In this document: piece after piece, positions 1 through 64,000 of the stretch
How positions within the stretch are numbered: position 1 is the first letter of the stretch
Layout of the letters: each line of letters starts with the position of its first letter
Source: an uncultured Candidatus Saccharibacteria bacterium
Lineage (GTDB): Bacteria > Patescibacteriota > Minisyncoccia > Phycocordibacterales > PALSA-1337
Assembly: GCA_964646515.1 (NCBI GenBank)
Contig: CAZYES010000001.1
Coordinates: 7,582 to 71,581, forward strand
Length of the DNA stretch: 64,000 nt
Reading direction: 5' to 3'
Translations under genes and position numbers: made by a program
The notes under the pieces: generated by a model
Seen by the model: the letters and a program-made list of their open reading frames with translations, nothing else
Told to the model about the DNA's origin: nothing
Databases searched by the model: none

Positions 1-20
1 ACGTGGCCGAGCACCATTCT

Positions 21-49
21 TAACGAAAATGTTCGCCAACGGGCGAACA
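21..49 (-). terminator. Intrinsic terminator for a minus-strand transcript
   Basis: 8-bp perfect stem TGTTCGCC (30-37) / GGCGAACA (42-49) with a 4-nt loop. On the minus strand it is followed by TTTTCGTTA (29..21). Confidence 0.5.
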
Positions 50-315
50 GTTACTTAACGGGAAGAGTATAACACAATTTATTTTATCTTGATATTGACA
101 GTCTCTTCTTTTAGATGTCTGCTGTTGAGCGGATTTATAAATTTATGGAACGTAGTTTTTTGATTGATATCGTAGGTTGATATCATTTTGCAGTACTTTG
201 TTGGTTTATATCGAGATTGTTGTGTGTGAAATAGGATCCACGTGGGTTCAGAGATACCTGGTAATTCCGAAATTTTCTTTTTTATATAACATATTGAGTA
301 AGTTTAGTAATGATT

Positions 316-324
316 TGCTATAAT
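316..324 (+). promoter_or_regulatory. Extended -10 promoter TGCTATAAT, 9 nt upstream of ATG 334
   Basis: Exact TGnTATAAT match; no Shine-Dalgarno site between it and the ATG. Confidence 0.5.
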
Positions 325-333
325 ATATGCAAT

Positions 334-2082
334 ATGTTTGTTGAAGATACCCAACTCTATAAATTTATTCTTGATTCTGGTCTTGTGGCCAAGTCCGATC
401 TCGACAATGCCAAGGAGGAGAGTGAGAAGCACAACAAACGTATAGGGGAAATTTTGGTCTCTCAGGGTAAGATTGACCCAGACAATTTACGGCGCATGCA
501 GGCTTATGTTTTAGGTATACCTTTTGTCGACTTGAAAAATTCAAAAATACCTTTTGAAACATTGTCACTCATTCCCGAACCAATCGCCAGGAGTCACAAT
601 ATTGTTGCCTTCAAAAAAAATGATGTGTCCCTAGAAGTAGCCATGTTAGATGTCAACGATCTGTCAGCTATTGATTTCATAAAAAAGAAAGTCAACCTGA
701 AGATTATGCCACGCATGACAGACACTGATTCGATGAAAGATGTGCTAGTTCAGTATCAAAAAAGCCTAAAAGCCGAATTTGGAGATATTATCCAAAAAGA
801 GACAGAGAGTTTGAAGATGATCTCTGAAGAAAAAGGCAAGCCAGTCTCAGAGAGTGATCTAAAGAAAATCGCAGAAGATCTACCTGTGGTACGCATCGTC
901 GACACCCTGATCAAGCACGCTATATTACAAAACGCTTCAGATATTCACATAGAACCCATGGAGGATCAAACTTTGGTCAGGTATCGTATCGATGGTTTGC
1001 TTCATGATGCCATGGTTCTTCCGAAACAAGCTGGGCCATCGGTAGTGGCGCGTATCAAAGTACTTTCCAATCTAAAGCTTGACGAAAAGCGATTGCCACA
1101 AGATGGAAGATTCAAAGTAGATATGAATAATGAGAAAGTCTCTTTTCGTGTTTCTATCTTGCCGACATATTATGGAGAAAAGACCGTGATGCGTCTTTTG
1201 AGGGAAGATATTACGGGATTTACTCTGGAATACCTAACTTTACATGGAGAAGGCTTGGAAAATATACACGAAGCACTTACGCGAACGACTGGCATGATTT
1301 TGACCACAGGTCCTACTGGCTCTGGAAAGACTACTACGCTTTACACTATGCTCGATATCTTGAATACACCAGATGTCAATATCTCTACTATTGAGGATCC
1401 TATAGAATATCAGGTAGCGCGCATCAATCAGACGCAAGTCAAACCAGAGATAGGTTTTTCCTTTGCCCAAGGGATACGCACTCTGGTTCGACAAGACCCT
1501 GATATTATTATGGTTGGTGAGATCCGCGATAATGAGACTGCTTCTTTGGCCGTGAACGCATCTCTTACTGGTCACCTTGTGCTTTCTACTTTGCACACAA
1601 ATTCTGCGGCTGGAGCTATTCCTCGACTAATAGACATGAAAGTTGAGCCGTTCTTATTGGTCTCTACACTTGATATATTGATTGGGCAAAGACTAGTTCG
1701 TCGTCTTACGGAATCAAAGAGAGAATATAAACTTTCCAAACCACAATTTGCCCAGTTGGAAAAAAAGGTCGATTTGGACCGCGTGTTACAATCACTAAAA
1801 GCAGAAAAAATAGTCAAACCAGATGATTCCTGGGACAAAATCTCGTTTTACAAAGATGTGCCTGGTCCAGAAAATGATGGGTTCAAGGGTCGTGTTGGTA
1901 TTCATGAAGTCATGAAGGTAACGCAACCAATAAAAGATCTCATTATGAAAAATGCAACGTCAGTAGATATCGAAAATCAAGCCAAGAAGGAGGGTATGCT
2001 TACTATGATCGAAGATGGCGTATTCAAGTGCGTACAGGGATTGACCACCATAGAAGAAGTTTTGAGGGTAGTATCAGAATAA
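334..2082 (+). CDS. pilB: Type IV pilus / T2SS assembly ATPase (PilB/GspE family)
   Basis: ORF 310..2082. MshEN-like N-terminus, Walker A GPTGSGKTT, Asp box DPDIIMVGEIRD, His box LVLSTLHTN. Start placed at in-frame ATG 334 because the -10 box lies inside the 310 start. Confidence 0.9.
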   Translation: MFVEDTQLYKFILDSGLVAKSDLDNAKEESEKHNKRIGEILVSQGKIDPDNLRRMQAYVLGIPFVDLKNSKIPFETLSLIPEPIARSHNIVAFKKNDVSLEVAMLDVNDLSAIDFIKKKVNLKIMPRMTDTDSMKDVLVQYQKSLKAEFGDIIQKETESLKMISEEKGKPVSESDLKKIAEDLPVVRIVDTLIKHAILQNASDIHIEPMEDQTLVRYRIDGLLHDAMVLPKQAGPSVVARIKVLSNLKLDEKRLPQDGRFKVDMNNEKVSFRVSILPTYYGEKTVMRLLREDITGFTLEYLTLHGEGLENIHEALTRTTGMILTTGPTGSGKTTTLYTMLDILNTPDVNISTIEDPIEYQVARINQTQVKPEIGFSFAQGIRTLVRQDPDIIMVGEIRDNETASLAVNASLTGHLVLSTLHTNSAAGAIPRLIDMKVEPFLLVSTLDILIGQRLVRRLTESKREYKLSKPQFAQLEKKVDLDRVLQSLKAEKIVKPDDSWDKISFYKDVPGPENDGFKGRVGIHEVMKVTQPIKDLIMKNATSVDIENQAKKEGMLTMIEDGVFKCVQGLTTIEEVLRVVSE

Positions 2083-2083
2083 T

Positions 2084-3304
2084 ATGTCACATTTTGTTTT
2101 CAAAGCAAAAAAACCTAGTGGCGAAATATATTCGGGCCAAAAGGACGTGGCTGATCGCTATGAACTTTATAAGATACTTCGTGGAAGCAATGAAGAACTT
2201 GTCTCTTTCAAGGAGAAGAAAGCTTCTCGAGGTATGAATATGAATATTTCATTTGGTAATATTTTTTCTCGTGTGAAAACAATAGAGAAGATAAATCTTG
2301 CCAGAAATCTAGGCTCTATGTTGGAAGCAGGACTAGATCTGTCTCGCGCTCTTTCTGTTTTGGAGCGCCAAACGAAAAATAGGGCCACGAGGGATGTTCT
2401 CACTGATCTTATTAGTGAGATAAGCAAGGGGGCAACATTTTCTGGATCACTGACCAAACATAGCAAAGTTTTTCCGCCTTTGTTTATATCGATGGTTCAT
2501 GCTGGTGAGCAATCTGGCACATTGTCTGATTCTCTGAAAGCAATTGCTGTTCAGATGGACAATACTTATTCTCTAGAGCGGCGTGTTCGTGGTGCTATGA
2601 CATATCCGGCAGTCATTGTCACTGCAATGGCAGTGATAGGTGTTCTCATGTTCATCTTTGTTGTGCCAACACTTCTCAAGACTTTTACTGATCTGAATGT
2701 TACTTTACCTTTTACGACGAAAGTGATCATTGCCGTCTCTGATATCATACAAAATTACGGTCTTTTGGTTTTGCTTGCCTTTGTCGTCTTGATCGGTGTT
2801 TTATATTGGTGGTCAAAGAAAGATATGGGGAAAAGATTTCTCCATATGATTGTTCTTAAAATTCCCGTTATAGGGACACTCATACAGGAAGTCAATACTG
2901 CGCGTACGGCTAGAACACTCTCGTCGCTTTTGGGGTCCGGCGTAGAGGTAGTCGAGGCGCTGGAGATAACGGCAAAGGTTGTCCAGAATGTCCACTTTCG
3001 CGCGGTACTAAATGAGGCTATTGCTACTATCAAAAAAGGCGATTTAATCTCGAAGACATTTTCTGAACATGAAAAATTGTACCCAGTATTTTTCTCCGAA
3101 ATGATAAACGTGGGTGAGGAGACTGGCAAAACAGGGGAAATGCTTCTCGGTGTAGCGAAATATTACGAAGAAGATGTTGGCCAAAAAACCAAAGATATGT
3201 CTGCTTTGATAGAGCCAGTCCTAATGATTGTAATCGGCGTGGCCGTAGGTTTCTTTGCTGTTTCCATGATCTCGCCTATATATTCGCTAGTGAATGTGAT
3301 CTAG
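2084..3304 (+). CDS. pilC: Type IV pilus / T2SS platform protein (PilC/GspF family)
   Basis: 406 aa with a duplicated GspF-like domain and 3 hydrophobic segments. Starts 1 nt after the pilB stop. Confidence 0.9.
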   Translation: MSHFVFKAKKPSGEIYSGQKDVADRYELYKILRGSNEELVSFKEKKASRGMNMNISFGNIFSRVKTIEKINLARNLGSMLEAGLDLSRALSVLERQTKNRATRDVLTDLISEISKGATFSGSLTKHSKVFPPLFISMVHAGEQSGTLSDSLKAIAVQMDNTYSLERRVRGAMTYPAVIVTAMAVIGVLMFIFVVPTLLKTFTDLNVTLPFTTKVIIAVSDIIQNYGLLVLLAFVVLIGVLYWWSKKDMGKRFLHMIVLKIPVIGTLIQEVNTARTARTLSSLLGSGVEVVEALEITAKVVQNVHFRAVLNEAIATIKKGDLISKTFSEHEKLYPVFFSEMINVGEETGKTGEMLLGVAKYYEEDVGQKTKDMSALIEPVLMIVIGVAVGFFAVSMISPIYSLVNVI

Positions 3305-3320
3305 ATTATTCTTTTTAGAC

Positions 3321-4625
3321 TCAAATCTCAATCCAATCTAGGATATCATATCCTCCTCCTGGCCCAGCAGAAAAAAGTGTGCTCGGAAGACCCGTGTCAT
3401 AAGTTACATTGGCGGTATTTTGCAGAACAATTTTGTAGGCGGTAACTTCTTTGGCGCTTACTCTTTGACCGAGGGTGATCTGTCCATGGTTGGCATAAGC
3501 AACTAGTGCCCCAGCGGATTGGCCCATGGCAACTGCGTTTGTGGATCCACCATTCTCAGCACTTCCATTTTGAGAAATGCAGAAGACAAATGAGTTTGGC
3601 GCGCCCGAACCCTGGAATTGAGTATTTTGTCCCACGGAAATAATACCACTAGTCGTGGAAGCCGATGGATTGTCGGCGATCAAAGCCACGTTTTGGCTCC
3701 CTAGGCTCGGATTTATCTTAATTATTGGGCCAGTTTGTGTATATATATTACCAACGACCCAAACTGGACCAGACATGGTCATCGTGACGCCGTTTCCTTT
3801 GATATAAAGATCGCAAGGTATTTTCGCTGGCCCGATGTCTTCATCCGATTCAATGGTATATTTGCCGCTAGTACATACGATTATATCGCCATTACTTGCT
3901 TGATCTTCCCACTCGGCTATTTGCGTGTCAGAAATTGGCATAGAGGCTTCAGGCAGATCAGCGCTATTTGGGAAGCAGTTTACGTTAGGGCATGGAGAGC
4001 CACCAACATCTGTGTTGCTAATAGTTTTATAAAAGGCCTTTTTTTCGATTGTAGAGTTTCTGATTGTGTGAGCATAGGCTGTGCCAGTAGCGTGAATTCC
4101 ATCTATCGATCCTGTTGCTTCTGCGGATATGGCGTCCCCATATATATAATTGCCCGCCCCGGTTATGGTGCCGTTGGAGAAAACATTTCCCGTAACACTG
4201 GATCGGTTTTGCATGACAAATCCACCTCGTCCCGACTGAATGCCATAATGGAAAGCTATCCCTGTTCCAAGAGAAAGATCAATTTGAAGTTTTCTTTGGT
4301 ACCCATTCACTTGTGCGTTGGTAGAAATTTTTTTGCCATTTTGCGTATTTTCAATGGTGACATTTGTTATGTTGGAATTGAGGCTGATGTTTAATGATGG
4401 CCCGATATTTTTGCCAGTCTTCAAACGGTATAGTGCTTCCTCAATGGCGCTATTGGCAGAGATGTATGATTGCTTTGAACTGATGGACCCTTTTGTTGAG
4501 GCAAAGTGGGCGAGTACGATATTAACCACGCCGATGATTATCACTATCACAATGGAAATAAATAAAAGAGTATTCAGGATGATTATATAGCCACCTTGCT
4601 TCTTGTTGTTGAGTCTATTTGTCAT
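3321..4625 (-). CDS. Pilus-associated large protein with a PilX-like hydrophobic N-terminus (putative minor pilin or tip protein)
   Basis: Last gene of the pilin operon. N-terminus KKQGGYIIILNTLLFISIVIVIIIG, followed by G/N/T/S-rich repetitive segments suggesting beta-rich structure. No recognised catalytic motif. Confidence 0.5.
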   Translation of the reverse strand: MTNRLNNKKQGGYIIILNTLLFISIVIVIIIGVVNIVLAHFASTKGSISSKQSYISANSAIEEALYRLKTGKNIGPSLNISLNSNITNVTIENTQNGKKISTNAQVNGYQRKLQIDLSLGTGIAFHYGIQSGRGGFVMQNRSSVTGNVFSNGTITGAGNYIYGDAISAEATGSIDGIHATGTAYAHTIRNSTIEKKAFYKTISNTDVGGSPCPNVNCFPNSADLPEASMPISDTQIAEWEDQASNGDIIVCTSGKYTIESDEDIGPAKIPCDLYIKGNGVTMTMSGPVWVVGNIYTQTGPIIKINPSLGSQNVALIADNPSASTTSGIISVGQNTQFQGSGAPNSFVFCISQNGSAENGGSTNAVAMGQSAGALVAYANHGQITLGQRVSAKEVTAYKIVLQNTANVTYDTGLPSTLFSAGPGGGYDILDWIEI

Positions 4626-4627
4626 GG

Positions 4628-5212
4628 TTATTGGTATGAATTCCTAAGTGTTGTGAAGCCACTGAATGTGCTTGTGGCAGGACCACTTTTCGTCAGATAT
4701 GGAATGTCTATGATGAAGTGTACGGCAGATGAGACGGGTGAAACTAAATAGTCGAAATAAAGGTCGGCTATTTTTACGTCGGTTGGAGAAATGTATTGAA
4801 TTTCGCCGGTATTGTCCATGTAGGCGACTCGGTTATTTGAGATAAAATAGCGTCTATCTATGGTTGTTGTCGTACTAGTTAACATATTTATGGATAGGGC
4901 GCCATTATTTGATCCAAGAATGCTTTGACCAGTGTTTATTATTTTGCCAGATCGGATGGCGCTCTCTATTTGTCCCATGATTACGGTTCCAACTTGGTTT
5001 ACGCGAGATGGAATAGCTACTGCTCTGTACCAACTGATGGTGTAATACAGGAATCCGGCAATTGCTCCGATGAGAAGGACTACTATTATTACGTAGATCA
5101 AAGTTTCCACCAATGTAAAACCTTTATTTTTTTCGGAAATTCCTTTTGCAGTAGTAAGTTTCCGATGGGTGAGTATTTTTGTAAACATTTTGTGTATGTT
5201 CTGAAAGTGCAT
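4628..5212 (-). CDS. Prepilin-type N-terminal cleavage/methylation domain protein (pilin-like)
   Basis: Class III signal KG|FTLVETLIYVIIVVLLIGAIAG; abuts neighbouring pilin genes. Confidence 0.8.
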   Translation of the reverse strand: MHFQNIHKMFTKILTHRKLTTAKGISEKNKGFTLVETLIYVIIVVLLIGAIAGFLYYTISWYRAVAIPSRVNQVGTVIMGQIESAIRSGKIINTGQSILGSNNGALSINMLTSTTTTIDRRYFISNNRVAYMDNTGEIQYISPTDVKIADLYFDYLVSPVSSAVHFIIDIPYLTKSGPATSTFSGFTTLRNSYQ

Positions 5213-5213
5213 G

Positions 5214-5699
5214 TTAATTTTGGAAGATATTGTGAAGTAGCATATTAGAGACTAGTAGCTCTTTGGGGGGACTTCCAGTAGAAGATATAGTGATGGTTAC
5301 GCTTCTTGTATCAGGATCAACAGTTCCTCCAGACGAGACTATGTCTTTTGATAAGTCGTCTCTTTGGACGGTGTTCATGACAAAAGAGACAGTAAATGCG
5401 TTGTTTACAGTAATTGGCGATAGAGAAACTGAATAAGAGACATCACTCCAATACAGATAGTAAGTTGTGCCGATATTCAAGGTGTCTATTTTCTCATCCC
5501 AACTCATATCTCGATAAAATCTCAAAGCTTCGGCGGCTTCTTCTGTCAGCAAGGCAGCCTGTGTGCGCTCGTTACTCTCTCTGGATATTCTGAGATACAG
5601 CTGAAAAGCTCCAGCTCCAGCGGTGACAACCGATATGATAATTGCCGCGGCGACTATCGTTTCTACGAGGCTGAAACCTTTTTTTGTGTTTTTTGTCAT
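5214..5699 (-). CDS. Prepilin-type N-terminal cleavage/methylation domain protein (pilin-like)
   Basis: KKG|FSLVETIVAAAIIISVV motif near the N-terminus; 4-nt overlap with the upstream pilin gene. Confidence 0.8.
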   Translation of the reverse strand: MTKNTKKGFSLVETIVAAAIIISVVTAGAGAFQLYLRISRESNERTQAALLTEEAAEALRFYRDMSWDEKIDTLNIGTTYYLYWSDVSYSVSLSPITVNNAFTVSFVMNTVQRDDLSKDIVSSGGTVDPDTRSVTITISSTGSPPKELLVSNMLLHNIFQN

Positions 5700-6163
5700 T
5701 TTATGATGTTAATATCTCCTTGGCTGCCTATAAAAATATTTTTTACACGAGAAGGATCTGTAATATATTGTATAGTTATTGTGGCCATAGTCTGTGGTAT
5801 ACCAGAAAGTCTAGCGAAAACTACACTACCTAGACTGTTGGGAGTAGTGGCGATCATATAACCATTTGTGACAGCGTAATTTTCGTTGGTTGTTGCTGAG
5901 GGATTGAATGAATTGCCCACGAAGTATGTGTAAGTAGTACTACCAAAATCTATTCCTGCCCCTGTTCCATTTTTTCCGAATGTGGCATTGATTTTTGCTT
6001 GTTCTAACTTGGAAACAATCGCGTCTGTAAGCGTGTTTATCTCACTCGATCGTTTTGCATTTATAAAAGCTTGGGTACTAATGCCGAAAAGCACGACCAT
6101 TATAATCATAACGACCAAAATTTCTATGAGAGTAAATCCTCTGTTATTGATTTGATCCCGCAT
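5696..6163 (-). CDS. Type IV pilin-like protein (first gene of pilin operon)
   Basis: NRG|FTLIEILVVMIIMVVLFG class III signal with Glu at +5. Confidence 0.85.
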   Translation of the reverse strand: MRDQINNRGFTLIEILVVMIIMVVLFGISTQAFINAKRSSEINTLTDAIVSKLEQAKINATFGKNGTGAGIDFGSTTYTYFVGNSFNPSATTNENYAVTNGYMIATTPNSLGSVVFARLSGIPQTMATITIQYITDPSRVKNIFIGSQGDINIIK

Positions 6164-6171
6164 GCGTAGTT

Positions 6172-6180
6172 ATTATATCA
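6172..6180 (-). promoter_or_regulatory. Extended -10 promoter TGATATAAT, 8 nt upstream of the pilin-operon ATG
   Basis: Minus-strand sequence reads TGATATAAT-AACTACGC-ATG. Confidence 0.5.
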
Positions 6181-6189
6181 TGATACAAT
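6181..6189 (+). promoter_or_regulatory. Extended -10 promoter TGATACAAT, 9 nt upstream of the tpiA ATG
   Basis: TGATACAAT-actgtttat-ATG. Lies back-to-back with the divergent pilin promoter in a 35-bp intergenic region. Confidence 0.5.
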
Positions 6190-6198
6190 ACTGTTTAT

Positions 6199-6984
6199 AT
6201 GACTAATAAAAAATTGATTGTTGGCAATTGGAAAATGAACCCGGCAACACTGGATGAGGCCAAGAGAATCGCCAGAAAGACTAAGAGGGTTGCTACACAA
6301 CTCAAGTATACAGAAGCAATAATCTGTCCGCCGTTTGCTTTCATTTCTGCTTGTGCCTCGAGAAAAAAAATATCGGGTTTTGGTCTTGGCGCACAGAATG
6401 TCTCATATGAAGAAGACGGTGCTCATACTGGAGAAGTTGGCGCGGTAATGTTGAAAAATATTGGTGTTCAGTACGTGATTGTTGGGCATTCCGAAGAAAG
6501 AGCGCGGGGAGACTCCGATTCAATTGTCGCGAAAAAAATCAAGACACTTCTCGATTTTGGTCTTACGCCGATAGTTTGTGTTGGCGAGACTGTGCGCAAC
6601 GAAGATGGTTCGCATTTTGAATTTATAAAAGTACAAATAAAAAATAGTTTTGTGGATGTGCCAAAAAAATACGCTGATAAGATTATTCTAGCTTATGAAC
6701 CAGTTTGGGCGATTGGCGCCAAGGAGCCGATGTCACCGGAGAATATATATGAGATGTCGCTATTTGTGAAAAAGACTTTTGCTGATGTTTTTGGACAAAA
6801 GCCAGCGATGAAGATGACTATTTTATATGGGGGCTCAGTAAATTGCAGAAATGCGGTAGATATTATTTCTATCGGCAAGATTGATGGATTGTTGGTTGGA
6901 CGTGAAAGTGTGAATATTGTTGGTTTTGTTGAACTCTTGAAGGCGGTTGATGGTATTTATTCCGGTAGGCCATCTGATTGCTGA
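6199..6984 (+). CDS. tpiA: Triosephosphate isomerase
   Basis: LIVGNWKMN N-terminal motif, VGHSERR-like IVGHSEERA, YEPVWAIG. Confidence 0.9.
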   Translation: MTNKKLIVGNWKMNPATLDEAKRIARKTKRVATQLKYTEAIICPPFAFISACASRKKISGFGLGAQNVSYEEDGAHTGEVGAVMLKNIGVQYVIVGHSEERARGDSDSIVAKKIKTLLDFGLTPIVCVGETVRNEDGSHFEFIKVQIKNSFVDVPKKYADKIILAYEPVWAIGAKEPMSPENIYEMSLFVKKTFADVFGQKPAMKMTILYGGSVNCRNAVDIISIGKIDGLLVGRESVNIVGFVELLKAVDGIYSGRPSDC

Positions 6985-7025
6985 TGATATATGTCGTTAG
7001 TCTTTTTGCTATAATTGTCCAATAT

Positions 7026-8204
7026 ATGAGAACGCTTCGAGATATAGAATTTTTGGAAAACGTAAAAGTATTATTACGTGCTGATTTCAATGTTCCTATA
7101 GAGAATGGCGCGATTGTTGACGATTTTAGGATTCGTGCCACTTTGCCTACGATAGATTATCTGACAAAAAAAGGCGCAAAAGTTATTCTTGTCAGTCATC
7201 TAGAATCGGCAGATGGTAAAAATCTATCGCTTGCGCCGATTGCTGATCATATAAATAGACTTGGGGTCAAGACAAGTTTTATAAAAGATATAAAGAAATC
7301 TTACGAAGTTATTGAAACTTGTGATCCGAAATCTAAAAACGGAGGCAGTTGTTTTTTGTTGGAGAATCTTCGCCTTTTTGAAGGCGAGAAGGCGAATGAT
7401 AGAAAATTTGCAAAAGAATTGGCTTCATTGGCAGACATTTTCGTAAACGACGCCTTTTCTGTTTGTCATCGTAAGCATGCTTCAATAATCGGCGTGACGG
7501 AGTTTTTACCGAGCTACGCAGGATTACAATTGGAAGAAGAGATCAGTCATCTTTCGATGGCTTTCAACCCCACTCGTCCATTTCTTTTTGTTTTGGGAGG
7601 AGCAAAATTCGAAACCAAGTTGCCATTATTGCAAAAATTTATTGATAAAGTCGATACGGTTTTTGTTGGTGGGGCGTTGGTTAATGATTTGTTAAAGTCA
7701 AAGGGTTATGAAGTGGGCAAGTCGATAACTTCAAAAACAGAAGTTGATCTTACTGATATTATAAATAGTCCAAATCTTTTGTTGCCAGTGGATATTGTTA
7801 ATCAAGATAAGGTCTGCAAGGCCGTTGGCAGGCTCTCGTCTGAAGATATTAACATGGATATTGGTCCAGAGACTTTGGCTTTACTTGTTGAGAAGATCAA
7901 ATCGGCCAGATTTATTCTTTGGAATGGCCCACTTGGTAAGTATGAAAGTGGTTTCAAAGAAGCAACGCTTCAATTTGCCAAGGCCTTAGGTGATATAACG
8001 GAAAAAAGTAAAAGTTATAATGACCAAGAAAAGGCTGTATCTATTGTTGGTGGCGGGGATACTTTGGCGACAATTTCTCTGTTGGGGATTGAGAGAGAAT
8101 TTACTTTTGTGTCTACAGGCGGTGGCGCTATGCTAGACTTTTTGGCCGAGGGAACGTTACCTGGTATTTTGGCACTGGAAAATTCACCTAAGCTTGTTCA
8201 TTAA
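7026..8204 (+). CDS. pgk: Phosphoglycerate kinase
   Basis: ORF 6978..8204. Conserved N-terminus (VLLRADFNVP) begins after ATG 7026; C-terminal STGGGA motif present. Confidence 0.9.
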   Translation: MRTLRDIEFLENVKVLLRADFNVPIENGAIVDDFRIRATLPTIDYLTKKGAKVILVSHLESADGKNLSLAPIADHINRLGVKTSFIKDIKKSYEVIETCDPKSKNGGSCFLLENLRLFEGEKANDRKFAKELASLADIFVNDAFSVCHRKHASIIGVTEFLPSYAGLQLEEEISHLSMAFNPTRPFLFVLGGAKFETKLPLLQKFIDKVDTVFVGGALVNDLLKSKGYEVGKSITSKTEVDLTDIINSPNLLLPVDIVNQDKVCKAVGRLSSEDINMDIGPETLALLVEKIKSARFILWNGPLGKYESGFKEATLQFAKALGDITEKSKSYNDQEKAVSIVGGGDTLATISLLGIEREFTFVSTGGGAMLDFLAEGTLPGILALENSPKLVH

Positions 8205-8261
8205 TGGATGTTGCGTGTGAAGAGCCTGGCGGTTTCGTGTTTGTAACTAGTAAAGACCTGT

Positions 8262-8648
8262 TTATTTTTCCAGTGAAGCAATTAGTTTTTTCTTGTTTGT
8301 CTCAAAATCTTTCTTATCTCCCTTTGTGTCTGATGCCGGGAATACCCAAATATGCGCATGGGGGACTTCTTCGCCCACGATTTTGCTCAAGATCACTTCT
8401 TGATTGAAAGCTTTTTTCTGTGCCAAAGCGATTTTGCTAACAATTTCGAAATATTGACCGATATTTGGGGATATTTTTTTGTCGGTTGTTATATCCCACA
8501 CCCAACGGTAGTGTTTTTTGGGAATTACCAATGAATGGCCGGGAGATTGTGGCCGTATGTCCAGAAATACTAGGAAGTCGTTGTCCTCGTACACTATATG
8601 AGCGGGAATTTCTTTTTTTACAATTTTGCAGAAGATACAATCATTCAT
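8262..8648 (-). CDS. HIT (histidine triad) family protein
   Basis: 128 aa; triad-like motif [10 protein letters not shown]; CIFCKI N-terminal motif. Confidence 0.85.
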
Positions 8649-8654
8649 ATAAAT

Positions 8655-8663
8655 ATCATATCA
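8655..8663 (-). promoter_or_regulatory. Extended -10-like box TGATATGAT, 6 nt upstream of the HIT gene ATG
   Basis: Minus strand reads TGATATGAT-ATTTAT-ATG. Confidence 0.4.
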
Positions 8664-8694
8664 TAGGCCAAGTCGTTTAGTGAGGTCGCGCACA

Positions 8695-8703
8695 TGCTAT
8701 ACT
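8695..8703 (+). promoter_or_regulatory. Extended -10 box TGCTATACT, 6 nt upstream of recJ ATG 8710
   Basis: TGCTATACT-ccattt-ATG. Confidence 0.45.
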
Positions 8704-8709
8704 CCATTT

Positions 8710-10533
8710 ATGTTTTATAATACTCGTCGTCAAATCACCGCAGAAGAACGTGTCAAAGTTGGCGTGACATCCGATCTGATTGCGCACCTGCTGTTTCATC
8801 GTGGCCTAGCCGATTTGGCTTTGGCCAAGGATTTTCTGGAACCAAACTATGAAAAAGGCACCCATGACCCGTTTCTCTTGAAAGATGCAGAAAAGTGTGC
8901 GAGGAGACTTATTCAGGCTATAAAAAATAATGAAAGAACGGCAATATATGCCGACTATGACGCCGACGGCATACCAGGCGCCGTAATTTTCAATGATTTT
9001 TTCAAGAGAATTGGTTTCTCTAACTATCTGATTTATATTCCCCACCGTCACGAGGAAGGTTTTGGCTTGAATATGGGGGCGGTCAGGGATTTGGCTAGTC
9101 AAGGTGTAAAACTTTTGGTTACGGTTGATTGTGGAATCACCGATGTCACACAGATTTCGGTTGCCAACGATCTGGGTATGGATGTGATAGTAACGGATCA
9201 TCACGAACCGCCACAGTTGCCGTCTGGCCAATCTCATCCAGCTTTTGCCATTGTCGATCATAAACAGATTGGTTGCGAATATCCTGATAAAAATCTTTGT
9301 GGATCCGGTATAGTCTACAAAATCATTCAAGGGATATTGAAAATTGATCGTTTTGGCCTCAAAGAGGGTATGGAAAAGTGGTTTTTGGACTTAGTCGGCA
9401 TTGCCACGTTGTCCGATATGGTCCCTTTGGTCGGTGAGAATAGAGTCTTTGCTTATTATGGCTTGTCAGTTTTGAGGAAAAGTCCGAGGAAAGGTTTGAT
9501 GCAGTTATTTCGTAAGCTGAAAATTGATCAGAGACACCTTTCTGAAGACGATATAACTTTTATGGTTACGCCCAGGATCAATGCTGCTTCCAGAATGGGC
9601 GTGTCGAGGGACGCTTTCAATCTCCTTGCTACCGATAACGATGATGATGCTTATAAATATGTTGAACATCTCGATAAGATCAATAATGAAAGAAAAGGGG
9701 TTGTGTCTTCCTTGGTCAAGGAAGTAAAAAAAATAGTGCGTGAGAGACACCCTGGTGTCGTCGGCTCCGCAGAGAAATCTTCTACTGCAAATTCGGAGTC
9801 GTCTCTACCAAACGTGATCGTACTCGGTAATCCAGATTGGCGACCGTCCTTGCTTGGACTAGTCGCCAACTCTTGCGCGGAAGAATTCGATCGGCCTGTT
9901 TTTCTTTGGGGAAGAGATGGTGACAATATTATCAAGGGCTCATGTAGATCCGAAGGCAAGACCGATGTCGTCAGATTGATGCGTGCTGCGCCGGTGGAGT
10001 CGTTCAGTCAATTTGGAGGTCACCACTATTCTGGTGGTTTTGCGGTAAGTAATGAAGAGATACATTATTTAGAGGAGAGGCTGAATGATGCTCACAATAA
10101 AATATTTAATTCGAGTTCTGTAGTCGAGAACGATAAAGGGGTTACTGAAGTAACTAGTAATAGTAAAAGCATAATTGATATGGAGCTTTCAATCGATGAG
10201 GTCGATTTTGGTTTGTGTGCTGATATCAACAAGTTGGCGCCTTTTGGGGTGGGGAATTCCAAGCCCATTTTTCTCTTTAGAAAAATTATACCTGTCGGGA
10301 TAAAGATGTTTGGCAAAAGTAAAGATCATCTCGAATTGATATTCAAAAAGAAGGATAATTCTAGAATATCGGCGATTTCATTTTTTGGTGCAAATAATAA
10401 GTGGGCTAAAAAAGTGAAAACCAATGGTGAAATTGATCTTATTGCTTCGATAGAAAAATCGGTGTATCGTGGCAGGGAAGAACTTCGATTGAGAATTGTA
10501 GATGTGTTCTTGGGTCCGATTGGTTTAGATTAG
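8710..10533 (+). CDS. recJ: Single-stranded-DNA-specific exonuclease RecJ
   Basis: ORF 8680..10533 (GTG). DHH-family motifs DYDADGI and VTDHH, plus a DHHA1-like region. ATG 8710 preferred because of the -10 box position. Confidence 0.85.
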   Translation: MFYNTRRQITAEERVKVGVTSDLIAHLLFHRGLADLALAKDFLEPNYEKGTHDPFLLKDAEKCARRLIQAIKNNERTAIYADYDADGIPGAVIFNDFFKRIGFSNYLIYIPHRHEEGFGLNMGAVRDLASQGVKLLVTVDCGITDVTQISVANDLGMDVIVTDHHEPPQLPSGQSHPAFAIVDHKQIGCEYPDKNLCGSGIVYKIIQGILKIDRFGLKEGMEKWFLDLVGIATLSDMVPLVGENRVFAYYGLSVLRKSPRKGLMQLFRKLKIDQRHLSEDDITFMVTPRINAASRMGVSRDAFNLLATDNDDDAYKYVEHLDKINNERKGVVSSLVKEVKKIVRERHPGVVGSAEKSSTANSESSLPNVIVLGNPDWRPSLLGLVANSCAEEFDRPVFLWGRDGDNIIKGSCRSEGKTDVVRLMRAAPVESFSQFGGHHYSGGFAVSNEEIHYLEERLNDAHNKIFNSSSVVENDKGVTEVTSNSKSIIDMELSIDEVDFGLCADINKLAPFGVGNSKPIFLFRKIIPVGIKMFGKSKDHLELIFKKKDNSRISAISFFGANNKWAKKVKTNGEIDLIASIEKSVYRGREELRLRIVDVFLGPIGLD

Positions 10534-10542
10534 GTCTCAAAA

Positions 10543-10551
10543 TGCTAGTAT
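10543..10551 (+). promoter_or_regulatory. Extended -10-like box TGCTAGTAT, 6 nt upstream of the rnhA ATG
   Basis: TGCTAGTAT-gttttt-ATG. Confidence 0.4.
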
Positions 10552-10557
10552 GTTTTT

Positions 10558-11301
10558 ATGAGAAAAAATCCTAGGATAATAATTTTTACAGATGGGTCTT
10601 CACGCGGTAATCCCGGTCCAGGAGGATGGGCCAGTGTTATAGTGACGGGTGTTTTGCCAAAAATAGAGAGTAGAAAAGCCACAGTGACAGAAATAGGTGG
10701 CGCAGAAAAGATGACGACAAATAATAGGATGGAACTTGTGGCGGCAATGCAAGGCATTTCACATACGCCACAAGGTTCAGAAGTAACCGTTTACACGGAT
10801 TCGTCATATTTGATCAATGGTATGACGAAATGGATCAAGAATTGGAAAAGAAATGGTTGGGTTACCAAGACCAAAGGTGATGTGTTGAATAAAGATATAT
10901 GGATAACGCTTGATCGATATGTTAACGAGAGAAGTATCAGTTGGAAATATGTTGGTGGGCACATTGGTATTGTGGGCAATGAAAGATGTGATCATATAGC
11001 CACTAGTTTTGCTGATGGTATAAAAATAGAATTATATAGGGGTTTTCTTTCTGGGTATGATTTGCCCAATATCGTGAATATATCGGAAGACGACAAAAAA
11101 GTTATGATAAAGGAAAACAAATCTTCTCGCTCGAGATTGAAAGCTTATTCATATGTGAGTTTGGTCAATGGCATCATCAAAATTGATCATTCTTGGGCGG
11201 AGTGTGAAAGACGCGTCAAGGGAGTCGGGGGCGCAAGATATAAAAAAGCGACAGATGCTAGTGACGAAGCTAAAATTATCGAGGGATTCAGTATGGCGTA
11301 A
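10558..11301 (+). CDS. rnhA: Ribonuclease HI with a C-terminal hybrid-binding-like domain
   Basis: N-terminal RNase H fold with DEDD candidates (FTDGSS, NNRMEL, YTDSSY, NERCDHIA). The C-terminal ~50 aa (AYSYVSLVNGIIKIDHSWAECERRVKGVGGARYKKATDASDEAKIIEGF) resembles the RNase H1 N-terminal hybrid-binding domain. Confidence 0.8.
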   Translation: MRKNPRIIIFTDGSSRGNPGPGGWASVIVTGVLPKIESRKATVTEIGGAEKMTTNNRMELVAAMQGISHTPQGSEVTVYTDSSYLINGMTKWIKNWKRNGWVTKTKGDVLNKDIWITLDRYVNERSISWKYVGGHIGIVGNERCDHIATSFADGIKIELYRGFLSGYDLPNIVNISEDDKKVMIKENKSSRSRLKAYSYVSLVNGIIKIDHSWAECERRVKGVGGARYKKATDASDEAKIIEGFSMA

Positions 11302-11413
11302 ATATGGTCGTAGAGTATGGTCGGGAGATTTCATCTGGATTTGATTTTTTATTTATCAAGATTTTAATCTTTTTTTATTGGGATTTTATCTAAGATGAGT
11401 ACGATTAACTCTC

Positions 11414-12841
11414 ATGAAGAGAGGGGTTTTTGTTTTTTGGAGTATTCTCGTTGCGGTCGCGCTTTTGCGTTTGTGGCAATCTTTCGATGTAAAGGCACCA
11501 GATCTTGGTATATGTGTGGGACAAAACGTCAATGGCACCGGTATAGTTTACGAGGAACCAGAACGCAAAGAAACAGGGCAGATCTTTATGGTGTCTGTCC
11601 ACAGATTGTCTGTTGCTAGCACCTCGGCTGGATGTCGTGGTGATTTTCTTATTCGTCTGAAGACCAAGTTGTATCCTAGGTTTGTTTATGGTGACCTAAT
11701 TGAGTTTAGTGGAAGACTTTCTTTGCCGATTAATTTTGGCGGTGCCACCGGAAGAACTTTTGATTACAAAGGGTATCTGGCCAAAGATGGTGTTTTCTAT
11801 GAAATCAAGAGTGCCACGGTCTCTACCGTAATAACGGGGTCGTCAACCCCCGAAAAGAACGTTGCAAATGATGGAGATTTAATTAAAGGTTTACATGCTA
11901 GTGACAATGGCGCAATTGGTTGGCTAGCTCCTACTCTTTATTCTCTAAAGAGAAACTTTGTAAAAAATTTAGAGAAGATTCTCGGTGAACCTCATGCCGC
12001 TTTGGCTTCTGGACTTGTTGTCGGAGAGAAAGCCGCTCTGGGTAAAGATTTACTGGATGATTTTCGAATAGTCGGGCTTATTCATATCGTCGTTTTATCT
12101 GGTTATAACATCACTATCGTCGGCGATGCCATGAGACGTGCTCTTTCGTTTTTCCCTAGGATCTGGGGAATTGGTCTGGGTGGTATAGGTATTGCTTTGT
12201 TTGGTGTCATGGTCGGCGGAGGCGCAACAGTGGTTCGTTCATGTCTTATGGCCGGCATTGCTTTGTCGGCAGATCTCATTCGCCGCGAATATAACGTTAT
12301 GCGTGCCCTTATTTTTGCGGGATTGGCCATGATAGTCCAAAATCCCATGATTCTTTTGCATGATCCTTCTTTTCAGTTATCATTTTTAGCTACAATAGGA
12401 CTTATATTACTTGCTGGTCCCATTGAGAGGCACCTAAGGTTTGTCCCAAAAAGATTTGGTCTACGTGGCATTGTTGCCTCTACCCTGGCCACACAGGTTT
12501 TTGTCTCTCCTTATATCTTGTACATGATGGGCCAGTTTTCAGTTATCGGGGTAGTCGTCAATATCTTGGTACTACCATTTGTTCCTATGACGATGTTTTT
12601 CGTTTTTGTAGCCGGAGTGGTTGGTTTTATATCGCTTTCTTTTGCACAAGTTTTCGGTTGGATTGCATACTCGTTGCTTTCATACGAATTATTTGTAGTA
12701 CGTCATTTTGCGCAGATGCCATTTGCTTCAGTCCATTTGCCATTATTTTCTGGTTGGTTAGTAGTTGGATTTTATAGCATGTTTTTTCTTATCTTATTAT
12801 TTGTCGCATGGAGAAGGAGAGTGCATGTAATATCACTATGA
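11414..12841 (+). CDS. comEC: ComEC/Rec2 DNA internalisation channel (OB/DUF4131 plus competence membrane domain; no MBL domain)
   Basis: 475 aa with an N-terminal TM, an OB-like region and multiple TM helices typical of the Competence domain. Confidence 0.8.
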   Translation: MKRGVFVFWSILVAVALLRLWQSFDVKAPDLGICVGQNVNGTGIVYEEPERKETGQIFMVSVHRLSVASTSAGCRGDFLIRLKTKLYPRFVYGDLIEFSGRLSLPINFGGATGRTFDYKGYLAKDGVFYEIKSATVSTVITGSSTPEKNVANDGDLIKGLHASDNGAIGWLAPTLYSLKRNFVKNLEKILGEPHAALASGLVVGEKAALGKDLLDDFRIVGLIHIVVLSGYNITIVGDAMRRALSFFPRIWGIGLGGIGIALFGVMVGGGATVVRSCLMAGIALSADLIRREYNVMRALIFAGLAMIVQNPMILLHDPSFQLSFLATIGLILLAGPIERHLRFVPKRFGLRGIVASTLATQVFVSPYILYMMGQFSVIGVVVNILVLPFVPMTMFFVFVAGVVGFISLSFAQVFGWIAYSLLSYELFVVRHFAQMPFASVHLPLFSGWLVVGFYSMFFLILLFVAWRRRVHVISL

Positions 12842-13824
12842 GGATCGTGGCCAAAACATTTATCATAACTTTGATTGTAATTGTGGCTACATTTATTTTT
12901 GGTCTTTATATATGGCGCGATGAACATCGCCCATCTATTCTGGAAATTTATGTCTTTCCTATGAAAAGTGGGCGTTCTATGTTCGTGCGTACGCCAGATG
13001 ATGTGAGAGTACTGATCGATGGTGGCTCAAATTCGGAAATCGTGCGTAAAATTACCGAAATATTACCTTTTTATTCAAGACGGATTGACATTGTGATTGC
13101 TACGAATGGTGACGGCAAAAATGTGTCGGGGCTGATCGATGTCGTAGATCGATATAAAGTTGGTCATGTATATATTCCGGCGGTAACGCTTCAATCTCTG
13201 GGCATAGCAAGCTCGACTGATCAGATCTATGGTACATTTGAAAGTGATCTTGTCAACAAGGGCATTGCGACTACCAAATTGTTGGCTGGCGATACCATAG
13301 ATCTTGATTCCAGAACAAATATTCGCATTCTATTTCCATTTAAGGACAATCAATTTGTTTATTCCAAGGCCAGTGCGCCAGAGTTGCTATTTGAAATAAT
13401 GATTGGTAATAATTTTTTGACATTTCTCGGTAATGCTTCAAATAAAATACAGAAGGCTATCGCTTCTTCAACTTTTTCCTCGTTTGTTTCTTTGGAAACT
13501 TCGTCGGCAGTAAAATCGATTCATCAGTCTCGCGTTCTAGTCCTTTCCCATAGCGCTTTACCGGCAAATATGTCGCCACAGCTTATGGGTAAAATACGGC
13601 CAGAATATTTGGTTTATTCAAGAGTAATAAGTCGTACGGTGACATCATCGCCCAGTAAATCATCAGCTCCTGTGACGAGTTCATCTAGCAGTGCTCGAAA
13701 GAAAAAAATGGTTATCGATCCGCTTGTCTCTGTTACAAATGAAAAGAGATTTAACTTAAAAGAAGGGAGAACAGTGAAAGTTGTTCTTGATGAGAAAGAT
13801 ATCAAAGTTATCGATCAACTTTAG
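12838..13824 (+). CDS. ComEC C-terminal metallo-beta-lactamase-like domain protein, metal ligands degenerate
   Basis: ORF 12808..13824. ATG 12838 overlaps the comEC TGA (ATGA). N-terminal TM, then ILEIYVFPMKSGRSMFVRTPDDVRVLIDGG and IDIVIATNGDGKNVSGL where ComEC MBL domains carry DVGQGD and THxHxDHxGG. Confidence 0.65.
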   Translation: MRIVAKTFIITLIVIVATFIFGLYIWRDEHRPSILEIYVFPMKSGRSMFVRTPDDVRVLIDGGSNSEIVRKITEILPFYSRRIDIVIATNGDGKNVSGLIDVVDRYKVGHVYIPAVTLQSLGIASSTDQIYGTFESDLVNKGIATTKLLAGDTIDLDSRTNIRILFPFKDNQFVYSKASAPELLFEIMIGNNFLTFLGNASNKIQKAIASSTFSSFVSLETSSAVKSIHQSRVLVLSHSALPANMSPQLMGKIRPEYLVYSRVISRTVTSSPSKSSAPVTSSSSSARKKKMVIDPLVSVTNEKRFNLKEGRTVKVVLDEKDIKVIDQL

Positions 13825-13844
13825 TTTTGCCCTATCCGTGTTTG

Positions 13845-14087
13845 CTAGATCAATCCAGCTTTTTTCAAGGTTTTGAGTGCGCCGTTTTTTTGGATTGTGC
13901 GCAGAGCTCTCGTAGACACATTCAAGACTATAGTTTTTTTCAGTTCGGGAACATAGATGCGCTTTTTTTGCAGGTTTGGGTACTTTCTAATTGTGCCACA
14001 AGGATTGAATTGTGTGGCACGAGTACGGTTCGAGTAGCGACCGCCTACGACCGATTTCTTCTGAGTTATAGCGCATATTTTTGCCAT
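13845..14087 (-). CDS. rpmB: 50S ribosomal protein L28
   Basis: 80 aa; MAKICAITQKKSVVGGRYSNRTRATQ is typical of L28. Confidence 0.9.
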   Translation of the reverse strand: MAKICAITQKKSVVGGRYSNRTRATQFNPCGTIRKYPNLQKKRIYVPELKKTIVLNVSTRALRTIQKNGALKTLKKAGLI

Positions 14088-14174
14088 GGTAGTATTGAGA
14101 AACTATGCTATCATAAATCGTCCCCTTAAATCAAGTGACAGGTTTCGAGGAGGGATGATCATAAGTGCCAAAAC

Positions 14175-14780
14175 ATGTTGCAGGTTTTATCTATAGTTAT
14201 TCTTATATTGTCAGTTATCATCCACGAAGTTTCCCACGGCTATATGGCTGATGTCTTGGGCGATCCTACGGCCAGACTGCAGGGTAGATTGACTCTGAAT
14301 CCAATAAAGCATATGGATCCGGTGGGTTCTGTGCTTATTCCACTGCTTACTACTTTTTTGGCCGGTTTTACTTTTGGCTGGGCGAAACCAGTTGTTTACA
14401 ATCCATATAATTTGAGAAATAAGAGGCAGGGAGAGTTTCTCATAGCTATCGCTGGTCCGTTTTCGAACCTATTACTCGCTTTAATTTTTGGGATGATTAT
14501 GCGGTTTACTATTGGTCCAGCGGGTATTATTACACCGTTTATAGAGATTGTCTCGTATATCGTTATTATCAATATAATTTTAGCGATCTTCAATTTGATT
14601 CCACTGCCGCCACTTGACGGCTCGAAACTTTTTTTGGCTTTTTTGCCAAATCAGTATGGCCAAATCCGTGTGGCTCTAGAAAGATACGGGTCAATTTTTG
14701 TTATCATCGCAGTACTTTTTCTCTGGCAATTGGTTGTGCCTATAGTGCCTTTCATCTTTAATTTATTCACTGGCTTATAA
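14175..14780 (+). CDS. Site-2 protease family (peptidase M50-like) membrane metalloprotease
   Basis: HEVSHG (HExxH) in the first TM region; polytopic membrane protein; LNLIPLPPLDG motif. Confidence 0.8.
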   Translation: MLQVLSIVILILSVIIHEVSHGYMADVLGDPTARLQGRLTLNPIKHMDPVGSVLIPLLTTFLAGFTFGWAKPVVYNPYNLRNKRQGEFLIAIAGPFSNLLLALIFGMIMRFTIGPAGIITPFIEIVSYIVIINIILAIFNLIPLPPLDGSKLFLAFLPNQYGQIRVALERYGSIFVIIAVLFLWQLVVPIVPFIFNLFTGL

Positions 14781-14837
14781 ATATGTAGCGGTAGTTTTTG
14801 TTGTTTTGTGCCATATGCGGTGGACCAGTACACAGAG

Positions 14838-14866
14838 TTGACAATTTTTTGCGTATATGTAAGGAT
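14838..14866 (+). promoter_or_regulatory. Candidate promoter for the structured RNA (perfect -35 TTGACA, weak -10)
   Basis: TTGACA 14838-14843, 17-nt spacer ending in TGT, then AAGGAT 14861-14866. Confidence 0.35.
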
Positions 14867-14872
14867 TGACTA

Positions 14873-15298
14873 CAGATTAGTCTTGTCTGGGTGTTGTCGT
14901 GGTGTCGATGATGTTTCCGCGACGTTGGCATTATTGGCAACATCCAGACCAAATTTAGGGCTTGCCTAGAACCCCATTCGCAGTTTTCCTCTGCTCGTGT
15001 GTTTGCTTCGATTGGTAGTTTGGCCAAGTCCATGGTGCCCCGACCGTCTTTCGTTGGCGTTTCAGCGGTCGGTGGCACCATTTACTCTTCCTGTTCTTTT
15101 ATTTTTATCACAGCGGTTGCTTTTGTCCTTTTGAGCCGTCTGTGATCAGGGTTGCCAGTGTTCCCCCCCCCCCCTCCCACAAACACTGGCACCCTGTCTC
15201 TTAGTCACCGTAAATGGGTTTATCGGACCTTTCTCCTTGTGTTCAATGCCCATTTGCCGTGGCACGCGCCGCAATCTTTCGTAGGTTGCGGCGTTTTT
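14873..15298 (+). ncRNA. Unclassified structured RNA candidate (strand tentative)
   Basis: GC-rich non-coding gap between the M50 protease and rpsL. Three long near-perfect hairpins at 15032-15081, 15107-15146 and 15147-15196. Two further helices contain G-U pairs on the + strand that become A-C mismatches on the - strand. Bounded by a promoter-like site and the terminator at 15267-15300. Confidence 0.5.
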
Positions 15299-15300
15299 CT
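15267..15300 (+). terminator. Intrinsic terminator
   Basis: 8-bp GC-rich stem CGCCGCAA / TTGCGGCG with an 11-nt loop, followed by TTTTTCTT. Confidence 0.7.
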
Positions 15301-15444
15301 TGCATAAAAAATCATTGCATGCTAAGTTGTTGTAATTACCCTTATAAGCAGGGTTTATTAAATAAATTTAGGCAATAATGAGTAATCGTCACAAGCAGTC
15401 CTTTTGGAGACGACTAAAGCTTGTGTGGTGAAGAATTTCAGTTT

Positions 15445-15864
15445 ATGCCAACGATCAATCAACTTACGAGATCTTATCGAAAGCGTTTCAAACAGAAATC
15501 CAAGTCTGTAGCCTTGACTCGTACCTTCAATACTATAAAAAATCGTCCAACCTTTTTTCCGGCACCGTTTAAGAGAGGTGTATGTACAAAAGTTACTACA
15601 AAAACTCCAAAGAAGCCCAACTCTGCCATTAGGAAGATTGCTCGCGTGAGGCTCACTAACGGGATGGAAGTTACGGCCTATATTCCTGGCGAAGGACACA
15701 ATTTGCAAGAGCATGCTGTGGTATTGCTTCGTGGCGGCCGTGTTAAGGATGTAGGTTTACGGTATTCCATTGTGCGTGGTGTTTTGGATTGTGCCGGAGT
15801 GGAGAAGCGTCGCAAAGGTCGTAGTCAGTATGGTAACAAGAAGCCAAAGACGGCCACAGCTTAA
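15445..15864 (+). CDS. rpsL: 30S ribosomal protein S12
   Basis: MPTINQL N-terminus, KKPNSA(I)RK motif. ORF track begins at an upstream TTG (15421). Confidence 0.95.
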
Positions 15865-15948
15865 TTGATTTTAAATATACTAGGAAAAACTTTAGGCAAC
15901 ATAAACTATTTTGGCAAAATTCAAAATAAATTATCATAAGCAAATACC

Positions 15949-16419
15949 ATGCGAAGAAAATTAAACATAAAGAGGGAATTGAGACCGGATGTAACATATA
16001 ATTCTCTTAAATTATCTAAGTTCACGAATTATATTATGCAATCTGGCAAAAAAAATATCGCCAGAAAGATTGTTGTTGATTGCATGAATGAAATCAAAGA
16101 GAAAGCCAAGGTCGAAAACCCTTTGGAAATATTTGAGTCGGCCCTGAAAAACACGACTCCATCTATGGAGGTAAGATCACGCCGAGTCGGCGGGGCCAAC
16201 TATCAGGTTCCACGAGAAGTTCGTCCAGAGCGCAAGCAAGCTTTGTCTATGAAGTGGATTATTGAGGCAGCGCGTAATAAGAAAGGCAAGCCTATTCATA
16301 TTAAGTTGGCAGAGGAGATCATCTCCGCCTCAAAGAACGAAGGTGAAGCAATCAAAAAACGTGAAAATGTACACAAAATGGCCGAGGCCAATAAAGCGTT
16401 TGCGCACTTTGCTTGGTAA
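15949..16419 (+). CDS. rpsG: 30S ribosomal protein S7
   Basis: 156 aa; conserved VGGANYQVP and C-terminal AFAHFAW-type motif; follows rpsL. Confidence 0.95.
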
Positions 16420-16478
16420 TAAGTCGTCTTTTATTATTAGGGAGTAATTGAGTGTTTGTATATTAACATTAAATATTT

Positions 16479-18623
16479 ATGAAACGTGACTACCCGTTAG
16501 AACAAGTAAGAAACTTTGGAATTATTGCTCATATCGACGCTGGTAAGACGACTACATCGGAACGTATCTTGTACTATACGGGTATGACCCATAAAATTGG
16601 GGAAGTTCACGAAGGTGAGACGGTCACTGATTGGATGGAGCAAGAAAGGGAGCGCGGTATTACGATCACAGCGGCTGCCATTACTTGTTTTTGGAATCCA
16701 ACATACATGCCACCGACAGACGTTTCCAAAAAAGTGCGTTTCAATATTATTGATACCCCAGGACACATCGACTTTACTGTTGAAGTGAAGCGTTCTCTTC
16801 GAGTTCTCGATGGGGCAGTTGTGGTATTCGATGGTGTGGCGGGTGTTGAACCACAGTCCGAGACCAATTGGAGGTATGCCGATGACGAAAAAGTCCCACG
16901 GCTTTGTTTTATCAACAAAATGGACCGTATAGGCGCTTCTTTTGATAAGTCGTTCAAATCGATTCTAGAAAGACTCAACAAAAAAGCAGTTAGATTTCAG
17001 ATTCCTATTGGCTTGGAGGGGGGTCATGTTGGCGTTGTCGATCTGATGCGTATGAAAGCTTATTATTTTGAGGGTGAATTGGGTAACAAAATTATTGAAA
17101 AAGACATTCCCGCGGAATTATTAGAAGATGCAAAGAAATATCACGCAGAAATGGTTGAGAAGATTGTCGAACATGACGACCTAGCTATGCAGAAGTATTT
17201 AGAGGGGCAAGAAATCACCATTGGTGAACTCAAGGCAATTACCAGAAAAGCGGTTATCAATAATGACATGTTTCCTGTCTTTACCGGCTCTGCTTTGAAA
17301 AATGTTGGTGTGCAATTGGTTTTGGATGCGGTCGTTGATTATCTGCCATCTCCTCTGGATATTCCTCCAGTAAAGGGAATAAATCCGGAAACCGGCGAAG
17401 AAGTTGTTCGTCACGCTTCCGATGATGAGCCTTTTTGCGCTTTGGCTTTCAAGTTGCAGAATGATCCATTTGTCGGGGCTTTGACTTTCTTTAGGGTCTA
17501 TTCAGGAACTATAGAAGCTGGTACCTACATTTACAATGTCTCTACAGGCAAGAGAGAACGTCTAGGGCGCATGGTGCGCTTGCAGGCAGATCAGAGGGAA
17601 GAAGTCAAAAAAGTTTTTGCCGGAGAGATTGCTGCCGCCGTTGGACTCAAAGACGCGTTAACTTCAAACACTTTTTGTGATGAAAAAAACCCGATTGTAC
17701 TCGAGATTATCAAGTTTATGGAGCCTGTTATTTCACTTAGGATTGAGCCAAAGACCAAGGCCGATCAAGAAAAAATGGGTTTGGCGCTACGCAAGTTGAG
17801 CAACGAAGATCCGACATTCAAGATTTCTTCCAACCAAGAGACGGGCGAGACTATTGTTTCCGGAATGGGCGAGCTTCATCTGGAGATTATGGTTGATCGC
17901 ATGAAGCGTGAATTTAGTGTAGAGGCCAATGTCGGCGAACCGCAGGTAGCATATCGAGAAACTATCCTTGGTAGTGCCGAAGCCGAGCATAAATATATCA
18001 AGCAGACTGGCGGTAAGGGTCAGTATGGCCATGTAAGGTTGAACTTGAAACCTATGGAACCGTGGCCAGAGGGCGAAAAAATACCAAAGACCGTTCATCG
18101 TTATGATGATTTTGAATTTATGAACTCTATAAAAGGTGGCGTTATCCCCAATGAATTTATTCCTGCGGTAGAAAAGGGTGTTCATGAAGCCATGGGCCGT
18201 GGCATTGTTGCTGGTTACAAAATGGTCAACATTTCTTGTGAATTGACATTTGGTTCTTATCACGATGTTGACTCTTCGGAGATAGCTTACAAGATTGCTG
18301 CTTCACAAGCTTTTCAAGATGCCGCCAAGCGCGCCAAGCCAGTTATTTTGGAGCCCATAATGAAATTAGAGGTTGTCGCCCCGGAAAAATATATGGGTGA
18401 TATCAATGGCTCCATTGCTTCCAAGCGTGGTCAGATAGAGGGTAGCCAACCAAAAGGTCAAGCCATTTCTATTATTGCCAAAGTACCTTTGGCGGAAATG
18501 TTCGGTTATACCACTCAACTTCGTTCTATGACCTCCGGACAAGGAAGTGCCATGATGGAATTTGATCACTATGAAGTCGTACCAGCTAATGTGGCGGAGG
18601 AGATTGTGGAGAAAAGAAAGTAG
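16479..18623 (+). CDS. fusA: Elongation factor G
   Basis: 714 aa; GTPase motifs AHIDAGKTT, DTPGH, NKMD; str-operon position. Confidence 0.95.
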   Translation: MKRDYPLEQVRNFGIIAHIDAGKTTTSERILYYTGMTHKIGEVHEGETVTDWMEQERERGITITAAAITCFWNPTYMPPTDVSKKVRFNIIDTPGHIDFTVEVKRSLRVLDGAVVVFDGVAGVEPQSETNWRYADDEKVPRLCFINKMDRIGASFDKSFKSILERLNKKAVRFQIPIGLEGGHVGVVDLMRMKAYYFEGELGNKIIEKDIPAELLEDAKKYHAEMVEKIVEHDDLAMQKYLEGQEITIGELKAITRKAVINNDMFPVFTGSALKNVGVQLVLDAVVDYLPSPLDIPPVKGINPETGEEVVRHASDDEPFCALAFKLQNDPFVGALTFFRVYSGTIEAGTYIYNVSTGKRERLGRMVRLQADQREEVKKVFAGEIAAAVGLKDALTSNTFCDEKNPIVLEIIKFMEPVISLRIEPKTKADQEKMGLALRKLSNEDPTFKISSNQETGETIVSGMGELHLEIMVDRMKREFSVEANVGEPQVAYRETILGSAEAEHKYIKQTGGKGQYGHVRLNLKPMEPWPEGEKIPKTVHRYDDFEFMNSIKGGVIPNEFIPAVEKGVHEAMGRGIVAGYKMVNISCELTFGSYHDVDSSEIAYKIAASQAFQDAAKRAKPVILEPIMKLEVVAPEKYMGDINGSIASKRGQIEGSQPKGQAISIIAKVPLAEMFGYTTQLRSMTSGQGSAMMEFDHYEVVPANVAEEIVEKRK

Positions 18624-18677
18624 TAGACCAATCAAAATGGCGTCCGTGTATGTGTTATAATTCTAGATGTTAATTCT

Positions 18678-18800
18678 ATGAGATCACGAAATGTCACATA
18701 TATTATATATGTAGTGTTGTTGCTAATCTTGGCTCTAATGACTTTTTCACTTCCGGGCATGAATACGATACTTTCGGGTAAGGTTCTCGGTGCTTACTAG
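18678..18800 (+). CDS. Candidate 40-aa single-pass membrane peptide
   Basis: ATG..TAG ORF absent from the track (<60 aa): MRSRNVTYIIYVVLLLILALMTFSLPGMNTILSGKVLGAY. Basic N-terminus followed by a hydrophobic helix. Confidence 0.25.
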   Translation: MRSRNVTYIIYVVLLLILALMTFSLPGMNTILSGKVLGAY

Positions 18801-18810
18801 ATTTGTAGCC

Positions 18811-18819
18811 TGTGGATAA
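18811..18819 (-). promoter_or_regulatory. Perfect DnaA-box sequence (TTATCCACA on the minus strand)
   Basis: Plus strand reads TGTGGATAA. Intergenic, 25 nt upstream of the extended -10 box TGATACAAT (18844-18852). Confidence 0.4.
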
Positions 18820-18974
18820 CTTGCTTTTTATATATTTCTAACGTGATACAATTACTTGGCTATCCAAGATATGATCTCTCCGGAGACGTATCTTTTCTGT
18901 TTATTATAGATTCAGTATTATTAAATTTCATGAGCACCTAGTTGTTGGTGTTCATGAGCTAACTTGCAACAAAA

Positions 18975-20426
18975 ATGAAATTAGACAAATCTTTTTTTGG
19001 AAAGGAATTCAAGTATATTCTCATTCTTACTATTTTGGCCTGGATGGTTTATTCATTGCCACAAGTCAAGGAGTCTATGAGTAGACCGGTTGTTAGCGAT
19101 CCTGCCACAAGCAGTGTGGCGGCAGTAGGAGCGACTTCTGTGGCAACATGCCCCGGGGGATATATCTGTATACCTATTTCTCGGGCCAATAGTTATTGTC
19201 CAGCAGGATATACATGTACTCAAACGGCGACTACTTCACAGCCGTATATTAGTCTGAACGCTTCCTCGACCAATATCGGTCTAGGCCAATCTACAGTCGT
19301 ATTTTGGTCTACGAACAATGTGACCAATTGTGTCGGCACACAGGATGGCGGTGACGAGAAAGTGCCAGCCATATTCAGTGCTCCAGCCACAAGGGGCTCA
19401 TTTACTGTTACTCCATCACAAAGTGTCACTTATACATTGGCATGTTCTTTTGGGACAGTAGGTAAGATGTCAAAGAGTGTGACCATAAATGTGGGGCAAT
19501 ATCAATCATCTTGGCCAAGTTCTATTTCTGCGACTATAAATAGTGCGACTCCACTCAAGGGTCTTGTTCAAATATCAGAAACAGTGCCTACTTCCAATGT
19601 GTCATTGATGGTCTTCAATTTGAAATCGACGAACGGAACATCAACGCTTCGACAGATTAAGCTAAGTGTACAGATGAGCACATCTTCTCCCGATGCACGT
19701 TTATTTAACAACATGAAACTTAAGGCAGGTGGCAATATTTACTCGGCATTTTATATATATGAGCATAATAATATTGCAGATGTTGTATTCTCTGATATGT
19801 CAATAACATTGCCAAGCAATGCCACTGTCGCATTTATCTTAACTGCCGACATAGCTGCGGATTTACAGCGCAGGTTTGACGGTGTTGGTATTCGTGCGTA
19901 TCTTCAAGCAGATAAATCAAGTATATATGCCGAATATGGTGCTCGACAGTTACCAGTAAATATGGCGAATATTACAGGGAATACTCTTACACTTGTTAGT
20001 AATTCTCCTATCGTTAGTAATTTGTCGACCTTGTATGGCGTTCCCACTACTAACGGATATGGCTCTACTACCCAAAAATTTTCTTTCCGCTTTGCGATCA
20101 CGGCTAATGCAGATCCGATCTATTTGTCGAGATCATTGAATAGCGCTATTAGTACTTCAACTGTGCCCAATCCTAGTAATATATTTATTTCCCCTATCAG
20201 CTTTTCTGATACTGATGCGAGTGGCGATGGCCCAGGATATTTATATATTGCTCCTGGCCAAACGAAGACCTTCACTGCTATCTACTCAGGTTCTGGTCAG
20301 AGTTCAGCAGTTGGTACGTTCAACGTAAGTGCTATCAACTACGGAACGTCATCAGATGCTCTTACCTCGGCATCTATAACTTCGTCGCAGATCACCAACG
20401 GATTAAAAGCAGTCTTGTTTCATTAG
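18975..20426 (+). CDS. Secreted or anchored hypothetical protein with paired CPxGYxC motifs and beta-sandwich-like repeats
   Basis: 483 aa; N-terminal hydrophobic segment; CPGGYICIP and CPAGYTCT motifs. Architecture resembles the ORF at 62234. Confidence 0.75.
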   Translation: MKLDKSFFGKEFKYILILTILAWMVYSLPQVKESMSRPVVSDPATSSVAAVGATSVATCPGGYICIPISRANSYCPAGYTCTQTATTSQPYISLNASSTNIGLGQSTVVFWSTNNVTNCVGTQDGGDEKVPAIFSAPATRGSFTVTPSQSVTYTLACSFGTVGKMSKSVTINVGQYQSSWPSSISATINSATPLKGLVQISETVPTSNVSLMVFNLKSTNGTSTLRQIKLSVQMSTSSPDARLFNNMKLKAGGNIYSAFYIYEHNNIADVVFSDMSITLPSNATVAFILTADIAADLQRRFDGVGIRAYLQADKSSIYAEYGARQLPVNMANITGNTLTLVSNSPIVSNLSTLYGVPTTNGYGSTTQKFSFRFAITANADPIYLSRSLNSAISTSTVPNPSNIFISPISFSDTDASGDGPGYLYIAPGQTKTFTAIYSGSGQSSAVGTFNVSAINYGTSSDALTSASITSSQITNGLKAVLFH

Positions 20427-20460
20427 TTATTAATTATTAGTCACGGTAATAACGAACAAA

Positions 20461-20490
20461 ATGCCTCTTTCAGGGGCATTTTGTCTATTT
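20461..20490 (+). terminator. Intrinsic terminator
   Basis: AUGCCUC / GGGGCAU stem (7 bp including one G-U), 5-nt loop, then TTTGTCTATTT, with an upstream A-tract. Confidence 0.65.
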
Positions 20491-20718
20491 GAGGGAAAAT
20501 TTGCGACTTTTTTGACTCTGTGCTAGTCTAGTTGGTACGCGCTATCCTGCGTTTTCATATTGTTCTTCATCAGTCAATTAACTTGAAATGATGGAGGAAT
20601 GTGGAGGTAACTATTAATAATTTATCCCCTTTTTGGGCATGTATCGTTAGTGTTCATACGCACAAGCATTAACGATAATGTCCAAGGACTGGGGCAATAA
20701 AATAATAACAAAAATATT

Positions 20719-21906
20719 ATGGCAGCAGAATTCAATCGTTCCAAGCCACATGTCAATGTAGGCACAATTGGTCACATTGACCACGGCAAATCTACTTTGA
20801 CCGCCGCTATTTTGGCTGTTCAAGCCAAAAAGGGGTTGGCCAAGATGAAAGCTTACGCGGATATTACCAAAGGTGGTACTGTACGCGATGCTACAAAGAC
20901 CGTTACTATTTCTCTCTCACACGTCGAGTATGAGAGTCCAAATCGTCACTATGCGCATATCGATTGTCCAGGGCACGCTGATTTTATAAAAAACATGATT
21001 ACTGGTGCCGCTCAGATGGACGGTGCCATCCTCGTAGTTTCTGCTACTGACGGTGTTATGCCACAGACTCGCGAACATGTACTTTTGGCTTTTCAAGTCG
21101 GAGTACCAAAGATCATTGTATTTTTGAACAAGTGTGATCTCGTTCCAGAAACCGATCTTATCGATCTCGTAGAGGAAGAAGTGCGTGAACTTCTCACCAA
21201 AAATAAGTTCGATGGAAAGAATACCCCGGTTATTAGAGGCTCGGCTTCCAAGGCTCTCGAGGGTGATGCGACTTGGTCTACCAAGATAGACGAACTCATG
21301 AATGCTCTCGATACCTATATTCCTACCCCCGTACGTGAAGTTGATAAACCTTTCCTTATGCCGATCGAAGACATCTTTTCTATCGAAGGTCGTGGGACAG
21401 TTGTCACCGGTCGCATCGAACGTGGCAGTATCAAACTCAATGACGAAGTAGAGATTGTCGGGTTCAAAGATACTACCAAGACAGTTGTCACTGGCATAGA
21501 AATGTTCAACAAATCTCTAAAGGAAGGTATGGCAGGGGATAATGCTGGTCTACTTCTCCGTGGTACAGCCAAGGATGCTGTCTCTCGCGGGCAAGTTCTC
21601 TCAAAACCAGGTTCAGTAAAACCGCATAGCGAGTTTGAGTCTGAAGTTTATGTTTTGAAGAAAGAAGAGGGCGGACGCCATACGCCGTTCTTTACTGGCT
21701 ATAAACCGCAGTTTTATATTCGTACTACTGATGTAACTGGTGAGGTGACTCTTCCTGAGAAAGTAGAAATGGTCATGCCTGGGGATACAGTTACGTTCAA
21801 GGTGAAATTGGTTGCTCCAGTTGCCCTAGAAGCACAACAGCGTTTTGCCGTTCGTGAAGGAGGCAAGACAGTCGGTGCCGGTGTCGTGACTAAGGTTATT
21901 GCCTAG
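20719..21906 (+). CDS. tuf: Elongation factor Tu
   Basis: 395 aa; [21 protein letters not shown] motifs. Confidence 0.97.
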
Positions 21907-21948
21907 TTGCATTTGTCATTATCGTTAGCTCTAAATTCATACAGGCTC

Positions 21949-21987
21949 GGAAGCAAAGTCATGTAACAAAAGCCAGTCTTTGCTTCC
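21949..21987 (+). promoter_or_regulatory. 10-bp perfect hairpin abutting the rpsJ ORF start
   Basis: GGAAGCAAAG (21949-21958) / CTTTGCTTCC (21978-21987) with a 19-nt loop and no U-run. Confidence 0.4.
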
Positions 21988-22401
21988 ATGATAATGATAA
22001 GAAAAAATATGTCGACAACAAAAACAACAATCAAAAAAGACACAACTTCAAAGGCCAAATCGCCACGTGTCCGCAAAGCCAAGGTATCGGGCGAAGTACC
22101 GCATCTTCGTATCCGCGTGCGTGCATATGAGCACAAGATTCTCGACGCATCGCTCAAGCAAATCATGGATACCGCCAATCGCTATGATGCGGAGATCCAT
22201 GGTCCGGTGCCACTGCCGACGGAGATCAAGAAGTATACTGTCAATCGTTCTTCGTTTATTGACAAAAATTCTCGCGAGCAATTTGAGATGAGAGTACATA
22301 AACGACTGATCGATATTATCAATCCAAATGCCAAAGTTATCGAAGCGCTTACCAACATGAGCTTGCCGTCGGGAGTGAATATCGATGTAAAGATGATGTA
22401 A
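21988..22401 (+). CDS. rpsJ: 30S ribosomal protein S10 with a K/T-rich N-terminal extension
   Basis: Conserved core LRIRVRAYEHKILD...PLPTE begins about 35 aa into the ORF. Alternative starts at 21994 and 22009. Confidence 0.9.
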   Translation: MIMIRKNMSTTKTTIKKDTTSKAKSPRVRKAKVSGEVPHLRIRVRAYEHKILDASLKQIMDTANRYDAEIHGPVPLPTEIKKYTVNRSSFIDKNSREQFEMRVHKRLIDIINPNAKVIEALTNMSLPSGVNIDVKMM

Positions 22402-22402
22402 T

Positions 22403-23032
22403 ATGAAATTCATTTTAGGTAGAAAGCTGAATATGACACAGATTTTTGATGCTTCTGGAAAAGCTATTCCGGCCACGGTTGTTTCTGCGCAGGGGAATGT
22501 GGTGACCCAGGTCAAATCAAAAGAGGTTGATGGTTATGAGGCTATTCAAGTAGGTGAGGGATCTATCAATCCGGGTCGTATTAACAAGGCTCAAAAGGGG
22601 CACATGAAAGAACTCGGTTCATTTTCTTCACTCTGCGAATTTCGTACGGATGGTTGTGAGACATCGACCGAGGCCAAACCACTTTTCAAAGTCGGTGACA
22701 AAATAGACGTCTCCCAATTCAAAGTTGGCGATACTGTTACAATTAGGGCCGTGTCCAAGGGCAAAGGGTTTCAAGGTGTTGTGAAGAGACACGGTTTTGG
22801 TGGTGGTCCCAGATCTCACGGTCAGAAACATTCCGAGCGCGAGCCGGGCTCTATTGGTGGCGGTCTTCGTACGCATGTGCCTGTAGGTATGCGCATGGCG
22901 GGTAGGATGGGTAGCGATCGTGTGACCGTTGCCAATCTCAAGATTGCGCATATAGACCAAGAAGAAAATGTCATATATGTTTCCGGTGCCATTCCTGGAA
23001 AAAGGGGAACGTTGGTAGAAATTATAGGATAA
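22403..23032 (+). CDS. rplC: 50S ribosomal protein L3
   Basis: 209 aa; GKGFQGVVKRHGF motif. Confidence 0.95.
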   Translation: MKFILGRKLNMTQIFDASGKAIPATVVSAQGNVVTQVKSKEVDGYEAIQVGEGSINPGRINKAQKGHMKELGSFSSLCEFRTDGCETSTEAKPLFKVGDKIDVSQFKVGDTVTIRAVSKGKGFQGVVKRHGFGGGPRSHGQKHSEREPGSIGGGLRTHVPVGMRMAGRMGSDRVTVANLKIAHIDQEENVIYVSGAIPGKRGTLVEIIG

Positions 23033-23040
23033 CAATAAAT

Positions 23041-24567
23041 ATGCGACGATTTAATGTTAAAAAGTTTATAAAAAACAAGTACTTTATTGGTGCGTTTGTT
23101 ATTGCTGTTATAGTTATTTGTTTTGTTTTTTGTAAGGGTGATTCTTCGTTGGGCTTCGAATTTGCAAAAGTGAAAACGGGTGATGTTGTCCAGAAAATTA
23201 GCGTTACTGGTAGAATTTTGGCTATGAATAACGCTGACTTGGCTTTTGGTAAATCCGGTATCGTTGCCATAGTTAACGTAAAAGTAGGTGATCATGTGAA
23301 AAAGGGAGAAGTTATTGCTTCATTGGATAGTTCTTCCGATAGGGCCAATCTAGCTTCTGCTCAAGCCAAACTTGATGATATGACGCGTAGTTTGAGGCCA
23401 GAGGAATCGCAAGTTGAGCAATCAAAAGTTGATCTTGCCAAAGTAGTACTTGATAATGCCAAGAGAGATGCTCTAGATGCTGTACGCGCAGGTTATGCTC
23501 AAGCGATGAATGCGGTTAATAATTATGTTGATAATTTTTTTACCAATCCTCAAAGCGTCAATCCCACGGTCAATATTTATACGCAATCTGATAATGAGAA
23601 AAATTCAGTTTCCTTAAAACGCATTGTAGTATCCGAATCTTTTGTTAAATGGAAAAAGGCTATTGATGTAACGACTAGTACAGATAACGTGTCCGATTTG
23701 GTCTCGCAGGCTAGTGGATATCTAGACCGTGTCAAGGATCTGATGGACACTATGTCTGTCGTGATCAGCAACTTAAATCCCGGCAATTCTGGCTTAGTCC
23801 AATCAGCGATCGATATGCATGTCTCCAATATGAATTCTGGTTTAATTGCCTTAAATCAAGCTATTACTTCTGTTTCTAGTGCTAGGGCGGAATTAGAGAG
23901 CGCTTCTTCTAGTTATGATCAAGCCAATGACAATTACACATTGAAGCTAGCGGGTAATTCTTCAGACTCCATCAAGGCTCAGTCTGCTTCATTAGATTCG
24001 TTCAGAGCAGAGTTAAATAAAGGCGTGATTTTTGCCCCCTTTGATGGGATTATTACGCGTGTTGAACCTACTATAGGTGAATTTGCCTCTTTGGGCCAGA
24101 CAGCGTTCAGTATCATTGAAGATAATGGTTACAAAATTGAAGCTTTTGTACCAGAGGCTGACATTGCCAAGATCAATTTGAACGATCTGGCCTCTACGAC
24201 TCTTGATGCTTACGGCCAGAATGTTGATTTTCCCTCGGTAGTTACCACGATTGATCCAGCAGAAACTATTCTTGAGGGAGTGCCTACATATAAAGTGACA
24301 TTGAGATTTATAGAAAGCGATTCTCGTCTTCGCCCGGGGATGACTGCTAATTTGGAGATTTTAACCGATGAACGTAGTAATGTGCTTATAGTTCCAGCGC
24401 GTGCGGTAGTCGATGACGATGGTTCCAAGACCGTACGTGTTTTGAACTCTGATGGTAAGACTTTCACCCCTGTTTCGGTGAGGGTTGGATTAAAGGGTTC
24501 AGACGGTGTGATTGAAATTATTTCTGGTGTCTCGGAGGGCGAAGAAGTAGTGACCTATATCAAATAA
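23041..24567 (+). CDS. HlyD/MacA-family periplasmic adaptor (membrane fusion protein)
   Basis: 508 aa; N-terminal TM, long coiled-coil-like region, barrel-sandwich motifs; precedes MacB-type ABC genes. Confidence 0.8.
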   Translation: MRRFNVKKFIKNKYFIGAFVIAVIVICFVFCKGDSSLGFEFAKVKTGDVVQKISVTGRILAMNNADLAFGKSGIVAIVNVKVGDHVKKGEVIASLDSSSDRANLASAQAKLDDMTRSLRPEESQVEQSKVDLAKVVLDNAKRDALDAVRAGYAQAMNAVNNYVDNFFTNPQSVNPTVNIYTQSDNEKNSVSLKRIVVSESFVKWKKAIDVTTSTDNVSDLVSQASGYLDRVKDLMDTMSVVISNLNPGNSGLVQSAIDMHVSNMNSGLIALNQAITSVSSARAELESASSSYDQANDNYTLKLAGNSSDSIKAQSASLDSFRAELNKGVIFAPFDGIITRVEPTIGEFASLGQTAFSIIEDNGYKIEAFVPEADIAKINLNDLASTTLDAYGQNVDFPSVVTTIDPAETILEGVPTYKVTLRFIESDSRLRPGMTANLEILTDERSNVLIVPARAVVDDDGSKTVRVLNSDGKTFTPVSVRVGLKGSDGVIEIISGVSEGEEVVTYIK

Positions 24568-24651
24568 ATGGTTTTGAAGACGTAATTACTCTGGGAAGGC
24601 CCCAATCGGGGGATATGGTATGGGTATTTCTGTCAAAATCCAATTAGCATT

Positions 24652-25368
24652 ATGAATATAATTGAAGTCACTAAATTAAAAAAATCATATCGCGATGGTT
24701 CCGATACTGTTGCCTTAGATGGCGTCACATTTTCCGTTAGAAAGGGTGAGTTTATGGCTATCATGGGACCATCTGGCAGTGGCAAGTCTACACTTTTGCA
24801 TATTCTTGGGCTTTTAGATTTACCAACTGGTGGGCAATATGTTTTTGATGGCAGGAATATTTCCACATATTCTGATTATGAACTAGCCAATTTGCGTAAT
24901 CGTAAGATTGGCTTTGTTTTTCAGATGTTCAATCTTTTACCACGTACATCCGTTTTGGCGAATGTAAAATTGCCTCTATACTATTCAGCTGTACCTGAAA
25001 GCGAGTGGGATGATAGGGCCAGAAAAGCGATAGAAGATGTGGGTCTTGGTCATCGTCTAGGCCATCAACCCTCTGAGCTTTCTGGTGGTGAAAGGCAACG
25101 TGTGGCAATAGCTAGGGCTTTGGTTACTAATCCGGAGATTATTTTTGCCGATGAGCCCACTGGCAATCTCGATTCCAAGTCAGGGAAGAAGGTTATGAGT
25201 ATCATTCAACATTTGAACGAAGAATATGGGAAAACCATTATTCTCATTACCCACGAGACTTCAACGGCTGAACATTCCGAACGGATTATTCGTCTATTAG
25301 ATGGTCAGATAGAGAGTGATGTCAAAGTGGCAAAGAGGCTGTCCGCTAGTGATGAGTTTGTGAAATGA
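24652..25368 (+). CDS. ABC transporter ATP-binding protein (MacB/LolD type)
   Basis: Walker [10 protein letters not shown], signature [15 protein letters not shown], Walker [13 protein letters not shown]. Confidence 0.9.
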
Positions 25369-25404
25369 TAAAATTACAACGTATAGTCTAATAATCAAGA
25401 AAAA

Positions 25405-26640
25405 ATGACTTGGCGACATCTGTTCAAAACTTCATTAAAGGGACTTACTACCAATAGATCCAGATCTTCTCTTACTATTCTTGGTATAGTTATTGGTATT
25501 ACGGCGATAATACTAGTGGTATCTTTGGGTGCTGGTGCCAAGGCGTTGATCTTGGGACAAGTACAGGGACTGGGCACGAATACGATTGCCATAATTCCTG
25601 GCAGGGAACCGACGGGGATGTCGGACATTTCTTCTTTATTCGGCGATTCATTGAAGGAAAAAGATTTGGTAGCACTTCGCAATAGGGCCAATGTTCCTGG
25701 ATTGAAGTCGATTATGCCAACGGTTATGGGGGCAGGTTCAGCCTCTTATGGTTCCAACACTTATCAAGTTTCAGTTTTCGGAGGCACCGAATTGTTGGCG
25801 GAGATCTTTGATTTGCACCCTAAGGGAGAATTTTTCACTACGGACGATGTTATCTCTAAGAATGACGTTGTAGTTTTGGGGTCAAAAATTAATGAAAAAC
25901 TTTTCAATTATGATAATGCCGTCGGACAGAAGTTAAAAATAAAGAACCGCAATTTCAAAGTCGTGGGTGTTCTGCCGGCCACTGGAGGTGGATCGCTTTT
26001 TAATTTTGATGATATGGTTCTGATGCCATATACTACCGCGCAAGATTATATTTTTGGGCAGAAATATTTCAGCAGGTTAATTATCCAAGCGATAGATGAC
26101 GCATCTGTGAAAGCTACGACTTATGATATTGAAGTAACACTTCGTGAATCTCACGGTATTACTGATCCTGACAAAGATGATTTCACAGTGCAGACTCAAC
26201 AAGATTTGGCAGATCGACTTTCAACTATTACTAATATCTTGACTTACTTTTTGGTAGCGGTGGCTTCAATCGCTCTTTTCGTGGGCGGTGTTGGTATCAT
26301 GAACATCATGCTTGTGGCTGTGACCGAGCGTACGCGCGAAATCGGTTTACGCAAAGCCTTGGGCGCAACAGATAAGGATATTTTAAAACAATTTCTTTTA
26401 GAGGCGGTTCTTTTGACAATCATTGGTGGCATTATAGGCATAGTTCTCGGTGCGTCCCTAGCATTTTTAACTGCTATAATATTATCTAAAGGTCTTAGTG
26501 TTAATTGGCAATTTATTTTTCCATGGGGCGGTGCGGCTCTCGGTTTTTGTGTCTCTGCAATAATTGGTCTTGTTTTTGGCGGTTATCCCGCTAAACAAGC
26601 TTCAAAGAAAAGCCCTATTGAAGCACTACGATATGAATAG
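25405..26640 (+). CDS. ABC transporter permease (MacB/FtsX family)
   Basis: 411 aa; N-terminal TM, large extracytoplasmic domain, C-terminal FtsX-like 3-TM bundle (REIGLRKALGA). Confidence 0.85.
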   Translation: MTWRHLFKTSLKGLTTNRSRSSLTILGIVIGITAIILVVSLGAGAKALILGQVQGLGTNTIAIIPGREPTGMSDISSLFGDSLKEKDLVALRNRANVPGLKSIMPTVMGAGSASYGSNTYQVSVFGGTELLAEIFDLHPKGEFFTTDDVISKNDVVVLGSKINEKLFNYDNAVGQKLKIKNRNFKVVGVLPATGGGSLFNFDDMVLMPYTTAQDYIFGQKYFSRLIIQAIDDASVKATTYDIEVTLRESHGITDPDKDDFTVQTQQDLADRLSTITNILTYFLVAVASIALFVGGVGIMNIMLVAVTERTREIGLRKALGATDKDILKQFLLEAVLLTIIGGIIGIVLGASLAFLTAIILSKGLSVNWQFIFPWGGAALGFCVSAIIGLVFGGYPAKQASKKSPIEALRYE

Positions 26641-26694
26641 CAGTGTTTATTGGGATGTGTCTATTTATGGTAGTTTGATTTGAATAAGGGGCTA

Positions 26695-26715
26695 GAATCT
26701 CTCGAGAGATTTTGT
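26695..26715 (+). terminator. Perfect 16-nt palindrome followed by a T-rich tract
   Basis: AATCTCTCGAGAGATT (26695-26710), then TTGTTATT; lies downstream of the permease stop. Confidence 0.4.
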
Positions 26716-26781
26716 TATTATTGATTAGCTGGGATGTATATAGGCATTTGACTTCGAGGGGTTGCTTTGTTAGCATACCCC

Positions 26782-26812
26782 ATAAGCTCCGCGGAGCTTA
26801 TTTTCTTCATTT
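26782..26812 (+). promoter_or_regulatory. Perfect 20-nt palindrome plus T-run, 33 nt upstream of rpsS (terminator or attenuator-like)
   Basis: ATAAGCTCCG/CGGAGCTTAT (26782-26801) followed by TTTCTTCATTTTC. Confidence 0.4.
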
Positions 26813-26833
26813 TCTCGTAAATTTTTTAATATA

Positions 26834-27184
26834 ATGCCACGATCACTAAAAAAAGGGCCATATCTTGATGAGAATCTTTTGAAGAAGATTTCTGGCAAAA
26901 AGCCTGCAACAACTGGTACCATCAAGACCTGGGCGCGTCGTTCACAAATATCGCCGGAAATGGTCGGCTTTACCTTTGGTGTACACAATGGCAAGACGCA
27001 TATAGATGTATTTATAACCGAGGACATGGTTGGGCACCGCCTCGGTGAATTTTCGCCAACTAGAAAGTTCTTGCGTCATGGAGGCAAGATGCAGAAGGAG
27101 ATCGAAATGAAGGCCAAAGAAGCTGAAATGGCCGCGGCCAAATCTGCAAAAGAAGCCGCAACTGCTGTAGCTACCAAAAAATAA
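26834..27184 (+). CDS. rpsS: 30S ribosomal protein S19 with a K/A/E-rich C-terminal tail
   Basis: [19 protein letters not shown] and VHNGK motifs. Confidence 0.95.
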
Positions 27185-27193
27185 TTTACTTTT

Positions 27194-27607
27194 ATGATAA
27201 CCGCTTCACTCAAAAACTATAGGATCTCGCCCAGAAAGGTTCGTTTGGTTGCGGATATGATTCGTGGTAAAAATGTTGTGGAAGCCAAAGATATCCTTGG
27301 TCATGTTATCAAAAGAGCCAAGCACCCCATATCTAATCTTCTCGATTCTGCTGTTGCCAATGCTTCTCACAATCACAAGATAGACAAAGAGACTCTTTTT
27401 GTAAAGGAGATCCGTGTAGATCAAGGTTATGTTTTGAAACGTAGTCAACCAATGGCAAGAGGATCAGCTTTCCCAATCAAAAAGAGAACAAGCCACGTTG
27501 TTATTGTTTTGTCTCCGAAGTTGGATAATGCAAAGGTGGTGAAGTCATCCAAAGTCAAGAAATCGGTAGACAAGAAAGACAATAAAAAGACAACAGCTGT
27601 TAAATAA
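27194..27607 (+). CDS. rplV: 50S ribosomal protein L22
   Basis: RISPRKVRLVADMIRGK motif; K-rich C-terminal tail. Confidence 0.93.
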   Translation: MITASLKNYRISPRKVRLVADMIRGKNVVEAKDILGHVIKRAKHPISNLLDSAVANASHNHKIDKETLFVKEIRVDQGYVLKRSQPMARGSAFPIKKRTSHVVIVLSPKLDNAKVVKSSKVKKSVDKKDNKKTTAVK

Positions 27608-27616
27608 TATATTCAC

Positions 27617-28291
27617 ATGTCCCACACCGTTCACCCATATTCACATAGGCTAGGAGTTATACGCGATTGGAAAAGTCGTTGGTTTAACACCGACCGAGAT
27701 TATCGCAAAGCTCTCAAGGGCGATTTGCTCATTCGTGAATTCTTACAAAAAGAACTTCGTTCCAATTATATTGGCGGGCTAGATATTGAGCGTAATCAAA
27801 AAACCTTAAAGGTAATTGTAAAGACTTCTCGACCGGGTATGCTTATTGGTAAAGCTGGTGATGGGGTGACCAAGCTCCGTGCCAAAATACTAAAACTTTT
27901 GAATAACAACAAGATCAAACTTGATGGGCAAGAGCTCAAAGTTGAGATCGAAGAAGTGCGTAGCCCAGAGTCAAATGCCATGATAGTGGGCATGATGGTT
28001 GCCGAATCATTGGAAAAACGTCTACCATTCCGACGCGTCATGAAACAGACGATAGAAAAAGTCATGGCCAACAAAGATGTCAAAGGGGTTCGTATCCGTC
28101 TGGGTGGCCGTCTCGGAGGTGCCGAGATCGCTCGTAGCGAAGAGTTGAAAAAAGGCCAAATTCCTTTGCAAACGTTACGCGCTGATATAGATTTTGCTCG
28201 TGAGAAAGCACATATGACCTATGGTGATATTGGCATAAAGGTTTGGATTTATAGGGGTGAGATTTTTAAAAAAGACGTAAAAAGTAATTAA
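27617..28291 (+). CDS. rpsC: 30S ribosomal protein S3
   Basis: HPYSHRLGVIRDWKSRWF N-terminus, KH domain, GRLGGAEIAR motif. Confidence 0.95.
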   Translation: MSHTVHPYSHRLGVIRDWKSRWFNTDRDYRKALKGDLLIREFLQKELRSNYIGGLDIERNQKTLKVIVKTSRPGMLIGKAGDGVTKLRAKILKLLNNNKIKLDGQELKVEIEEVRSPESNAMIVGMMVAESLEKRLPFRRVMKQTIEKVMANKDVKGVRIRLGGRLGGAEIARSEELKKGQIPLQTLRADIDFAREKAHMTYGDIGIKVWIYRGEIFKKDVKSN

Positions 28292-28309
28292 TTCCATACT
28301 TCCAATACC

Positions 28310-28732
28310 ATGCTATTTCCAAAGAAAGTAAAACATCGCAAGTGGTTTACCATGCGTATGCATCCAGAAAAGGAAGCGTCACATTGCGATACCCGAGGCG
28401 TTGATTTGGCCTTTGGTTCTTTTGGTCTGAAAGCAATGAAGTATGGTCGTATTACTTCCAACCAAATTGAGGCCGCCAGGAAAGTCATGGCTCGTTATGC
28501 CACAAAATCTGGCAAGGTGTGGGTTAGGATTTTCCCAGATCATCCCTTTACGCAAAAGCCGGCAGAAGTAAAAATGGGCAAGGGCAAGGGTGATCCTGTT
28601 GGATTTATTGCCGAGGTCAAACCGGGGCGTATTGTTTTTGAGATTGATGGCGTTGAGCAAAAGATCGCTTCGGAGGCTCTCAGGAAGGCTGGCACAAAAT
28701 TACCTATCAAAACAAAAGTAGTCAGTCGATAA
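28310..28732 (+). CDS. rplP: 50S ribosomal protein L16
   Basis: [12 protein letters not shown]-terminus, [16 protein letters not shown] motifs. Confidence 0.95.
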
Positions 28733-28759
28733 TAGGTATACAGAAATACTTTTATTAAC

Positions 28760-28957
28760 ATGAAAATGAAAGAAATTACAAATAAAACTACGACAGATTT
28801 GAGTAAGCTTATTTCCGAAAAACGTGAAGCTCTCAGGGTTTTTCGTTTTGGTGGGGCAGGAGCAAAGACCAAGAACGTGAAAGAGGGCCGCGCGATCAAA
28901 AAAGATATAGCAAGAATGATGACGGCGTTAACAGATAAAAAACATAGGGGCGAGTAA
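28760..28957 (+). CDS. rpmC: 50S ribosomal protein L29
   Basis: 65 aa; L29-like helical sequence; operon position between rplP and rpsQ. Confidence 0.85.
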
Positions 28958-29025
28958 TCTTTGTATATGATCCAAAATACGAATCCTCGACAAATTGTAG
29001 TAATTCAAGTAATATCACCAATCAC

Positions 29026-29283
29026 ATGATGCCAAACAAAACAACTGAAAAAAAGCTAAAGCGCCAGATGTTCGATGGCGTGGTTGTTTCTGACAAGATG
29101 AAAGATACCAGTGTGGTCGAGATTGAAAGATATGTAAGACATGCGAAGTATCATAAGTTTCAAATAAAAAGGACGAAATTGATGGCACATGACCCGGGCA
29201 ATACGAAAAAGATAGGTGATAAAGCAAAGATCGAGTCATGCAGACCGATTTCGAAGAGGAAAGCGTTCAGGGTTATTGGTTAG
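29026..29283 (+). CDS. rpsQ: 30S ribosomal protein S17
   Basis: GVVVSDKMKDTSVV...YHKFQIKRTKLMAHD...CRPISKRK motifs. Confidence 0.93.
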   Translation: MMPNKTTEKKLKRQMFDGVVVSDKMKDTSVVEIERYVRHAKYHKFQIKRTKLMAHDPGNTKKIGDKAKIESCRPISKRKAFRVIG

Positions 29284-29304
29284 ATATTAAATTGCATTAC
29301 CAAA

Positions 29305-29676
29305 ATGATACAACCGCGTACAATAGTGAATATAGCAGACAATTCTGGAGCCAAAATAGGGCGTATTTTCAAAGTACTTGGTTCCTCTAAAAAACGCTAC
29401 GCAGGACTTGGCGAAGTGGTTGTACTTTCTGTACAAAAAGCTGAGCCACGAAAAACGATCAAAAAGAAAGATGTTTTGCATGCCGTAGTTGTGCGTCAGA
29501 CCAAGCCGGTTCGTAGAAAGGATGGTTCTTACATCCGCTTCGACGAAAATGCCGTAGTAATTATCGAAAAAGAGAAGAAAGAGCCTGTTGCGGGACGTAT
29601 TTTTGGGCCCATCCCTCGTGAAGTTGGTGAGGCGGGATTCAAGACCATTGCTTCCAAAGCGGCTGAGATTGTGTAA
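29305..29676 (+). CDS. rplN: 50S ribosomal protein L14
   Basis: MIQPRTIVNIADNSGAK N-terminus. Confidence 0.96.
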   Translation: MIQPRTIVNIADNSGAKIGRIFKVLGSSKKRYAGLGEVVVLSVQKAEPRKTIKKKDVLHAVVVRQTKPVRRKDGSYIRFDENAVVIIEKEKKEPVAGRIFGPIPREVGEAGFKTIASKAAEIV

Positions 29677-29710
29677 TTTTGATTTTTCAATTCAATTTAA
29701 TTTAACCACT

Positions 29711-29929
29711 ATGCATGTAAAAAAAGGAGATATTGTTCAAATATTATCAGGTGACAATAAAGGTAAGACGGGCAAGATCGTTAAGGTATTTCCGCGTGAA
29801 AATAAAATAGTCGTAGAAGGCGTGAATGTTATCAAAAAACATCAACGCGCAAGAAAAGAAGGCCAAAAAGGTCAGACGGTAGAGATAGCGATGCCTTTTG
29901 ATGCTTCAAAAGTCAAAATTAAAGTCTAA
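29711..29929 (+). CDS. rplX: 50S ribosomal protein L24
   Basis: MHVKKGDIVQILSGDNKGKTGKI (KOW motif). The ORF track starts further upstream, inside rplN. Confidence 0.9.
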   Translation: MHVKKGDIVQILSGDNKGKTGKIVKVFPRENKIVVEGVNVIKKHQRARKEGQKGQTVEIAMPFDASKVKIKV

Positions 29930-29934
29930 AAATC

Positions 29935-30489
29935 ATGTCATACAAAACAATTTACGAACTCAATAAGAACTCTTTTGAAACTTTGAAGACTCCTCTGGCT
30001 ATAGAGAATCCTATGCAGACGCCAAAGTTGGTGAAAGTGGTTGTTTCCAGTAGTTTTGGTTCGATCAAAGATAAAAAGAAGATCGAACTTATTGCCGATA
30101 GATTGGCGAAAATCACTGGGCAGAAACCTGCTGTTCGTGTAGCCAAGAAAGCTATTGCCACATTCAAGACTCGCACGGGCGATCCCATTGGTTATCAAGT
30201 AACTCTACGTGGCAAGCGGATGACAGAATTTTTAGATCGCCTGATTCATATCGCTCTGCCTCGTACCAAAGATTTTCGAGGACTTTCTAGAGATTCAGTC
30301 GATGCCATGGGTAATTTTACTATAGGTATAAAAGAGCATACGATTTTTGCAGAGACTGCTGACGAGGATCTAAAAGATGTTTTTGGCATGGCCGTTACTA
30401 TCGTTACTACCTCTAGCGACAAAAAATCTACTTTAGCGTTTCTCGAGTGTATAGGTTTGCCCCTAAAAAGGGTAGGAGCAAAGAGATAA
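29935..30489 (+). CDS. rplE: 50S ribosomal protein L5
   Basis: 184 aa; LPRTKDFRGL and FGMAVTIVTT motifs. Confidence 0.95.
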   Translation: MSYKTIYELNKNSFETLKTPLAIENPMQTPKLVKVVVSSSFGSIKDKKKIELIADRLAKITGQKPAVRVAKKAIATFKTRTGDPIGYQVTLRGKRMTEFLDRLIHIALPRTKDFRGLSRDSVDAMGNFTIGIKEHTIFAETADEDLKDVFGMAVTIVTTSSDKKSTLAFLECIGLPLKRVGAKR

Positions 30490-30570
30490 TCGATAACCAT
30501 ATTGCTTTATAATACATGGGGCTCTTTTATTTCCCATGAATTGTGATAGTCTGATGAAACGATACTAACC

Positions 30571-31401
30571 ATGATTATTGATGGCCGTGTAACTAGAGAA
30601 GCTTTGTTTCCAGGACTTGAGCGAAGAGCCCAGGCGCTTTCTTTTAGACCGACATTGGCGATCGTCCAAGTGGGCAATAGACCTGACTCCACAGCTTTTA
30701 TTCGTGCCAAGAGGGCGTTTGCCAAGAGGGTTGGTGTCAACGAGAAACATATACAGGTGCCAGAAAATATTTCACAGAACGAACTTATTGATATTATAAA
30801 GAAATGTAATATTGATCTTTCTATTCATGGGATAATAATACAGTTACCTTTGCCTATACATATTGGAAGGGACACGGTAATCGATGCCATAGATCCGAAA
30901 AAAGATGCCGACGGTTTGACTGCTACCAATGTGAAACTTTGGTTAGAAGGCAGAGAAGATTGCATAATGCCCGCTACGGCTCGAGGTATCAAACATTTAC
31001 TGAATTATTACAAGATAGATCTATTTGGCAAGCACGTAACAGTTGTCGGTCGCTCGATGCTTGTAGGTAAGCCGATTGTCGCTATGTGCTTGAATGAAAA
31101 TGCCACAGTTACAGTTGGTCACAGCAAAACCAAACATCTTGCAGAGGAGACAAAAAATGCGGATGTTTTGGTTGTGGCTGTTGGAAAACCGGGTTTAATT
31201 GATGAAAAGTATGTAAAGAAGGGGCAAGTTGTTATTGATGTTGGCATTAGTCGCACCCAGGACAACAAACTTATTGGTGATGTTGATTTTAATTCAGTTT
31301 CAAAGAAAGTATCTGCCATTACTCCCGTACCAGGTGGCGTTGGTCCCATGACGGTATTTTCATTATTTGAGAATCTTATTGGTCTATGTGAGAAATGGTA
31401 G
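30571..31401 (+). CDS. folD: Bifunctional methylenetetrahydrofolate dehydrogenase/cyclohydrolase
   Basis: IIDGR N-terminus, GIIIQLPLP, VVGRSMLVGKP, TPVPGGVGPMT motifs. Confidence 0.93.
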   Translation: MIIDGRVTREALFPGLERRAQALSFRPTLAIVQVGNRPDSTAFIRAKRAFAKRVGVNEKHIQVPENISQNELIDIIKKCNIDLSIHGIIIQLPLPIHIGRDTVIDAIDPKKDADGLTATNVKLWLEGREDCIMPATARGIKHLLNYYKIDLFGKHVTVVGRSMLVGKPIVAMCLNENATVTVGHSKTKHLAEETKNADVLVVAVGKPGLIDEKYVKKGQVVIDVGISRTQDNKLIGDVDFNSVSKKVSAITPVPGGVGPMTVFSLFENLIGLCEKW

Positions 31402-31480
31402 AGGCCTATATTGGCTTATTTGCTCTATAATCAATAAGACGATACCATGTATTTATTATTAATAATTTATATTAAACAAT

Positions 31481-32266
31481 ATGAATAACATACCTGAAAA
31501 TTTTTGGAAGTTAGCTCGAGTCCTGACTGTTGTTTTGATGGTACTTCTGGCTGTAGTGGCGATAAAAGAATTCAAAGCTATTGGTTACGTTGGTGCCAAT
31601 CCAAATATGATGAATACGATTACGGTAGATGGCAGTGGAGATGTCGTGGCAATGCCTGATCTTGCAACCTTTTCATTTACGGTGACTGAAAATTCCAAGA
31701 CTGTAGCGGAGGCCCAAGCCAAGCAAGCAACCAAGGTTAACGCTGCTCTGAAAGCTGTACGGGATAGTGGTGTGGCTGATAAAGACATAAAAACACAGTC
31801 TTACAGTATAAATCCGCATTATGAATACCAAAATAGTGTTTGTACAGCCTATAGTTGTCCTCCTTCAAAGTCTATTTTGACTGGGTACGATGTGAGTCAA
31901 AGTATTCTAGTTAAGGTGCGCGATCTTGAAAAAGCCGGAGCGTTGTTTACTTCAATAGGTTCGCTCGGCGTAGACAATGTTGGCGGTCTTGATTTCTCTG
32001 TTGATGGTCCAGACACCATAAAAGCTCAAGCTCGTAGGGAGGCGATCAAGGACGCGCAAGCCAAAGCCGATGAATTGGCAGAGCAACTAGGCGTACGTTT
32101 GGTCCGTATTACCAGTTTCTACGAATCCGGCAACCCCACTCCGATAGTCTATGGTATGGGCGGAGCAAAAGATGAAGTAGTTAGAGTGCAAACAGCCACG
32201 CCGGAAGTACCAACAGGAGAGCAAAAAGTGACGAGTAATGTGACGATTACTTACGAAATAAAATAG
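31481..32266 (+). CDS. SIMPL/DUF541 family secreted protein
   Basis: 261 aa; N-terminal TM/signal; family-like pattern (TQSYSINP, coiled C-terminal region with AKADELA). Confidence 0.7.
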   Translation: MNNIPENFWKLARVLTVVLMVLLAVVAIKEFKAIGYVGANPNMMNTITVDGSGDVVAMPDLATFSFTVTENSKTVAEAQAKQATKVNAALKAVRDSGVADKDIKTQSYSINPHYEYQNSVCTAYSCPPSKSILTGYDVSQSILVKVRDLEKAGALFTSIGSLGVDNVGGLDFSVDGPDTIKAQARREAIKDAQAKADELAEQLGVRLVRITSFYESGNPTPIVYGMGGAKDEVVRVQTATPEVPTGEQKVTSNVTITYEIK

Positions 32267-32379
32267 ATCTGGCTTTGAGATCACGGCCGATTTAATGTGA
32301 GCAGTAGTTGCCAATAAGGTGGTTGTTATTTTTGCGTAGACTGTGTATATTTTGGGGTAGAGCTTTGAAATTTTGAATT

Positions 32380-32913
32380 ATGAAAACTATATATGTCTAC
32401 TTTGGCAATGTTGCTACGCTTAGTCAGACACAAAGAGAGGTTCTTGATCAACTCCAACGTCACTTGGAATATAGTCTGAATAAAGGTTGTATCCCAGATA
32501 ATACGTACTGTGAGTTAGTAATGGCCAATTCAGTACTTGTTAGTGGCGGTGGTTCTAATGGTCAATATCAATCTTGGCAAACCAATCATATTGTTTGTGA
32601 CGGCCTGATTGTTGTGCCAGTGTGTCCGTGTGATATAAAGACGGTGATCGAAGCCGAGGTCGCTGTTTCTGGGATCACTCCTCCTGATGCCGTAGTCGAT
32701 GATTACGGTCGCTTCAAGAGGCCGATACCTGTAGTAGATTTCTGTTTTGGCAGAAAGGCCAATGCGATGATCGAAATCCATGCCAATAGGGATTTCCATT
32801 TACAGTGCAAGGCTAGTTCGTTTGAACTTGTACCTGAGGCAAATGTTGAAAAATTGGCAGAAGAAGTTGCCCAAAAGTATCGCAGGTTTGCTGACTTCTT
32901 CTGTGCTTGCTGA
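32380..32913 (+). CDS. Hypothetical Cys-rich protein (orphan)
   Basis: 177-aa ORF with about 10 Cys (VCPCD, C-terminal FFCAC), no motif I recognise, and its own strong terminator. Confidence 0.55.
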   Translation: MKTIYVYFGNVATLSQTQREVLDQLQRHLEYSLNKGCIPDNTYCELVMANSVLVSGGGSNGQYQSWQTNHIVCDGLIVVPVCPCDIKTVIEAEVAVSGITPPDAVVDDYGRFKRPIPVVDFCFGRKANAMIEIHANRDFHLQCKASSFELVPEANVEKLAEEVAQKYRRFADFFCAC

Positions 32914-32932
32914 TATAGGCACCTGTCTCCTG

Positions 32933-32962
32933 AGCGCGTTTGTGATAACGCGCTTTTTGTTT
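32933..32962 (+). terminator. Intrinsic terminator
   Basis: Perfect 8-bp stem AGCGCGTT / AACGCGCT, 6-nt loop, then TTTTTGTTTG. Confidence 0.75.
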
Positions 32963-33050
32963 GATACTCTGGATGTGGCTGTCTGGGTGGTGTCTGATTG
33001 GTTCCGGATACATTTTGTATTCATTAACAAATCTAACCCAACACATCTCC

Positions 33051-33079
33051 TTGACTTTGTAGTTAAGGGGGTGTATATT
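33051..33079 (+). promoter_or_regulatory. Sigma70-type promoter for secE-nusG-rplK
   Basis: TTGACT (33051-33056), 17-nt spacer, TATATT (33074-33079). Confidence 0.6.
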
Positions 33080-33098
33080 TCTCCACAAGTTATCCCCA
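33079..33098 (+). promoter_or_regulatory. Two tandem near-consensus DnaA-box-like 9-mers at the predicted transcription start
   Basis: TTCTCCACA (33079-33087) and TTATCCCCA (33090-33098), each 1 mismatch from TTATCCACA. The second overlaps a CCCC/GGGG hairpin plus T6. Confidence 0.3.
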
Positions 33099-33128
33099 GC
33101 AGGGGTTTTTTAATAAAATAGAAATATC

Positions 33129-33305
33129 ATGAAAATCATCGAGTATATCAAAGAGACAAGATCGGAAATGAGCCATGTTAATTGGCCGACTAGACAACAG
33201 ACTATCAGATTTACTGCTCTTGTTATTATTGTCTCATTGGCAGTGGCGGCTTTGCTTGGGGTCTCGGATTTTGTGTTCTCAAAGCTACTCACATTACTAT
33301 TCTAA
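33129..33305 (+). CDS. secE: Preprotein translocase subunit SecE
   Basis: 58-aa ORF not in the track: MKIIEYIKETRSEMSHVNWPTRQQTIRFTALVIIVSLAVAALLGVSDFVFSKLLTLLF. The E..KV.WP motif, a single TM and the position before nusG all fit SecE. Confidence 0.85.
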   Translation: MKIIEYIKETRSEMSHVNWPTRQQTIRFTALVIIVSLAVAALLGVSDFVFSKLLTLLF

Positions 33306-33353
33306 TTAAAAATACAAGCTTACGTTTTGAGTCTTTGTATACTTATCTTATAT

Positions 33354-33899
33354 ATGACCAAACAACATACAACAGGCGAGCGGAATTGGTACGCGATACA
33401 CACATACGCGGGTTATGAGAATGCTGTTGCCCGTAATCTCAAACAACGTATCGAGTCTTTGGGTATGGAGGACAAGATTTTTAATGTAATCGTGCCGACT
33501 GAAAAAAAATTCAAGATCAAAAATGGCAAACGAGTAGAGGAAGAAGAGAAAATCTATCCCGGTTATGTCTTGGTAGAAATGATTGTTACCGATGATTCTT
33601 GGTATATAGTACGCAATACTCCAAGGGTTACAGGTTTTGTCGGTGCCGGTATATCGCCAGTACCACTTGATGATCGTGAGGTGGCTACCTTATTTGATCG
33701 TATGCAAAAAGGTAATACAGAACATTCTATTGATCTTATCCAAGGAGACTTGGTCAAAGTTGCCGATGGCCCATTTAAGGATTTTGAAGGCAAAGTCGCT
33801 GAAGTTGATACGCAGAGAGGCAAGATCAAAGTTCTAGTATCGATGTTCGGCAGAGAAACACCCGTGGAGCTCGACTTCTTGCAAGTTAAAAAAGTTTAA
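33354..33899 (+). CDS. nusG: Transcription termination/antitermination factor NusG
   Basis: NWYAIHTYAGYENAV NGN domain; KOW motif GDLVKVADGPFKDFEG. ORF track starts at upstream TTG 33327. Confidence 0.93.
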   Translation: MTKQHTTGERNWYAIHTYAGYENAVARNLKQRIESLGMEDKIFNVIVPTEKKFKIKNGKRVEEEEKIYPGYVLVEMIVTDDSWYIVRNTPRVTGFVGAGISPVPLDDREVATLFDRMQKGNTEHSIDLIQGDLVKVADGPFKDFEGKVAEVDTQRGKIKVLVSMFGRETPVELDFLQVKKV

Positions 33900-33916
33900 T
33901 ATAATATCCACTTACT

Positions 33917-34339
33917 ATGGCAAAAAAAATTATCAAGAAAGTAAAGGTTATTGCTCCAGCAGGGAAAGCTACCCCAGCCCCACCATTGGGGCCAACGCTT
34001 GGTCAAGCGGGTGTCAACATAGGTGACTTTACCAAGAAGTTTAATGATGCTACCAAAACAATGGTTGGTGACATGATACCTGTGCTCATCACTGTATATG
34101 AGGACCGTACATATAGTTTTGTTTTGAAGACTCCTCCTGCTTCAGCCCTTATTTTAAAGGCGCTAAAACAAGAAAAAGGCTCAGGTAAACCGAATACCAA
34201 GAAGATTGGCTCAATTACCAAGGCACAACTCAAGGATATTGCTGAGAAAAAGATGCAAGATCTGAACGCAAATACAGTAGAGATGGCGATGAAAATAGTG
34301 TCGGGATCTGCCAAATCCATGGGGGTAGAGATAAAATAG
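33917..34339 (+). CDS. rplK: 50S ribosomal protein L11
   Basis: [22 protein letters not shown] motif. Confidence 0.96.
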
Positions 34340-34361
34340 AGTGGATTTTTACTATTCTTTT

Positions 34362-34871
34362 TTAGTGATTTATAGCAACTTCATACTCCAATAGAATTGT
34401 TCCACTTTCTGTTTTTTGCAGGTTGATTAATTTCAGCTTAAAATCCATCTCTTTCTGAAATAATTTTATTCCGCTTCCGAAAATAACTGGCTCGATTGTC
34501 AGGTACATTTTCTTTACCAGTCCAGACTCCATAAACATCGTATAGATCTGTGAACCACCACAGATAGCGATTTCTTTGTAACCACGCGCTTCAAGATCTT
34601 TGATAAGGTCAATGGGTGATTTGGCGGTGATTTCGACACCGGCCGGTAGATCATGTAGAGGCGTTGGTGAATATACTATATTTAGTCGATCTTTCAGGGG
34701 TTTATTGAGAGTGAGCCAAGTATTCTGGCCCATGACGACAACGCCCGCGCGTTTAGTTATTTCCACAAATCTTTTCTTGTCTTCTTTACTTGTCCACGTG
34801 GCGGTATGGGTAGAGTTTTTGCCAATATATCCGTCTGCGGTTAAGGCGGCGGTTATGAAACAAGTGATCAT
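34362..34871 (-). CDS. Dihydrofolate reductase family protein
   Basis: 169 aa. The patterns ITAALTADGYIG, VVVMGQNTW and KPLKDRLNIVYS align with DHFR/RibD-C family motifs. Confidence 0.7.
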   Translation of the reverse strand: MITCFITAALTADGYIGKNSTHTATWTSKEDKKRFVEITKRAGVVVMGQNTWLTLNKPLKDRLNIVYSPTPLHDLPAGVEITAKSPIDLIKDLEARGYKEIAICGGSQIYTMFMESGLVKKMYLTIEPVIFGSGIKLFQKEMDFKLKLINLQKTESGTILLEYEVAINH

Positions 34872-34875
34872 GTAA

Positions 34876-35505
34876 TTATATTTTATGTCTTTCTTTTAGT
34901 GTTTTTATATCTCCTTTGTTGATTAGATCAATTTCGTCCTGCTCCTCCATCATTATGCCTTCGATAATGTCTTTTTTGTGATACTTGCTTGGTTTTGGTT
35001 TTACTTCGTTTTTTAATTCCTCGAATACTACTTGGCAAAGGCGCTCGCCGGGGAAGAGGCGAACAGCCTGAGAGCGAGTGTTGTTTCTTATGGGAAGTAC
35101 CAATTGACCATCGTAGCCCGCATCAATAATGCCCGTTAGATCTAGCGATAGACCTTTTCTATTGGTTGATGAGCGGGGATACAGGACGCCCATAATATCG
35201 TTCGGCATCTTTATCGATTCAAGTGTCGAGACTAATATATATTCACTGGGTAAAAGGTCAAAATATTGGCCCTGTTCCAGTTCCACGACGTCGAAATATT
35301 CATGATTACGTTTGTCAAAATGTGTTATATCGAGCGATTCGCGTCCGCGTGGGGTCATATGCCACATTTTTGGCAACATGAACGTGTAGCCCAAACGGAG
35401 GTCTACAGAGTGTTCTTGTAATTGGAATTGGTCGAGATTGGGCTTGAAAATGAGGTTGCCAGATTCCACGAGTTTCGTTATTTGTTTTTTAGTAATTATT
35501 GACAT
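34876..35505 (-). CDS. dCTP deaminase/dUTPase-superfamily protein lacking the Dcd catalytic Glu (probable dNTP pyrophosphatase)
   Basis: Dcd-like N-terminus (SVDLRLG) and PRSSTNRKGL. IIDAGYDGQLVLPIRNN aligns with E. coli Dcd RIDPGWSGCIVLEFYN, putting Pro at the Glu138 position, and resembles dUTPase motif 3. Confidence 0.7.
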   Translation of the reverse strand: MSIITKKQITKLVESGNLIFKPNLDQFQLQEHSVDLRLGYTFMLPKMWHMTPRGRESLDITHFDKRNHEYFDVVELEQGQYFDLLPSEYILVSTLESIKMPNDIMGVLYPRSSTNRKGLSLDLTGIIDAGYDGQLVLPIRNNTRSQAVRLFPGERLCQVVFEELKNEVKPKPSKYHKKDIIEGIMMEEQDEIDLINKGDIKTLKERHKI

Positions 35506-35551
35506 GACGGAGATATGAGATTGAAATTGGGAATAAAGACAAAATTTTTAA

Positions 35552-36388
35552 TCAAAGTATTAATTTCAGGCCCTTTATTGGTTCCATAGGATTATACTGC
35601 TTTGAAAGGTTTTCTACTATCTCGTCCAAAAGTTTTGGGTCTTTCTCTTCTGCTCTGTCAAATGAGTCCTGTGGAAGTCTCAGTTCGATCATCGGGTGAT
35701 CGTTGGTCCTTTGGATCAATTCTTGGGCACCTTCATAATGTGAGTCATAAATGTGCGCATTGGAGATTGAATGAGAGTAAATACCTGTTTTAACCCCAAG
35801 TTTTTGTGCTAGCATACATTGGAGTAGCGCAAAACCTGATACATCCGCTGAGAAACCAAGCATTACGTCGTTGGAGCGAACGATATTATGCAGATGTAGA
35901 CGTCCGGCGACAATATTAACTGTAAATGTGTAGGGACAAGGTACATTTTTCTTTTTTATCAAAGAAAGACCGTCTTGGGCTGGATCCCAAGTGACAACCA
36001 CGGCTTGTCTGGAGCTCGATTCTTTTTCTAACAATTTAACGAGCAGGCCCAGTTGGTCACGTCCGAAATGCTTCCTCCATCGGTATCCGTAGGCGACGGT
36101 AACGACGTCTCCTGGATTGGTAAAGTCATCCCAAATGTGTGTATAGTTGCGTAGAAAATCTTCCGGCTTCCTGGACCCGGAAATGAACCAGATCTGTTCG
36201 GCGACGAACATCTTGATAGGTGATTTTCGCAAAGTGAGTATGGGGAAACCATCTTTCTCTATATCTAGTTGGAAATGCACGCCGACCTTGACTCTGGTTT
36301 CATGCCCCGTACGTTCGCTAAATTCAACCATGCCATTTTTCATAATATCATGTACGATGTTTTGGTATATTTGGTCGAACTTGGTCAT
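35552..36388 (-). CDS. Thymidylate synthase / dCMP hydroxymethylase family enzyme with Asp at the pyrimidine-specificity position
   Basis: Collinear with ThyA (ERTGHET, DGFPILT, IWD, YGYRWR, catalytic Cys in VPCPYTF, AHIY). RSNDVMLGFSADVSGFALL aligns with ThyA RSCDVFLGLPFNIASYALL. Confidence 0.8.
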   Translation of the reverse strand: MTKFDQIYQNIVHDIMKNGMVEFSERTGHETRVKVGVHFQLDIEKDGFPILTLRKSPIKMFVAEQIWFISGSRKPEDFLRNYTHIWDDFTNPGDVVTVAYGYRWRKHFGRDQLGLLVKLLEKESSSRQAVVVTWDPAQDGLSLIKKKNVPCPYTFTVNIVAGRLHLHNIVRSNDVMLGFSADVSGFALLQCMLAQKLGVKTGIYSHSISNAHIYDSHYEGAQELIQRTNDHPMIELRLPQDSFDRAEEKDPKLLDEIVENLSKQYNPMEPIKGLKLIL

Positions 36389-36444
36389 GAGAATATCATT
36401 GTATATAATTACCGAGAGATTAACAATCTCGTATTCTAAAAATA

Positions 36445-36951
36445 ATGTCGCAAATTATTGAAAGTAGTGTCATGCAATATCCATATCTCCCAATAGGGAG
36501 GGCAATACAATATGTGCCAGCTAGCAATCGATTCATGGTTGAAGCCACACGGCTCCGAAATGAATGTTCGACTGATATCCACCATCCAACTGGCGCTGTT
36601 GTTGTTAAAGATGGCAAGATTATTGGTCGGGGAGCGAATCAATCGTCAATTAAGAGTAAAAAGTTGTTGGCCTTCCATAGGGATAAGTTTTGCATGAGGC
36701 GTTTTTTGAAGGTTTCTTCTGGTCATAAGTATTGGCTATGTCCTGGATGCGCATCATCCAAGCATCATGCCGAAGCGAGGGCAGTCAGAGATGCTCTAAA
36801 AACAAATAAATTATTAGTTGCCGGTGCCGACTTATATCTCTGTGGCCACTGGTGGTGCTGTAAGCCGTGTTGGGATGTTATGATAGGGGCGGGTATCAGA
36901 AATGTTTATTTGATTAATGATGCCAAGATGATGTTTGAGTTGAAAAGATGA
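36445..36951 (+). CDS. dCMP deaminase (ComEB / cytidine-deoxycytidylate deaminase family)
   Basis: HAE zinc motif (KHHAEARAV), CKPC (PCxxC-type) motif, extra Cys cluster CMRR...CPGC as in dCMP deaminases. Confidence 0.8.
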   Translation: MSQIIESSVMQYPYLPIGRAIQYVPASNRFMVEATRLRNECSTDIHHPTGAVVVKDGKIIGRGANQSSIKSKKLLAFHRDKFCMRRFLKVSSGHKYWLCPGCASSKHHAEARAVRDALKTNKLLVAGADLYLCGHWWCCKPCWDVMIGAGIRNVYLINDAKMMFELKR

Positions 36952-37001
36952 TTGGCGATTCGAAACATCGTTAGCGGACCGAGTAACCGTTAGTAAAAAT
37001 C

Positions 37002-37655
37002 ATGAGTCGCGGGATAAAAAACAAAACAAAGTTTATTGCCATAGAAGGGGGAGAGGGCTCTGGAAAGTCCTCTCTTCTTATTGCGCTCAAAGAAGTTTTG
37101 GGAAACTCGATTGTCTTGACTCGAGAACCTGGGGGTTCGCCATATGCGGAAGCCATACGTATGGCTACGCTCAAGAATCCTCTGGCCAAAACCGCGCCAG
37201 CTGAGACGACACTTTGTCTCATGTTTGCGGCTCGATTTGATAATACAGTTAATATGATAGTACCAGCTTTAAAGTCTGGATTGCCTGTAATAGCTGACCG
37301 TTTTGACGCTTCCTCTTATGCTTATAATGTTATAGCGCAATCGGACGGCGCGCTTGAAGATGTTTTTTGGAATTTACGAGAGAGATTGGCATCCGTTCCA
37401 GATCTTTATGTTTTTGTTGATGTTGATCCGGAGGAAGGTATTCGTCGAGCATATTCACGCAACCAGTCATTGCTCAAAGATCAGCAGTATGACCACTTCG
37501 ATGATCGCGAGATAATATTTCACAAAAAAGTTAGAAGTGGATATGTAAAATTTCTCAAAAAAGTACCACATGTGATTATCGATGCCAATCGTCCTTTTGA
37601 TATGGTAAAGAGGGATTTTATCTTGGAAATCAAAAAACAGTTGAAGATGTCCTGA
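37002..37655 (+). CDS. tmk: Thymidylate (dTMP) kinase
   Basis: P-loop IAIEGGEGSGKSS, TREPGGS, DRFDASSYAYN motifs. Confidence 0.88.
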   Translation: MSRGIKNKTKFIAIEGGEGSGKSSLLIALKEVLGNSIVLTREPGGSPYAEAIRMATLKNPLAKTAPAETTLCLMFAARFDNTVNMIVPALKSGLPVIADRFDASSYAYNVIAQSDGALEDVFWNLRERLASVPDLYVFVDVDPEEGIRRAYSRNQSLLKDQQYDHFDDREIIFHKKVRSGYVKFLKKVPHVIIDANRPFDMVKRDFILEIKKQLKMS

Positions 37656-37710
37656 TTTCCATTAGGAAATGTTTGACTTCCATAGTCATGGTAGATCTTT
37701 ACTCTTTTTG

Positions 37711-37719
37711 TGTTAGGAT
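37711..37719 (+). promoter_or_regulatory. Extended -10-like box TGTTAGGAT, 6 nt upstream of the glyA ATG
   Basis: TGTTAGGAT-ttactt-ATG. Confidence 0.35.
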
Positions 37720-37725
37720 TTACTT

Positions 37726-38943
37726 ATGAAAGATACACAATTAAAAAGACTTATAGATGCGGAGAAAAAGCGTCAGAAAAAAGTAGTCAATTTGATAGCT
37801 TCTGAAAATTACGTATCTAAAGATGTTTTGAGTGCACTTGGTTCGGAATTGACCAACAAATATGCCGAAGGATATTCTGGCAAAAGATACTATGGTGGCA
37901 ATGAGATCGTTGACAAGATCGAGGATTTATGTAAAGACAGGGCATTGGAATTGTTTGGTTTGGACAAAAATGAATGGCATGTCAATGTCCAGCCATTGTC
38001 TGGATCACCAGCCAATCTTGCCGTCTATACAGCTTTGATACCACAGGGAGGAAAGATTATGGGGATGTCATTGGATCATGGTGGTCATCTCACTCATGGT
38101 CACAAAGTTTCCGCCACTGGCAAGTTTTGGGTACAAGTTCCTTACGGATTGGATAGGACTACAGAAGTTTTGAACTATGATCAACTTCGTGATAAGGCAA
38201 TGTTTGAAAGACCGGCTATTATCGTTGCTGGTTATACTGCATATCCTAGAATTATTGACTGGGCCAGGATGAGAGAAATAGTTGATGTTGCAAACAATAT
38301 AGGTACCAAGTCCAATAGCCCACTTCTAATGGTAGACATGTCTCACATTGCTGGGTTGGTCGCTGGTAATGTATATCCCTCGCCTTTTCCTTATGCTGAT
38401 ATTGTTACCACTACGACCCACAAAACACTTCGTGGTCCGCGTGCGGCATTGATTTTTGTGAAAAAAGACGCGCGTGAGCTTGACAAGAAAATCGATAAAG
38501 CAGTTTTTCCTGGTTTACAGGGTGGACCACATATCAACCAAATAGCCGGAGTTGCGGTGGCGTTGAGGGAAGCCAAGATGCCCTCATTCAAGAGGTATGC
38601 TTCGCAAGTAGTGAAGAATGCCGCAATCTTATCTGAAGAACTGCGCACTCGTGGCTGGCGTCTGATTTCTGGTGGAACAGATTCACACCTAGTTTTGGTT
38701 GATACTTGGAACGATGGAAAGAAAAATGATCATGGCTCAGGCGGTGTCTCTGGTAAAGAAGCTAGCGATAGATTGGAAAGAGAGGGGATTATTGTTAATA
38801 AGAACGCTATACCATTCGATTCGAGACCGCCAGCTGATCCTTCGGGAATAAGATTGGGTACGGCAGCCGAGACAACTAGGGGGAAAAAAGAGAAAGATTT
38901 CAAAAAAATCGCAGAGAGAATCGATAAGATTTTGAAAAAATAA
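37726..38943 (+). CDS. glyA: Serine hydroxymethyltransferase
   Basis: 405 aa; LIASENY, GYSGKRYYGG, TTTTHKTLRGPR (PLP Lys) motifs. Confidence 0.96.
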   Translation: MKDTQLKRLIDAEKKRQKKVVNLIASENYVSKDVLSALGSELTNKYAEGYSGKRYYGGNEIVDKIEDLCKDRALELFGLDKNEWHVNVQPLSGSPANLAVYTALIPQGGKIMGMSLDHGGHLTHGHKVSATGKFWVQVPYGLDRTTEVLNYDQLRDKAMFERPAIIVAGYTAYPRIIDWARMREIVDVANNIGTKSNSPLLMVDMSHIAGLVAGNVYPSPFPYADIVTTTTHKTLRGPRAALIFVKKDARELDKKIDKAVFPGLQGGPHINQIAGVAVALREAKMPSFKRYASQVVKNAAILSEELRTRGWRLISGGTDSHLVLVDTWNDGKKNDHGSGGVSGKEASDRLEREGIIVNKNAIPFDSRPPADPSGIRLGTAAETTRGKKEKDFKKIAERIDKILKK

Positions 38944-39460
38944 AAAGTGCGGAAAGGTCAGAGCCTGAGCTCTAACTATCCCGCACAATGTAGTCTATAT
39001 CTCCAGGTGAGCCGAAACGAGTGGCTTTTGTAACGTTAGCCGGCAGTACTCTCGGAATCGAGTCAGGGTGGAAAAAAGGAAGGATGCCGTAGAATTGCCA
39101 TGTGGACCTATGGCGTAGACGCAAATGAACGATGGAGGAACCGATCTTTCTCTACGGAGAGGAGTCACTACATACTCGCTCTAGACTCTTCTTACTTTTG
39201 CATTTTCAAGCATCAAGTAGAAAAGAGACGACATGATTGGGACTGGAGCCACATTACCTCAATGTGTAGTCCTTTGACCTTCTTTTATCATGTTGAAGTG
39301 CGTCATCTGTTGTTTAGCGTGATCTATTTTGAGCTTTTTGTCAAGGGTTTTAATTTGCTACGTTGGTAAAATCGTGTTACTGTGAGAGGAGACTGATACA
39401 ACCACATCGAATTAGAAAGGATATTGTATTAAATGGATTTATACGAAGGCTTGCGCCTTC

Positions 39461-39988
39461 TTGCTCACAATATTTGCTTTTGTCCGTCTGGGCGGAACAT
39501 TATATTTAGAAAAAATTGTTGTAGCCCCATACTATTGGGTATACTTCCCGCACTGCATCAACACAGATGGTTTATTGATGGCCATCCCATTATTGTATGT
39601 AGAACAATTGGCGTTTTCCGTATTACTTTTGCTGTTCTACGACTTTATTGGGATTGACATCATTGGATTGGCTCACATCAAACACAAGATGTCTGGTAAG
39701 GGAGAGAAAATGAAGTTGCGCTTTCCTAGGTTTAGCAAGTTTCTCGGTAATCACAAGAATAGCGCCAAGGTAGTCAAGTTTTCTTTCTTGTCTTGGCAAC
39801 TTATCGCTTTTCTTGTCTTACTATGTATGCGTGTTGATGGCAAGAAAGGTCCGCGAGCCAAAGAATTCGCCATGTTATGCGGTAGCGTTATCATATCCAC
39901 CGCATGGTGGACACTTTTTTCGTTCTGGCTGTATAAGCCATCTTTGATCTTTATAAAGTCAATGGCTGATTACATAAAATTACATTAG
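39461..39988 (+). CDS. Hypothetical small membrane protein (start uncertain: TTG 39461 or ATG 39578)
   Basis: Longest ORF in an otherwise non-coding 1.1-kb gap. It has 3-4 hydrophobic segments and is followed by a terminator-like hairpin at 40000-40030. Confidence 0.35.
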   Translation: MLTIFAFVRLGGTLYLEKIVVAPYYWVYFPHCINTDGLLMAIPLLYVEQLAFSVLLLLFYDFIGIDIIGLAHIKHKMSGKGEKMKLRFPRFSKFLGNHKNSAKVVKFSFLSWQLIAFLVLLCMRVDGKKGPRAKEFAMLCGSVIISTAWWTLFSFWLYKPSLIFIKSMADYIKLH

Positions 39989-39999
39989 TAATTATTCGC

Positions 40000-40030
40000 A
40001 AAGCGTCTTCGTTTATCGTTGGCGCTTTTT
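40000..40030 (+). terminator. Candidate intrinsic terminator
   Basis: AAAGCG / CGCTTT 6-bp stem with a 17-nt loop, then TTTTATATT. Confidence 0.35.
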
Positions 40031-40071
40031 ATATTGGTTATGGCCACAATACTCGCTATTTTTCATTTTCT

Positions 40072-40080
40072 TGATACAAT
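40072..40080 (+). promoter_or_regulatory. Extended -10 box TGATACAAT, 6 nt upstream of the argS ATG
   Basis: TGATACAAT-aaattc-ATG. Same 9-mer as at tpiA and at 18844. Confidence 0.5.
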
Positions 40081-40086
40081 AAATTC

Positions 40087-41868
40087 ATGAAGGAAGAACT
40101 TATCAGTTTATTGAAGAGTGCCACAATCAGTTGTGGTATTCACGATACTTCTATCAAGATCGATTACCCAGAAAATCCAGACCATGGTGATTTTTCGACG
40201 AATGTTGCTATGATTAACGCCAAAAAACTGGGAACTTCGCCGAAAGATTTGGCAGACAAAATTATTGGTGAATTTAATAATCATTTACCTGATTTTGTTC
40301 AAAGCGTGGACGTTGCTGGTCCGGGTTTTATCAATTTTTTTGTGAAAGACGCAGAATTTGCCAGAGAAATATTGAAGATAAACAGTTCGATGAAAGACCC
40401 CTCATTTTCTTATGGTAGATTGAACGCCAGTGTTGGAGAAAAAATAATGGTGGAATACACGGACCCAAATACATTCAAGGTTTTTCATATTGGCCATTTG
40501 ATGTCAAATGCTATTGGAGAGTCCATTGTCAGATTGGCCGAATATTCTGGAGCGAAAATGATCAGATTATGTTATTCATCAGACATAGGTTTGCATATTG
40601 CCAAGGCGGTTTGGGCACTGCAAAAACATTTCGATGAAATGCCCAGTGATTCGGCCTCTATCCAGAGCAAAACTGAATTTTTAGGAAAAATGTATGTAGA
40701 AGGAGTCAAAAAGTATGACGAAGACGAAGATACAAAAATGGAAATAGATATTCTCAATAAGGTTATTTATGAGAGATCTGATCCTACGGTGATTGGACTC
40801 TATGAAAAAGGTAGACGATGGAGCCTAGAACATTTCGAAATGCTGTATAAAACATTGGGAACTTCGTTTGATGATATGATTTTTGAAAGCGACATGGCGC
40901 CAATCGGTCTAGAGATCGTTCGGGAATATATGAAAAAAGGCGTGTTTGAAGAGAGTCAAAATGCTGTAGTCTTCAGTGGTGAGAAGTTTGGATTGCATAC
41001 CAGAGTATTCGTGAACTCCAGAGGTATACCGACTTATGAAGCCAAAGATATCGGCCTGAACGTGACGAAATTTAAAAAATACCCAGATGCTTCGCAGTCG
41101 GTCATCATAACGGCCAATGAGCAAGATGATTATTTCAAGGTACTTATCAAGGTCTTGTCTCTAATTGATGAGAAAAATGGTTCGAAGACCAGGCATATCG
41201 GTCATGGAATGATGAGATTTATTGACGGGAAGATGTCATCACGCACCGGCAACGTGATTACGGCCGAGTCACTTTTTTCTGATATAAAAGAGATAGTTTC
41301 AGAGAAGATTGCTGACAGAAAATTTACCAAAGAAGAGGCAGATGAGATTTCTGATATTATCGTTGTTGGGGCCATCAAATATACGATCTTGAGACAATCA
41401 ATCGGTAGTGATGTGGCGTTCGACTCTGCCACCTCAGTCTCGTTTGAAGGAGACTCTGGTCCATATTTGCAGTATTCAGCAGTGAGGGCACGATCGATTA
41501 TCGAAAAGGCGAGAGAGGAGGGGATGATAGGGGCGCAAAAATCAGATACCGAATTTTTAGGAGCCAAGAATTTCAGAGAGGGAGATATATTATCGATAAA
41601 AATCGCAGAGAAAGTCGGAATGTTAGAGAAACTGATTGTCAGGTTTCCTCATGTTGTCGAAAGGTCTAGAGTTGAGTATGCGCCTCAGAATGTCGCCAAT
41701 TATTTGACATCTCTGGCTGGCGCCTTCAACAATTTTTATGCAACGCAGACGATTGTCGACAGGAGGGATGAGTTGTCGCCTTATTATTTGGCGCTAGTGA
41801 GGACGTTTTTGGAGACCATGACCAATGGCTTATGGTTATTGGGGATCAAGGTGCCAGATAAGATGTGA
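40087..41868 (+). CDS. argS: Arginyl-tRNA synthetase
   Basis: 593 aa; class I signature region (YTDPNTFKVFHIGHL), MSSRTG (KMSKS-equivalent), C-terminal anticodon-binding DALR-like domain. Confidence 0.92.
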   Translation: MKEELISLLKSATISCGIHDTSIKIDYPENPDHGDFSTNVAMINAKKLGTSPKDLADKIIGEFNNHLPDFVQSVDVAGPGFINFFVKDAEFAREILKINSSMKDPSFSYGRLNASVGEKIMVEYTDPNTFKVFHIGHLMSNAIGESIVRLAEYSGAKMIRLCYSSDIGLHIAKAVWALQKHFDEMPSDSASIQSKTEFLGKMYVEGVKKYDEDEDTKMEIDILNKVIYERSDPTVIGLYEKGRRWSLEHFEMLYKTLGTSFDDMIFESDMAPIGLEIVREYMKKGVFEESQNAVVFSGEKFGLHTRVFVNSRGIPTYEAKDIGLNVTKFKKYPDASQSVIITANEQDDYFKVLIKVLSLIDEKNGSKTRHIGHGMMRFIDGKMSSRTGNVITAESLFSDIKEIVSEKIADRKFTKEEADEISDIIVVGAIKYTILRQSIGSDVAFDSATSVSFEGDSGPYLQYSAVRARSIIEKAREEGMIGAQKSDTEFLGAKNFREGDILSIKIAEKVGMLEKLIVRFPHVVERSRVEYAPQNVANYLTSLAGAFNNFYATQTIVDRRDELSPYYLALVRTFLETMTNGLWLLGIKVPDKM

Positions 41869-41883
41869 TTCTAGATAATAAAA

Positions 41884-41892
41884 TGTTATAAC
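41884..41892 (+). promoter_or_regulatory. Extended -10-like box TGTTATAAC, 7 nt upstream of the ileS ATG
   Basis: TGTTATAAC-tacttca-ATG. Confidence 0.4.
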
Positions 41893-41899
41893 TACTTCA

Positions 41900-44800
41900 A
41901 TGAATCCAGTTAATGTGGAGAAAAATAATATAGAGGATAAGAAAATTGCAAAGACATCTCACGCCGAACGCGAAGAGCGCATTTTGGCTTTTTGGAAAGA
42001 GAATCATATTTTCGAAAAGTCTTTGACCAAACCGTCGCCAAAAGGTGAATACATTTTTTATGATGGTCCACCATTCGCCAACGGTTTACCTCATTATGGC
42101 CATCTACTTGCCGGGATTATCAAAGATGTTGTGCCAAGATTCAAGACTATGCGAGGTTATCATGTTCCAAGACGCTGGGGTTGGGATTGCCACGGTCTAC
42201 CAGTGGAAAATTTGGTTGAAAAAGAGCTTGGGCTGAAAAGTAAAAAAGACATTGTCAATTACGGTATTGAAAAATTCAATGAGGTAGCGCGCCAGAGTGT
42301 TATGCGTTATGCCGATGAGTGGAGAACGATAGTTCCGCGCTTGGGACGTTTTATCGATATGGATTCTTCCACAAACTCAGGCAAGGGGCATGATTATCGT
42401 ACCATGGACGCCTCTTACACGGAGACGGTCTGGTGGATATTCAAGCGGTTACATGACAAACATTTGATTTACGAAGGTTTCAAGTCTATGAATCTGTGTC
42501 CACGGTGCGAGACGACACTTTCGAACTTTGAGGTGGCACAGGGATACAAAGACATCACGGATATTTCCGTTACGGTTAAATTTAGAGTTAAAGATGAAAA
42601 ATTTGGGGGCAAAGACAGTTCAGACACATTCTTGTTGGCGTGGACAACGACTCCGTGGACTTTGCCAGGTAATGTTGCTCTGGCAGTTAATTCAAAAATT
42701 GATTATATAAAAGTTAGAATTGCCGAACAGGGCACTTTTATTCTTGCAAAGGACAGATTGTCGATCTTAAAAGATGCCAAATATGAAGTTGTCGAGACGA
42801 TTCGAGGTACAGCACTTATTGGAATAGGTTACGAACCATTATTTGACTACTATTCAAATAATACAAATCTTAAAGATCGTGCCAATGGTTGGAAAGTATA
42901 TGGCGCAGATTTTGTGACTACAGAAGACGGGACAGGTATCGTTCATATTGCTCCAGCTTTTGGGGCCGATGATTATATGTTATTGCAAAGATATAAACTT
43001 CCATTTGTCCAACACGTTACGACTGACGGCAAGTTCAAGAAAGAGGTTTCTGATTTCTCGGGAATGAGCGTGAAACCAATCGATACTAAAGATGAAAAAG
43101 ATGCTCATCAAAAAGCAGATGTAGAGATTATCAAATGGTTGGCGCACCACGATCTTTTATTTGCAAAAGAGAAATTGATCCACTCATATCCGCACTGTTG
43201 GAGATGCGATACGCCACTTTTGAATTATGCCTCTTCTTCATGGTTCGTGAAAGTGACAGACTTAAAAGGTAAATTAGTGGCGGAGAATAAGAAAGTTACT
43301 TGGGTACCGCCAGAGGTTGGTGAGGGTAGATTTGGTAATTGGCTCGAGGGGGCTCGTGATTGGGCGATCTCTAGAAGCAGGTTTTGGGGAGCACCAATAC
43401 CAGTGTGGAGAGAGGAATATCTGGAAAAAGATGGTAAAAACCTGTCGGCAGGTAAAACCAATTATAGAGCTGATGGTGATACGGAAAAGATTCACGTTGT
43501 TGGTTCAGTCGAAGATTTGAAAAAATACAGTAAAGCCAAAAATACCTATTATGTAATGAGACATGGTGAAGCAGAGAATAATGAAAAAGGTGTGCTCGAT
43601 GGTTCTGTATCGTCAGTTTTCAGATTGACCGATAAAGGCAGACAGCAAGTTGCCGATTCAGCTAAAAATTTCAAGAAATTACACGAAGATGTACTTATTG
43701 ATCTAGTCATTGTGTCGCCAATACTACGGACCCGCGAAACAGCCGACATTTTCATAGAGAACTTTGGGCTTACCAAAGATAAGATAGTTATTGACGAGCG
43801 TATCCGAGAGTACGATCCTGGCATTCTTGATGGTCACAAAATATCCGAATTAAAAGATATCATCAATGGCCAGGATAGGTTCACGTGGAAACCAGACGGT
43901 GGAGAGAATTATCAAGATATCAAAAAACGCATGGGAGATTTCCTGTATGAAATGGAAAACAAATATTCCAATAAATCAATCTTGATCGTTACGCACGAGA
44001 CACCGGCCTTACTCCTTTTTTCTTCGGCTTACGGACTGACTCTCTCAGATACCAAGTCTTTGCGCCCTTCCGGAGATTTCATCGCCAATGCAGAGATTCG
44101 GAAATTGGATTTTACGCCCCTACCGCACAATGATAGGCATGAACTCGATTTGCATCGACCATTTATCGATGATCTTCAGTTGAGGACGGACGAAGGTAAT
44201 AGGTTGGTTAGAGTGCCAGATGTATTCGATTGTTGGTTCGAATCGGGAGCCATGCCATATGCGTCAAATCATTATCCTTTTGAGAATGTTGGCTTTGAGC
44301 CAAAGCCCGGACCATTTAAAAAACCCAGAGGTTATCCTGCGGATTTTATTGCCGAAGGGCTAGATCAGACCAGAGGTTGGTTTTATTCGATGATGGTTTT
44401 GGGTGTAGCACTTTTTGGTAAGACTCCTTATAAAAAAGTCATCGTAAATGGGCTGGTTTTGGCGGAAGATGGTCAGAAGATGTCCAAACGCAAACAGAAT
44501 TATCCAGATCCGATGCGATTGGTAGACAAATATGGCGCAGATTCTCTCAGATTTTATCTTCTTTCATCTCCAGTGGTACATGGCGAGGATCTTTGCTTTA
44601 GCGAGAGGGGAGTTGACGAAGTCACAAAGAAGATAGTCAATCGATTGCTCAACGTAGTCTCATTTTACGAAATGTATGTCGGCGGGCTGAAGGCTCGTGA
44701 TATATTATCTAAAGTCAGCTCTAGTAATGTTCTTGACTTGTGGATATTGAACAGACTCAACGAGACTATCTCCATAGTAACAAAAGCGCTTGAAGCAGGT

Positions 44801-45580
44801 GAGCTAGATAAAGCAGTGAGGCCATTTATGGATTTTACAGATGATCTTTCCACTTGGTATATTCGACGCTCTCGTGACAGATTCAAGGCTCTTGCCGACA
44901 AGACAGCAAAAGTCGATTATCCTAATGATGAGGACAAAGACTCGGCACTTGCTACCACTTGTTTTGTGCTACTGACAACCGCAAAAATACTAGCTCCATT
45001 TATGCCTTTTTTGTCGGAAGAAATCTATTCGAGAGTTGGTGGTGATCTAGAGTCGGTACATCTCGAAGAATGGCCGACGGCGAATGCGGTCGATTCAACA
45101 TCGATCGGCTCCATGAATATAGTACGAGGCATTTCTTCCAAGGCGTTAGAGGCGCGCATGAAGGTGAAGATAAATGTGAGACAACCACTTGCAAAATTGA
45201 AAGTCAGAGACACAAATCTAAAGGATCTGGGCGCATCGCTTATTGGTCTGATCAAAGACGAAGTAAATATCAAAGAAGTATCTTTTGATTCCACTATTGT
45301 GAATGATATAGAATTGGACACAGTTATTACCCCTGAATTGAAGGAAGAGGGCATAGTCCGTGAGCTGATTCGTATTATCCAAGATTTGCGTAAGAAAAAA
45401 GGATTGACCATGAATGATAGGGTGGTGCTTTTCGTCGGCACCGATAATGTGGGAAAGGATCTGGTTGAAAAGAATCGTTCGAAGTTGATGGCCACGACGT
45501 CGCTAAGAGAGATAAAATATGACGGCACCGGTTCTGAAGAATTTAGGATTGGTGACTTGGTCTTTAGGCTATCTATATAA
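41900..45580 (+). CDS. ileS: Isoleucyl-tRNA synthetase (type 2-like) with an inserted histidine-phosphatase-superfamily domain
   Basis: HYGH signature (PPFANGLPHYGHLL), editing-domain motif TTPWTLPGN, KMSKR. Residues ~550-746 carry RHGEAENN, SPILRTRETA, REYDPG and VTHETP motifs between VGSVEDL and DLHRPFID. Confidence 0.92.
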   Translation: MNPVNVEKNNIEDKKIAKTSHAEREERILAFWKENHIFEKSLTKPSPKGEYIFYDGPPFANGLPHYGHLLAGIIKDVVPRFKTMRGYHVPRRWGWDCHGLPVENLVEKELGLKSKKDIVNYGIEKFNEVARQSVMRYADEWRTIVPRLGRFIDMDSSTNSGKGHDYRTMDASYTETVWWIFKRLHDKHLIYEGFKSMNLCPRCETTLSNFEVAQGYKDITDISVTVKFRVKDEKFGGKDSSDTFLLAWTTTPWTLPGNVALAVNSKIDYIKVRIAEQGTFILAKDRLSILKDAKYEVVETIRGTALIGIGYEPLFDYYSNNTNLKDRANGWKVYGADFVTTEDGTGIVHIAPAFGADDYMLLQRYKLPFVQHVTTDGKFKKEVSDFSGMSVKPIDTKDEKDAHQKADVEIIKWLAHHDLLFAKEKLIHSYPHCWRCDTPLLNYASSSWFVKVTDLKGKLVAENKKVTWVPPEVGEGRFGNWLEGARDWAISRSRFWGAPIPVWREEYLEKDGKNLSAGKTNYRADGDTEKIHVVGSVEDLKKYSKAKNTYYVMRHGEAENNEKGVLDGSVSSVFRLTDKGRQQVADSAKNFKKLHEDVLIDLVIVSPILRTRETADIFIENFGLTKDKIVIDERIREYDPGILDGHKISELKDIINGQDRFTWKPDGGENYQDIKKRMGDFLYEMENKYSNKSILIVTHETPALLLFSSAYGLTLSDTKSLRPSGDFIANAEIRKLDFTPLPHNDRHELDLHRPFIDDLQLRTDEGNRLVRVPDVFDCWFESGAMPYASNHYPFENVGFEPKPGPFKKPRGYPADFIAEGLDQTRGWFYSMMVLGVALFGKTPYKKVIVNGLVLAEDGQKMSKRKQNYPDPMRLVDKYGADSLRFYLLSSPVVHGEDLCFSERGVDEVTKKIVNRLLNVVSFYEMYVGGLKARDILSKVSSSNVLDLWILNRLNETISIVTKALEAGELDKAVRPFMDFTDDLSTWYIRRSRDRFKALADKTAKVDYPNDEDKDSALATTCFVLLTTAKILAPFMPFLSEEIYSRVGGDLESVHLEEWPTANAVDSTSIGSMNIVRGISSKALEARMKVKINVRQPLAKLKVRDTNLKDLGASLIGLIKDEVNIKEVSFDSTIVNDIELDTVITPELKEEGIVRELIRIIQDLRKKKGLTMNDRVVLFVGTDNVGKDLVEKNRSKLMATTSLREIKYDGTGSEEFRIGDLVFRLSI

Positions 45581-46213
45581 ATGTACTCGATTGTTACCAC
45601 TTACGGATTTGTCATCGATTCGCGACCACATGGCGAGGCGGGTCGAATATTGTCGATATTTACGCGTGATCTCGGGCTCGTCTTTGTAACTGCGCAAGGC
45701 ATACGTCTAGAAAAGTCGAAACTCCGTTATTATACACAGGAGTATTCATTTGGACGATATTCATTGGTAAGAGGAAAGGAATTTTGGCGATTAACAAGTG
45801 CGCAAGATGTTGATTCAAGGATAAAAATGTCTGTCTCCCCGGTCTCTCTTGCCGAGACAACGTGGGCTATAAAATACGTTAACCACAGACAAGAATTGAT
45901 TGCGCGTATCGCTTTATTATTGAAGAGGTTACTTCATGGCGAAGAGGCGCATGCAGAATTATTCGAGTGTGTCTATTCTTGTGCCGGATTTTTGTATGAG
46001 CAACCACATTTTACGGCTGAACGGTTAGAAACTTTCGAGTCGGTTGTAGTCTTGAGGATTCTACGTTTACTTGGTTACATAGGCGATGATCCATTACTCG
46101 GCGAAAAAATGCAATCGTCAAATATCACAGTCAAATTGTTGGATGACTTGGCAATGAAAAGAGTGTTGATCAATCAGCACATCAACAAGGCCCTGAGAGA
46201 ATCTCATCTATGA
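45581..46213 (+). CDS. recO: DNA repair protein RecO-like (no zinc-finger Cys motif)
   Basis: N-terminal OB-fold pattern (GFVIDSRPHGEAGRILSIFTRDLGLVFVTAQGIRLEKSKLR) and C-terminal LRILRLLGYIG resemble RecO. Confidence 0.65.
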   Translation: MYSIVTTYGFVIDSRPHGEAGRILSIFTRDLGLVFVTAQGIRLEKSKLRYYTQEYSFGRYSLVRGKEFWRLTSAQDVDSRIKMSVSPVSLAETTWAIKYVNHRQELIARIALLLKRLLHGEEAHAELFECVYSCAGFLYEQPHFTAERLETFESVVVLRILRLLGYIGDDPLLGEKMQSSNITVKLLDDLAMKRVLINQHINKALRESHL

Positions 46214-46263
46214 TTGGGAATAAGCAATTTCACTAAATAAGTTTTTTGTCATATAATATATTG

Positions 46264-48204
46264 GTGTCTACGTCAGATGATAAAAGTCATATCGATGAAT
46301 TGAAGAGTTCGCTATATTCGCGTACGGCGCCAGACGTTCGTACTAGAAGGAAACTCCGATTTTCCGAGGATACCCCCGAGATAAAGACCGATTGGGACCA
46401 TCCTGGAGAAATGGTAGAACCACCAGTAGAACTAAATAAAAAACACAAAGATCATTCCATGTCATTTTTTACCAAGTTACTTATCGGCTCTGTAGTTTTC
46501 TGTCTGATTGCCGTTGGGGTTGGCGCTTATCTGTTTTTCAATGGTTCCAATCTCATTTCTGCTGACAATATTGATATAAATATAGACGGTCCAGTATCTA
46601 TCTCAGGCGGAACCCCTGTTTCTTTCGATATTTCAATAATAAATAAAAACAACGTCAATTTGCAGTTGGTAGACATGACGGTTGATTTTCCTGTTGGCAC
46701 TACAGATCCGAATGATACCTCGGAGATTTTGCAGAATTACACTAAACTTATTGGTAATTTGCCAGCAGGCGGTTCCGCGCGCGAGACCATAAAGGCGATC
46801 ATCTTTGGTGAAGAAAATCTACAAAAAGAGATTACCGTGACGTTGACATACGGAGTAGAAGGTTCTACATCAGTTTTTACCAAGAGACGTACCTATGAAG
46901 TTCTTATCAATTCATCGCCAATCAACGTCTCAGTTTCTTCATTCAAGGAAATAACTTCTGGGCAAGAGTTTGATCTCAAAGTAAGTCTGAAGTCCAATTC
47001 TCAAGAAGCCTTGAGAAATGTTATGCTCAAAGCTTCATATCCCTTTGGTTATAGCTTTATTTCGGCAAATTTACAGCCACTTGTTGGAGATGCCATCTGG
47101 AAGGTTGGTGACATTCCCGCTGGAGGTGAACGCATCATAATTATTCATGGAAAAATTTCTGGAGAAGATAACGACACTCGAGTATTTCATTTTAGCGTCG
47201 GGGCACAAAGTATTAGTGACCCAAAAAACATTGGTACACAGTATATGGCGGTAGATCATAGTATGACTGTGGAAAAACCTTTTATATCTCTCAGCATATC
47301 AGTTGACAATGAAAGAGGTACCGAGGATTATGTCGGCCAATTTGGCAGATCATTGCGCGTAACTTTGACATGGTTTAACAATCTATCTAACTCTGTATCC
47401 AATGTGAATATCAGTACGAAATTGTCTGGCTCCGCTTATGACAAGACAACAGTTTTTCCTGATTTGGGTTTTTTCAATTCTGCTAATGATGAAATCGTTT
47501 GGAGCCAGAAAACCAATCCTGATTTGGCCTCGATCGGTGCTGGCGGTAGTGGAACGGTTTCTTTTACTATTACTCCCAAAAACAAAGGCACATCAATAAA
47601 CTTGATTACAAATCCGGTCATCACTCTGACCGCCAACGTGTCTGGGAATCGCACGCAAGAATCTGATGTTCCACGCTCGATTTCTTCGGCGGTCACTCGT
47701 AATATTCTTATCTCTTCAGACGTCTCTCTTTCTGGGCGAATTGTACGAACCATTGGCCCCTTCTTGAATACTGGACCGATCCCGCCAAAAGCTGAGAGAT
47801 CGACTACTTATACAGTAGTTTGGGATGTTGACAACACTTCCAATGCACTGAGCGGAGCACAAGTCACTGCTACTTTACCGTCGTATGTTAAATGGCAAAA
47901 CATGGTTAGTCCTAATACTGAAGATGTGACTTATGATCAGAACAGTGGCTTGGTCACATGGAAGATAGGGAACGTGGATGCTCACACCCTAAGTTCTTTG
48001 CGGAGAAAGGAAGTGGCTTTTCAAGTATCGTTTACGCCTAGTATCAATCAGGTCGGGCAATTCCCAACTATAGTCAATCAGGCTACTCTGGTTGCTACTG
48101 ACAGTTTCACCAATACCGCGCTTCAAAGCTCGCAAGGTTATTTGACCACTAGATTTAGCACAGACCCAGGATATAAGAGTGGTCAGGACATGGTCACGAA
48201 ATAA
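46264..48204 (+). CDS. Membrane-anchored hypothetical protein with a long beta-rich extracellular region
   Basis: ORF 46246..48204 (TTG). GTG 46264 lies 6 nt after TATAAT (46252-46257). One TM (FFTKLLIGSVVFCLIAVGVGAYLFF), then ~550 aa rich in S/T/N/V repeats. Confidence 0.75.
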   Translation: MSTSDDKSHIDELKSSLYSRTAPDVRTRRKLRFSEDTPEIKTDWDHPGEMVEPPVELNKKHKDHSMSFFTKLLIGSVVFCLIAVGVGAYLFFNGSNLISADNIDINIDGPVSISGGTPVSFDISIINKNNVNLQLVDMTVDFPVGTTDPNDTSEILQNYTKLIGNLPAGGSARETIKAIIFGEENLQKEITVTLTYGVEGSTSVFTKRRTYEVLINSSPINVSVSSFKEITSGQEFDLKVSLKSNSQEALRNVMLKASYPFGYSFISANLQPLVGDAIWKVGDIPAGGERIIIIHGKISGEDNDTRVFHFSVGAQSISDPKNIGTQYMAVDHSMTVEKPFISLSISVDNERGTEDYVGQFGRSLRVTLTWFNNLSNSVSNVNISTKLSGSAYDKTTVFPDLGFFNSANDEIVWSQKTNPDLASIGAGGSGTVSFTITPKNKGTSINLITNPVITLTANVSGNRTQESDVPRSISSAVTRNILISSDVSLSGRIVRTIGPFLNTGPIPPKAERSTTYTVVWDVDNTSNALSGAQVTATLPSYVKWQNMVSPNTEDVTYDQNSGLVTWKIGNVDAHTLSSLRRKEVAFQVSFTPSINQVGQFPTIVNQATLVATDSFTNTALQSSQGYLTTRFSTDPGYKSGQDMVTK

Positions 48205-48292
48205 TAAATAACAAAGAAGCGTGCTTTTAAATGTCTACTCTTGGTGGATTTTATCATTTGTTGGCTTTGTACATTTGAGGTAATATACTGTC

Positions 48293-49609
48293 ATGAATAA
48301 AAAGGAAAACATTATGGAGTCTATTACCTCTTTGGCCAAGAGAAGAGGTTTTATTTACCCGAGTTTTGAGATTTATGGCGGTTTGGCTGGTTTTTTCGAT
48401 TATGGTCCATATGGATTGGCCCTCAAGAATAATGTCAAGAATATCTGGTGGAAACAGTTTGTAACAGATCGTGAGGATATTTATGGTATCGATGGGGCTA
48501 TTGTCACAAAAAGAGATGTATTACAAGCCAGTGGACACGCTAGAGGATTTGCCGATATGCTCACAGAGTGTGAAAAATGCAAGCGTCGTTTTCGTCTAGA
48601 TCATCTTTCGGACAGGGTGAAATGTCCGGAGTGCGGAGGACGATTGGGCGAAGCTAGGCAGTTTTACATGATGCTTGAGACTCATATTGGCGCAGTAGAC
48701 GACGAATCTTCTCTGGCATATCTGCGTCCGGAGACTGCACAAAGTATTTTTACCAATTTTAAGAACATTATCGATTCTTTTCATCCTAAATTGCCTTTTG
48801 GCATTGCTCAGATCGGTAAGGCCTTTCGTAATGAGATTGCGCCGAGAGATTTTTTGTTTCGTATTCGAGAGATAGAACAAATGGAGGTCGAATACTTCGC
48901 AGAATCACAATCATGGCAAGAGCATTTTGCGGTATGGCAGAATGAAATAATGAAGTTTATCCATTCAGTAGGAATTGATCCAAACAAGGTCTCTCAGCTC
49001 GAGATTGCCGATGCTGACCGTGCTCATTATTCGAAACGCACCGTGGATTTTGAGTTTGATTTCCCATTTGGCAAAAAAGAACTTTACGGACTAGCGTATA
49101 GGACAGATTATGATCTTAACAATCATATGAAGGCTAGTGGCGTGGACATGTCGTACCTAGACGCAGAGACAAATAAAAAAATTATTGCACACGTGATCGA
49201 ACCGTCTCTTGGGGTCGATAGAACAATATTGGCTATTCTTTGCAGTGTATACACAGAAGATAATCTTGGCGGAGAAAAACGAATTCTTCTGAAGTTTCCA
49301 GCAAAGGTCGCACCAGTGAAAGTGGCAGTTTTTCCACTTCTTCGAAACAAACCACAATTGGTTGAAAAAGCAAGGGAAATTTACAAGATGATTAAAGGTA
49401 TTTTCCCAGCGACAGTTTTTGATGATAATGGAAATATCGGCAAACGCTACCGCCGACAAGATGAAATTGGCACCCCATTTTGTGTGACTGTCGATTTTGA
49501 GACGATTGAAAAAGGCGCAGGTGTCACTATTCGTGATCGTGATTCTGGTAGACAAGAGAGAGTGGAAGAAAAAGATCTGGTTCAATTTCTTGAACAAAAG
49601 CTTGGGTAG
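48293..49609 (+). CDS. glyQS: Glycyl-tRNA synthetase (class II, single-chain GlyQS type)
   Basis: RRGFIYPSFEIYGG, LRPETAQ, GKAFRNEI, SLGVDR motifs; C-terminal anticodon-binding domain. Confidence 0.93.
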   Translation: MNKKENIMESITSLAKRRGFIYPSFEIYGGLAGFFDYGPYGLALKNNVKNIWWKQFVTDREDIYGIDGAIVTKRDVLQASGHARGFADMLTECEKCKRRFRLDHLSDRVKCPECGGRLGEARQFYMMLETHIGAVDDESSLAYLRPETAQSIFTNFKNIIDSFHPKLPFGIAQIGKAFRNEIAPRDFLFRIREIEQMEVEYFAESQSWQEHFAVWQNEIMKFIHSVGIDPNKVSQLEIADADRAHYSKRTVDFEFDFPFGKKELYGLAYRTDYDLNNHMKASGVDMSYLDAETNKKIIAHVIEPSLGVDRTILAILCSVYTEDNLGGEKRILLKFPAKVAPVKVAVFPLLRNKPQLVEKAREIYKMIKGIFPATVFDDNGNIGKRYRRQDEIGTPFCVTVDFETIEKGAGVTIRDRDSGRQERVEEKDLVQFLEQKLG

Positions 49610-49664
49610 TCGGTCATAGTGCATCTCATGTTCAATTTCTGGATGGTATGTTACATTTAGAAAC

Positions 49665-50936
49665 ATGAAATTTAATAGAGTAACTCTCTCAAATGGAGTA
49701 CGTGTCATTACGGTGCCAATGACTGACAATCCATCGGTGACTATTCTTGTATTAGTTGGCGCTGGTTCTAAATATGAGACTAAAGAAATAAATGGTCTTT
49801 CTCATTTTCTAGAACACATGGTTTTTAAGGGCACTACCAATAGACCAAAGACCATAGACATTTCTAGAGAATTGGACTCGATTGGTGCCCAGTACAATGC
49901 CTTTACGGGGCAAGAACTTACGGGTTATTATGCCAAATCAGATGCCCGTCATCTAGACAAGATTATCGACGTTGTCTCTGATATGTATTTGAACCCGCTT
50001 TTTGACGCCAAGGAAATAGAAAAAGAAAAAGGGGTAATTGTTGAGGAAATTCGTATGTACCAAGACCTGCCTCAGCGGCGCGTGGACAATGTACTTATGT
50101 CACTTGTTTATGGCGATCAGCCTGCTGGTTGGGATGTGGCGGGCACAGAGGATAATGTTCGCTCATTCAATCGTGAACAACTTATTGATTATCGCAGTAA
50201 ACATTATGTGAGTAGGTCAACCACGGTCGTCATTGCCGGTTCGTTTGATGAAGAAAAAACAATCGAGGCTATCGGAAAGGCTTTTTTGAAAGTGCCCAAA
50301 GCAAATGCGGGGAGTAAGTTGGCTGTAACCGAATCACAGAGCGCTCCACAGATAAAAACCGAATTTAAAGAAACTGATCAGACCCACATTGTCATTGGTC
50401 TCAGAACTTTTTCTGTATTTGATGATAGGATTCCGGCTATGCATGTGCTCTCAACTATTTTGGGGAAGGGAATGAGCTCAAGACTTTTTTCTAAAATGAG
50501 AGACGACCTTGGGATCTGTTATTACATCAAGACAGAACACAGTCCGCTCACCGATCATGGGATATTGACGATCTCCGCTGGTCTTGATAATTCTAGGGTT
50601 GAAGAGGGAGTCAGACAGATCGTCGTTGAGTGCGAAAAGATCAAGGACGAATTGGTCAATGATGTGGAGCTTAAAAAGGCCAAAGATTATATTTCTGGCA
50701 CGACAATGCTCGAATTGGAGACTTCAGAAGCACGCGCCGAGTACTGCGGTCTCCAAGAGATCTTAAAGCGCGACATCGAGACCCCAGAAGAGATTATTGC
50801 CAAGATTAACAAAGTTACTGCTGGAGATGTGCGAAAGTTAGCTAGAGAGGTTTTTGTTAATGAGGGGTTGAATATGGCGATAATTGGTAAATTGAAAAAC
50901 GGCGATGGTCTCAAAGATTGTTTTAGGTTTGGTTAA
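49665..50936 (+). CDS. M16 family (insulinase/pitrilysin-like) zinc peptidase
   Basis: Inverted zinc motif HFLEHMVFKGT; 423 aa. Confidence 0.88.
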   Translation: MKFNRVTLSNGVRVITVPMTDNPSVTILVLVGAGSKYETKEINGLSHFLEHMVFKGTTNRPKTIDISRELDSIGAQYNAFTGQELTGYYAKSDARHLDKIIDVVSDMYLNPLFDAKEIEKEKGVIVEEIRMYQDLPQRRVDNVLMSLVYGDQPAGWDVAGTEDNVRSFNREQLIDYRSKHYVSRSTTVVIAGSFDEEKTIEAIGKAFLKVPKANAGSKLAVTESQSAPQIKTEFKETDQTHIVIGLRTFSVFDDRIPAMHVLSTILGKGMSSRLFSKMRDDLGICYYIKTEHSPLTDHGILTISAGLDNSRVEEGVRQIVVECEKIKDELVNDVELKKAKDYISGTTMLELETSEARAEYCGLQEILKRDIETPEEIIAKINKVTAGDVRKLAREVFVNEGLNMAIIGKLKNGDGLKDCFRFG

Positions 50937-50989
50937 TGACAAGTCATGATTTTGTTGTGCATCGCTAATAATAGCGGTATACTTTTGTC

Positions 50990-52087
50990 ATGAATGAGTC
51001 AAAAAACACCCATGTAGTAGTCAATACGGGTACTCTCATACGTTTTTTTCTCATTACAGTTTTGCTTTTGGTGTTGTACTACATCTCTGATGTCATCCTA
51101 GTGATTGTCGCTGCCATAGTCATCGCTTCGGCCATTGAACCCTTGATACGCAGATTGAAGAGGCGAAAGATACATCGGATTGTTAGCGTCATAGTCATAT
51201 ATGTACTTCTGGCACTTGCCCTTGCAGGGATTCTAATATTTTTCTTACCATTGGTCGTAAATGATATGGTGACTTTTCTTAATGGTCTACCGCATACGAT
51301 TTCACTGGGCAATCTCTGGAGTCCCTTATCTTCTGTTGGCGGTGACACTGTAGCCACTTCCCAGTCATTGTCAGGGAATACAATCTCCATATATGATTTT
51401 GTTGATGAGCTCAAATCTCTCATTGCTGGTACTAGTGCCGAAGTCTTCAAGACAGCTAGTGTGCTCTTTGGTGGTGTTCTTAGCTTTCTTCTGATTGTGA
51501 TTCTCTCATTTTATTTGGCGGTTCAAGAAGACGGAGTCGGTGATTTTTTACGCATTGTGGCTCCAGTCAAGCATCATGACTATGTTGTCGATCTTTGGGC
51601 TCGTTCTCAGCGTAAGATGGCCCTGTGGTTGCAAGGTCAGATTGTTTTGGGAATAATTGTGGGTATTTTGGTCTACATTGTCTTGTTGATTGTTGGTATC
51701 CCTCACGCGCTTTTGCTTGCTGTGCTTGCCGGTCTGTTCGAGATCATACCTGTTTTTGGACCAATCATTTCAGCTATTCCGGCAGTTGCTACGGCTTTTG
51801 CAGAACGTGGCCTAGGTATAGGTCTTTTGTTGGTTGGTCTGTATATTGTCATACAGCAACTCGAGGGTCAGCTTTTTTATCCTTTGGTAGTAAAGAAAGT
51901 TGTCGGCATTTCTCCTATTGTAGTTATCCTTGCTCTTGTTATTGGTGCCAAGCTCGCCGGTGTCTTGGGGGCATTGATTGCTGTACCGCTGTCGGCTGCT
52001 TTGATGGAGTATATTCATGATATTGAAAAGTATAAAAATGCAGAAAGAGCCGAGAGGGCCGTGATCAATAAGAAAACAAATGCATAA
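50990..52087 (+). CDS. AI-2E family transporter (UPF0118/PerM-like)
   Basis: 365 aa; ~8 TM helices; conserved C-terminal EIIPVFGP-type motif (FEIIPVFGPIISAIP). Confidence 0.8.
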   Translation: MNESKNTHVVVNTGTLIRFFLITVLLLVLYYISDVILVIVAAIVIASAIEPLIRRLKRRKIHRIVSVIVIYVLLALALAGILIFFLPLVVNDMVTFLNGLPHTISLGNLWSPLSSVGGDTVATSQSLSGNTISIYDFVDELKSLIAGTSAEVFKTASVLFGGVLSFLLIVILSFYLAVQEDGVGDFLRIVAPVKHHDYVVDLWARSQRKMALWLQGQIVLGIIVGILVYIVLLIVGIPHALLLAVLAGLFEIIPVFGPIISAIPAVATAFAERGLGIGLLLVGLYIVIQQLEGQLFYPLVVKKVVGISPIVVILALVIGAKLAGVLGALIAVPLSAALMEYIHDIEKYKNAERAERAVINKKTNA

Positions 52088-53552
52088 TACATCTAGATCA
52101 TTTTATATAACGACGACTTTGCCGTATGTCAATGCCGATCCTCATATTGGTTATGCCATGGAGCTTATTCGAGCCGATGTCATAGCTAGAGCAAAGAGGC
52201 TGGCTGGTTTTGAAGTATTTTTCAATATGGGTACCGATGAGCATGGCGTGAAAGTCTATCGTAAAGCCAAAGAGCAGGGCATTGATCCGCAAAAGTACGT
52301 GGATATTCTCGCAGAAAAATACAAACAACTTATTTCTGCCCTCAATATCATGAAAGAGGTCTGTTTTATTCGCACGACAGACCCACGTCATATGAAAGCG
52401 GCGCAAGAATTTTGGAGAGTCGTGAACAAGAACGGGTTGATTTACAAAAAAAATTATTCGGTCAAATATTGCGTGGGCTGTGAATTGGAAAAGACAGAGT
52501 CGGAACTTGTAGATGGCAAGTGCCCTCTGCATCCACTTACGGAATTGGACATTATTGAAGAAGAGAATTACTTTTTTAGGTTTAGTATTTTCCAGAGACA
52601 ACTTATGGAGCTGTATGAAAAAGACATTTTTGTTATTCCAAATTCACGGTTAAATGAAATACGCGCTTTTGTCGAACGGGGCATTGAAGATTTTAGTATA
52701 TCTAGATTGGCCAGCAAAATGCCCTGGGGCGTGCCAGTACCAGATGATGATGAGCATGTCATGTATGTGTGGTTTGACGCTTTGGTTAATTACATTTCTG
52801 TTATTGGTTGGCCAGATAGGGTAGACGATTTCAAGAAATGGTGGATCGATAGTGGCGGTGTTGTGCAATACTGTGGCAAAGATAATCTGCGTCAACAATC
52901 GGCTATGTGGCAGGCCATGCTCATGGCCGCAAAAATACCACCTTCGAAAGCCATTGTTATCAATGGATTTATCACTGGCGATGGTGGAGTTAAGATGTCC
53001 AAATCTCTGGGCAATACTGTTGACCCCTTTGCAATCATAAAGGAGTATGGCACTGACGCTTTGCGTTACTACGTCATACGTGAATTGAGTCCGCATGAAG
53101 ATAGTCCATTTACCATGGAGAAATTCAAAGAGGCTTATAATGCCCATCTGGCCAATGGTCTCGGCAACTTGGTTTCGAGAGTGATGAAGATGTCAGAGGC
53201 TAACTCGGTTAAATTCGACACGCAAATTTTTGATAGTCTTTCCGAATTTGCAGAAGTAAAAACCATGCGCAAAAAATATGATGAAGGCTTGGACAAGTAT
53301 GATCTGGCGCAATCTGCCAATGCTGTCTGGGAGTTTATTGCCAATACGGATAAGATTGTCCAGGAACGCGCGCCGTTCAAGAAAATAAAGACAGATAAAA
53401 TTGGGGCAGAGAGTGATATAAAAGAGCTATTGGCTAGGCTAAAATTGGTCGGTCTCATGCTCGCTCCTATATTGCCAGAAACTAGCACAAATATTATCAA
53501 TCTTGTCGAAAACAATAAGATGCCTGAAACGCCGTTGTTTATTAGAAAATAA
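52080..53552 (+). CDS. metG: Methionyl-tRNA synthetase (short form)
   Basis: TTTLPYVNADPHIGY (HIGH-type), KMSKSLGN, CxxC knuckle (CVGC...C); 8-nt overlap with the upstream gene. Confidence 0.93.
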   Translation: MHNTSRSFYITTTLPYVNADPHIGYAMELIRADVIARAKRLAGFEVFFNMGTDEHGVKVYRKAKEQGIDPQKYVDILAEKYKQLISALNIMKEVCFIRTTDPRHMKAAQEFWRVVNKNGLIYKKNYSVKYCVGCELEKTESELVDGKCPLHPLTELDIIEEENYFFRFSIFQRQLMELYEKDIFVIPNSRLNEIRAFVERGIEDFSISRLASKMPWGVPVPDDDEHVMYVWFDALVNYISVIGWPDRVDDFKKWWIDSGGVVQYCGKDNLRQQSAMWQAMLMAAKIPPSKAIVINGFITGDGGVKMSKSLGNTVDPFAIIKEYGTDALRYYVIRELSPHEDSPFTMEKFKEAYNAHLANGLGNLVSRVMKMSEANSVKFDTQIFDSLSEFAEVKTMRKKYDEGLDKYDLAQSANAVWEFIANTDKIVQERAPFKKIKTDKIGAESDIKELLARLKLVGLMLAPILPETSTNIINLVENNKMPETPLFIRK

Positions 53553-53603
53553 TTTTTTGTTCGCCAATATTCCTCTGATTATTTTTTATTGCAGGAGAAC
53601 GTT

Positions 53604-54434
53604 ATGAAATACGTAGATATACACGGTCATGTAAATTTTGCCACCTATGATGAAGACCGAGAGGCGGTTATTAATCGGGCGCAGGAAGCGGGGGTTGGGA
53701 TTGTCAGTGTTGGCGTGGATCTTCAATCATCAAAAAAGGCGCTTGAATTGGCCGAATCTCACCCAAACATGTGGGCTGTTGTGGGTATGCACCCGACCAA
53801 TGTCGCCGAATTTTCCAATAAAATTGGTAAAGACGATTTAAAATGCAGGGAGGCTAACTTAATGCAGGTTTTTGATTATGATGAATTCAAAAAGTTGGCA
53901 TTTCATCCAAAAGTTATTGCTATCGGCGAGTGCGGGCTCGATTACTTTCATTCCAAGACAGGAGATATGGATGGAGAAAGGGAAGTTTTTATCGAGCATA
54001 TAAATCTGGCCAACGAGGTCAACAAACCACTTATGCTACATGTAAGAAATGGTTCCACAGGATCCGCCTATCAAGAAACAATCGCTATTTTGAAGAGATA
54101 TGCAAAAGTGCGAGCGAATTTTCATTTTTTTGCCGGTACGCTCGAAGACATGAAGAGTGCTCTTGAAATCGATGCCATGTTTTCTTTTACGGGAGTAGTT
54201 ACTTTTGCTAGGAGTTATGATGAGCTAGTGAGGGCCTTGCCGGCCGATCGTATCATGTCGGAGACGGATTGTCCCTATGTGGCGCCTGTGCCATATCGTG
54301 GCCGTAGAAACGAGCCAACCTATGTCGTCGAAGTGGTCAAAGCGATTGCAGAGATCAGGGGAGAAAGATTCGAAGCATTAAGTGAGCAGTTATTGCAAAA
54401 CGCGCGTGATTTTTTTACTTGCATATCTCATTGA
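53604..54434 (+). CDS. TatD family metal-dependent hydrolase/DNase
   Basis: DIHGH N-terminal motif, GECGLDY, SETDCPY. A true SD (AGGAGA, 53593-53598) precedes ATG 53604. Confidence 0.88.
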   Translation: MKYVDIHGHVNFATYDEDREAVINRAQEAGVGIVSVGVDLQSSKKALELAESHPNMWAVVGMHPTNVAEFSNKIGKDDLKCREANLMQVFDYDEFKKLAFHPKVIAIGECGLDYFHSKTGDMDGEREVFIEHINLANEVNKPLMLHVRNGSTGSAYQETIAILKRYAKVRANFHFFAGTLEDMKSALEIDAMFSFTGVVTFARSYDELVRALPADRIMSETDCPYVAPVPYRGRRNEPTYVVEVVKAIAEIRGERFEALSEQLLQNARDFFTCISH

Positions 54435-54665
54435 GGAGCGTATAATTGTTGCGTGGATTAGAAATTTGCCTGCCCACCACAATATCTTTAACTAATATTC
54501 GTACTCTTGCGTGAACGTTATTATTGTGTTAGCCTCATTACACATTATAAGTAATCGTAACTAGTTCCTCGGTTTGCCCGTCCCATTGAGCGTTACTCTA
54601 TGAGAATGGTAGACAAGGATCTCGCTGTCAATCATCCGAAGCGAGCCACTGGTTGCAAACAAACT

Positions 54666-55166
54666 ATGGAAGAAAATATTCATGATGGACATTTGACAAC
54701 TTACGAAGTAGGGTATCTTTTGTCTATTGCTATTACCGAAGAGCATATTTTAGCCGAGGTTGATAAGATAAGAGAGATAATCACACTGGCTGGTGCCTCG
54801 ATCGTTACTGAAGGAGCGCCTCATCGTCAGGAGCTCTCTTATACCATGAGGATCAAAACAGTCTCTGGTTCCTATCAAAAATTCGATGAGGCATATTTCG
54901 GCTGGATCAAGTTCGAACTTGAATCTAGCAAGGTGGAGCTGGTCAAAAAGTCGATTGAAGATTTACCCTCGATCATTCGCATATTACTCGTCACCACTGT
55001 CAAAGAAAATACTTATTTGGGCAAGTCCGCCCCAGCTATCTCTACAGGTTTTGTCTCGAAACGCGCCACGATAGAAGGGCCAGTCAACATAGAAAAGAAA
55101 GATGTTACTCTGGCGACTCTAGAAGAAATGGACAAGAGTATCGATGAAATGGTTAAGGAGGCATAG
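54666..55166 (+). CDS. rpsF: 30S ribosomal protein S6 with a C-terminal extension
   Basis: YEVGYLL...LSY...IIRILLV pattern; position before ssb-rpsR. ORF track starts at 54600; ATG 54666 fits the conserved N-terminus better. Confidence 0.75.
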   Translation: MEENIHDGHLTTYEVGYLLSIAITEEHILAEVDKIREIITLAGASIVTEGAPHRQELSYTMRIKTVSGSYQKFDEAYFGWIKFELESSKVELVKKSIEDLPSIIRILLVTTVKENTYLGKSAPAISTGFVSKRATIEGPVNIEKKDVTLATLEEMDKSIDEMVKEA

Positions 55167-55234
55167 TTACGCTATGTATATTCTAGGACCGATGTCCTAG
55201 AACAAAAATAAAACTATTAATTAACCATAAAAAC

Positions 55235-55741
55235 ATGTACCTAAACAAAACGTTTATTATAGGGAATTTAACAAGGGATCCAGAGATTAGAATGTTGCCG
55301 TCAGGTATCAAAGTCTGTAGTTTTGGCGTTGCCATCAATCGTTTCTTTAAAGATAAAGATGGCATGAAGCAAGAAGCTACCGATTTTGAGAATGTCACGG
55401 CCTTTGGTAAGATAGGCGAACTCGCTGGTCAGTATCTCAAAAAAGGACAACAAGTTCTCGTTGAGGGCCGTTTGCAGACCAGATCTTGGGAATCAAATGG
55501 CGAAAAAAAGTATCGTACAGAAATTATCGCCGATAATATCCAATTTGGCCCCAAGGCCAGTGGTAATTATCAGAAATCTGCAAATACGGTCGGTACATCT
55601 TCTGAAACTCCTGGTCTACAGTCGCAGACCGAGCCACAGAGTGGAGAAGTGGGTGGGGAGTTGACTGGTGGAGCGGTAGAGAAAGATAATAAGATCGAAT
55701 ATCCGAGCGAAGAGATCAATCCGGATGATATTCCATTTTAA
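55235..55741 (+). CDS. ssb: Single-stranded DNA-binding protein
   Basis: OB-fold N-terminus (NKTFIIGNLTRDPE), disordered G/S/Q-rich tail ending in the acidic tip DDIPF. Confidence 0.93.
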   Translation: MYLNKTFIIGNLTRDPEIRMLPSGIKVCSFGVAINRFFKDKDGMKQEATDFENVTAFGKIGELAGQYLKKGQQVLVEGRLQTRSWESNGEKKYRTEIIADNIQFGPKASGNYQKSANTVGTSSETPGLQSQTEPQSGEVGGELTGGAVEKDNKIEYPSEEINPDDIPF

Positions 55742-55783
55742 CGATTAATCACGAAGTTTATAATTCACTGATTTGTATTAAAT

Positions 55784-55990
55784 ATGATGAAAAAACAATG
55801 TTATTTTAACCAGCATAATATCAAGTATATCGATTACAAAGATACGGAGATCTTAAAAAAGTTTCTCAATCCACACGGTCGTATTTTGAGTCGCAAACGC
55901 ACGGGTATATCGGCAAAATATCAGCGCCAGCTTGGTGTTGCTGTCAAAAGAGCAAGATTCATGGGACTTTTGCCGTATGTCGCTAGATAA
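55784..55990 (+). CDS. rpsR: 30S ribosomal protein S18
   Basis: 68 aa; YIDYKD...LKKFL...[10 protein letters not shown]...QRQL...[11 protein letters not shown]. Confidence 0.93.
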
Positions 55991-56010
55991 TCTGGCCTAA
56001 GAGTGAAAAA

Positions 56011-56043
56011 AGAAAGCGGATTTTTTTACCCGCTTTCTTTTGT
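56011..56043. terminator. Bidirectional intrinsic terminator between rpsR and efp
   Basis: 9-bp perfect stem AGAAAGCGG / CCGCTTTCT, A/T-rich loop, flanked by an A-run upstream and a T-run downstream. Confidence 0.75.
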
Positions 56044-56046
56044 TCA

Positions 56047-56616
56047 TTATTTGACTCTCTCACGGTATTCTCCAGTTTCAGTGTTGATACGGATGGTGTC
56101 TCCTTGGTTGACGAATAGGGGAACGTTGATAGTCGCGCCAGTCTCGAGAGTAATATTCTTTTGACCACCTGTGGCGGTGTCGCCCTTGACGTTAGGTGGT
56201 GCCTCGGTGACTTTCAGTTCTGCGATAATTGGCATTCTGAAACCTATTGGCTGATCTTTGAATAGGTACTGAGTGACAATAGTATTTGGTTTTAGGAATC
56301 TCCCCTGAGGTCCAACAATCTCTTCGCTTACTTTGAAACGATTGGCCGGATTTTCTGGATCAGAGAACCACCATTCGCCACGGTTATTATAAAGATACTT
56401 CATCTCCCTTTCTTCTATTTCGGCCTCTTCTACTTTTTCAGATTGATGGAATGAATATTCTGTGACTTTACCAGTCATGAGGTTTTTGAGTTTGGTGGCA
56501 TTTACCGGTTTCCTCTGTTGTTTGCGGAAAACGTGAGATGAGATGACCTCGAAAGGTTGACCATCGAGGACTATGTATTTTTTCTCGGTGATTTCGTTAT
56601 ATTCCAAAAGAGACAT
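56047..56616 (-). CDS. efp: Elongation factor P
   Basis: 189 aa; three-domain EF-P pattern; C-terminal GDTIRINTETGEYRERV. Confidence 0.92.
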   Translation of the reverse strand: MSLLEYNEITEKKYIVLDGQPFEVISSHVFRKQQRKPVNATKLKNLMTGKVTEYSFHQSEKVEEAEIEEREMKYLYNNRGEWWFSDPENPANRFKVSEEIVGPQGRFLKPNTIVTQYLFKDQPIGFRMPIIAELKVTEAPPNVKGDTATGGQKNITLETGATINVPLFVNQGDTIRINTETGEYRERVK

Positions 56617-56700
56617 GGCGTTGGATGTTAGATTACTGGATAATTCAAATGTTAAATTGGCCCATGTGGCCTTGTAACTTGGTGATATTTCTTTGTTGTT

Positions 56701-57801
56701 CTACTGTTCGTTAAGTCTGATGCGAATTTGTTTCAAGATCTCATCGCGTACCTTAGCATTTTCTTTGAGAAATTGTCTAGTGGCATCATAACCGCGTCCG
56801 AGTTTTGTCTCGCCGAATGAATACGAAGAACCGGATTTTTGTAATATAGAGTATTTCTCGCCCAAGGCAATGATTTCTCCTTCTTGTGATATGCCTTCAT
56901 TGTACATCAGGTCAAATTCCGTCTGTTTGAATGGCGCTGCGACCTTGTTTTTGACTACTTTGACACGCACTCGACCACCCATGATCTCTTCACCTTTTTT
57001 TATCTGAGCGATACGGCGAATGTCGAGACGTACTGAAGCATAGAATTTCAAGGCTTTGCCACCTGGTGTTGTTTCTGGATTGCCGAACATTACACCGATT
57101 TGCATACGGATCTGGTTGATGAAGATGACGATAGTTTTTGACCTGGCGACAATAGCGGTCAATTTGCGCAGGGCCTGTGACATCAGTCGCGCTTGTGTGC
57201 CTACATGATGTGCTCCCATATCTCCCTCGATTTCTGCCTTGGGTGTCAGCGCTGCGACCGAATCGATAACTACTACATCCATTTTGTTGGTGCGAATCAG
57301 GCTGTCTACGATCTCTAGCGCCTGTTCACCAGTGTCTGGTTGGGAAATGAGCAACTCGTCGATCTTTACGCCAAGACGTTTGGCATATTCTGGGTCCATG
57401 GCATGTTCAGCATCTATGTATGCGCAAATGCCATTACGTTTTTGTGCTTCGGCCACGATATGTAAGGCCAATGTGGTTTTGCCAGACGATTCTGGGCCGA
57501 AGATCTCGATAATACGTCCACGGGGGACTCCTCCTATTCCTAGTGCCCAATCGAGTCCGAGTGAACCAGTTGGTATAGCATTCACATTGACTCTGGGCTT
57601 TTCTCCGAGCTTCATTATCGAGTCTTCTCCGAATTTTGTACGGATAGTATCTAGGGCGTCACGGATGCTATCGGATGATTTCTTTTTTTCGTCTTCTTTT
57701 TTCGTATGTGGTTTTGTTTCTGTTACGCCATATTCTTCTTTTTGCGGTAGGTCCTGTTCTACTTTGGCCTCGTTTTTGTCTTTAGTTTTTTTAATAGACA
57801 T
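56701..57801 (-). CDS. recA: Recombinase RecA with a ~45-aa K/E-rich N-terminal extension
   Basis: Walker [19 protein letters not shown]1/L2 loop regions. The canonical N-terminal helix ([18 protein letters not shown]) starts near residue 49. Confidence 0.95.
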
Positions 57802-57862
57802 GTTTATTAATTCAATAAATTATTTTGATAATATGCAGGTGTGTCGGTATGATACCACAAAT

Positions 57863-58222
57863 CTATAATGTGCCAACGAGATCGAGCTCCTCACTTACAC
57901 TTCGTCCAAATTGATCATCTGCTTCGAATGTCAAAACATTCAAACCGGGCAGGACAATGATGACTTCGCTGAAATTTCCAAGTTCGTCTACTGATATAGC
58001 TTTCCCATTCATGGAGAGATTTTTTACTCTTTCGGCTTGACCACGGATAGTGATGATAGGGGATGATGTGCCTGTACCATTGGCTGGTTCATATATTTTG
58101 ATACTCGGTCCTTTGACATAATTGATTGAACGCCAAACTGCGTAGGTTACAATGAAACCAACGAGGAGTATTATACCTACCAGTCTTATAAATCTGATGG
58201 CCGTAGTTCGAGTCAGGGACAT
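57863..58222 (-). CDS. Hypothetical membrane-anchored protein (single TM plus small beta-rich domain)
   Basis: 119 aa; N-terminal TM RLVGIILLVGFIVTYAVW; immediately downstream of ftsK on the same strand. Confidence 0.6.
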   Translation of the reverse strand: MSLTRTTAIRFIRLVGIILLVGFIVTYAVWRSINYVKGPSIKIYEPANGTGTSSPIITIRGQAERVKNLSMNGKAISVDELGNFSEVIIVLPGLNVLTFEADDQFGRSVSEELDLVGTL

Positions 58223-58241
58223 GATTGATAGAAATTACAAA

Positions 58242-60509
58242 TCAGATTATTGATCCGTTTTGTTCGCTTGATGTCTCGATAGTGTCATCTTTTGTTTCTG
58301 CTCCGACCCCGATAATTTCTCGTGGTTTTGTGCCATGGGCTTTACCAACAACTCCTTTTTCTTCCAGCATATCTATAAGTTTGGCTGCTCGTGAATATCC
58401 TATGCCCAATTTTCTTTGTATATACGATGTCGAGGCCTTGCCAGCAGAAATGACTTCTTCACGCGCTTTCTCGTATAATTCATCCTTTTCTTTTTCCTCT
58501 ATTGAGTCGTCTTCTGTCATAGAATCAAAAACAGCGTTTGCACCAGCTTCTGTCGGCGTCAGATTTATTTCGTCAATGATTTCGTCCTTATATGAATCTA
58601 TCAAGTATTTGACCACTTTCTTTACTTCTGATTCGGAAATGAAAGCAGATTGTAGGCGTACTGGCTTGGACATTTCACCTCCGAGGTAAAGCATATCTCC
58701 TGCGCCGAGAAGTTTTTCTGCCCCCATTTGATCTAGAATAGTTCTAGAGTCTATTTGTGAAGCCACTTGCAACGCGACACGAGTGGGAATATTGGCTTTT
58801 ATCAGTCCAGTTATGACATTGACGCTTGGTCGTTGTGTCGAGATAACGAGATGAATACCGGTGGCACGACTCATCTGGGCTAGACGTACTATGGCCGATT
58901 CCAGTTCTCGTGGATATGATTGCATGATGTCGGCAAGCTCATCTATTACTATAACAATGAATGGCATTGTTTCTGGCATTCTAGATGGCGAGGTCTCATA
59001 TTTGTCGGCGTCTTTCTTGTATTTTTCTATTGCCGGTAGCAGGACGCTCTTGTGATATGAGTCTATGTCTCGCGAACCATATTTTTGCAACACTTCGAAT
59101 CTCCGGATCATCTCTTTTGATGCCCATCTCAAGGCAAGGATGGATTTTTTTGGATCGGTAATAACCGGAGTCAAAAGATGCGGGATTTTGTTATACATTG
59201 TCAGTTCTACGCGCTTTGGATCGATCATGATGAATTTCAGATTTTCTGGAGAGTTGCGGTAGAGAAGGGAAGTAATAAGGGCGTGAATAGATACAGACTT
59301 TCCGGCCCCAGTGGCTCCGGCGATGAGGATGTGCGGTGCTTTGCCGAGATTGCTAAAATGTGCTCGACCAGCAATATCTTTGCCCAGCGAAATAAGTAAG
59401 GGCTTTTCTGATTCTTGAAAATCGGATGAAGCCAAGAGAGTTGCCAAGCCGACAGTAGTTTTTGCCGTATTCGGTACCTCTATACCAACCAGAGACTTAC
59501 CTGGAATGGGGGCCTCAATACGTATGGGGTGCGCTGCCAAAGCTAGAGCCAAGTCGTTATTCAGAGCAACGATTCTTGATAGCTTTACGCCTTCTGCTGG
59601 CTTTAGCGCATATCGTGTGACCGATGGGCCGATAGAGATCTCATCCATCTCTACGGTGATGCCGAAATTTTTCAAAGTGCGCTTGATGATATTGGCATTG
59701 GCTTTGATATCACCTGTTTCTGGTTTACCACGGTCTTTTTCTAGGAGCGACAACGGCGGGGCGGTGTACGGTCTCAGATGAGGTACTACTACAGATGAAG
59801 CAAAACCGTATTCTTCATCATCCGTGAAGTCTAGAGAATTTCCTCTTTTATTTTTCATTTCTTGATTTTTGTCGGTTTCTTTATTTGAATTTGACCTTAC
59901 GCCGTCGACGTCTTTTGAATCTTTGGAAACATTTGTTACCGCTTTCAAGATAGCCGCTTCTTCATGGGCATCCATCTTGCCGTCCTTTTTAGTTTCTAAG
60001 ATTTTTTCCTTCTTGGCGAATAGTGAGAATATATCTTTCCAGGTAAAATATATATTGAACATCATCACAATCGAGACGACGAATATAGCAATAAGCAAAG
60101 TGGTGGTTGCCCAGTAATCGATTGTTTTTATCAGTGGGGTGGCGATCCAACGTCCAAAGATACCTCCCGCTCCGGCGTAGCAAATATGGATAATACCCAA
60201 ACCAGAGACTAGGAATAATATTGCCCCGACGCCTTTGGACATTTCAAATTTTTTCTTGAGTCCCTGCAGAAGTGATATACCTAACATGGCGAATATGGTA
60301 GGAATGAGATAGTAACCAATGCCGAAGAATTTGAAAGAAAACATAAATACATATTTTCCCACTTCACCGGCTTTGTCTATGGCAGCCAATAAGGAAAGTA
60401 TAGTTATCAAAAAACATAATATCGATAAGATAAGGTGTACGGTTTCGTCGCGCATTTCCTCCCAGAATCGAATCTTTTTTGGTATATCAAAGTCTTTTTT
60501 CTTTGCCAT
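58242..60509 (-). CDS. ftsK: DNA translocase FtsK/SpoIIIE
   Basis: N-terminal 4-5 TM helices, Walker A GATGAGKS, Walker B VIVIDELAD, C-terminal gamma (wHTH) domain. ORF track begins at GTG 60539; ATG 60509 is preceded by TGCTATAAT plus 7 nt. Confidence 0.93.
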   Translation of the reverse strand: MAKKKDFDIPKKIRFWEEMRDETVHLILSILCFLITILSLLAAIDKAGEVGKYVFMFSFKFFGIGYYLIPTIFAMLGISLLQGLKKKFEMSKGVGAILFLVSGLGIIHICYAGAGGIFGRWIATPLIKTIDYWATTTLLIAIFVVSIVMMFNIYFTWKDIFSLFAKKEKILETKKDGKMDAHEEAAILKAVTNVSKDSKDVDGVRSNSNKETDKNQEMKNKRGNSLDFTDDEEYGFASSVVVPHLRPYTAPPLSLLEKDRGKPETGDIKANANIIKRTLKNFGITVEMDEISIGPSVTRYALKPAEGVKLSRIVALNNDLALALAAHPIRIEAPIPGKSLVGIEVPNTAKTTVGLATLLASSDFQESEKPLLISLGKDIAGRAHFSNLGKAPHILIAGATGAGKSVSIHALITSLLYRNSPENLKFIMIDPKRVELTMYNKIPHLLTPVITDPKKSILALRWASKEMIRRFEVLQKYGSRDIDSYHKSVLLPAIEKYKKDADKYETSPSRMPETMPFIVIVIDELADIMQSYPRELESAIVRLAQMSRATGIHLVISTQRPSVNVITGLIKANIPTRVALQVASQIDSRTILDQMGAEKLLGAGDMLYLGGEMSKPVRLQSAFISESEVKKVVKYLIDSYKDEIIDEINLTPTEAGANAVFDSMTEDDSIEEKEKDELYEKAREEVISAGKASTSYIQRKLGIGYSRAAKLIDMLEEKGVVGKAHGTKPREIIGVGAETKDDTIETSSEQNGSII

Positions 60510-60516
60510 GGTAATG

Positions 60517-60525
60517 ATTATAGCA
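60517..60525 (-). promoter_or_regulatory. Extended -10 promoter TGCTATAAT, 7 nt upstream of ftsK ATG 60509
   Basis: Minus strand reads TGCTATAAT-CATTACC-ATG. Confidence 0.5.
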
Positions 60526-60751
60526 TTTTTTATTATCACCGCGAAAACTTATTGGGGTTAACATTGAATGGGATTAAAATCTCAGGATAGTAGAAGTATG
60601 TTGCGTGAAACTACTTGTGGTAATTGGCGTTATATTAGAAGCGTCTGGCCCCCATTTTGGTCATTTGAAAGTGGTACAAAAAGTTGTTCCTTGCATTGTC
60701 TAGTTACCCAAGTATTTTAGCTGGACGATTTTCTGATGGCGAGTTTTGTGC

Positions 60752-60779
60752 TTGCAAATAAAAGTCACAGGATTATAAT
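60752..60779 (+). promoter_or_regulatory. Sigma70-type promoter
   Basis: TTGCAA (60752-60757), 16-nt spacer, TATAAT (60774-60779), ~75 nt upstream of the 60857 ORF. Confidence 0.55.
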
Positions 60780-60856
60780 AGACATGTCAAAGACATACGA
60801 GTGTAGATCCCCTAAAGGACGCACAGGAAGTCTTCAAGGTCATATATTTAACTATA

Positions 60857-61657
60857 ATGGACAAAAAAAATACAAACAACAGTGAGTCCTTTAATGATCC
60901 ATTAAAGTGGAGATCGTTGGGTTTTTTCTCTGCTGAAGATTATCTGATATACATTTTCAAAAAGACAGAAAAAATCACGGCTGCTCTTTATTTGGTTTCT
61001 GGACTTCTCAAGGACGATGAACCTATCAAATGGGAATTGCGTGATAGGGGCATAGATCTCCTGTCTTCGTCTTTTATGGCATCGAGTTCTACTCCTGGAG
61101 ATAAAAATATGATTATACAGTCACTTTTTACCGCTGCCCTGGAAACACTTTCGCTTTTGAATGTAGCTAGGATTTCCAATCTTGTTACAGAGATGAATCA
61201 CAAGATTCTAGTGCGTGAAATTGATATGATTGTCAGTATGCTCCGCGATCGTTTGGCACAGAATGCGGAAAATGCCGGATATGTTTTGTCAGAGTCCTTC
61301 TTTAGGACACCAGATCTGTTTTCTTCTGGTTTTAGATCGGACAATAAGGACAGAGGGAAACGCGGAGTATTTAACTCTGTTGAAGGGGTTGCGGATAGCA
61401 ATCTCGGATCTTTGAAAAATGTAGATAATTCAAGGGTTATTCAAGGACATGTCAGTACTCAAGTAAAAAAGACACAGAGACAAGAGGCGATTCTGATCGC
61501 CCTCAGGGAACAGTCCAATCTGACTATAAAGGACTTTTCGAAAGTCATAAAAGACTGCAGTGAAAAGACGATACAACGTGAACTGTTGGAGTTGGTTGAT
61601 AGGGGGGTGATAAAAAGGGAGGGGGAAAGGAGGTGGAGTAGGTACTCATTGAAGTAG
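60857..61657 (+). CDS. Hypothetical regulator with a C-terminal winged-helix (DeoR/MarR-like) HTH
   Basis: 266 aa. The C-terminal 60 aa (RQEAILIALREQSNLTIKDFSKVIKDCSEKTIQRELLELVDRGVIKREG) fit a wHTH pattern; the N-terminal helical domain is unrecognised. Confidence 0.6.
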   Translation: MDKKNTNNSESFNDPLKWRSLGFFSAEDYLIYIFKKTEKITAALYLVSGLLKDDEPIKWELRDRGIDLLSSSFMASSSTPGDKNMIIQSLFTAALETLSLLNVARISNLVTEMNHKILVREIDMIVSMLRDRLAQNAENAGYVLSESFFRTPDLFSSGFRSDNKDRGKRGVFNSVEGVADSNLGSLKNVDNSRVIQGHVSTQVKKTQRQEAILIALREQSNLTIKDFSKVIKDCSEKTIQRELLELVDRGVIKREGERRWSRYSLK

Positions 61658-61853
61658 TGCCTCGCTCGATGTTTGGCCACCCATAATTTGGAGTAAGGAT
61701 ATGGGAAAAATGTAGGGAATTGACTTTTGGGTCTTTTTACACTAATATGGCTCTGTTAGTGGCTGTTGTCGGAAAATCTTAATTTTATGGATTTTTTAAC
61801 GGATTACCCCTTAATTTTACGTTTAATAATTTTGTGAATTTAACAATATGTGG

Positions 61854-61862
61854 TTATCCACA
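61854..61862 (+). promoter_or_regulatory. Perfect DnaA-box sequence TTATCCACA
   Basis: Exact 9-mer in the 570-bp intergenic region. A 1-mismatch box TTAGCCACA lies at 62094-62102. Confidence 0.4.
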
Positions 61863-62233
61863 AGTTCTTTTGCTTTACATCCCGTAGATGAGATATAATG
61901 TTTTGTAACGAGTGTGCAATCAGGTCGTCTAGTATTGCATACTTGTCCCAGAGCAGTAGTGCTTAGGGAAAATTTCTCTGCTTTGCTCCTAGAGTTTGAG
62001 TAGAGAAAAAGTCCGCTTTAGTTTTTAATAAAAAGTTAGAGCGTGACAAGTCGAACTTTGACAACTTAATAATATGTCACAAGTTCGTTTAGATTAGCCA
62101 CAAACTCTTTTTACTTTGCGTGTCGATAGCGCATTTTGTAAAAAGAAGTGGATTATTAGTTAGTTTATAAATCGCATTAACTTCTCCCTCATTATTAATA
62201 ATCGGAGAAGGTGCGTTAATTATTAAATCAAAA

Positions 62234-64000
62234 ATGAAAAAGTTTCTTATTGCATCTGGCGTTACTTTCTTAGCTTTCGCCACGATCGTAGGAGCACAGA
62301 CTCAGACCTTCAATTCCAACTTGACTGTTGGTTCGACAGGTTCCGAGGTTGTTGCTCTTCAGGAAGTTCTCTTGAATGCAGGATACGATATTCCGGCTCT
62401 TAGCAGTGGTACGGCTACCAAAGGTTATTTTGGTTCACAAACCAAATCAGCCGTTATGAAGTACCAAGCCGAAAACGGTATTCCTAACACAGGTTTCGTA
62501 GGTCCTCTTACTAGAGCAGCTTTGAATGCTGGTGGTCCAGTAGCTGGTGGTTCAGTAGTTTGCCCAGCGGGCTTCGATTGTACCCCGAACACCCCAGTAG
62601 TTGTTAATTGCCCAGTTGGATATACATGTATACCTAAGGGCAGTACAGTTCCTCCAGTTACCACAATAGGTGCTGAAGGTGTAATGACTACCAAGTTGGC
62701 CTCATCTCCTATTGCAGATTCGAACATAGTTATTTCGTCAAATGTTCCTGTGTATGGAATTGATGTCAAGGCACAAGGATCAGATATGGTCGTTGACCGC
62801 GTTCTTCTTCAGATGTCAGTCGGTGTGGGTACTGAAACTGGTAGCCCTAGCAACCCGGCTACTTTTGTGAGAACACTTTATGCTTATGATGGTTCTACTC
62901 TTTTGAAGAGTTGGAATCTTTCGCCTGCTGACTTCAACAAAGATTCATCCGATCGTTACTATGTAATAGCTTCAGGTATGCGTTTTGTTGTTCCTAAGGA
63001 CACAACCAAGACACTCACCTTTGCTGTTGACACCAGTGGTGTAGCGGCAGATATGAGTTCTCGTTATCTCAGAATTCAAGGTTATGCAGGAAACACCCAG
63101 AACGTACGTGCAGTTGATGGTGCCGGCTTGAGCAATTACACAGATATGTCTGGAACCAGCAATAGTCGTTTGCAAGTTTTTGCCACATCTGGCAACTCAA
63201 CGGTAACAGCTACGGTAAATTCAGCTCTTTCGCCAAAGTCCACAAATAACAAAGTTGACTCTACGGATGGTGTAAAGGAGCTAACTATGCAAGCTTTTGA
63301 TCTCAAGTCAACAACTGGTGCTTCAAAGGTCACAAAGATCTGTGCTTCAGCTGCTGCTACAACGACAGACAATCTTCCAACAACTTTGTATCTTTATGAT
63401 GGTTCATCTAGACTCGCTTCTGTTTCTGCATCAGCCAGTATTGGTGGGGTGGCCTGCTTTACTGACCTGACCATAAACATTGCGAAAGATGCCACCAAGA
63501 CGCTTTTGTTGAAAGCTGATTTTCCAAAAACAGTTCTTAACGCTTCGGCTTCAACTACGATCATAGCAAGTGGTGTAGTTTGGGAGAAACCAGATAGCAC
63601 TACTGCATCTAGTACTCCTTCTGCAGCTATTGCTAGTAACAATCAACGCTTTTACTCAGCGGCCCCTCAATGGAAGCTGGTTAGCGCGACTGCTGTAGCA
63701 AATGGCGCTGGATATAGTGGAGCAACTAGCTCGGTTACTGCCACCATGGTGTTAAGCGCAAAGGCTGTTGGTGGTGCTATGACAAAACCGGTTTTGACAG
63801 ACTTCGATATGGTCTTCGCTTCTAGTACGGTTGCCAATGGTGGTTATGTGGATGGTACTACCAGTATTGCTACTACTCCAGGAATTCAGGTCAGTCCTTC
63901 TGATGCCACGATCGGAGAGGATGGTACTTACACGGTCACATTGACTGGTACATTGTATTCAAACAGTGTTTCTGCAAGTGCTCCGTACTTCATGGCTGTT
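62234..64000 (+). CDS. Secreted peptidoglycan-binding-domain protein with CPxG[FY]xC motifs and repeated beta-sandwich-like modules (3' partial, runs off the window)
   Basis: Open frame from ATG 62234 to the window end (589 codons), absent from the ORF track. Signal peptide MKKFLIASGVTFLAFATIVGA; PG_binding_1-like GSTGSEVVALQEVLLNAGY...GYFGSQTKSAVMKYQAENGIPNTGFVG; CPAGFDCTP and CPVGYTCIP motifs. Confidence 0.8.
   Translation, partial: MKKFLIASGVTFLAFATIVGAQTQTFNSNLTVGSTGSEVVALQEVLLNAGYDIPALSSGTATKGYFGSQTKSAVMKYQAENGIPNTGFVGPLTRAALNAGGPVAGGSVVCPAGFDCTPNTPVVVNCPVGYTCIPKGSTVPPVTTIGAEGVMTTKLASSPIADSNIVISSNVPVYGIDVKAQGSDMVVDRVLLQMSVGVGTETGSPSNPATFVRTLYAYDGSTLLKSWNLSPADFNKDSSDRYYVIASGMRFVVPKDTTKTLTFAVDTSGVAADMSSRYLRIQGYAGNTQNVRAVDGAGLSNYTDMSGTSNSRLQVFATSGNSTVTATVNSALSPKSTNNKVDSTDGVKELTMQAFDLKSTTGASKVTKICASAAATTTDNLPTTLYLYDGSSRLASVSASASIGGVACFTDLTINIAKDATKTLLLKADFPKTVLNASASTTIIASGVVWEKPDSTTASSTPSAAIASNNQRFYSAAPQWKLVSATAVANGAGYSGATSSVTATMVLSAKAVGGAMTKPVLTDFDMVFASSTVANGGYVDGTTSIATTPGIQVSPSDATIGEDGTYTVTLTGTLYSNSVSASAPYFMAV

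Follow-up and report, generated by a model that had tools for sequence, protein, structure and literature searches.

Many first genes of haloarchaea such as Haloferax volcanii (GeneMarkS-2 group D) are leaderless, and their leadered and internal genes also lack Shine-Dalgarno (SD) sequences. The leaderless share in this regime exceeds 60% (PMC6028130). In bacteria, leaderless genes are recognised in the literature by a Pribnow box that lies 6-8 nt away from the start (PMC6028130). In the Actinobacteria and Deinococcus-Thermus of group C (M. tuberculosis, M. smegmatis, Deinococcus deserti), such a -10 box stands 6-8 nt before first-gene starts, the leaderless first genes lack an SD and begin with AUG or GUG, and 25-50% of operons are affected (PMC6028130). 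Bacteroidetes initiate on SD-less leadered mRNAs with Kozak-like adenines; A at -6 and -3 promotes initiation in Flavobacterium johnsoniae and E. coli (Baez et al., 2019, PMC6847099). In one subgroup of Parcubacteria, which overlaps with the group lacking uL1, the anti-SD motif of 16S is missing, as described in a study that concerns the rRNA and ribosomal protein side, with promoters, leaderless mRNAs and the initiation mechanism outside its scope (Tsurumaki et al., 2022, PMC9297842).

The stretch of 64,000 nucleotides analysed here (the window) is part of a Patescibacteria (CPR) genome that is Parcubacteria/Paceibacteria-like and belongs to an uncultivated, ultrasmall bacterium. Taken as a whole, it is quite likely best explained by SD-independent initiation together with a leaderless class driven by -35-independent extended -10 promoters. 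This organisation is already known in kind from genes like those of group C; the lineage is new, and as far as we found, the literature holds no earlier description of a leaderless organisation for it. As in group C, -10 boxes lie just before the AUG or GUG starts of SD-less, putatively leaderless first genes, and about 30-45% of operons would be affected. Leadered and internal genes use SD sequences in group C, whereas in the window SD motifs stay at chance level across the whole gene set and SD use seems to be wholly missing. The boxes also differ in being mostly TGn-extended and -35-less, and they are fitted into 24-35-nt spacers or within the upstream gene. With the haloarchaeal regime the window shares SD-independent initiation throughout, combining predicted leaderless genes with SD-less leadered and internal ones, but the leaderless share is lower, and the putative promoter is bacterial, an extended -10 at a distance of 6-9 nt where archaea have a TATA box ~26 nt upstream and their own initiation factors. 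The Bacteroidetes adenines at -6 and -3 recur here as a candidate initiation context, together with very low upstream G. Among the differences, Bacteroidetes retain the anti-SD, have no reported reliance on leaderless mRNAs and are not described with an extra C at -1 (49% here). In form, the boxes are like extended -10 sigma-70 promoters, with TG one base upstream of TAnnnT and no recognisable -35. Unlike the usual examples, these candidate promoters, so called by their sequence, are systematically set so that +1 would coincide with the start codon. The likeness to the anti-SD-lacking, uL1-lacking Parcubacteria of the same phylum (Tsurumaki et al., 2022) is one of mRNA and rplA: SD motifs are absent here, and rplA is not present at either of the two places where it usually lies, after rplK and beside rplJ.

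The boxes and gene starts are listed below in order, with spacing given as intervening nucleotides.

316-324, plus strand: extended -10 box TGCTATAAT, 9 nt to pilB ATG 334
6180-6172, minus strand: extended -10 box TGATATAAT, 8 nt to ATG 6163 of the first pilin-like gene
6181-6189, plus strand: extended -10 box TGATACAAT, 9 nt to tpiA ATG 6199; the TIM Pfam model begins at residue 5
7007-7015, plus strand: perfect extended -10 box TGCTATAAT, 10 nt to ATG 7026, the probable pgk start
8663-8655, minus strand: extended -10 box TGATATGAT, 6 nt to ATG 8648 of the HIT-family gene
8695-8703, plus strand: extended -10 box TGCTATACT, 6 nt to recJ ATG 8710
10543-10551, plus strand: extended -10 box TGCTAGTAT, 6 nt to rnhA ATG 10558, within the 24-nt spacer after recJ
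31468-31473, plus strand: plain hexamer TATATT (5/6 match, without TG), 7 nt to ATG 31481 of the SIMPL-family gene
36398-36403, minus strand: plain hexamer TACAAT, 9 nt to ATG 36388 of the thymidylate-synthase-like (thyA-like) gene
37711-37719, plus strand: extended -10 box TGTTAGGAT, 6 nt to glyA ATG 37726; SHMT model position 4 is residue 2
40072-40080, plus strand: extended -10 box TGATACAAT, 6 nt to argS ATG 40087
41884-41892, plus strand: box TGTTATAAC with TG extension and hexamer TATAAC, 7 nt to ileS ATG 41900
46252-46257, plus strand: perfect hexamer TATAAT, 6 nt to GTG 46264 of the DUF11-domain gene, the sole non-ATG candidate
48281-48286, plus strand: weak hexamer TAATAT (4/6 match only), 6 nt to glyQS ATG 48293
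49649-49657, plus strand: extended -10 box TGTTACATT, 7 nt to ATG 49665 of the M16 peptidase gene
50978-50983, plus strand: plain hexamer TATACT, 6 nt to ATG 50990 of the AI-2E transporter gene
53593-53598, plus strand: SD-like AGGAGA, 5 nt to tatD ATG 53604, the only clear SD-like sequence of the window
60525-60517, minus strand: perfect extended -10 box TGCTATAAT, 7 nt to ftsK ATG 60509
60843-60848, plus strand: plain hexamer TATATT, 8 nt to ATG 60857 of orf60857, a 266-aa protein with no assigned function

All gene names are confirmed by Pfam. Its models start no more than a few residues away from the N-termini proposed, with in-frame stops just upstream; 17 of the candidate start codons are ATG and one is GTG. 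An initial annotation had described ten of these sites as TGnTAnnnT boxes, and each is found where it was claimed, on the same strand and at the same spacing. The ileS box falls outside TAnnnT because its hexamer ends in C; it is a non-canonical, weaker candidate, and ileS only probably belongs to the leaderless class. The sequences and spacings of the five plain hexamers named there (46264 ORF, glyQS, AI-2E, thymidylate-synthase-like, SIMPL) are likewise correct, as is tatD as the lone clear SD, and the boxes before the M16 peptidase gene (49649) and pgk (7007) are two additions to its list of extended boxes. The starts that it revised (pilB 334, recJ 8710, ftsK 60509 and GTG 46264) agree with public gene calls on the same contig (PilB 582 aa, RecJ 607 aa, FtsK 755 aa, DUF11 protein 646 aa), an agreement that is not independent because those calls may have learned the same upstream motif. 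For pilB, the revised start also agrees with ortholog N-termini, which align to residue 1. The pilin-like gene at 6163, in which Pfam finds the N_methyl motif, heads a four-gene minus-strand operon, and its box lies back-to-back with that of tpiA within a 35-nt divergent intergenic region.

Motif and spacing statistics against shuffled controls, which the initial annotation had proposed, reveal an enrichment of -10-like motifs at 6-9 nt in the window. The comparison used the unbiased longest-ORF starts of 61 genes and 2000 local shuffles of their upstream DNA. TAnnnT stands at spacing 6-9 in 27 of the 61 genes (9.4 ± 2.8 after shuffling) and TGnTAnnnT in 7 (0.5 after shuffling), values reached in 0 of 2000 shuffles. 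The TG extension is ~14-fold enriched at spacing 6-9 only, and -10 motifs show no enrichment at spacings 12-27 in the same test. Because TGnTAnnnT is not over-represented window-wide (173 versus ~195 expected), only its position is special. The motif, its position and these statistics are direct observations, and so is the absence of SD signal: SD 4-mers precede 4 of the 61 longest-ORF starts against 2.9 expected, which bears out the scarcity first remarked on. There is no -35 enrichment (3.09 versus 2.76), and a canonical two-hexamer promoter scan does no better than chance and picks up none of the boxes; both results fit extended -10 promoters. The modal spacing of 6 intervening nt, the same in relatives and very sharply so, equals the published modal -10-to-TSS distance of 7 bp across 49 bacteria (PMC12641261). 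The boxes behave as start-codon-adjacent promoters. Their placement is consistent with the earlier proposal of transcripts whose first base is in, or no more than a few nucleotides from, the start codon.

The same peak appears in relatives when start calls are set aside. We scored 1416 TGnTAnnnT motifs in 35 Patescibacteria loci for a downstream ATG opening an ORF of at least 100 codons. Such an ATG follows at spacing 6 in 56 cases, at 7 in 41 and at 8 in 11, with 1-8 at other offsets; 97 cases lie at exactly 6 or 7. Non-CPR loci gave 1, 7 and 2 at spacings 6, 7 and 8. In the ten closest loci, extended -10 boxes occur 16.5, 8.2 and 3.1 times per 100 genes at these spacings against a background of 0.4, an enrichment of about 40-fold. 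These ten loci lack the SD peak that 41 non-CPR loci show. Controls from outside the CPR with AT-rich DNA (GC 0.29-0.33) have 0% leaderless signature and 55-67% SD. Conservation and gene-specificity are observed too: the signature is kept before first-in-unit orthologs, whereas operon-internal genes seldom or never have it. For tpiA, 26 of 35 Patescibacteria orthologs have a strong or extended -10 at 5-10 nt, within DNA that cannot otherwise be aligned. The signature is kept in 17/22 HIT and 14/19 rnhA orthologs, and an extended -10 in 11/24 for recJ and, at 6-7 nt, 10/18 for pilB. On the low side are pilC (1/20), pgk (3/31), rpsG (0/6) and fusA (0/3).

The initial annotation's interpretation holds in part. 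The promoter-like placement of the boxes stands, but to call leaderless mRNAs the norm was too strong, since about 18-20 of ~44 transcription units carry the signature. From box-to-start spacing alone, we infer that between roughly one third and almost half of the window's transcription units would be leaderless. An automated count finds a strong box before about 30% of first genes, and 1 of 14 further genes in held-out contig flanks has one. At spacing 6-9 there is no strong box before rpsL, rpsG, fusA, tuf, rpsJ, the rpsS-rplE block, nusG, rplK, rpsF, efp, rplJ, rplL, recA or ssb; nusG and rplK have only -10-like hexamers, at 10-11 nt. The boxless translation-apparatus genes have an A(-6)/A(-3), G-free context. 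Across the non-leaderless genes, A occupies -6 in 67% and -3 in 62%, C occupies -1 in 49%, and upstream G is very low.

Whether and how the boxes fire, where the transcripts begin and how ribosomes engage them are deduced as follows. Initiation in the source genome would proceed without SD pairing. The predicted leaderless set comprises pilB, the pilin operon, tpiA, HIT, recJ, rnhA, glyA, argS, probably ileS, the DUF11 gene, glyQS, the M16 peptidase gene, the AI-2E transporter gene, ftsK, SIMPL, the thyA-like gene, orf60857 and possibly pgk. Their putative promoters would be a -35-independent TGnTAnnnT or a good TATAAT-like hexamer whose 3' T lies 6-9 nt before the start codon. Because RNA polymerase normally starts ~7 bp after the -10, a spacing of 6 would make the A of AUG the first transcribed base, and spacings of 7-10 would give leaders of 1-4 nt; the four candidates with spacings of 9-10 nt would have leaders of 2-4 nt and not a 5'-terminal AUG. 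Such mRNAs would have no room for a ribosome-binding site, which suggests that the 5'-terminal AUG would be recognised directly, by a route such as Actinobacteria, Deinococcus and archaea use for leaderless mRNAs. Since an extended -10 needs ~9 bp and a leader is unnecessary, the expression signal could be complete in ~15-20 bp. This would account for the two boxes in the pilin/tpiA spacer, for promoters in spacers of 24-31 nt and, in relatives, for promoters that lie within the 3' end of the gene upstream. The remaining genes (operon-internal, translation-apparatus, recA, ssb) may be leadered or translationally coupled, with the A-rich, G-depleted context (A -6, A -3, C -1) replacing the SD.

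Alternatively, the boxes could be real but secondary promoters, with most mRNA arising as longer leadered or polycistronic read-through, leaderless translation minor, and initiation by the SD-independent, A-rich-context mechanism of the other genes. Translation evidently does without an SD in all non-leaderless genes. Many boxes occupy spacers of 24-35 nt right after a same-strand gene (rnhA, ileS, DUF11), relatives' boxes often precede genes with a spacer of less than 25 nt, and terminator-like sites are at chance, so that leadered copies of boxed cistrons are probably also made by read-through. We nevertheless consider this account unlikely. The divergent pairs pilin/tpiA (35 nt) and HIT/recJ (61 nt) cannot receive same-strand read-through; nothing would keep the very sharp 6-7 nt peak in place if it were irrelevant where the TSS falls with respect to AUG; and after the box in relatives, ATG strongly dominates over GTG and TTG.

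Less probable still is a reading of the TA-rich motif (about -12 to -7) as a non-SD translation signal on leadered mRNAs, like GeneMarkS-2 group B, such as an AU-rich element that binds S1 or stays unstructured. There are known phyla that lack SDs and have AU-rich signals upstream (PMC6847099; PMC6028130), and the entire upstream region here is A/T-rich and G-poor. Loose TAnnnT hexamers at 6-9 nt are equally frequent before operon-internal genes (9/18) and first genes (21/43). The loose hexamer is therefore not diagnostic by itself, and base composition may account for several of the plain-hexamer candidates (glyQS, orf36445, comEC); several, such as TAATAT of glyQS, are individually weak. Some of the internal-gene hexamers, however, are no more than the TAA with which the gene before them stops. 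The form that is enriched, in window and relatives alike, is TGnTAnnnT, the sigma-70 extended -10 consensus with TG in exact register, and it is common before first genes and rare before conserved operon-internal ones such as pilC and pgk. Non-leaderless genes, moreover, show the different A-6, A-3, C-1 context.

That AT-rich intergenic DNA yields TATAAT-like strings by chance, from which favourable cases and start codons were picked, is hardly credible and effectively refuted: the unraised window-wide motif count, the revised start needed in 3 of 10 cases and the weakness of some listed hexamers would fit it, but unrevised longest-ORF starts already beat all 2000 local shuffles, other spacings lack enrichment, and the same peak arises independently in 35 related loci and is missing in 45 others, including those with GC 0.29-0.33.

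For pgk, the box at 7007 is ambiguous, and public gene calls place the start at ATG 6984 instead, in a TGATG overlap with tpiA. The start is probably ATG 7026: in that version, position 3 of the PGK model aligns at residue 6, and orthologs align from residue 1.

Motif and spacing statistics of the kind suggested in the initial annotation, run on the window against a shuffled control, show that -10 motifs are enriched 6-9 nt before start codons. With local mononucleotide shuffles of every 40-nt upstream region as the control, TAnnnT is found at this distance in 27 of 61 genes versus 9.4 +/- 2.8 in shuffles, and TGnTAnnnT in 7 of 61 versus 0.5; each value was reached by 0 of 2000 shuffles. Neither motif is enriched at 12-27 nt in the 61 window genes. 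The test used longest-ORF starts, and none of the start codons revised in the initial annotation entered it. Across the whole window TGnTAnnnT shows no general excess (173 seen versus about 195 expected), so it is position alone that is special. We rejected the loose TAnnnT hexamer as a diagnostic criterion: in the window it precedes operon-internal genes (9 of 18) as often as first genes (21 of 43), and in part it is produced by the TAA that ends the gene before. Boxes of a strong class, defined as TG-extended or matching TATAAT at five or more of six positions, are concentrated at first genes (14 of 43, versus 3 of 18 internal genes in the window), as is the extended form itself (9 of 43 versus 1 of 18).

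The ten extended boxes, five plain hexamers and tatD AGGAGA described earlier lie in the sequence at the coordinates and spacings claimed for them, spacing being the number of nucleotides between the 3' end of a box and the start codon. The extended box of ileS is a partial case: its TG extension is present, but its hexamer, TATAAC (TGTTATAAC), misfits the last position of TAnnnT. Eleven of the boxes fit TGnTAnnnT in full. Two further boxes, absent from the earlier list, are TGTTACATT at 49649, 7 nt before the ATG of an M16 peptidase gene, and the perfect TGCTATAAT at 7007, 10 nt before ATG 7026 of pgk. The pgk start (window 6978-7026) is ambiguous; ATG 7026 is favoured by the PGK Pfam model and ortholog N-termini, and public gene calls use ATG 6984, which overlaps the tpiA stop (TGATG). 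Spacing 6 occurs at eight window sites and is also the sharp mode in relatives. Start codons of the candidate genes are ATG in 17 of 18 cases and GTG in one.

The design of the boxes is extremely compact. The pilin box (6172-6180, minus strand) and the tpiA box (6181-6189, plus strand) abut back-to-back in a 35-nt divergent spacer, which leaves no space for leaders. Boxes of rnhA, ileS and a DUF11 gene sit inside spacers of 24-32 nt, and in relatives 23 % of genes with a spacer of less than 25 nt retain an extended box. Under the leaderless model, in which mRNAs begin at or within a few nucleotides of the start codon, other starts are called for pilB, recJ, ftsK and the DUF11 gene, and possibly for pgk; the choice of initiation model determines gene-start annotation in genomes of the CPR (Patescibacteria).

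For 22 candidate boxes, the region 16-19 bp upstream shows no enrichment of a -35 hexamer (mean best match 3.09, versus 2.76 at random positions). A scan of positions 1-12000 for canonical sigma-70 promoters with two hexamers was at chance and missed every box, since it demands a -35; a terminator scan of the same positions was also at chance. The lack of -35 enrichment and the two-hexamer result together point to the boxes as predicted -35-independent extended -10 promoters. Across 49 bacteria, the modal distance from -10 element to transcription start site is 7 bp (PMC12641261). With 6 intervening nucleotides, +1 would be the A of the ATG, and with 7-10 the leader would be 1-4 nt long. From the spacing and this 7-bp mode, the predicted transcription start is some 0-5 nt from the start codon. 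The boxes would then act as promoters, with ribosomes starting directly at the 5' AUG.

Comparative evidence is the decisive part of the case. In the ten closest Patescibacteria loci, extended -10 boxes occur at 16.5, 8.2 and 3.1 per 100 genes at spacings 6, 7 and 8, over a background of 0.4 per position. The corresponding values in 25 more distant Patescibacteria loci are 6.6, 4.1 and 0.8, over a background of 0.2. There is no extended -10 peak in 41 loci of other phyla, which have a clear Shine-Dalgarno (SD) peak at 5-11 nt; no SD peak is seen in the Patescibacteria loci. Acidimicrobiia loci, taken as a positive control, comprised 19 genes, too few to inform. In a test free of start calls, the 1416 TGnTAnnnT occurrences in 35 Patescibacteria loci are followed by an ATG opening an ORF of at least 100 codons at spacing 6 in 56 cases and at spacing 7 in 41, versus 1-8 cases at other offsets; non-CPR loci gave 1 case at spacing 6 and 7 cases at spacing 7. 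At spacing 6-8 the codons after TGnTAnnnT in relatives are 108 ATG, 12 GTG and 6 TTG.

Base composition is not the cause of this pattern, as AT-rich controls from Clostridia and Atribacterota (GC 0.29-0.33) show the signature at 0 % and SD at 55-67 %; in Patescibacteria loci the signature holds locus by locus over GC 0.30-0.53. Among tpiA orthologs of 40-64 % protein identity, about 23 of 30 have TGnTAnnnT 6-9 nt before the ATG, and their flanking DNA is unalignable. Counts for individual genes are as follows.

Orthologs with the signature (a strong or extended -10 box before the start codon)
tpiA: 26 of 35
HIT: 17 of 22
rnhA: 14 of 19
recJ: 11 of 24
pilB: 10 of 18
pilC (operon-internal): 1 of 20
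third gene of the pilin operon (internal): 1 of 11
pgk (operon-internal): 3 of 31
rpsG: 0 of 6
fusA: 0 of 3

TGnTAnnnT or strong -10 boxes precede 42-77 % of first-gene orthologs versus 5-10 % for internal genes. A signature that is gene-specific across orthologs argues for promoter behaviour and against a general translation signal. In GeneMarkS-2 group B, the same motif stands before first and internal genes and so is no promoter, which is not the distribution of the TGnTAnnnT and strong boxes. Internal genes are nevertheless also preceded by the loose hexamer and an A-rich context, so that the promoters may exist alongside a component like that of group B.

SD-like motifs (GGAG, GAGG or AGGA at 4-12 nt) precede 4 of 61 window genes versus 2.9 in shuffles, which is chance. 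Two of the four matches belong to -10 boxes (glyA TTAGGAT and glyQS GAGGTAATAT), and no other such motif lies near the candidates, so these genes lack an SD, as expected of leaderless genes. The view that tatD alone has a clear SD is borne out: AGGAGA (53593-53598) lies 5 nt before its ATG, and SD motifs are otherwise at chance. The tatD motif may be a coincidence or may mark a recently acquired gene. Scans of the whole window for tRNA and Rfam families gave no match, hence no rRNA in which to read the anti-SD, and the conserved 16S 3' motif had no match in the first 80 fetched comparison loci (L001-L080).

The gene for ribosomal protein uL1, rplA, is missing after nusG-rplK (33354-34339), where a convergent DHFR gene comes directly next (region 33354-34871). 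It is also missing beside rplJ-rplL, which lie on the other strand of the same contig about 6 kb beyond the window (contig-flank locus L086, 16704-17614). Its absence from both neighbourhoods on this contig is consistent with the uL1-lacking group of Parcubacteria (PMC9297842). A Parcubacteria subgroup without the anti-SD motif overlaps the uL1-lacking group, and the consequences for initiation were left open (Tsurumaki et al., PMC9297842).

By curated count, a credible box is present in 18-20 of about 44 transcription units in the window, and an automated count finds one at 30 % of first genes. In 15 kb of the contig outside the window, 1 of 14 genes has a box (orf208, TGCTAGTAT, spacing 6). 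The proposal that leaderless mRNAs are the norm holds in that no other recognisable start architecture is as common, but the units and flank genes with a box are not a majority. A strong box at spacing 6-9 is absent from rpsL, rpsG, fusA, tuf, rpsJ, rplC and the rpsS-rplE block, and from nusG, rplK, rpsF, rpsR, efp, rplJ and rplL; nusG and rplK have only -10-like hexamers at 10-11 nt. Likewise, recA, ssb, clpP, nusA and hppA have no box.

In the window, 45 non-leaderless genes, all starting with ATG, have adenine at -6 in 67 % and at -3 in 62 %, and C at -1 in 49 %; G is at 0-4 % at -1, -2, -4, -6 and -7 and makes up about 10 % of the 20 upstream nucleotides. Upstream regions in relatives are also A-rich and G-poor, but automated start calls blur the position-specific peaks there. 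Experiments in Flavobacterium and E. coli support a positive role of adenines at -3 and -6 in SD-independent initiation (PMC6847099). Many internal genes of the window overlap the neighbouring gene or lie 0-4 nt from it, an arrangement that fits translational coupling.

Leaderless initiation is a textbook class of mechanism. In bacteria, leaderless transcription has a published mark, a Pribnow box lying 6-8 nt from gene starts; this is GeneMarkS-2 group C, which comprises mainly Actinobacteria and Deinococcus-Thermus and in which 25-50 % of operons are affected (PMC6028130). The genes described here resemble group C in their -10 box peak before first genes (6-9 nt in the window, 6-7 nt in 35 relatives), their lack of SD and their AUG starts. 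They differ in that the remaining leadered and internal genes use SD in group C, whereas here those genes are also without SD. Leaderless genes beside SD-less leadered genes recall haloarchaea, and the SD-less non-leaderless genes recall SD-less Bacteroidetes, whose Kozak-like adenines the A(-6)/A(-3) context resembles. What is distinctive and noteworthy is that the genome appears to be fully SD-free and to combine this with minimal leaderless promoters of the extended -10 type. A full-text literature search of incomplete coverage found no description of leaderless mRNAs in any CPR lineage, nor did the literature searched address start-codon selection in CPR cells lacking the anti-SD; a preprint on the TM7x transcriptome leaves promoters and UTRs unmentioned.

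CPR bacteria have reduced ribosomes. We see an even chance that the whole Patescibacteria branch concerned (Parcubacteria/Paceibacteria-like, reported to be without 16S anti-SD and uL1) has abandoned SD-led initiation for two SD-independent modes, a situation that would parallel, in bacteria, the regime of haloarchaea. In the first mode, a large share of housekeeping genes would have minimal extended -10 promoters lacking a -35 and would use leaderless 5'-AUG initiation. In the second, the rest would use unstructured A(-6)/A(-3) leaders or translational coupling. If true, this would supply the missing mRNA-side explanation of how reduced CPR ribosomes find start codons, and it would tie leaderless expression to genome streamlining, because the complete expression signal needs only about 15-20 bp. 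The comparative signal spans 35 loci from diverse Patescibacteria MAGs, with a sharp peak 6-7 nt before the ATG and no SD peak, and as a lineage-wide signal it offers a concrete and testable account of how ribosomes lacking the anti-SD may find the start codons of a sizeable share of genes. In genetic tools for cultivable CPR, a cassette of 15-20 bp (TGnTATAAT + 6 nt + ATG) should suffice for expression. Promoter prediction in such genomes should drop the -35 requirement.

The window has a GC content of about 41 % and about 65 protein genes. Among 185,579 species genomes, the nearest tpiA loci are Patescibacteria/CPR MAGs of 54-64 % identity, labelled Saccharibacteria, Taylorbacteria or Paceibacteria. 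Its first 13.3 kb match JGI metagenome contig Ga0565092_000009 (79 kb) at 99.98 % identity and a Logan contig (SRR12447078) at 100 %, and its last 13.1 kb match JGI contig Ga0565076_000002 (84 kb) at 99.98 %. Strain comparison for box conservation is uninformative, the available contigs all being at least 99.98 % identical to the window. Pfam matches confirm the gene names PilB, TIM, HIT, RecJ, RNase H, SHMT, ArgRS, IleRS, FtsK, GlyRS, AI-2E transporter, thymidylate-synthase-like, SIMPL, TatD and pilin with N-methyl motif.

Several small ribosomal protein genes escape the 80-aa ORF cut-off or are masked by overlapping ORFs, and were recognised from translations.

Small ribosomal protein genes, none with a leaderless-type box
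13845-14087, minus strand, rpmB (L28)
15445-15864, rpsL (S12, MPTINQL...)
28760-28957, rpmC (L29)
about 29711-29929, rplX (L24)

The S10 ribosomal operon (window 21988-27184) is interrupted after rpsJ and rplC by three genes.

Genes within the S10 operon, following rpsJ-rplC
23041-24567, HlyD-like adaptor
24652-25368, ABC ATPase
25405-26640, MacB/FtsX permease

The permease is followed by rpsS-rplV-rpsC-rplP-rpmC-rpsQ-rplN-rplX-rplE; no rplD, rplW or rplB lies between rplC and rpsS in the window. Pfam models begin late in three proteins, at residue 46 in RecA (56701-57801), 41 in S10 (rpsJ, 21988-22401) and 34 in S6 (rpsF, 54600-55166). These proteins have either N-terminal extensions of 30-45 aa (lysine-rich in RecA) or mis-set starts; for recA, no other in-frame start fits.

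The usual neighbours fusA and tuf are separated by a 483-aa ORF without Pfam match (window 18975-20426). Long non-coding gaps, free of tRNA, Rfam matches or Pfam-bearing ORFs, lie at 18624-18974, 20427-20718, 15082-15444 and 61658-62233. The 351-nt gap 3' of fusA holds a perfect TGTTATAAT (18653) and TGATACAAT (18844), with no ORF after either; these boxes may drive transcription of long leaders or of a small RNA missing from the annotation. The ileS product (window 41900-45580) is an IleRS of 1226 aa with a His_Phos_1 domain (PF00300) at aa 551-738 (E 1.8e-27). This domain is inserted into the class I synthetase catalytic domain and separates its two halves, an unusual architecture for an aminoacyl-tRNA synthetase, and the public Pfam record of ileS has the same histidine-phosphatase insertion.

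Follow-up and report, generated by a model that had tools for sequence, protein, structure and literature searches.

Bacterial transformation relies universally on ComEC as the channel through which DNA is imported. The canonical protein, ComEC/Rec2 of Bacillus subtilis and of Moorella/Neomoorella (structures 9ic4 and 30bt), is a single polypeptide with the module order OB fold, Competence domain, and transmembrane (TM) helix 11 with a metallo-beta-lactamase (MBL) domain. COG has separate groups for its N-terminal part (COG0658) and for its C-terminal MBL (COG2333). The MBL domain was shown to be a strand-degrading nuclease in 2021 (Silale 2021), and the first ComEC structures appeared in 2025–2026 (Hospenthal lab). 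Cryo-EM places the MBL domain right after TM11 (PMC13539106). Roughly half of the ComECs are scored as having no MBL domain, with DC or C profiles (Pimentel & Zhang 2018, PMC6299819), and what these do with the second strand is acknowledged to be an open question (PMC8579336).

The locus described here has the same module order, but it is distributed over two polypeptides. The whole stretch of DNA analysed, hereafter the window, is 64 kb long. A sequence-only reading had reported a comEC split into two overlapping genes, and both its coordinates and the assignment of the domains to the genes were exact. The features of the two genes and their junction were:

11414..12841, forward strand: ORF1 (comEC-N), 475 aa, the channel subunit
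11420..11485, forward strand: single, N-terminal TM helix of ORF1
11432..11821, forward strand: OB/DUF4131 fold of ORF1
12014..12811, forward strand: polytopic Competence domain of ORF1
12808..13824, forward strand: ORF2, 338 aa, in another frame than ORF1
12838..12841, forward strand: ATGA junction, the ATG at 12838 (ORF2 start) overlapping the TGA at 12839–12841 (ORF1 stop)
12847..12924, forward strand: the one TM helix of ORF2, corresponding to TM11 of ComEC (helix 7–39 in the AlphaFold2 model)

In ORF1, Pfam recognized DUF4131 at residues 7–136 (E 3e-13, 50 bits, cutoff 31.6) and Competence (PF03772) at residues 201–466 (E 2.8e-45, 155 bits, cutoff 23). Its closest homologues had both domains and no Lactamase_B (120 of 120). 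The full-length ComEC/Rec2 equivalog TIGR00361, which describes a single polypeptide including the C-terminal MBL, covered ORF1 only below its cutoff (77.7 bits against 190; model positions 110–419 of 663). On the solved ComEC 30bt_A, ORF1 was collinear with residues 224–495 and ORF2 with residues 516–746. Before the OB fold there was one TM helix in ORF1, compared with three in canonical ComEC. The C-terminal tail of ORF1 was basic (WRRRVHVISL) and is presumably cytoplasmic. Taken alone, ORF1 would score as “DC”, like the MBL-less ComECs, and both pose the question of what happens to the non-transported strand. Unlike in those, the MBL module persists here as a separate, degenerate gene.

For ORF2, an alternative in-frame start (ATG 12808) lies upstream of the ATG at 12838. 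The N-termini of its homologues favoured ATG 12838, and in public assemblies the gene has been called both as a 338-aa and as a 328-aa form. None of the Pfam and NCBIfam models, TIGR00361 included, matched ORF2 above threshold. The sole Pfam trace was a sub-threshold one to MBL_MAP1B (E 0.11, 12 bits, cutoff 37.6). Lactamase_B (PF00753) was missing from ORF2, yet it was matched by intact stand-alone relatives. Being below the Pfam thresholds, MBL genes of the ORF2 type are missed by domain-profile surveys. At least some of the “MBL-less” ComECs of Patescibacteria thus probably consist of two pieces, with the MBL subunit undercounted.

Direct comparison with solved ComECs recovered the relationship. 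With phmmer, ORF2 matched residues 516–697 of 30bt_A (E 2e-7) and 9ic4_A (E 3e-5), and a profile of its family matched the ComEC MBL domain with E 3e-12. The AlphaFold2 model of ORF2 was confident (pLDDT 86.6, pTM 0.81). The top Foldseek match was 9ic4 (E 4.8e-18, TM score 0.79 on the target), which beat the next MBL match by ten orders of magnitude in E value. There were 254 PDB matches with E ≤ 0.001, and the best 50 of them were all MBL-fold proteins, including Pce, RNase J, INTS11 and tRNase Z. The sequence-only reading had also given ORF2 its own TM helix and a domain collinear with the C-terminal MBL of ComEC, which agrees with an alignment starting at residue 516 of 30bt_A. The TM11-equivalent helix was kept in all aligned family members. 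By AlphaFold2, Foldseek and alignment, ORF2 consists of the last TM helix followed by an MBL fold, in a position C-terminal to the channel. Sequence and predicted fold both make it a homologue of the ComEC nuclease domain, and we found 193 stand-alone homologues of ORF2. The predicted product is a membrane-anchored, catalytically degenerate MBL-fold subunit, corresponding to TM11 and the C-terminal domain of ComEC.

ORF1 stopped at about residue 495 of the solved ComEC and the alignment of ORF2 began at about residue 516, which places the break in the cytoplasmic loop between TM10 and TM11. Two overlapping ORFs in different frames are also what a single-base indel would leave behind, and the sequence-only reading had warned of a frameshift error. 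The lack of a Pfam match for ORF2 would suit a decaying pseudogene fragment as well. However, the identical two ORFs were present on 16–22 independently assembled contigs. Among 43 genomes of related species, 35 had comEC-N and the MBL-like gene linked on the same strand, and never fused. Most of the inspected loci had a Fe/Mn-SOD gene between them, on the opposite strand. The 150 closest representatives of the ORF2 family among 1.84 billion proteins were all stand-alone, with at most 396 aa and none fused. The ORF2 reading frame was intact at all 43 loci, and 40 aligned family sequences had 25 invariant columns at an identity of about 45%. ORF2 further begins at a start codon of its own, carries a TM anchor and is predicted with a confident fold. 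The recurrence on independent contigs and the two-gene layout across species exclude a frameshift or assembly artefact, and it is extremely improbable that the locus is either an artefact or the remnant of a dying gene. The split of comEC is genuine, ancient and conserved.

With respect to the catalytic site, the alignments located remnants of the ComEC motifs and a C-terminal linker:

12964..12975, forward strand: motif I remnant KSGR (GQGD in ComEC)
13102..13131, forward strand: motif II remnant TNGDGKNVSG (THPDADHIGG in ComEC)
13360..13383, forward strand: family-specific YSKASAPE in the motif III loop (SNNNS in ComEC)
13429..13440, forward strand: motif IV remnant GNAS, with Asn209 as the equivalent of the metal-bridging D700
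13546..13557, forward strand: motif V remnant SHSA (HHGS in ComEC), with the H725 equivalent kept as H248
13621..13716, forward strand: variable, low-complexity linker rich in Ser, Thr and Lys, without any aromatic residue

The substitutions first read by eye, KSGR for GQGD and TNGDGKN for THPDADH, reappeared in these alignments. Four of the six ComEC metal or catalytic residues were replaced. In motif II, H598 became N100, D602 became K104 and H603 became N105, and D700 was replaced as listed. Two were kept, D600 as D102 and H725 as H248, so the earlier claim that all His/Asp ligands are gone was slightly overstated. In place of H-x-D-x-D-H plus Asp and His, ORF2 had N-x-D-x-K-N, Asn and His. 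It was also without the motif I Asp found in canonical ComEC, and the S728 equivalent was Leu.

The same pattern was seen in the core clade of the family. At the position of the general base D602, Asp was found in 1% and Lys or Arg in 90% of the sequences (n = 135). The R56 position in motif I had Lys or Arg in 72% and Asp in 1%. Asp was found at the D700 position in only 25%, D102 was kept in 39%, and the H725 equivalent was His in 71%. The YSKxSxP loop was present in 100% of the core clade and in 0% of the stand-alone MBLs with intact motifs. In 16 distant stand-alone proteins, each ligand was kept in 75–94%.

We also looked for metal motifs elsewhere in ORF2. The protein contains only four histidines (residues 40, 120, 239 and 248), of which H120 and H239 were not conserved, and no string resembling HxHxDH, which rules out a relocated site of this type. 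D102, H248 and several asparagines could in principle still coordinate metal.

In M. glycerini ComEC, the single mutants H598A, D602A, H603A and D700A were each virtually inactive (PMC12455585). These are the four positions replaced in ORF2, from which we infer a loss of activity. A surviving nuclease or phosphodiesterase would have to bind metal through D102, H248 and asparagines, or work metal-free with Lys, Ser, Tyr and His. Besides the two retained ligands, such an enzyme would account for the protein being most conserved in its former active-site loops, and for the invariant YSKxSxP loop and near-invariant K104 at the old catalytic place. Silale et al. (PMC8579336) argued that the conservative substitutions in Streptococcus pneumoniae ComEC need not abolish metal binding. 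The key changes in ORF2 are non-conservative, with a general-base Asp turned into Lys. The frequencies of D102 and H248 in the core clade are also poor for catalytic residues, and the missing Lactamase_B match sets ORF2 apart from the intact stand-alone relatives. Together with the M. glycerini mutants, this makes continued catalysis quite improbable.

The C-terminal domain of S. pneumoniae ComEC is a described parallel. As in ORF2, its motif II His and its motif IV Asp are replaced by Asn (PMC8579336). Its changes are conservative (Asp to Glu), the domain is fused, and it works alongside a separate nuclease, EndA. In ORF2 the general-base Asp is Lys, the second His is lost too, and the MBL domain forms a protein of its own. 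The 64-kb window showed no gene resembling EndA. With respect to the possibly inactive S. pneumoniae domain, Silale et al. wrote that it “may be retained to act as a guide” (PMC8579336).

Outside of ComEC, catalytically dead MBLs that have lost their zinc ligands and serve as scaffolds include CPSF100, INTS9 and the MBL-like domain of MAP1B. By analogy only, these resemble ORF2 in keeping the MBL fold without the ligands, as structural partners within a nucleic-acid-processing machine. They pair with an active MBL paralogue, whereas no such partner was evident for ORF2. A tblastn search of the rest of the 64-kb window gave no second MBL, ComEC copy or SOD.

The pin loop may be another difference. 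ComEC has this conserved aromatic loop downstream of motif V, and in Legionella pneumophila its aromatics (F689 and F691) are essential (PMC12455585). By positional offset, none was recognizable in ORF2. The linker at residues ~272–303, predicted with pLDDT below 65 (below 50 at residues 278–281) and varying in length among homologues, appears by the same offset to take the place of the pin-loop region. A DNA-guiding role can therefore not simply be transferred from canonical ComEC.

ORF2 is under strong purifying selection, most of all in the loops of the former active site. The five former motif loops were enriched in conserved columns (odds ratio 3.0, p 0.009), and Y185, S186, S189 and P191 of the family-specific loop were invariant in the 40-sequence alignment. 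With homology, substituted catalytic residues and purifying selection, ORF2 has the sequence traits of a pseudoenzyme. The sequence-only reading had suggested that the domain may be kept for a structural or binding purpose, which is in line with this selection; the role itself is our deduction from the pattern. The fold was probably kept for a non-catalytic reason, with conservation centred on the old cleft. ORF2 evolved faster than ORF1, with a mean pairwise identity of 45% vs 63%, and the two identity matrices were weakly correlated (r 0.39).

In the window, ORF1 and ORF2 were preceded by genes of DNA processing and of a type IV pilus:

310..6163, both strands: cluster of type IV pilus genes, some 5 kb before ORF1
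310..2082, forward strand: PilB ATPase (tblastn match at 889–2076, E 4e-87)
2084..3304, forward strand: PilC (tblastn match at 2321–3289, E 2e-24)
3321..6163, reverse strand: four pilus-cluster ORFs, three of them (4628–6163) with GF(T/S)L(V/I)E prepilin motifs read from the translations
8680..10533, forward strand: recJ (Pfam DHH, DHHA1 and RecJ_OB)
10558..11301, forward strand: rnhA (Pfam RNase_H), directly upstream of ORF1

The tblastn queries for PilB and PilC were Pfam-confirmed T2SSE and T2SSF proteins from one of the related loci (L019). A scan of positions 10400–14300 for promoters and terminators gave chance-level results.

The order recJ-rnhA-comEC was conserved, with recJ at 31 and rnhA at 34 of the 43 related loci. 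It had been speculated that these two genes supply the missing strand processing. In our own reading of the translations, neither had an N-terminal membrane segment and both would act in the cytoplasm, whereas the ComEC MBL works outside of the membrane. Despite the conserved synteny, recJ and rnhA were ruled out on topology as the missing external nuclease. Among 30 further ORFs of the window, which is a part of the genome, Pfam detected no EndA/NucA-like protein, and the nucleases found were only of cytoplasmic type (TatD, RecJ and RNase H).

The gene neighborhood also bears on whether ORF2 still belongs to DNA uptake. It could have been exapted from ComEC as an anchored surface protein, for the pilus or for contact with a host or cell surface, its linkage to comEC-N being a historical remnant. 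At two related loci (L019 and L025) the MBL-like gene overlapped by 4 bp the final gene of a ComGA/ComGB-type pilus operon. Together with a third locus (L012), these had no ComEC-N in the 6 kb upstream of the MBL-like gene. In most relatives comEC-N and the MBL-like gene were separate transcription units, parted by the opposite-strand SOD gene, so that tight co-expression was not universal. The missing pin-loop aromatics and the weakly correlated rates of the two proteins would fit a change of role too. Against this, same-strand linkage to comEC-N persisted in 35 of the 43 species despite about 55% divergence, and all members retained the TM11-equivalent helix. The type IV pilus itself belongs to the machinery of DNA uptake, and an association with it does not detach ORF2 from competence. 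We consider such an exaptation away from ComEC rather unlikely.

The reading that we favor, with moderate confidence, is a two-subunit ComEC DNA-uptake channel in which ORF2 is a non-catalytic cap or guide. ORF1 would account for the OB fold and for the membrane channel up to and including TM10, and ORF2, as a separate polypeptide, for the last TM helix and the external MBL-fold domain. Translation of ORF2 is probably coupled to that of ORF1 via the ATGA overlap. ORF2 may insert with its N-terminus inside and its C-terminus outside, its helix packing on ORF1 like TM11 does in full-length ComEC. The remodelled, more basic cleft (K104, R56) would have lost Mn2+ binding and DNA cutting, and at the mouth of the channel ORF2 may still touch the OB fold or the DNA that enters. 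It now probably merely holds or guides DNA. The non-transported strand would be either displaced or broken down by an enzyme whose gene lies elsewhere. An AlphaFold2 model of the re-fused ORF1 and ORF2, with only 5 ORF1 homologues aligned, had a pTM of 0.48 and a pLDDT of 50–65 in the TM domain.

A more specific and unlikely variant is that the ORF2 family is a re-engineered module and no passive relic. Its cleft, remade with K104, R56 and the invariant YSKxSxP loop, would hold the non-transported strand uncut by its phosphate backbone, or else the new Lys, Ser, Tyr and His residues would form a metal-independent hydrolase. With a non-cutting cleft, this clade of Paceibacteria would import DNA by strand displacement or hand-off and not by strand degradation. 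A re-engineered ORF2 would be a natural, mechanistically distinct answer to the second-strand question in nuclease-less ComECs. The locus bears more generally on how the ultra-small, nucleotide-auxotrophic CPR bacteria exploit DNA uptake. The literature searched, with incomplete coverage and thus as weak evidence of novelty, gave no earlier account of a split or degenerate Patescibacteria ComEC or of a ComEC pseudoenzyme.

With respect to the history of the locus, intact relatives were informative. Two stand-alone MBLs, P0253 (L044–L047) and P0245 (L050), overlapped the 3′ end of a DC-type comEC-N. The layout was the same as here, with comEC-N followed by an overlapping gene of 285–287 aa for a TM helix and an MBL. 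Both kept GQGD, THPxxDH, GD and HHGS and matched Lactamase_B; ORF2 did neither. They are presumably active nucleases. An intact stand-alone MBL shared 26% identity with ORF2 (E 2e-21 against the window). The literature searched gave no description of a ComEC split in this way whose separate MBL is intact. An intermediate, P0230, sat in the same syntenic block, recJ-rnhA-comECN-SOD-MBL-L28-M50. The intact two-gene relatives and the intermediate at the orthologous locus indicate that gene fission came first and catalytic death afterwards. This would be a natural experiment, with fission between TM10 and TM11 followed by stepwise loss of the metal site, and the intact, the intermediate and the dead form can still be compared today. 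Structural biologists could use this sequence set to probe the roles of the ComEC MBL domain besides cutting. The 4-bp gene overlap was also found at the loci of the intact-MBL relatives.

Two overlapping genes lie on the forward strand at 11414-13824, as the sequence-only reading had described.

11414-12841, + strand: ORF1, the comEC-N gene, 475 aa
12808-13824, + strand: ORF2, the TM+MBL (metallo-beta-lactamase) gene, 338 aa, in a reading frame other than that of ORF1

A second ATG in the ORF2 frame, at 12838, forms an ATGA overlap with the ORF1 stop codon. In the family alignment the N-termini of ORF2 homologues line up with this Met, and public gene callers have called the 338-aa form as well as the 328-aa form. 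The G + C content was even (about 0.39-0.44 throughout the window), a profile with no sign of foreign insertion.

ORF1 is the N-terminal part of a ComEC. It had Pfam matches to DUF4131/OB (E 3e-13) and Competence (E 3e-45), and aligned with residues 224-495 of 30bt_A, a solved full-length ComEC. Before the OB fold it carries one TM helix only (11414-11821, +), and its DUF4131 match begins at model position 34. Three TM helices at this place are said for most ComECs, H. pylori being a one-helix exception (PMC13539106).

ORF2 is homologous to the nuclease domain of ComEC. It gave no family match above threshold in Pfam and NCBIfam. It matched the MBL domain of solved ComECs (30bt_A residues 516-697, E 2e-7; 9ic4_A, E 3e-5), and a profile from 40 family members strengthened the 30bt_A match to E 3e-12 (residues 531-746). 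The AlphaFold2 model from the 40-member alignment (pLDDT 86.6, pTM 0.81) had a long single N-terminal helix, then an alpha-beta/beta-alpha sandwich. Its top Foldseek match was the ComEC beta-lactamase-like domain 9ic4 (E 4.8e-18, target TM 0.79), with Pce as runner-up (E 1.3e-8). The ComEC cryo-EM structure has 11 TM helices, and the MBL domain comes after TM11 (PMC13539106). ORF1 ends after the TM10 equivalent and ORF2 starts with the TM11 equivalent; this places the break in the cytoplasmic loop between TM10 and TM11, and makes the pair exactly collinear with full-length ComEC. Sequence, fold and linkage thus support, with minor corrections, the earlier view of a split comEC whose second gene is collinear with the nuclease domain.

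In NCBI, JGI and Logan assemblies, 22 contigs carried the exact ORF1 sequence; one ORF2 form was present on 16 contigs and the other on 6. A scan with one genome per species gave 43 loci with an ORF2 relative, all in Paceibacteria/Parcubacteria-type MAGs. In 35 of them the same strand carried, upstream, a relative of ORF1 (49-66% identical over the segment that aligned best), and none of these 35 had a fusion. All 120 ORF2 homologues among the matches listed, and the best 150 representatives found when the family profile was run against 1.84 billion proteins, were stand-alone (≤396 aa). The 120 closest ORF1 homologues all carried DUF4131 and Competence, none of them Lactamase_B. The split layout is thus old and typical of related genomes, and its recurrence across contigs and species excludes the frameshift error that had been considered as its cause.

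In most inspected loci a stretch of 600-1800 bp separated comEC-N from the MBL-like gene and contained, on the opposite strand, a gene of ~197 aa for a Fe/Mn superoxide dismutase (SOD; Sod_Fe_C, E 9e-22). One example is at 5300-5893 (-) in the related locus L002, and most related loci inspected had it at the equivalent position. SOD was absent between ORF1 and ORF2, and from the whole 64-kb window. Two other loci had short gaps: 12 bp in L018, where the genes are directly adjacent as in the window, and just 146 bp in L023.

The nuclease domain ligands of M. glycerini are H598-x-D600-x-D602-H603, D700 and H725; H598A, D602A, H603A and D700A are each virtually inactive, and D600A lowers activity merely about 5-fold (PMC12455585). 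Equivalents in ORF2 were taken from the profile alignment to solved ComEC. Four of six ligands were lost, among them every one whose loss inactivates the M. glycerini enzyme. The claim that all His/Asp ligands are gone therefore holds for H598, D602, H603 and D700, and not for D600 and H725, which are kept. A search for metal motifs elsewhere in ORF2, set beforehand as a test, found four His and, over the whole sequence, no alternative HxHxDH-like motif. Residual or new catalytic activity of ORF2 is quite unlikely. We scored 224 full-length family members, and compared the core clade (score ≥350, n=135) with the most distant stand-alone proteins (score <140, n=16).

Table. ComEC metal-site positions: ORF2 equivalent; state in ORF2; frequency in core clade vs distant stand-alone proteins.
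H598: N100; lost; kept in 4% vs 75%
D600: D102; kept
D602: K104; lost; kept in 1% vs 94%; K/R in 90% vs 0%
H603: N105; lost; kept in 5% vs 94%
D700: N209; lost; kept in 25% vs 81%
H725: H248; kept; kept in 71% vs 88%
S728: L251; lost
Motif I GQGD: KSGR; lost
YSKxSxP loop: present in 100% vs 0%

The distant members of the ORF2 profile search were stand-alone TM+MBL proteins, 280-300 aa long, whose GQGD, THPxxDH, GD and HHGS motifs were wholly intact. Two homologues, P0253 and P0245, matched Pfam Lactamase_B, and their genes each overlap a DC-type comEC-N gene (DUF4131 and Competence, no MBL) at its 3' end, by 4 and 11 bp, respectively. P0230 was an intermediate form with 4/6 ligands, in a locus recJ-rnhA-comEC-N-SOD-MBL-L28-M50-S12-S7-EF-G, the block to which the window's genes also belong. 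The simplest history would be comEC fission first, then stepwise in-place loss of the metal site in one Paceibacteria lineage.

ORF2 is not a decaying remnant. The MBL-like ORF was intact in 43/43 species, and in the family alignment (40 sequences, about 45% identity) 25 columns were invariant and 30 nearly so. Conserved columns were ~3-fold enriched in the five loops of the former active site (11/31 vs 41/263 elsewhere, Fisher p 0.009). It is very improbable that the split is an artefact or ORF2 a pseudogene. In the same 32 genomes mean pairwise identity was 45% for ORF2 vs 63% for ORF1; the faster evolution of ORF2 fits a relaxed yet continuing constraint. The ComEC MBL domain carries an aromatic "pin loop" (PMC12455585). 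By positional mapping only, this region in ORF2 is a variable, Ser/Thr/Lys-rich, low-confidence segment with zero aromatics.

Both genes belong to a conserved block, pgk-HIT-recJ-rnhA-comEC-N-(SOD)-MBL-like-L28-M50-rpsL (recJ in 31/43 loci, rnhA 34/43, L28 41/43, M50 41/43). We saw no N-terminal membrane segment in the RecJ and RNase H translations, read by eye; therefore, they cannot stand in for an extracellular strand nuclease, contrary to the speculation that they supply strand processing. Their linkage may be mere conserved gene order. A look through the window's other genes turned up no nuclease of EndA/NucA type. Pilus genes were found in the window and in two related loci.

310-6163: type IV pilus cluster with PilB (590 aa), PilC (406 aa) and four minus-strand ORFs, three with prepilin motifs
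L019:1859-6921 and L025:1694-7011: compact type IV filament operon plus the MBL-like gene

The first is at the start of the window, about 5 kb upstream of comEC-N, followed by tpiA (6199-6984) and pgk (6978-8204), whose ORFs overlap. The ComGA/ComGB-type operons of L019 and L025 (T2SSE E 3e-108, T2SSF E 1e-34) encode a ComGA/PilB-like ATPase (387 aa), a ComGB/PilC-like protein (377 aa) and two further proteins whose N-termini resemble those of prepilins. The MBL-like gene overlaps their last gene by 4 bp (ATGA), and no comEC-N was found within the 6 kb fetched upstream of it. In L012 (5369-7002, a Taylorbacteria MAG) it directly follows rnhA, with comEC-N missing from the usual position. Such arrangements link the family to DNA uptake; they also make it plain that the gene need not lie next to comEC-N. 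It is unlikely that ORF2 was exapted for a function at the pilus or cell surface that has nothing to do with ComEC.

The evidence best supports a ComEC in two pieces, with a pseudo-nuclease as external subunit. Homology, collinearity, conserved linkage, ligand loss and selection form its established part. ORF2 would be inserted N-in/C-out and docked via its TM11-like helix, and its remodelled, more basic cleft may bind DNA or the OB fold instead of cutting. The structure model of re-fused ORF1 and ORF2 had low confidence (pTM 0.48).

The pair is plainly derived from ComEC and would work like it. ORF1 scored 77.7 bits against the single-polypeptide equivalog TIGR00361, below the cutoff of 190, and ORF2 lacks four of the six metal ligands of a ComEC nuclease domain. 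The nearest precedent for a possibly inactive ComEC MBL is S. pneumoniae, a species that uses EndA; there the domain is still fused and has milder substitutions (PMC8579336). ORF2 is a separate protein. Surveys sorting ComECs by Pfam domains would class the window's organism as "DC, no MBL" (PMC6299819). We found no published description of a split or degenerate ComEC in Patescibacteria, within an incomplete literature coverage. COG keeps ComEC N-terminal and C-terminal MBL groups apart, so annotators probably know of halves encoded by separate genes. Judged from the sequences, this appears to be a two-gene ComEC, conserved throughout the clade, whose nuclease subunit is dead and whose intact and intermediate relatives still exist. 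It speaks directly to a question still unanswered in ComEC research; the intact, intermediate and dead forms are a ready-made comparative series, in uncultured organisms and with functional claims being inferential.

About 10% of close ComEC-N relatives (P0266, P0270, P0280, P0283, P0338 and others) had 600-690 aa, with a C-terminal extension of ~150 aa that is absent from ORF1. Four of six scanned gave weak PBECR2/PBECR3 matches (E 3e-5 to 4e-3, under gathering thresholds), which are Barnase/EndoU/colicin-E5/RelE-like nuclease domains. By topology the extension would be cytoplasmic. Two loci had a separate 147-172 aa ORF after comEC-N (L020:4669-5112, L010:3938-4456) with a common C-terminal motif NFEILWRT, the former also with a weak PBECR2 match. 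P0260, a 65%-identical ComEC-N, is publicly labelled "Nanoarchaeota archaeon", and L002, L005, L006 and others are titled "uncultured Candidatus Saccharibacteria", with Paceibacteria or Parcubacteria as closest named relatives; these labels look unreliable.

The window's RNase H (10558-11301, +) has its RNase_H domain at residues 6-150 and a C-terminal extension of ~95 aa, weakly matching the RNase H1 hybrid-binding domain (Cauli_VI, E 3e-4, residues 211-230), which is normally N-terminal. Three ORFs had no Pfam match at E ≤0.001: 18975-20426 (+, 483 aa), 39461-39988 (+, 175 aa) and 3321-4625 (-, 434 aa). A 1226-aa IleRS-like class I aminoacyl-tRNA synthetase (41900-45580, +; tRNA-synt_1 and Anticodon_1) carries a histidine-phosphatase domain (His_Phos_1) inserted within its catalytic domain (residues 551-738, E 2e-27). 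A compact deoxynucleotide and folate cluster at 34362-38943 encodes DHFR, dCTP deaminase and ThyA (-), then dCMP deaminase, Tmk and SHMT (+). It stands out in a lineage whose nucleotide synthesis is usually said to be limited.

Follow-up and report, generated by a model that had tools for sequence, protein, structure and literature searches.

A species-specific, hairpin-rich element between an M50 protease gene and rpsL in a Candidatus Saccharibacteria bacterium, tentatively read as a 3'-UTR-type structured RNA

Small RNAs derived from the 3' UTRs of mRNAs are known in bacteria, CpxQ and SroC being examples. Stable hairpins are also found in REP/BIME-type clusters, which can stabilise the upstream mRNA and insulate transcription units. 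Both systems bear on the locus described here, a hairpin-rich element located downstream of an M50 (site-2) protease gene and upstream of rpsL, and a third comparison, with the type-A RNase P RNA (RF00010), is raised by short strings on its minus strand. As in CpxQ/SroC-type RNAs, the element lies on the same strand as the gene, between its stop codon and its intrinsic terminator, sharing this terminator and having no strong promoter of its own; it is, however, much larger and more highly structured, with seven stem-loops in 430 nt, is limited to one species and is predicted from sequence alone, with no processing site, chaperone site or target recognised. With REP, BIME and MITE elements it has in common the form of a stable palindromic hairpin cluster, intergenic and located at the 3' end of a gene, whereas it is single-copy in 64 kb, belongs to no related family, has no terminal inverted repeats, and contains longer hairpins with 19-nt loops. 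The likeness to type-A RNase P RNA consists of a size of ~390 nt, a GC-rich composition within an AT-rich genome, an ordered series of minus-strand strings resembling CR-I, P7/P8, J11/12, J12/13-P13 and J2/4, and a weak collinear similarity. The differences are the lack of any covariance-model or profile match and of canonical P4, P5, P9 and P14 helices, the clash of the dominant helices with the P10-P12 and P2/P4 topology, and a thermodynamically preferred strand that is the opposite of the RNase-P-like one.

The stretch of DNA that was analysed, hereafter the window, is 64 kb long. Judged by the source names of homologs of its M50 protease, the genome is of the Paceibacteria/'Taylorbacteria' type within the Patescibacteria (CPR). 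The gap between the M50 stop codon (14780) and the rpsL ATG (15445) measures 664 nt and holds no credible ORF. Within this gap, the ~430-nt segment 14866-15300, between the M50 protease gene and its terminator, is ORF-free and rich in hairpins. A 104-aa antisense ORF had been set aside as non-coding in the initial annotation, and rightly so, as it has no Pfam match and matched only itself among 5.8 billion proteins. Also arguing against coding capacity, the length of a poly-C tract in the element differs between assemblies, so that any reading frame across the tract would shift. The GC enrichment reported earlier is likewise real: GC content reaches 0.51-0.53 at 14900-15300, compared with 0.416 in the full window. 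The features of the gap are as follows, with the type of evidence in brackets.

14781-14837, plus strand: spacer after the M50 stop codon, in which part of hairpin D recurs in degenerate form (sequence)
14838-14843, plus strand: perfect -35-like hexamer TTGACA (sequence)
14868-14882, plus strand: small 5-bp hairpin GACUA/UAGUC (minimum free energy (MFE) folds of both strands)
14885-14949, plus strand: hairpin A, long, 26 bp with 8 G-U pairs (folding)
14958-15031, plus strand: hairpin B, irregular, closed by GGGCUUG/CAAGUCC and CUAGA/UUUGG (folding)
15032-15081, either strand: hairpin C, 15-16 bp (8+7/8), with a bulged U (plus) or A (minus) and a 19-nt loop (folding)
15082-15106, plus strand: pyrimidine-rich linker of 25 nt, UUACUCUUCCUGUUCUUUUAUUUUU, unpaired in both folds (sequence)
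15107-15146, either strand: hairpin D, 7+3(5) bp, with one bulged U (plus) and a 19-nt loop (folding)
15147-15196, either strand: hairpin E, 6+9 bp, with one bulged U (plus) and a 19-nt loop (folding)
15204-15263, plus strand: hairpin F, 15 bp split over two segments and including 3 G-U pairs (folding)
15266-15300, plus strand: intrinsic terminator, 12-bp stem (7 G-C, 2 G-U) with a 5-nt loop (terminator scan)

The TTGACA hexamer at 14838, noted earlier as a perfect -35, would suggest an independent promoter. The -35 stands, but a usable -10 is absent: the search 16-18 nt downstream yields only AAGGAT/TAAGGA, which is unacceptable, and the promoter scan does not call the site.

The structure of the element is far beyond chance. 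The plus strand of 14870-15300 has an MFE of -175 kcal/mol, compared with -118 +/- 4.9 kcal/mol for dinucleotide shuffles (z = -11.5), and the minus strand, at z = -5.7 in the same comparison, is significant in itself. Transcribed from the plus strand, the RNA is predicted to form a chain of seven stem-loops. The three long hairpins initially drawn at 15032-15081, 15107-15146 and 15147-15196, with one bulge each, agree with our computed folds. These central hairpins C, D and E are near-perfect and 40-50 nt long, D and E being contiguous, without a linker. Their uniform 19-nt loops and single bulged U residues (plus strand) form a regularity that the initial annotation had not recorded. Hairpin C is strand-symmetric, with no G-U pair in the minus fold and a single one, at the loop end, in the plus fold. 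The loop of hairpin E carries the poly-C tract (15163-15174).

Outside the central hairpins, the two strands differ. Both 5' helices described earlier, GUCUGGGUG/CAUCCAGAC and GUCGUGG/CCGCGAC, are present, and the plus strand merges them into the single 26-bp hairpin A; read on the minus strand, the same DNA yields merely a three-way junction with A.C mismatches, and the sub-region has a z-score of -4.2 on the plus strand and -0.9 on the minus strand. Hairpin B has a minus-strand alternative, a hairpin at 14956-14976 with 2 G-U pairs. The interior of hairpin F holds CCUUUCUCCUUG, the complement of the minus-strand 'CR-I-like' string GGAGAAAGG, and the sub-region 15200-15300 reaches z = -7.4 on the plus strand and -2.5 on the minus strand. 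Over the element as a whole, the plus fold contains 135 bp, 22 of which are G-U pairs, and the minus fold 117 bp with 6 G-U pairs; in the flanks (14870-15000 and 15200-15300), structure is confined almost entirely to the plus strand, whereas the central hairpins are strand-symmetric. Applied to E. coli rnpB as a control, the same z-score test picked the true sense strand (-3.4 versus -0.9 for the antisense strand). The G-U asymmetry, the better z-score and the position of a terminator at the 3' side together favour transcription of the plus strand, which is also the orientation that the initial annotation had preferred. The plus-strand G-U excess could partly mirror the T-rich composition of that strand.

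The terminator consists of the stem 15266-15294 followed by a U-run (UUUUUCUU; plus strand TTTTTCTT). It is the strongest within the 8.5 kb from 11000 to 19500 and the first plus-strand terminator past M50, none being found between the M50 stop codon and 15259. Its placement just before a putative rpsL promoter, another point of the earlier description, is borne out, since it abuts the -35 box of the promoter TTGCAT-N17-TAAGTT at 15300-15328. In one relative (locus L005), the rpsL promoter has both hexamers and the 17-nt spacing identical and a different spacer sequence; the element therefore stops exactly at the start of conserved sequence. Another relative (locus L035) carries a similar stem, GCGCCGCA(G/A)U...UGCGGC followed by a U-run, after its M50 gene. 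Bordered by the M50 stop codon on one side and by an L035-like terminator and a conserved promoter and leader on the other, the element thus occupies precisely the interval from the M50 stop to the ancestral terminator. This position, between a stop codon and the first same-strand terminator and free of a strong internal promoter, is that of a 3'-UTR-type RNA.

The element is lineage-specific: it is carried by one species and is missing from the sampled relatives. Four assemblies of this species have it in identical form except for the length of the poly-C tract (12, 11 or 10 nt), inside which the contig of one assembly breaks off. Comparison was made with ten loci of relatives, whose M50 proteins are 71-75% identical. 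The relatives retain M50 beside rpsL, and the interval between the two genes contains an HTH gene, three small genes, a 74-aa ORF together with another ORF, or almost nothing; none of these intervals shows similarity to the element. The only structured counterpart among the relatives' gaps is that of L035, which overlies a plausible 74-aa ORF plus a terminator. Pattern scans returned 9 chance matches in the genome collection (none in Patescibacteria, none in RNase P) and 12 in metagenome contigs, scans which also failed to recover the window's own species, and chance matches or none in viral contigs. A blastn search against phages and plasmids gave no match.

Several internal similarities were observed. 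A direct repeat (D1) relates 14787-14817, in the spacer after the M50 stop, to 15112-15142 in hairpin D, with 77% identity over 31 nt; the latter segment spans the end of the 5' arm, the loop and the start of the 3' arm. In addition, hairpins C and D have related loops, and hairpins C and E have related 5' arms. From these resemblances, the element seems to have expanded through duplication of a hairpin module.

Searches for known RNA families were negative. With Rfam 15, no family matches the element at the gathering score when the whole window is scanned, and sub-searches of 14700-15500 (801 nt) and 14940-15265 (326 nt) on both strands at E<=10, a threshold that would omit 5-20-bit matches, produced chance matches only. 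The suggestion that the element might belong to another known family is thereby withdrawn, whereas its description as an unclassified structured non-coding element is upheld, Rfam being empty on both strands and the fold z-score standing at -11.5. The element fits no described family and, being an orphan, cannot be claimed as a new family either. Specific candidates were rejected as well: tmRNA, SRP RNA and 6S RNA on empty Rfam scans (ARAGORN also finds no tmRNA), an rRNA fragment or mimic after comparison with E. coli 16S and 23S, neither of which is significantly similar, and a pseudogene of the relatives' cargo proteins on negative tblastn searches.

Our preferred reading, to which we assign a probability of about 0.45, is that of a lineage-specific structured 3'-UTR or sRNA-like element, encoded on the plus strand by a species-specific insert of ~430 nt. 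The element would be part of the M50 (site-2 protease) transcript, as its 3' UTR, or, alternatively, would give rise to a 3'-UTR-type small RNA that uses the M50 terminator and is processed from the 3' UTR. Its action would then take place at the RNA level, most likely by holding back 3'-to-5' decay and by insulating the promoter of the str operon from the M50 unit. A regulatory RNA whose C-rich or pyrimidine-rich loops pair with purine-rich (Shine-Dalgarno-like) sequences appears less likely; a crude screen for duplexes with the start regions of 60 window genes revealed no target that stands out. As a separate candidate, antisense pairing to the rpsL start was considered and discarded: 14923-14931 is perfectly complementary to 15445-15453 over 9 nt, but the rpsL start ranks only ~14th of 60 in the duplex screen (zero-based index 13). 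The 3'-UTR reading leaves unexplained the A-rich linkers and GAAA-containing loops of the minus strand and the collinear similarity to RNase P RNA.

The strongest alternative, which we regard as unlikely though deserving serious weight, places the element at the DNA level. The element would then have no dedicated RNA function and would have arisen as a recent insertion or as locally amplified palindromes, for example a mobile or foreign remnant or the product of template-switch duplications; it would be tolerated in a variable intergenic slot, with its hairpins as by-products. The central hairpins, strand-symmetric and with essentially no G-U pairs or mismatches, fit a DNA-level palindrome as well as they fit an RNA. 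A GC content 10 points over that of the genome, an M50-rpsL cargo that differs in each relative, the signs of internal duplication, a hypervariable homopolymer in one loop, and the failure to find homologs anywhere (genome, metagenome, viral, phage/plasmid and protein searches) all agree with such an account. Against it, the element has neither terminal inverted repeats nor a target-site duplication, no second copy or comparable hairpin cluster elsewhere in the 64 kb, and no phage or plasmid match. A REP/MITE-type repeat was rejected on the same grounds, namely the missing second copy within 64 kb and the missing terminal inverted repeats. Moreover, the flanking helices (14885-14949 and 15204-15294) pair well only on the plus strand, through 13 G-U pairs specific to that strand, which indicates pairing at the RNA level. 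Patescibacteria have compact genomes, in which 480 nt of neutral DNA would be unexpected.

Beyond these readings, we think it rather improbable that the locus encodes a large structured RNA that is functional, restricted to this lineage and of a class not described before, or, on the minus strand, an RNase P RNA with re-wired core helices; if either were true, the Candidate Phyla Radiation would gain a large non-coding RNA of a new kind. A separate rival, in which the minus strand encodes a non-coding RNA of its own, of undescribed class, running from ~15255 to 14950 and ending at the terminator-like hairpin 14976-14956, is very unlikely. It would account for the A-rich linkers and the several GAAA-containing loops, the z-score of -5.7 is significant on its own, and the hairpin 14976-14956 contains two minus-only G-U pairs and is followed by a short U-run. 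This hairpin is nonetheless weak, the best terminator faces the opposite way, the plus strand folds much better overall, no promoter-like site is present on the minus strand near 15260-15340, and no homologs were found.

Among the readings that we scored, the least probable, and a highly improbable one, is that of a strongly divergent bacterial rnpB located on the minus strand from ~15260 to 14870 and missed by Rfam. Such an escape has precedents, as in 10 of 35 complete CPR genomes the RNase P RNA scores below the Rfam thresholds, and matches of 5-20 bits were used for CPR RNase P RNA (Lui et al. 2021, PMC8172020). The size of ~390 nt, the GC enrichment and the single copy fit as well. The minus-strand strings pointed out in the initial annotation are indeed there and in the order given, which is the correct one for RNase P RNA: CR-I, J5/7-P7-P8, J11/12, P12'-J12/13-P13, P11'/P10' and J2/4. 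In a gap-tolerant collinear alignment to 11 full-length type-A RNAs, the minus strand scores a mean z of 3.8, versus ~0 for the controls (reversed targets, the plus strand, and 32 further segments of the window), and in a scan of 592 window segments the element ranks first. On refinement, however, its lead over the next-best segments is small (2.1-2.8 versus 2.0 and 1.8). A segment of E. coli rRNA scores 2.6 in the alignment test with the 11 RNAs, and against the RF00010 consensus sequence the element shows no significant similarity (z = 0.6). A faint collinear likeness of the minus strand to type-A RNase P RNAs may still be real, in which case the earlier impression of an RNase P RNA was not imaginary.

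Model-based tests gave no support to the proposal of a divergent RNase P RNA. Neither RF00010 nor RF00011 is matched at the gathering score or, in the 801-nt and 326-nt sub-searches, at E<=10. Our reference set comprised E. coli rnpB (RF00010 consensus and structure) and 13 type-A RNAs from IMG/VR contigs; an nhmmer profile of these 14 RNase P RNAs is empty in the element even at E<=1000. A custom covariance model of the S-domain (R1) is empty where the S-domain of the element should be. A second custom model of the type-A RNA (R2; 303 positions, 69 bp), applied to the global fold P1-P2-P5-P7-P13-P15-P18 and giving 235-259 bits to four RNase P RNAs outside its training set, returned only matches that use a hairpin as P1, at 7.5 bits or less and with the best one on the plus strand.

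Structural comparison also speaks against RNase P RNA. In P4, the CR-I strand (AAAGUCC...) pairs with a 3' strand situated just before P1' (..CCGGCUUA), with one bulged nucleotide. By hand threading, the CR-I-like segment finds at most 4 bp at the canonical 3' site, and when all partners are enumerated, the sole 7-bp one (15032-15026) sits in the middle of the molecule, so that no P4 forms at the canonical position. In the CR-I and CR-V comparisons, minus-strand GAGAAAGGUCC agrees with GAGGAAAGUCC at 9 of 11 positions and ACAACACCCAGACAA with ACAGAACCCGGCUUA at 9 of 15; neither string is detected by the nhmmer profile. Because of the strong helices 15107-15146 and 14885-14949, the structural context of the J11/12-like and CR-V-like strings is wrong: the former falls within the loop and the 3' arm of a hairpin of 10 bp, and the latter is locked in a 9-bp local helix. 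The stability test also prefers the opposite strand (-5.7 for minus, -11.5 for plus), and, in a set of 185,579 species representatives, none of the Patescibacteria genomes has a CR-I-like motif together with a P7/P8-like one. Hand threading does provide weak candidates for P1, P2, P4, P7 and P12, with which far stronger non-canonical helices compete. With as much imagination, the plus strand too can be threaded into an RNase-P-like P1-P2-P3-P4 topology, and such threading therefore proves little. As the resemblance at the level of strings fails the model-based tests, the locus should not be annotated as rnpB.

The non-coding repertoire of Patescibacteria is, to our knowledge, almost unexplored. 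Were the element a functional RNA, it would count among the very few large structured RNAs known from this group and would represent the rapid birth, at the species level, of a 430-nt structured RNA via duplication of a hairpin module. Its practical value is limited, as it is an orphan element of an uncultured organism.

A minor observation concerns the neighbouring rpsL leader. At 15381-15432, this leader consists of AGUAAUCG, a variable hairpin and GGUGAA. The corresponding pattern, AGTAATCR-N12-42-GGTGAA, occurs once in the window (0.05 expected), once upstream of rpsL in every relative that retains rpsL downstream of M50, and in none of 57 other loci. It is also present once in E. coli 16S rRNA, at ~1345-1374 (helix 43). 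The leader has no Rfam match. It has the look of a leader that mimics rRNA and would serve the autoregulation of the str operon, with S7, by analogy with E. coli, as the binding protein. This conserved leader resembling 16S helix 43 may be a more tractable lead than the element itself, and the hairpin between its two motifs displays compensatory changes.

Immediately upstream of rpsL, whose ATG lies at 15445, the window contains a conserved element that is a candidate rRNA-mimic autoregulatory leader of the str operon, and upstream of it a pair of hexamers with promoter-like spacing:

15366-15444 (core 15381-15432), + strand: rpsL leader, a conserved motif pair around a hairpin
15300-15328, + strand: putative rpsL promoter, TTGCAT-N17-TAAGTT

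The leader is laid out as AGGCAAKAAUGAGUAAUCG, followed by a variable hairpin and then by GGUGAAGAAUUCA, and identical motifs flank helix 43 in E. coli 16S rRNA (L037 4010-4039). Counterparts are located in the M50-rpsL loci of relatives (L005 1027-1067, L008 3725-3777, L033 4663-4701 and L035 4255-4292), and compensatory changes are seen in the hairpin. Each relative has a single copy of the pattern, placed upstream of rpsL, except L031 and L032, which lack it and in which rpsL is divergent from the M50 gene. No further occurrence was found among 57 other loci scanned, the expectation in the window being 0.05, and the leader has no match in Rfam. TTGCAT-N17-TAAGTT is likely the rpsL promoter: both hexamers and the 17-nt spacing are identical in L005. 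The terminator of the upstream unit directly adjoins it.

Comparison of window 14781-15444 with the corresponding loci of relatives (L005-L008 and L031-L036) reveals that the M50-rpsL interval is a variable cargo slot in this family: in relatives it is occupied by an HTH gene, by genes for AdoMet_dc and tRNA_bind or by small ORFs with no assigned function, or rpsL has an inverted orientation. In the window, the hairpin-rich element occupying this slot carries a homopolymer run within a hairpin loop:

15163-15174: C tract

Assemblies of the same species give this tract a length of 12, 11 or 10 nt, and one Logan contig ends within it; the length differences may reflect hypervariability or may be an artefact of assembly or sequencing.

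Across the whole 64-kb window, neither tRNA genes nor Rfam families at gathering score were found. Three other stretches were recorded:

18491-18962, + strand: ORF-free gap after fusA, 339 nt
61808-62157, + strand: second non-coding stretch with a stable fold, inside the ORF-free gap 61658-62424
62809-64000: window-end stretch of about 1.2 kb

The + strand fold at 61808-62157 is significantly stable (z = -4.3 to -6.2) at a GC content of 0.34-0.36, with no Rfam match. The window-end stretch (GC 0.45) has no frame of at least 100 codons, no marked structure and no Rfam match. In the post-fusA gap, the + strand fold is of moderate stability (z = -3.6 at 18774-18962), and this segment also ranked second in our crude scan of window segments for similarity to type-A RNase P RNAs, which shows the noise level of that statistic. 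Several IMG/VR viral contigs (L040, L064 and L065) either terminate within a type-A RNase P RNA gene or interrupt one, which suggests that prophages integrate into the rnpB gene of their hosts.
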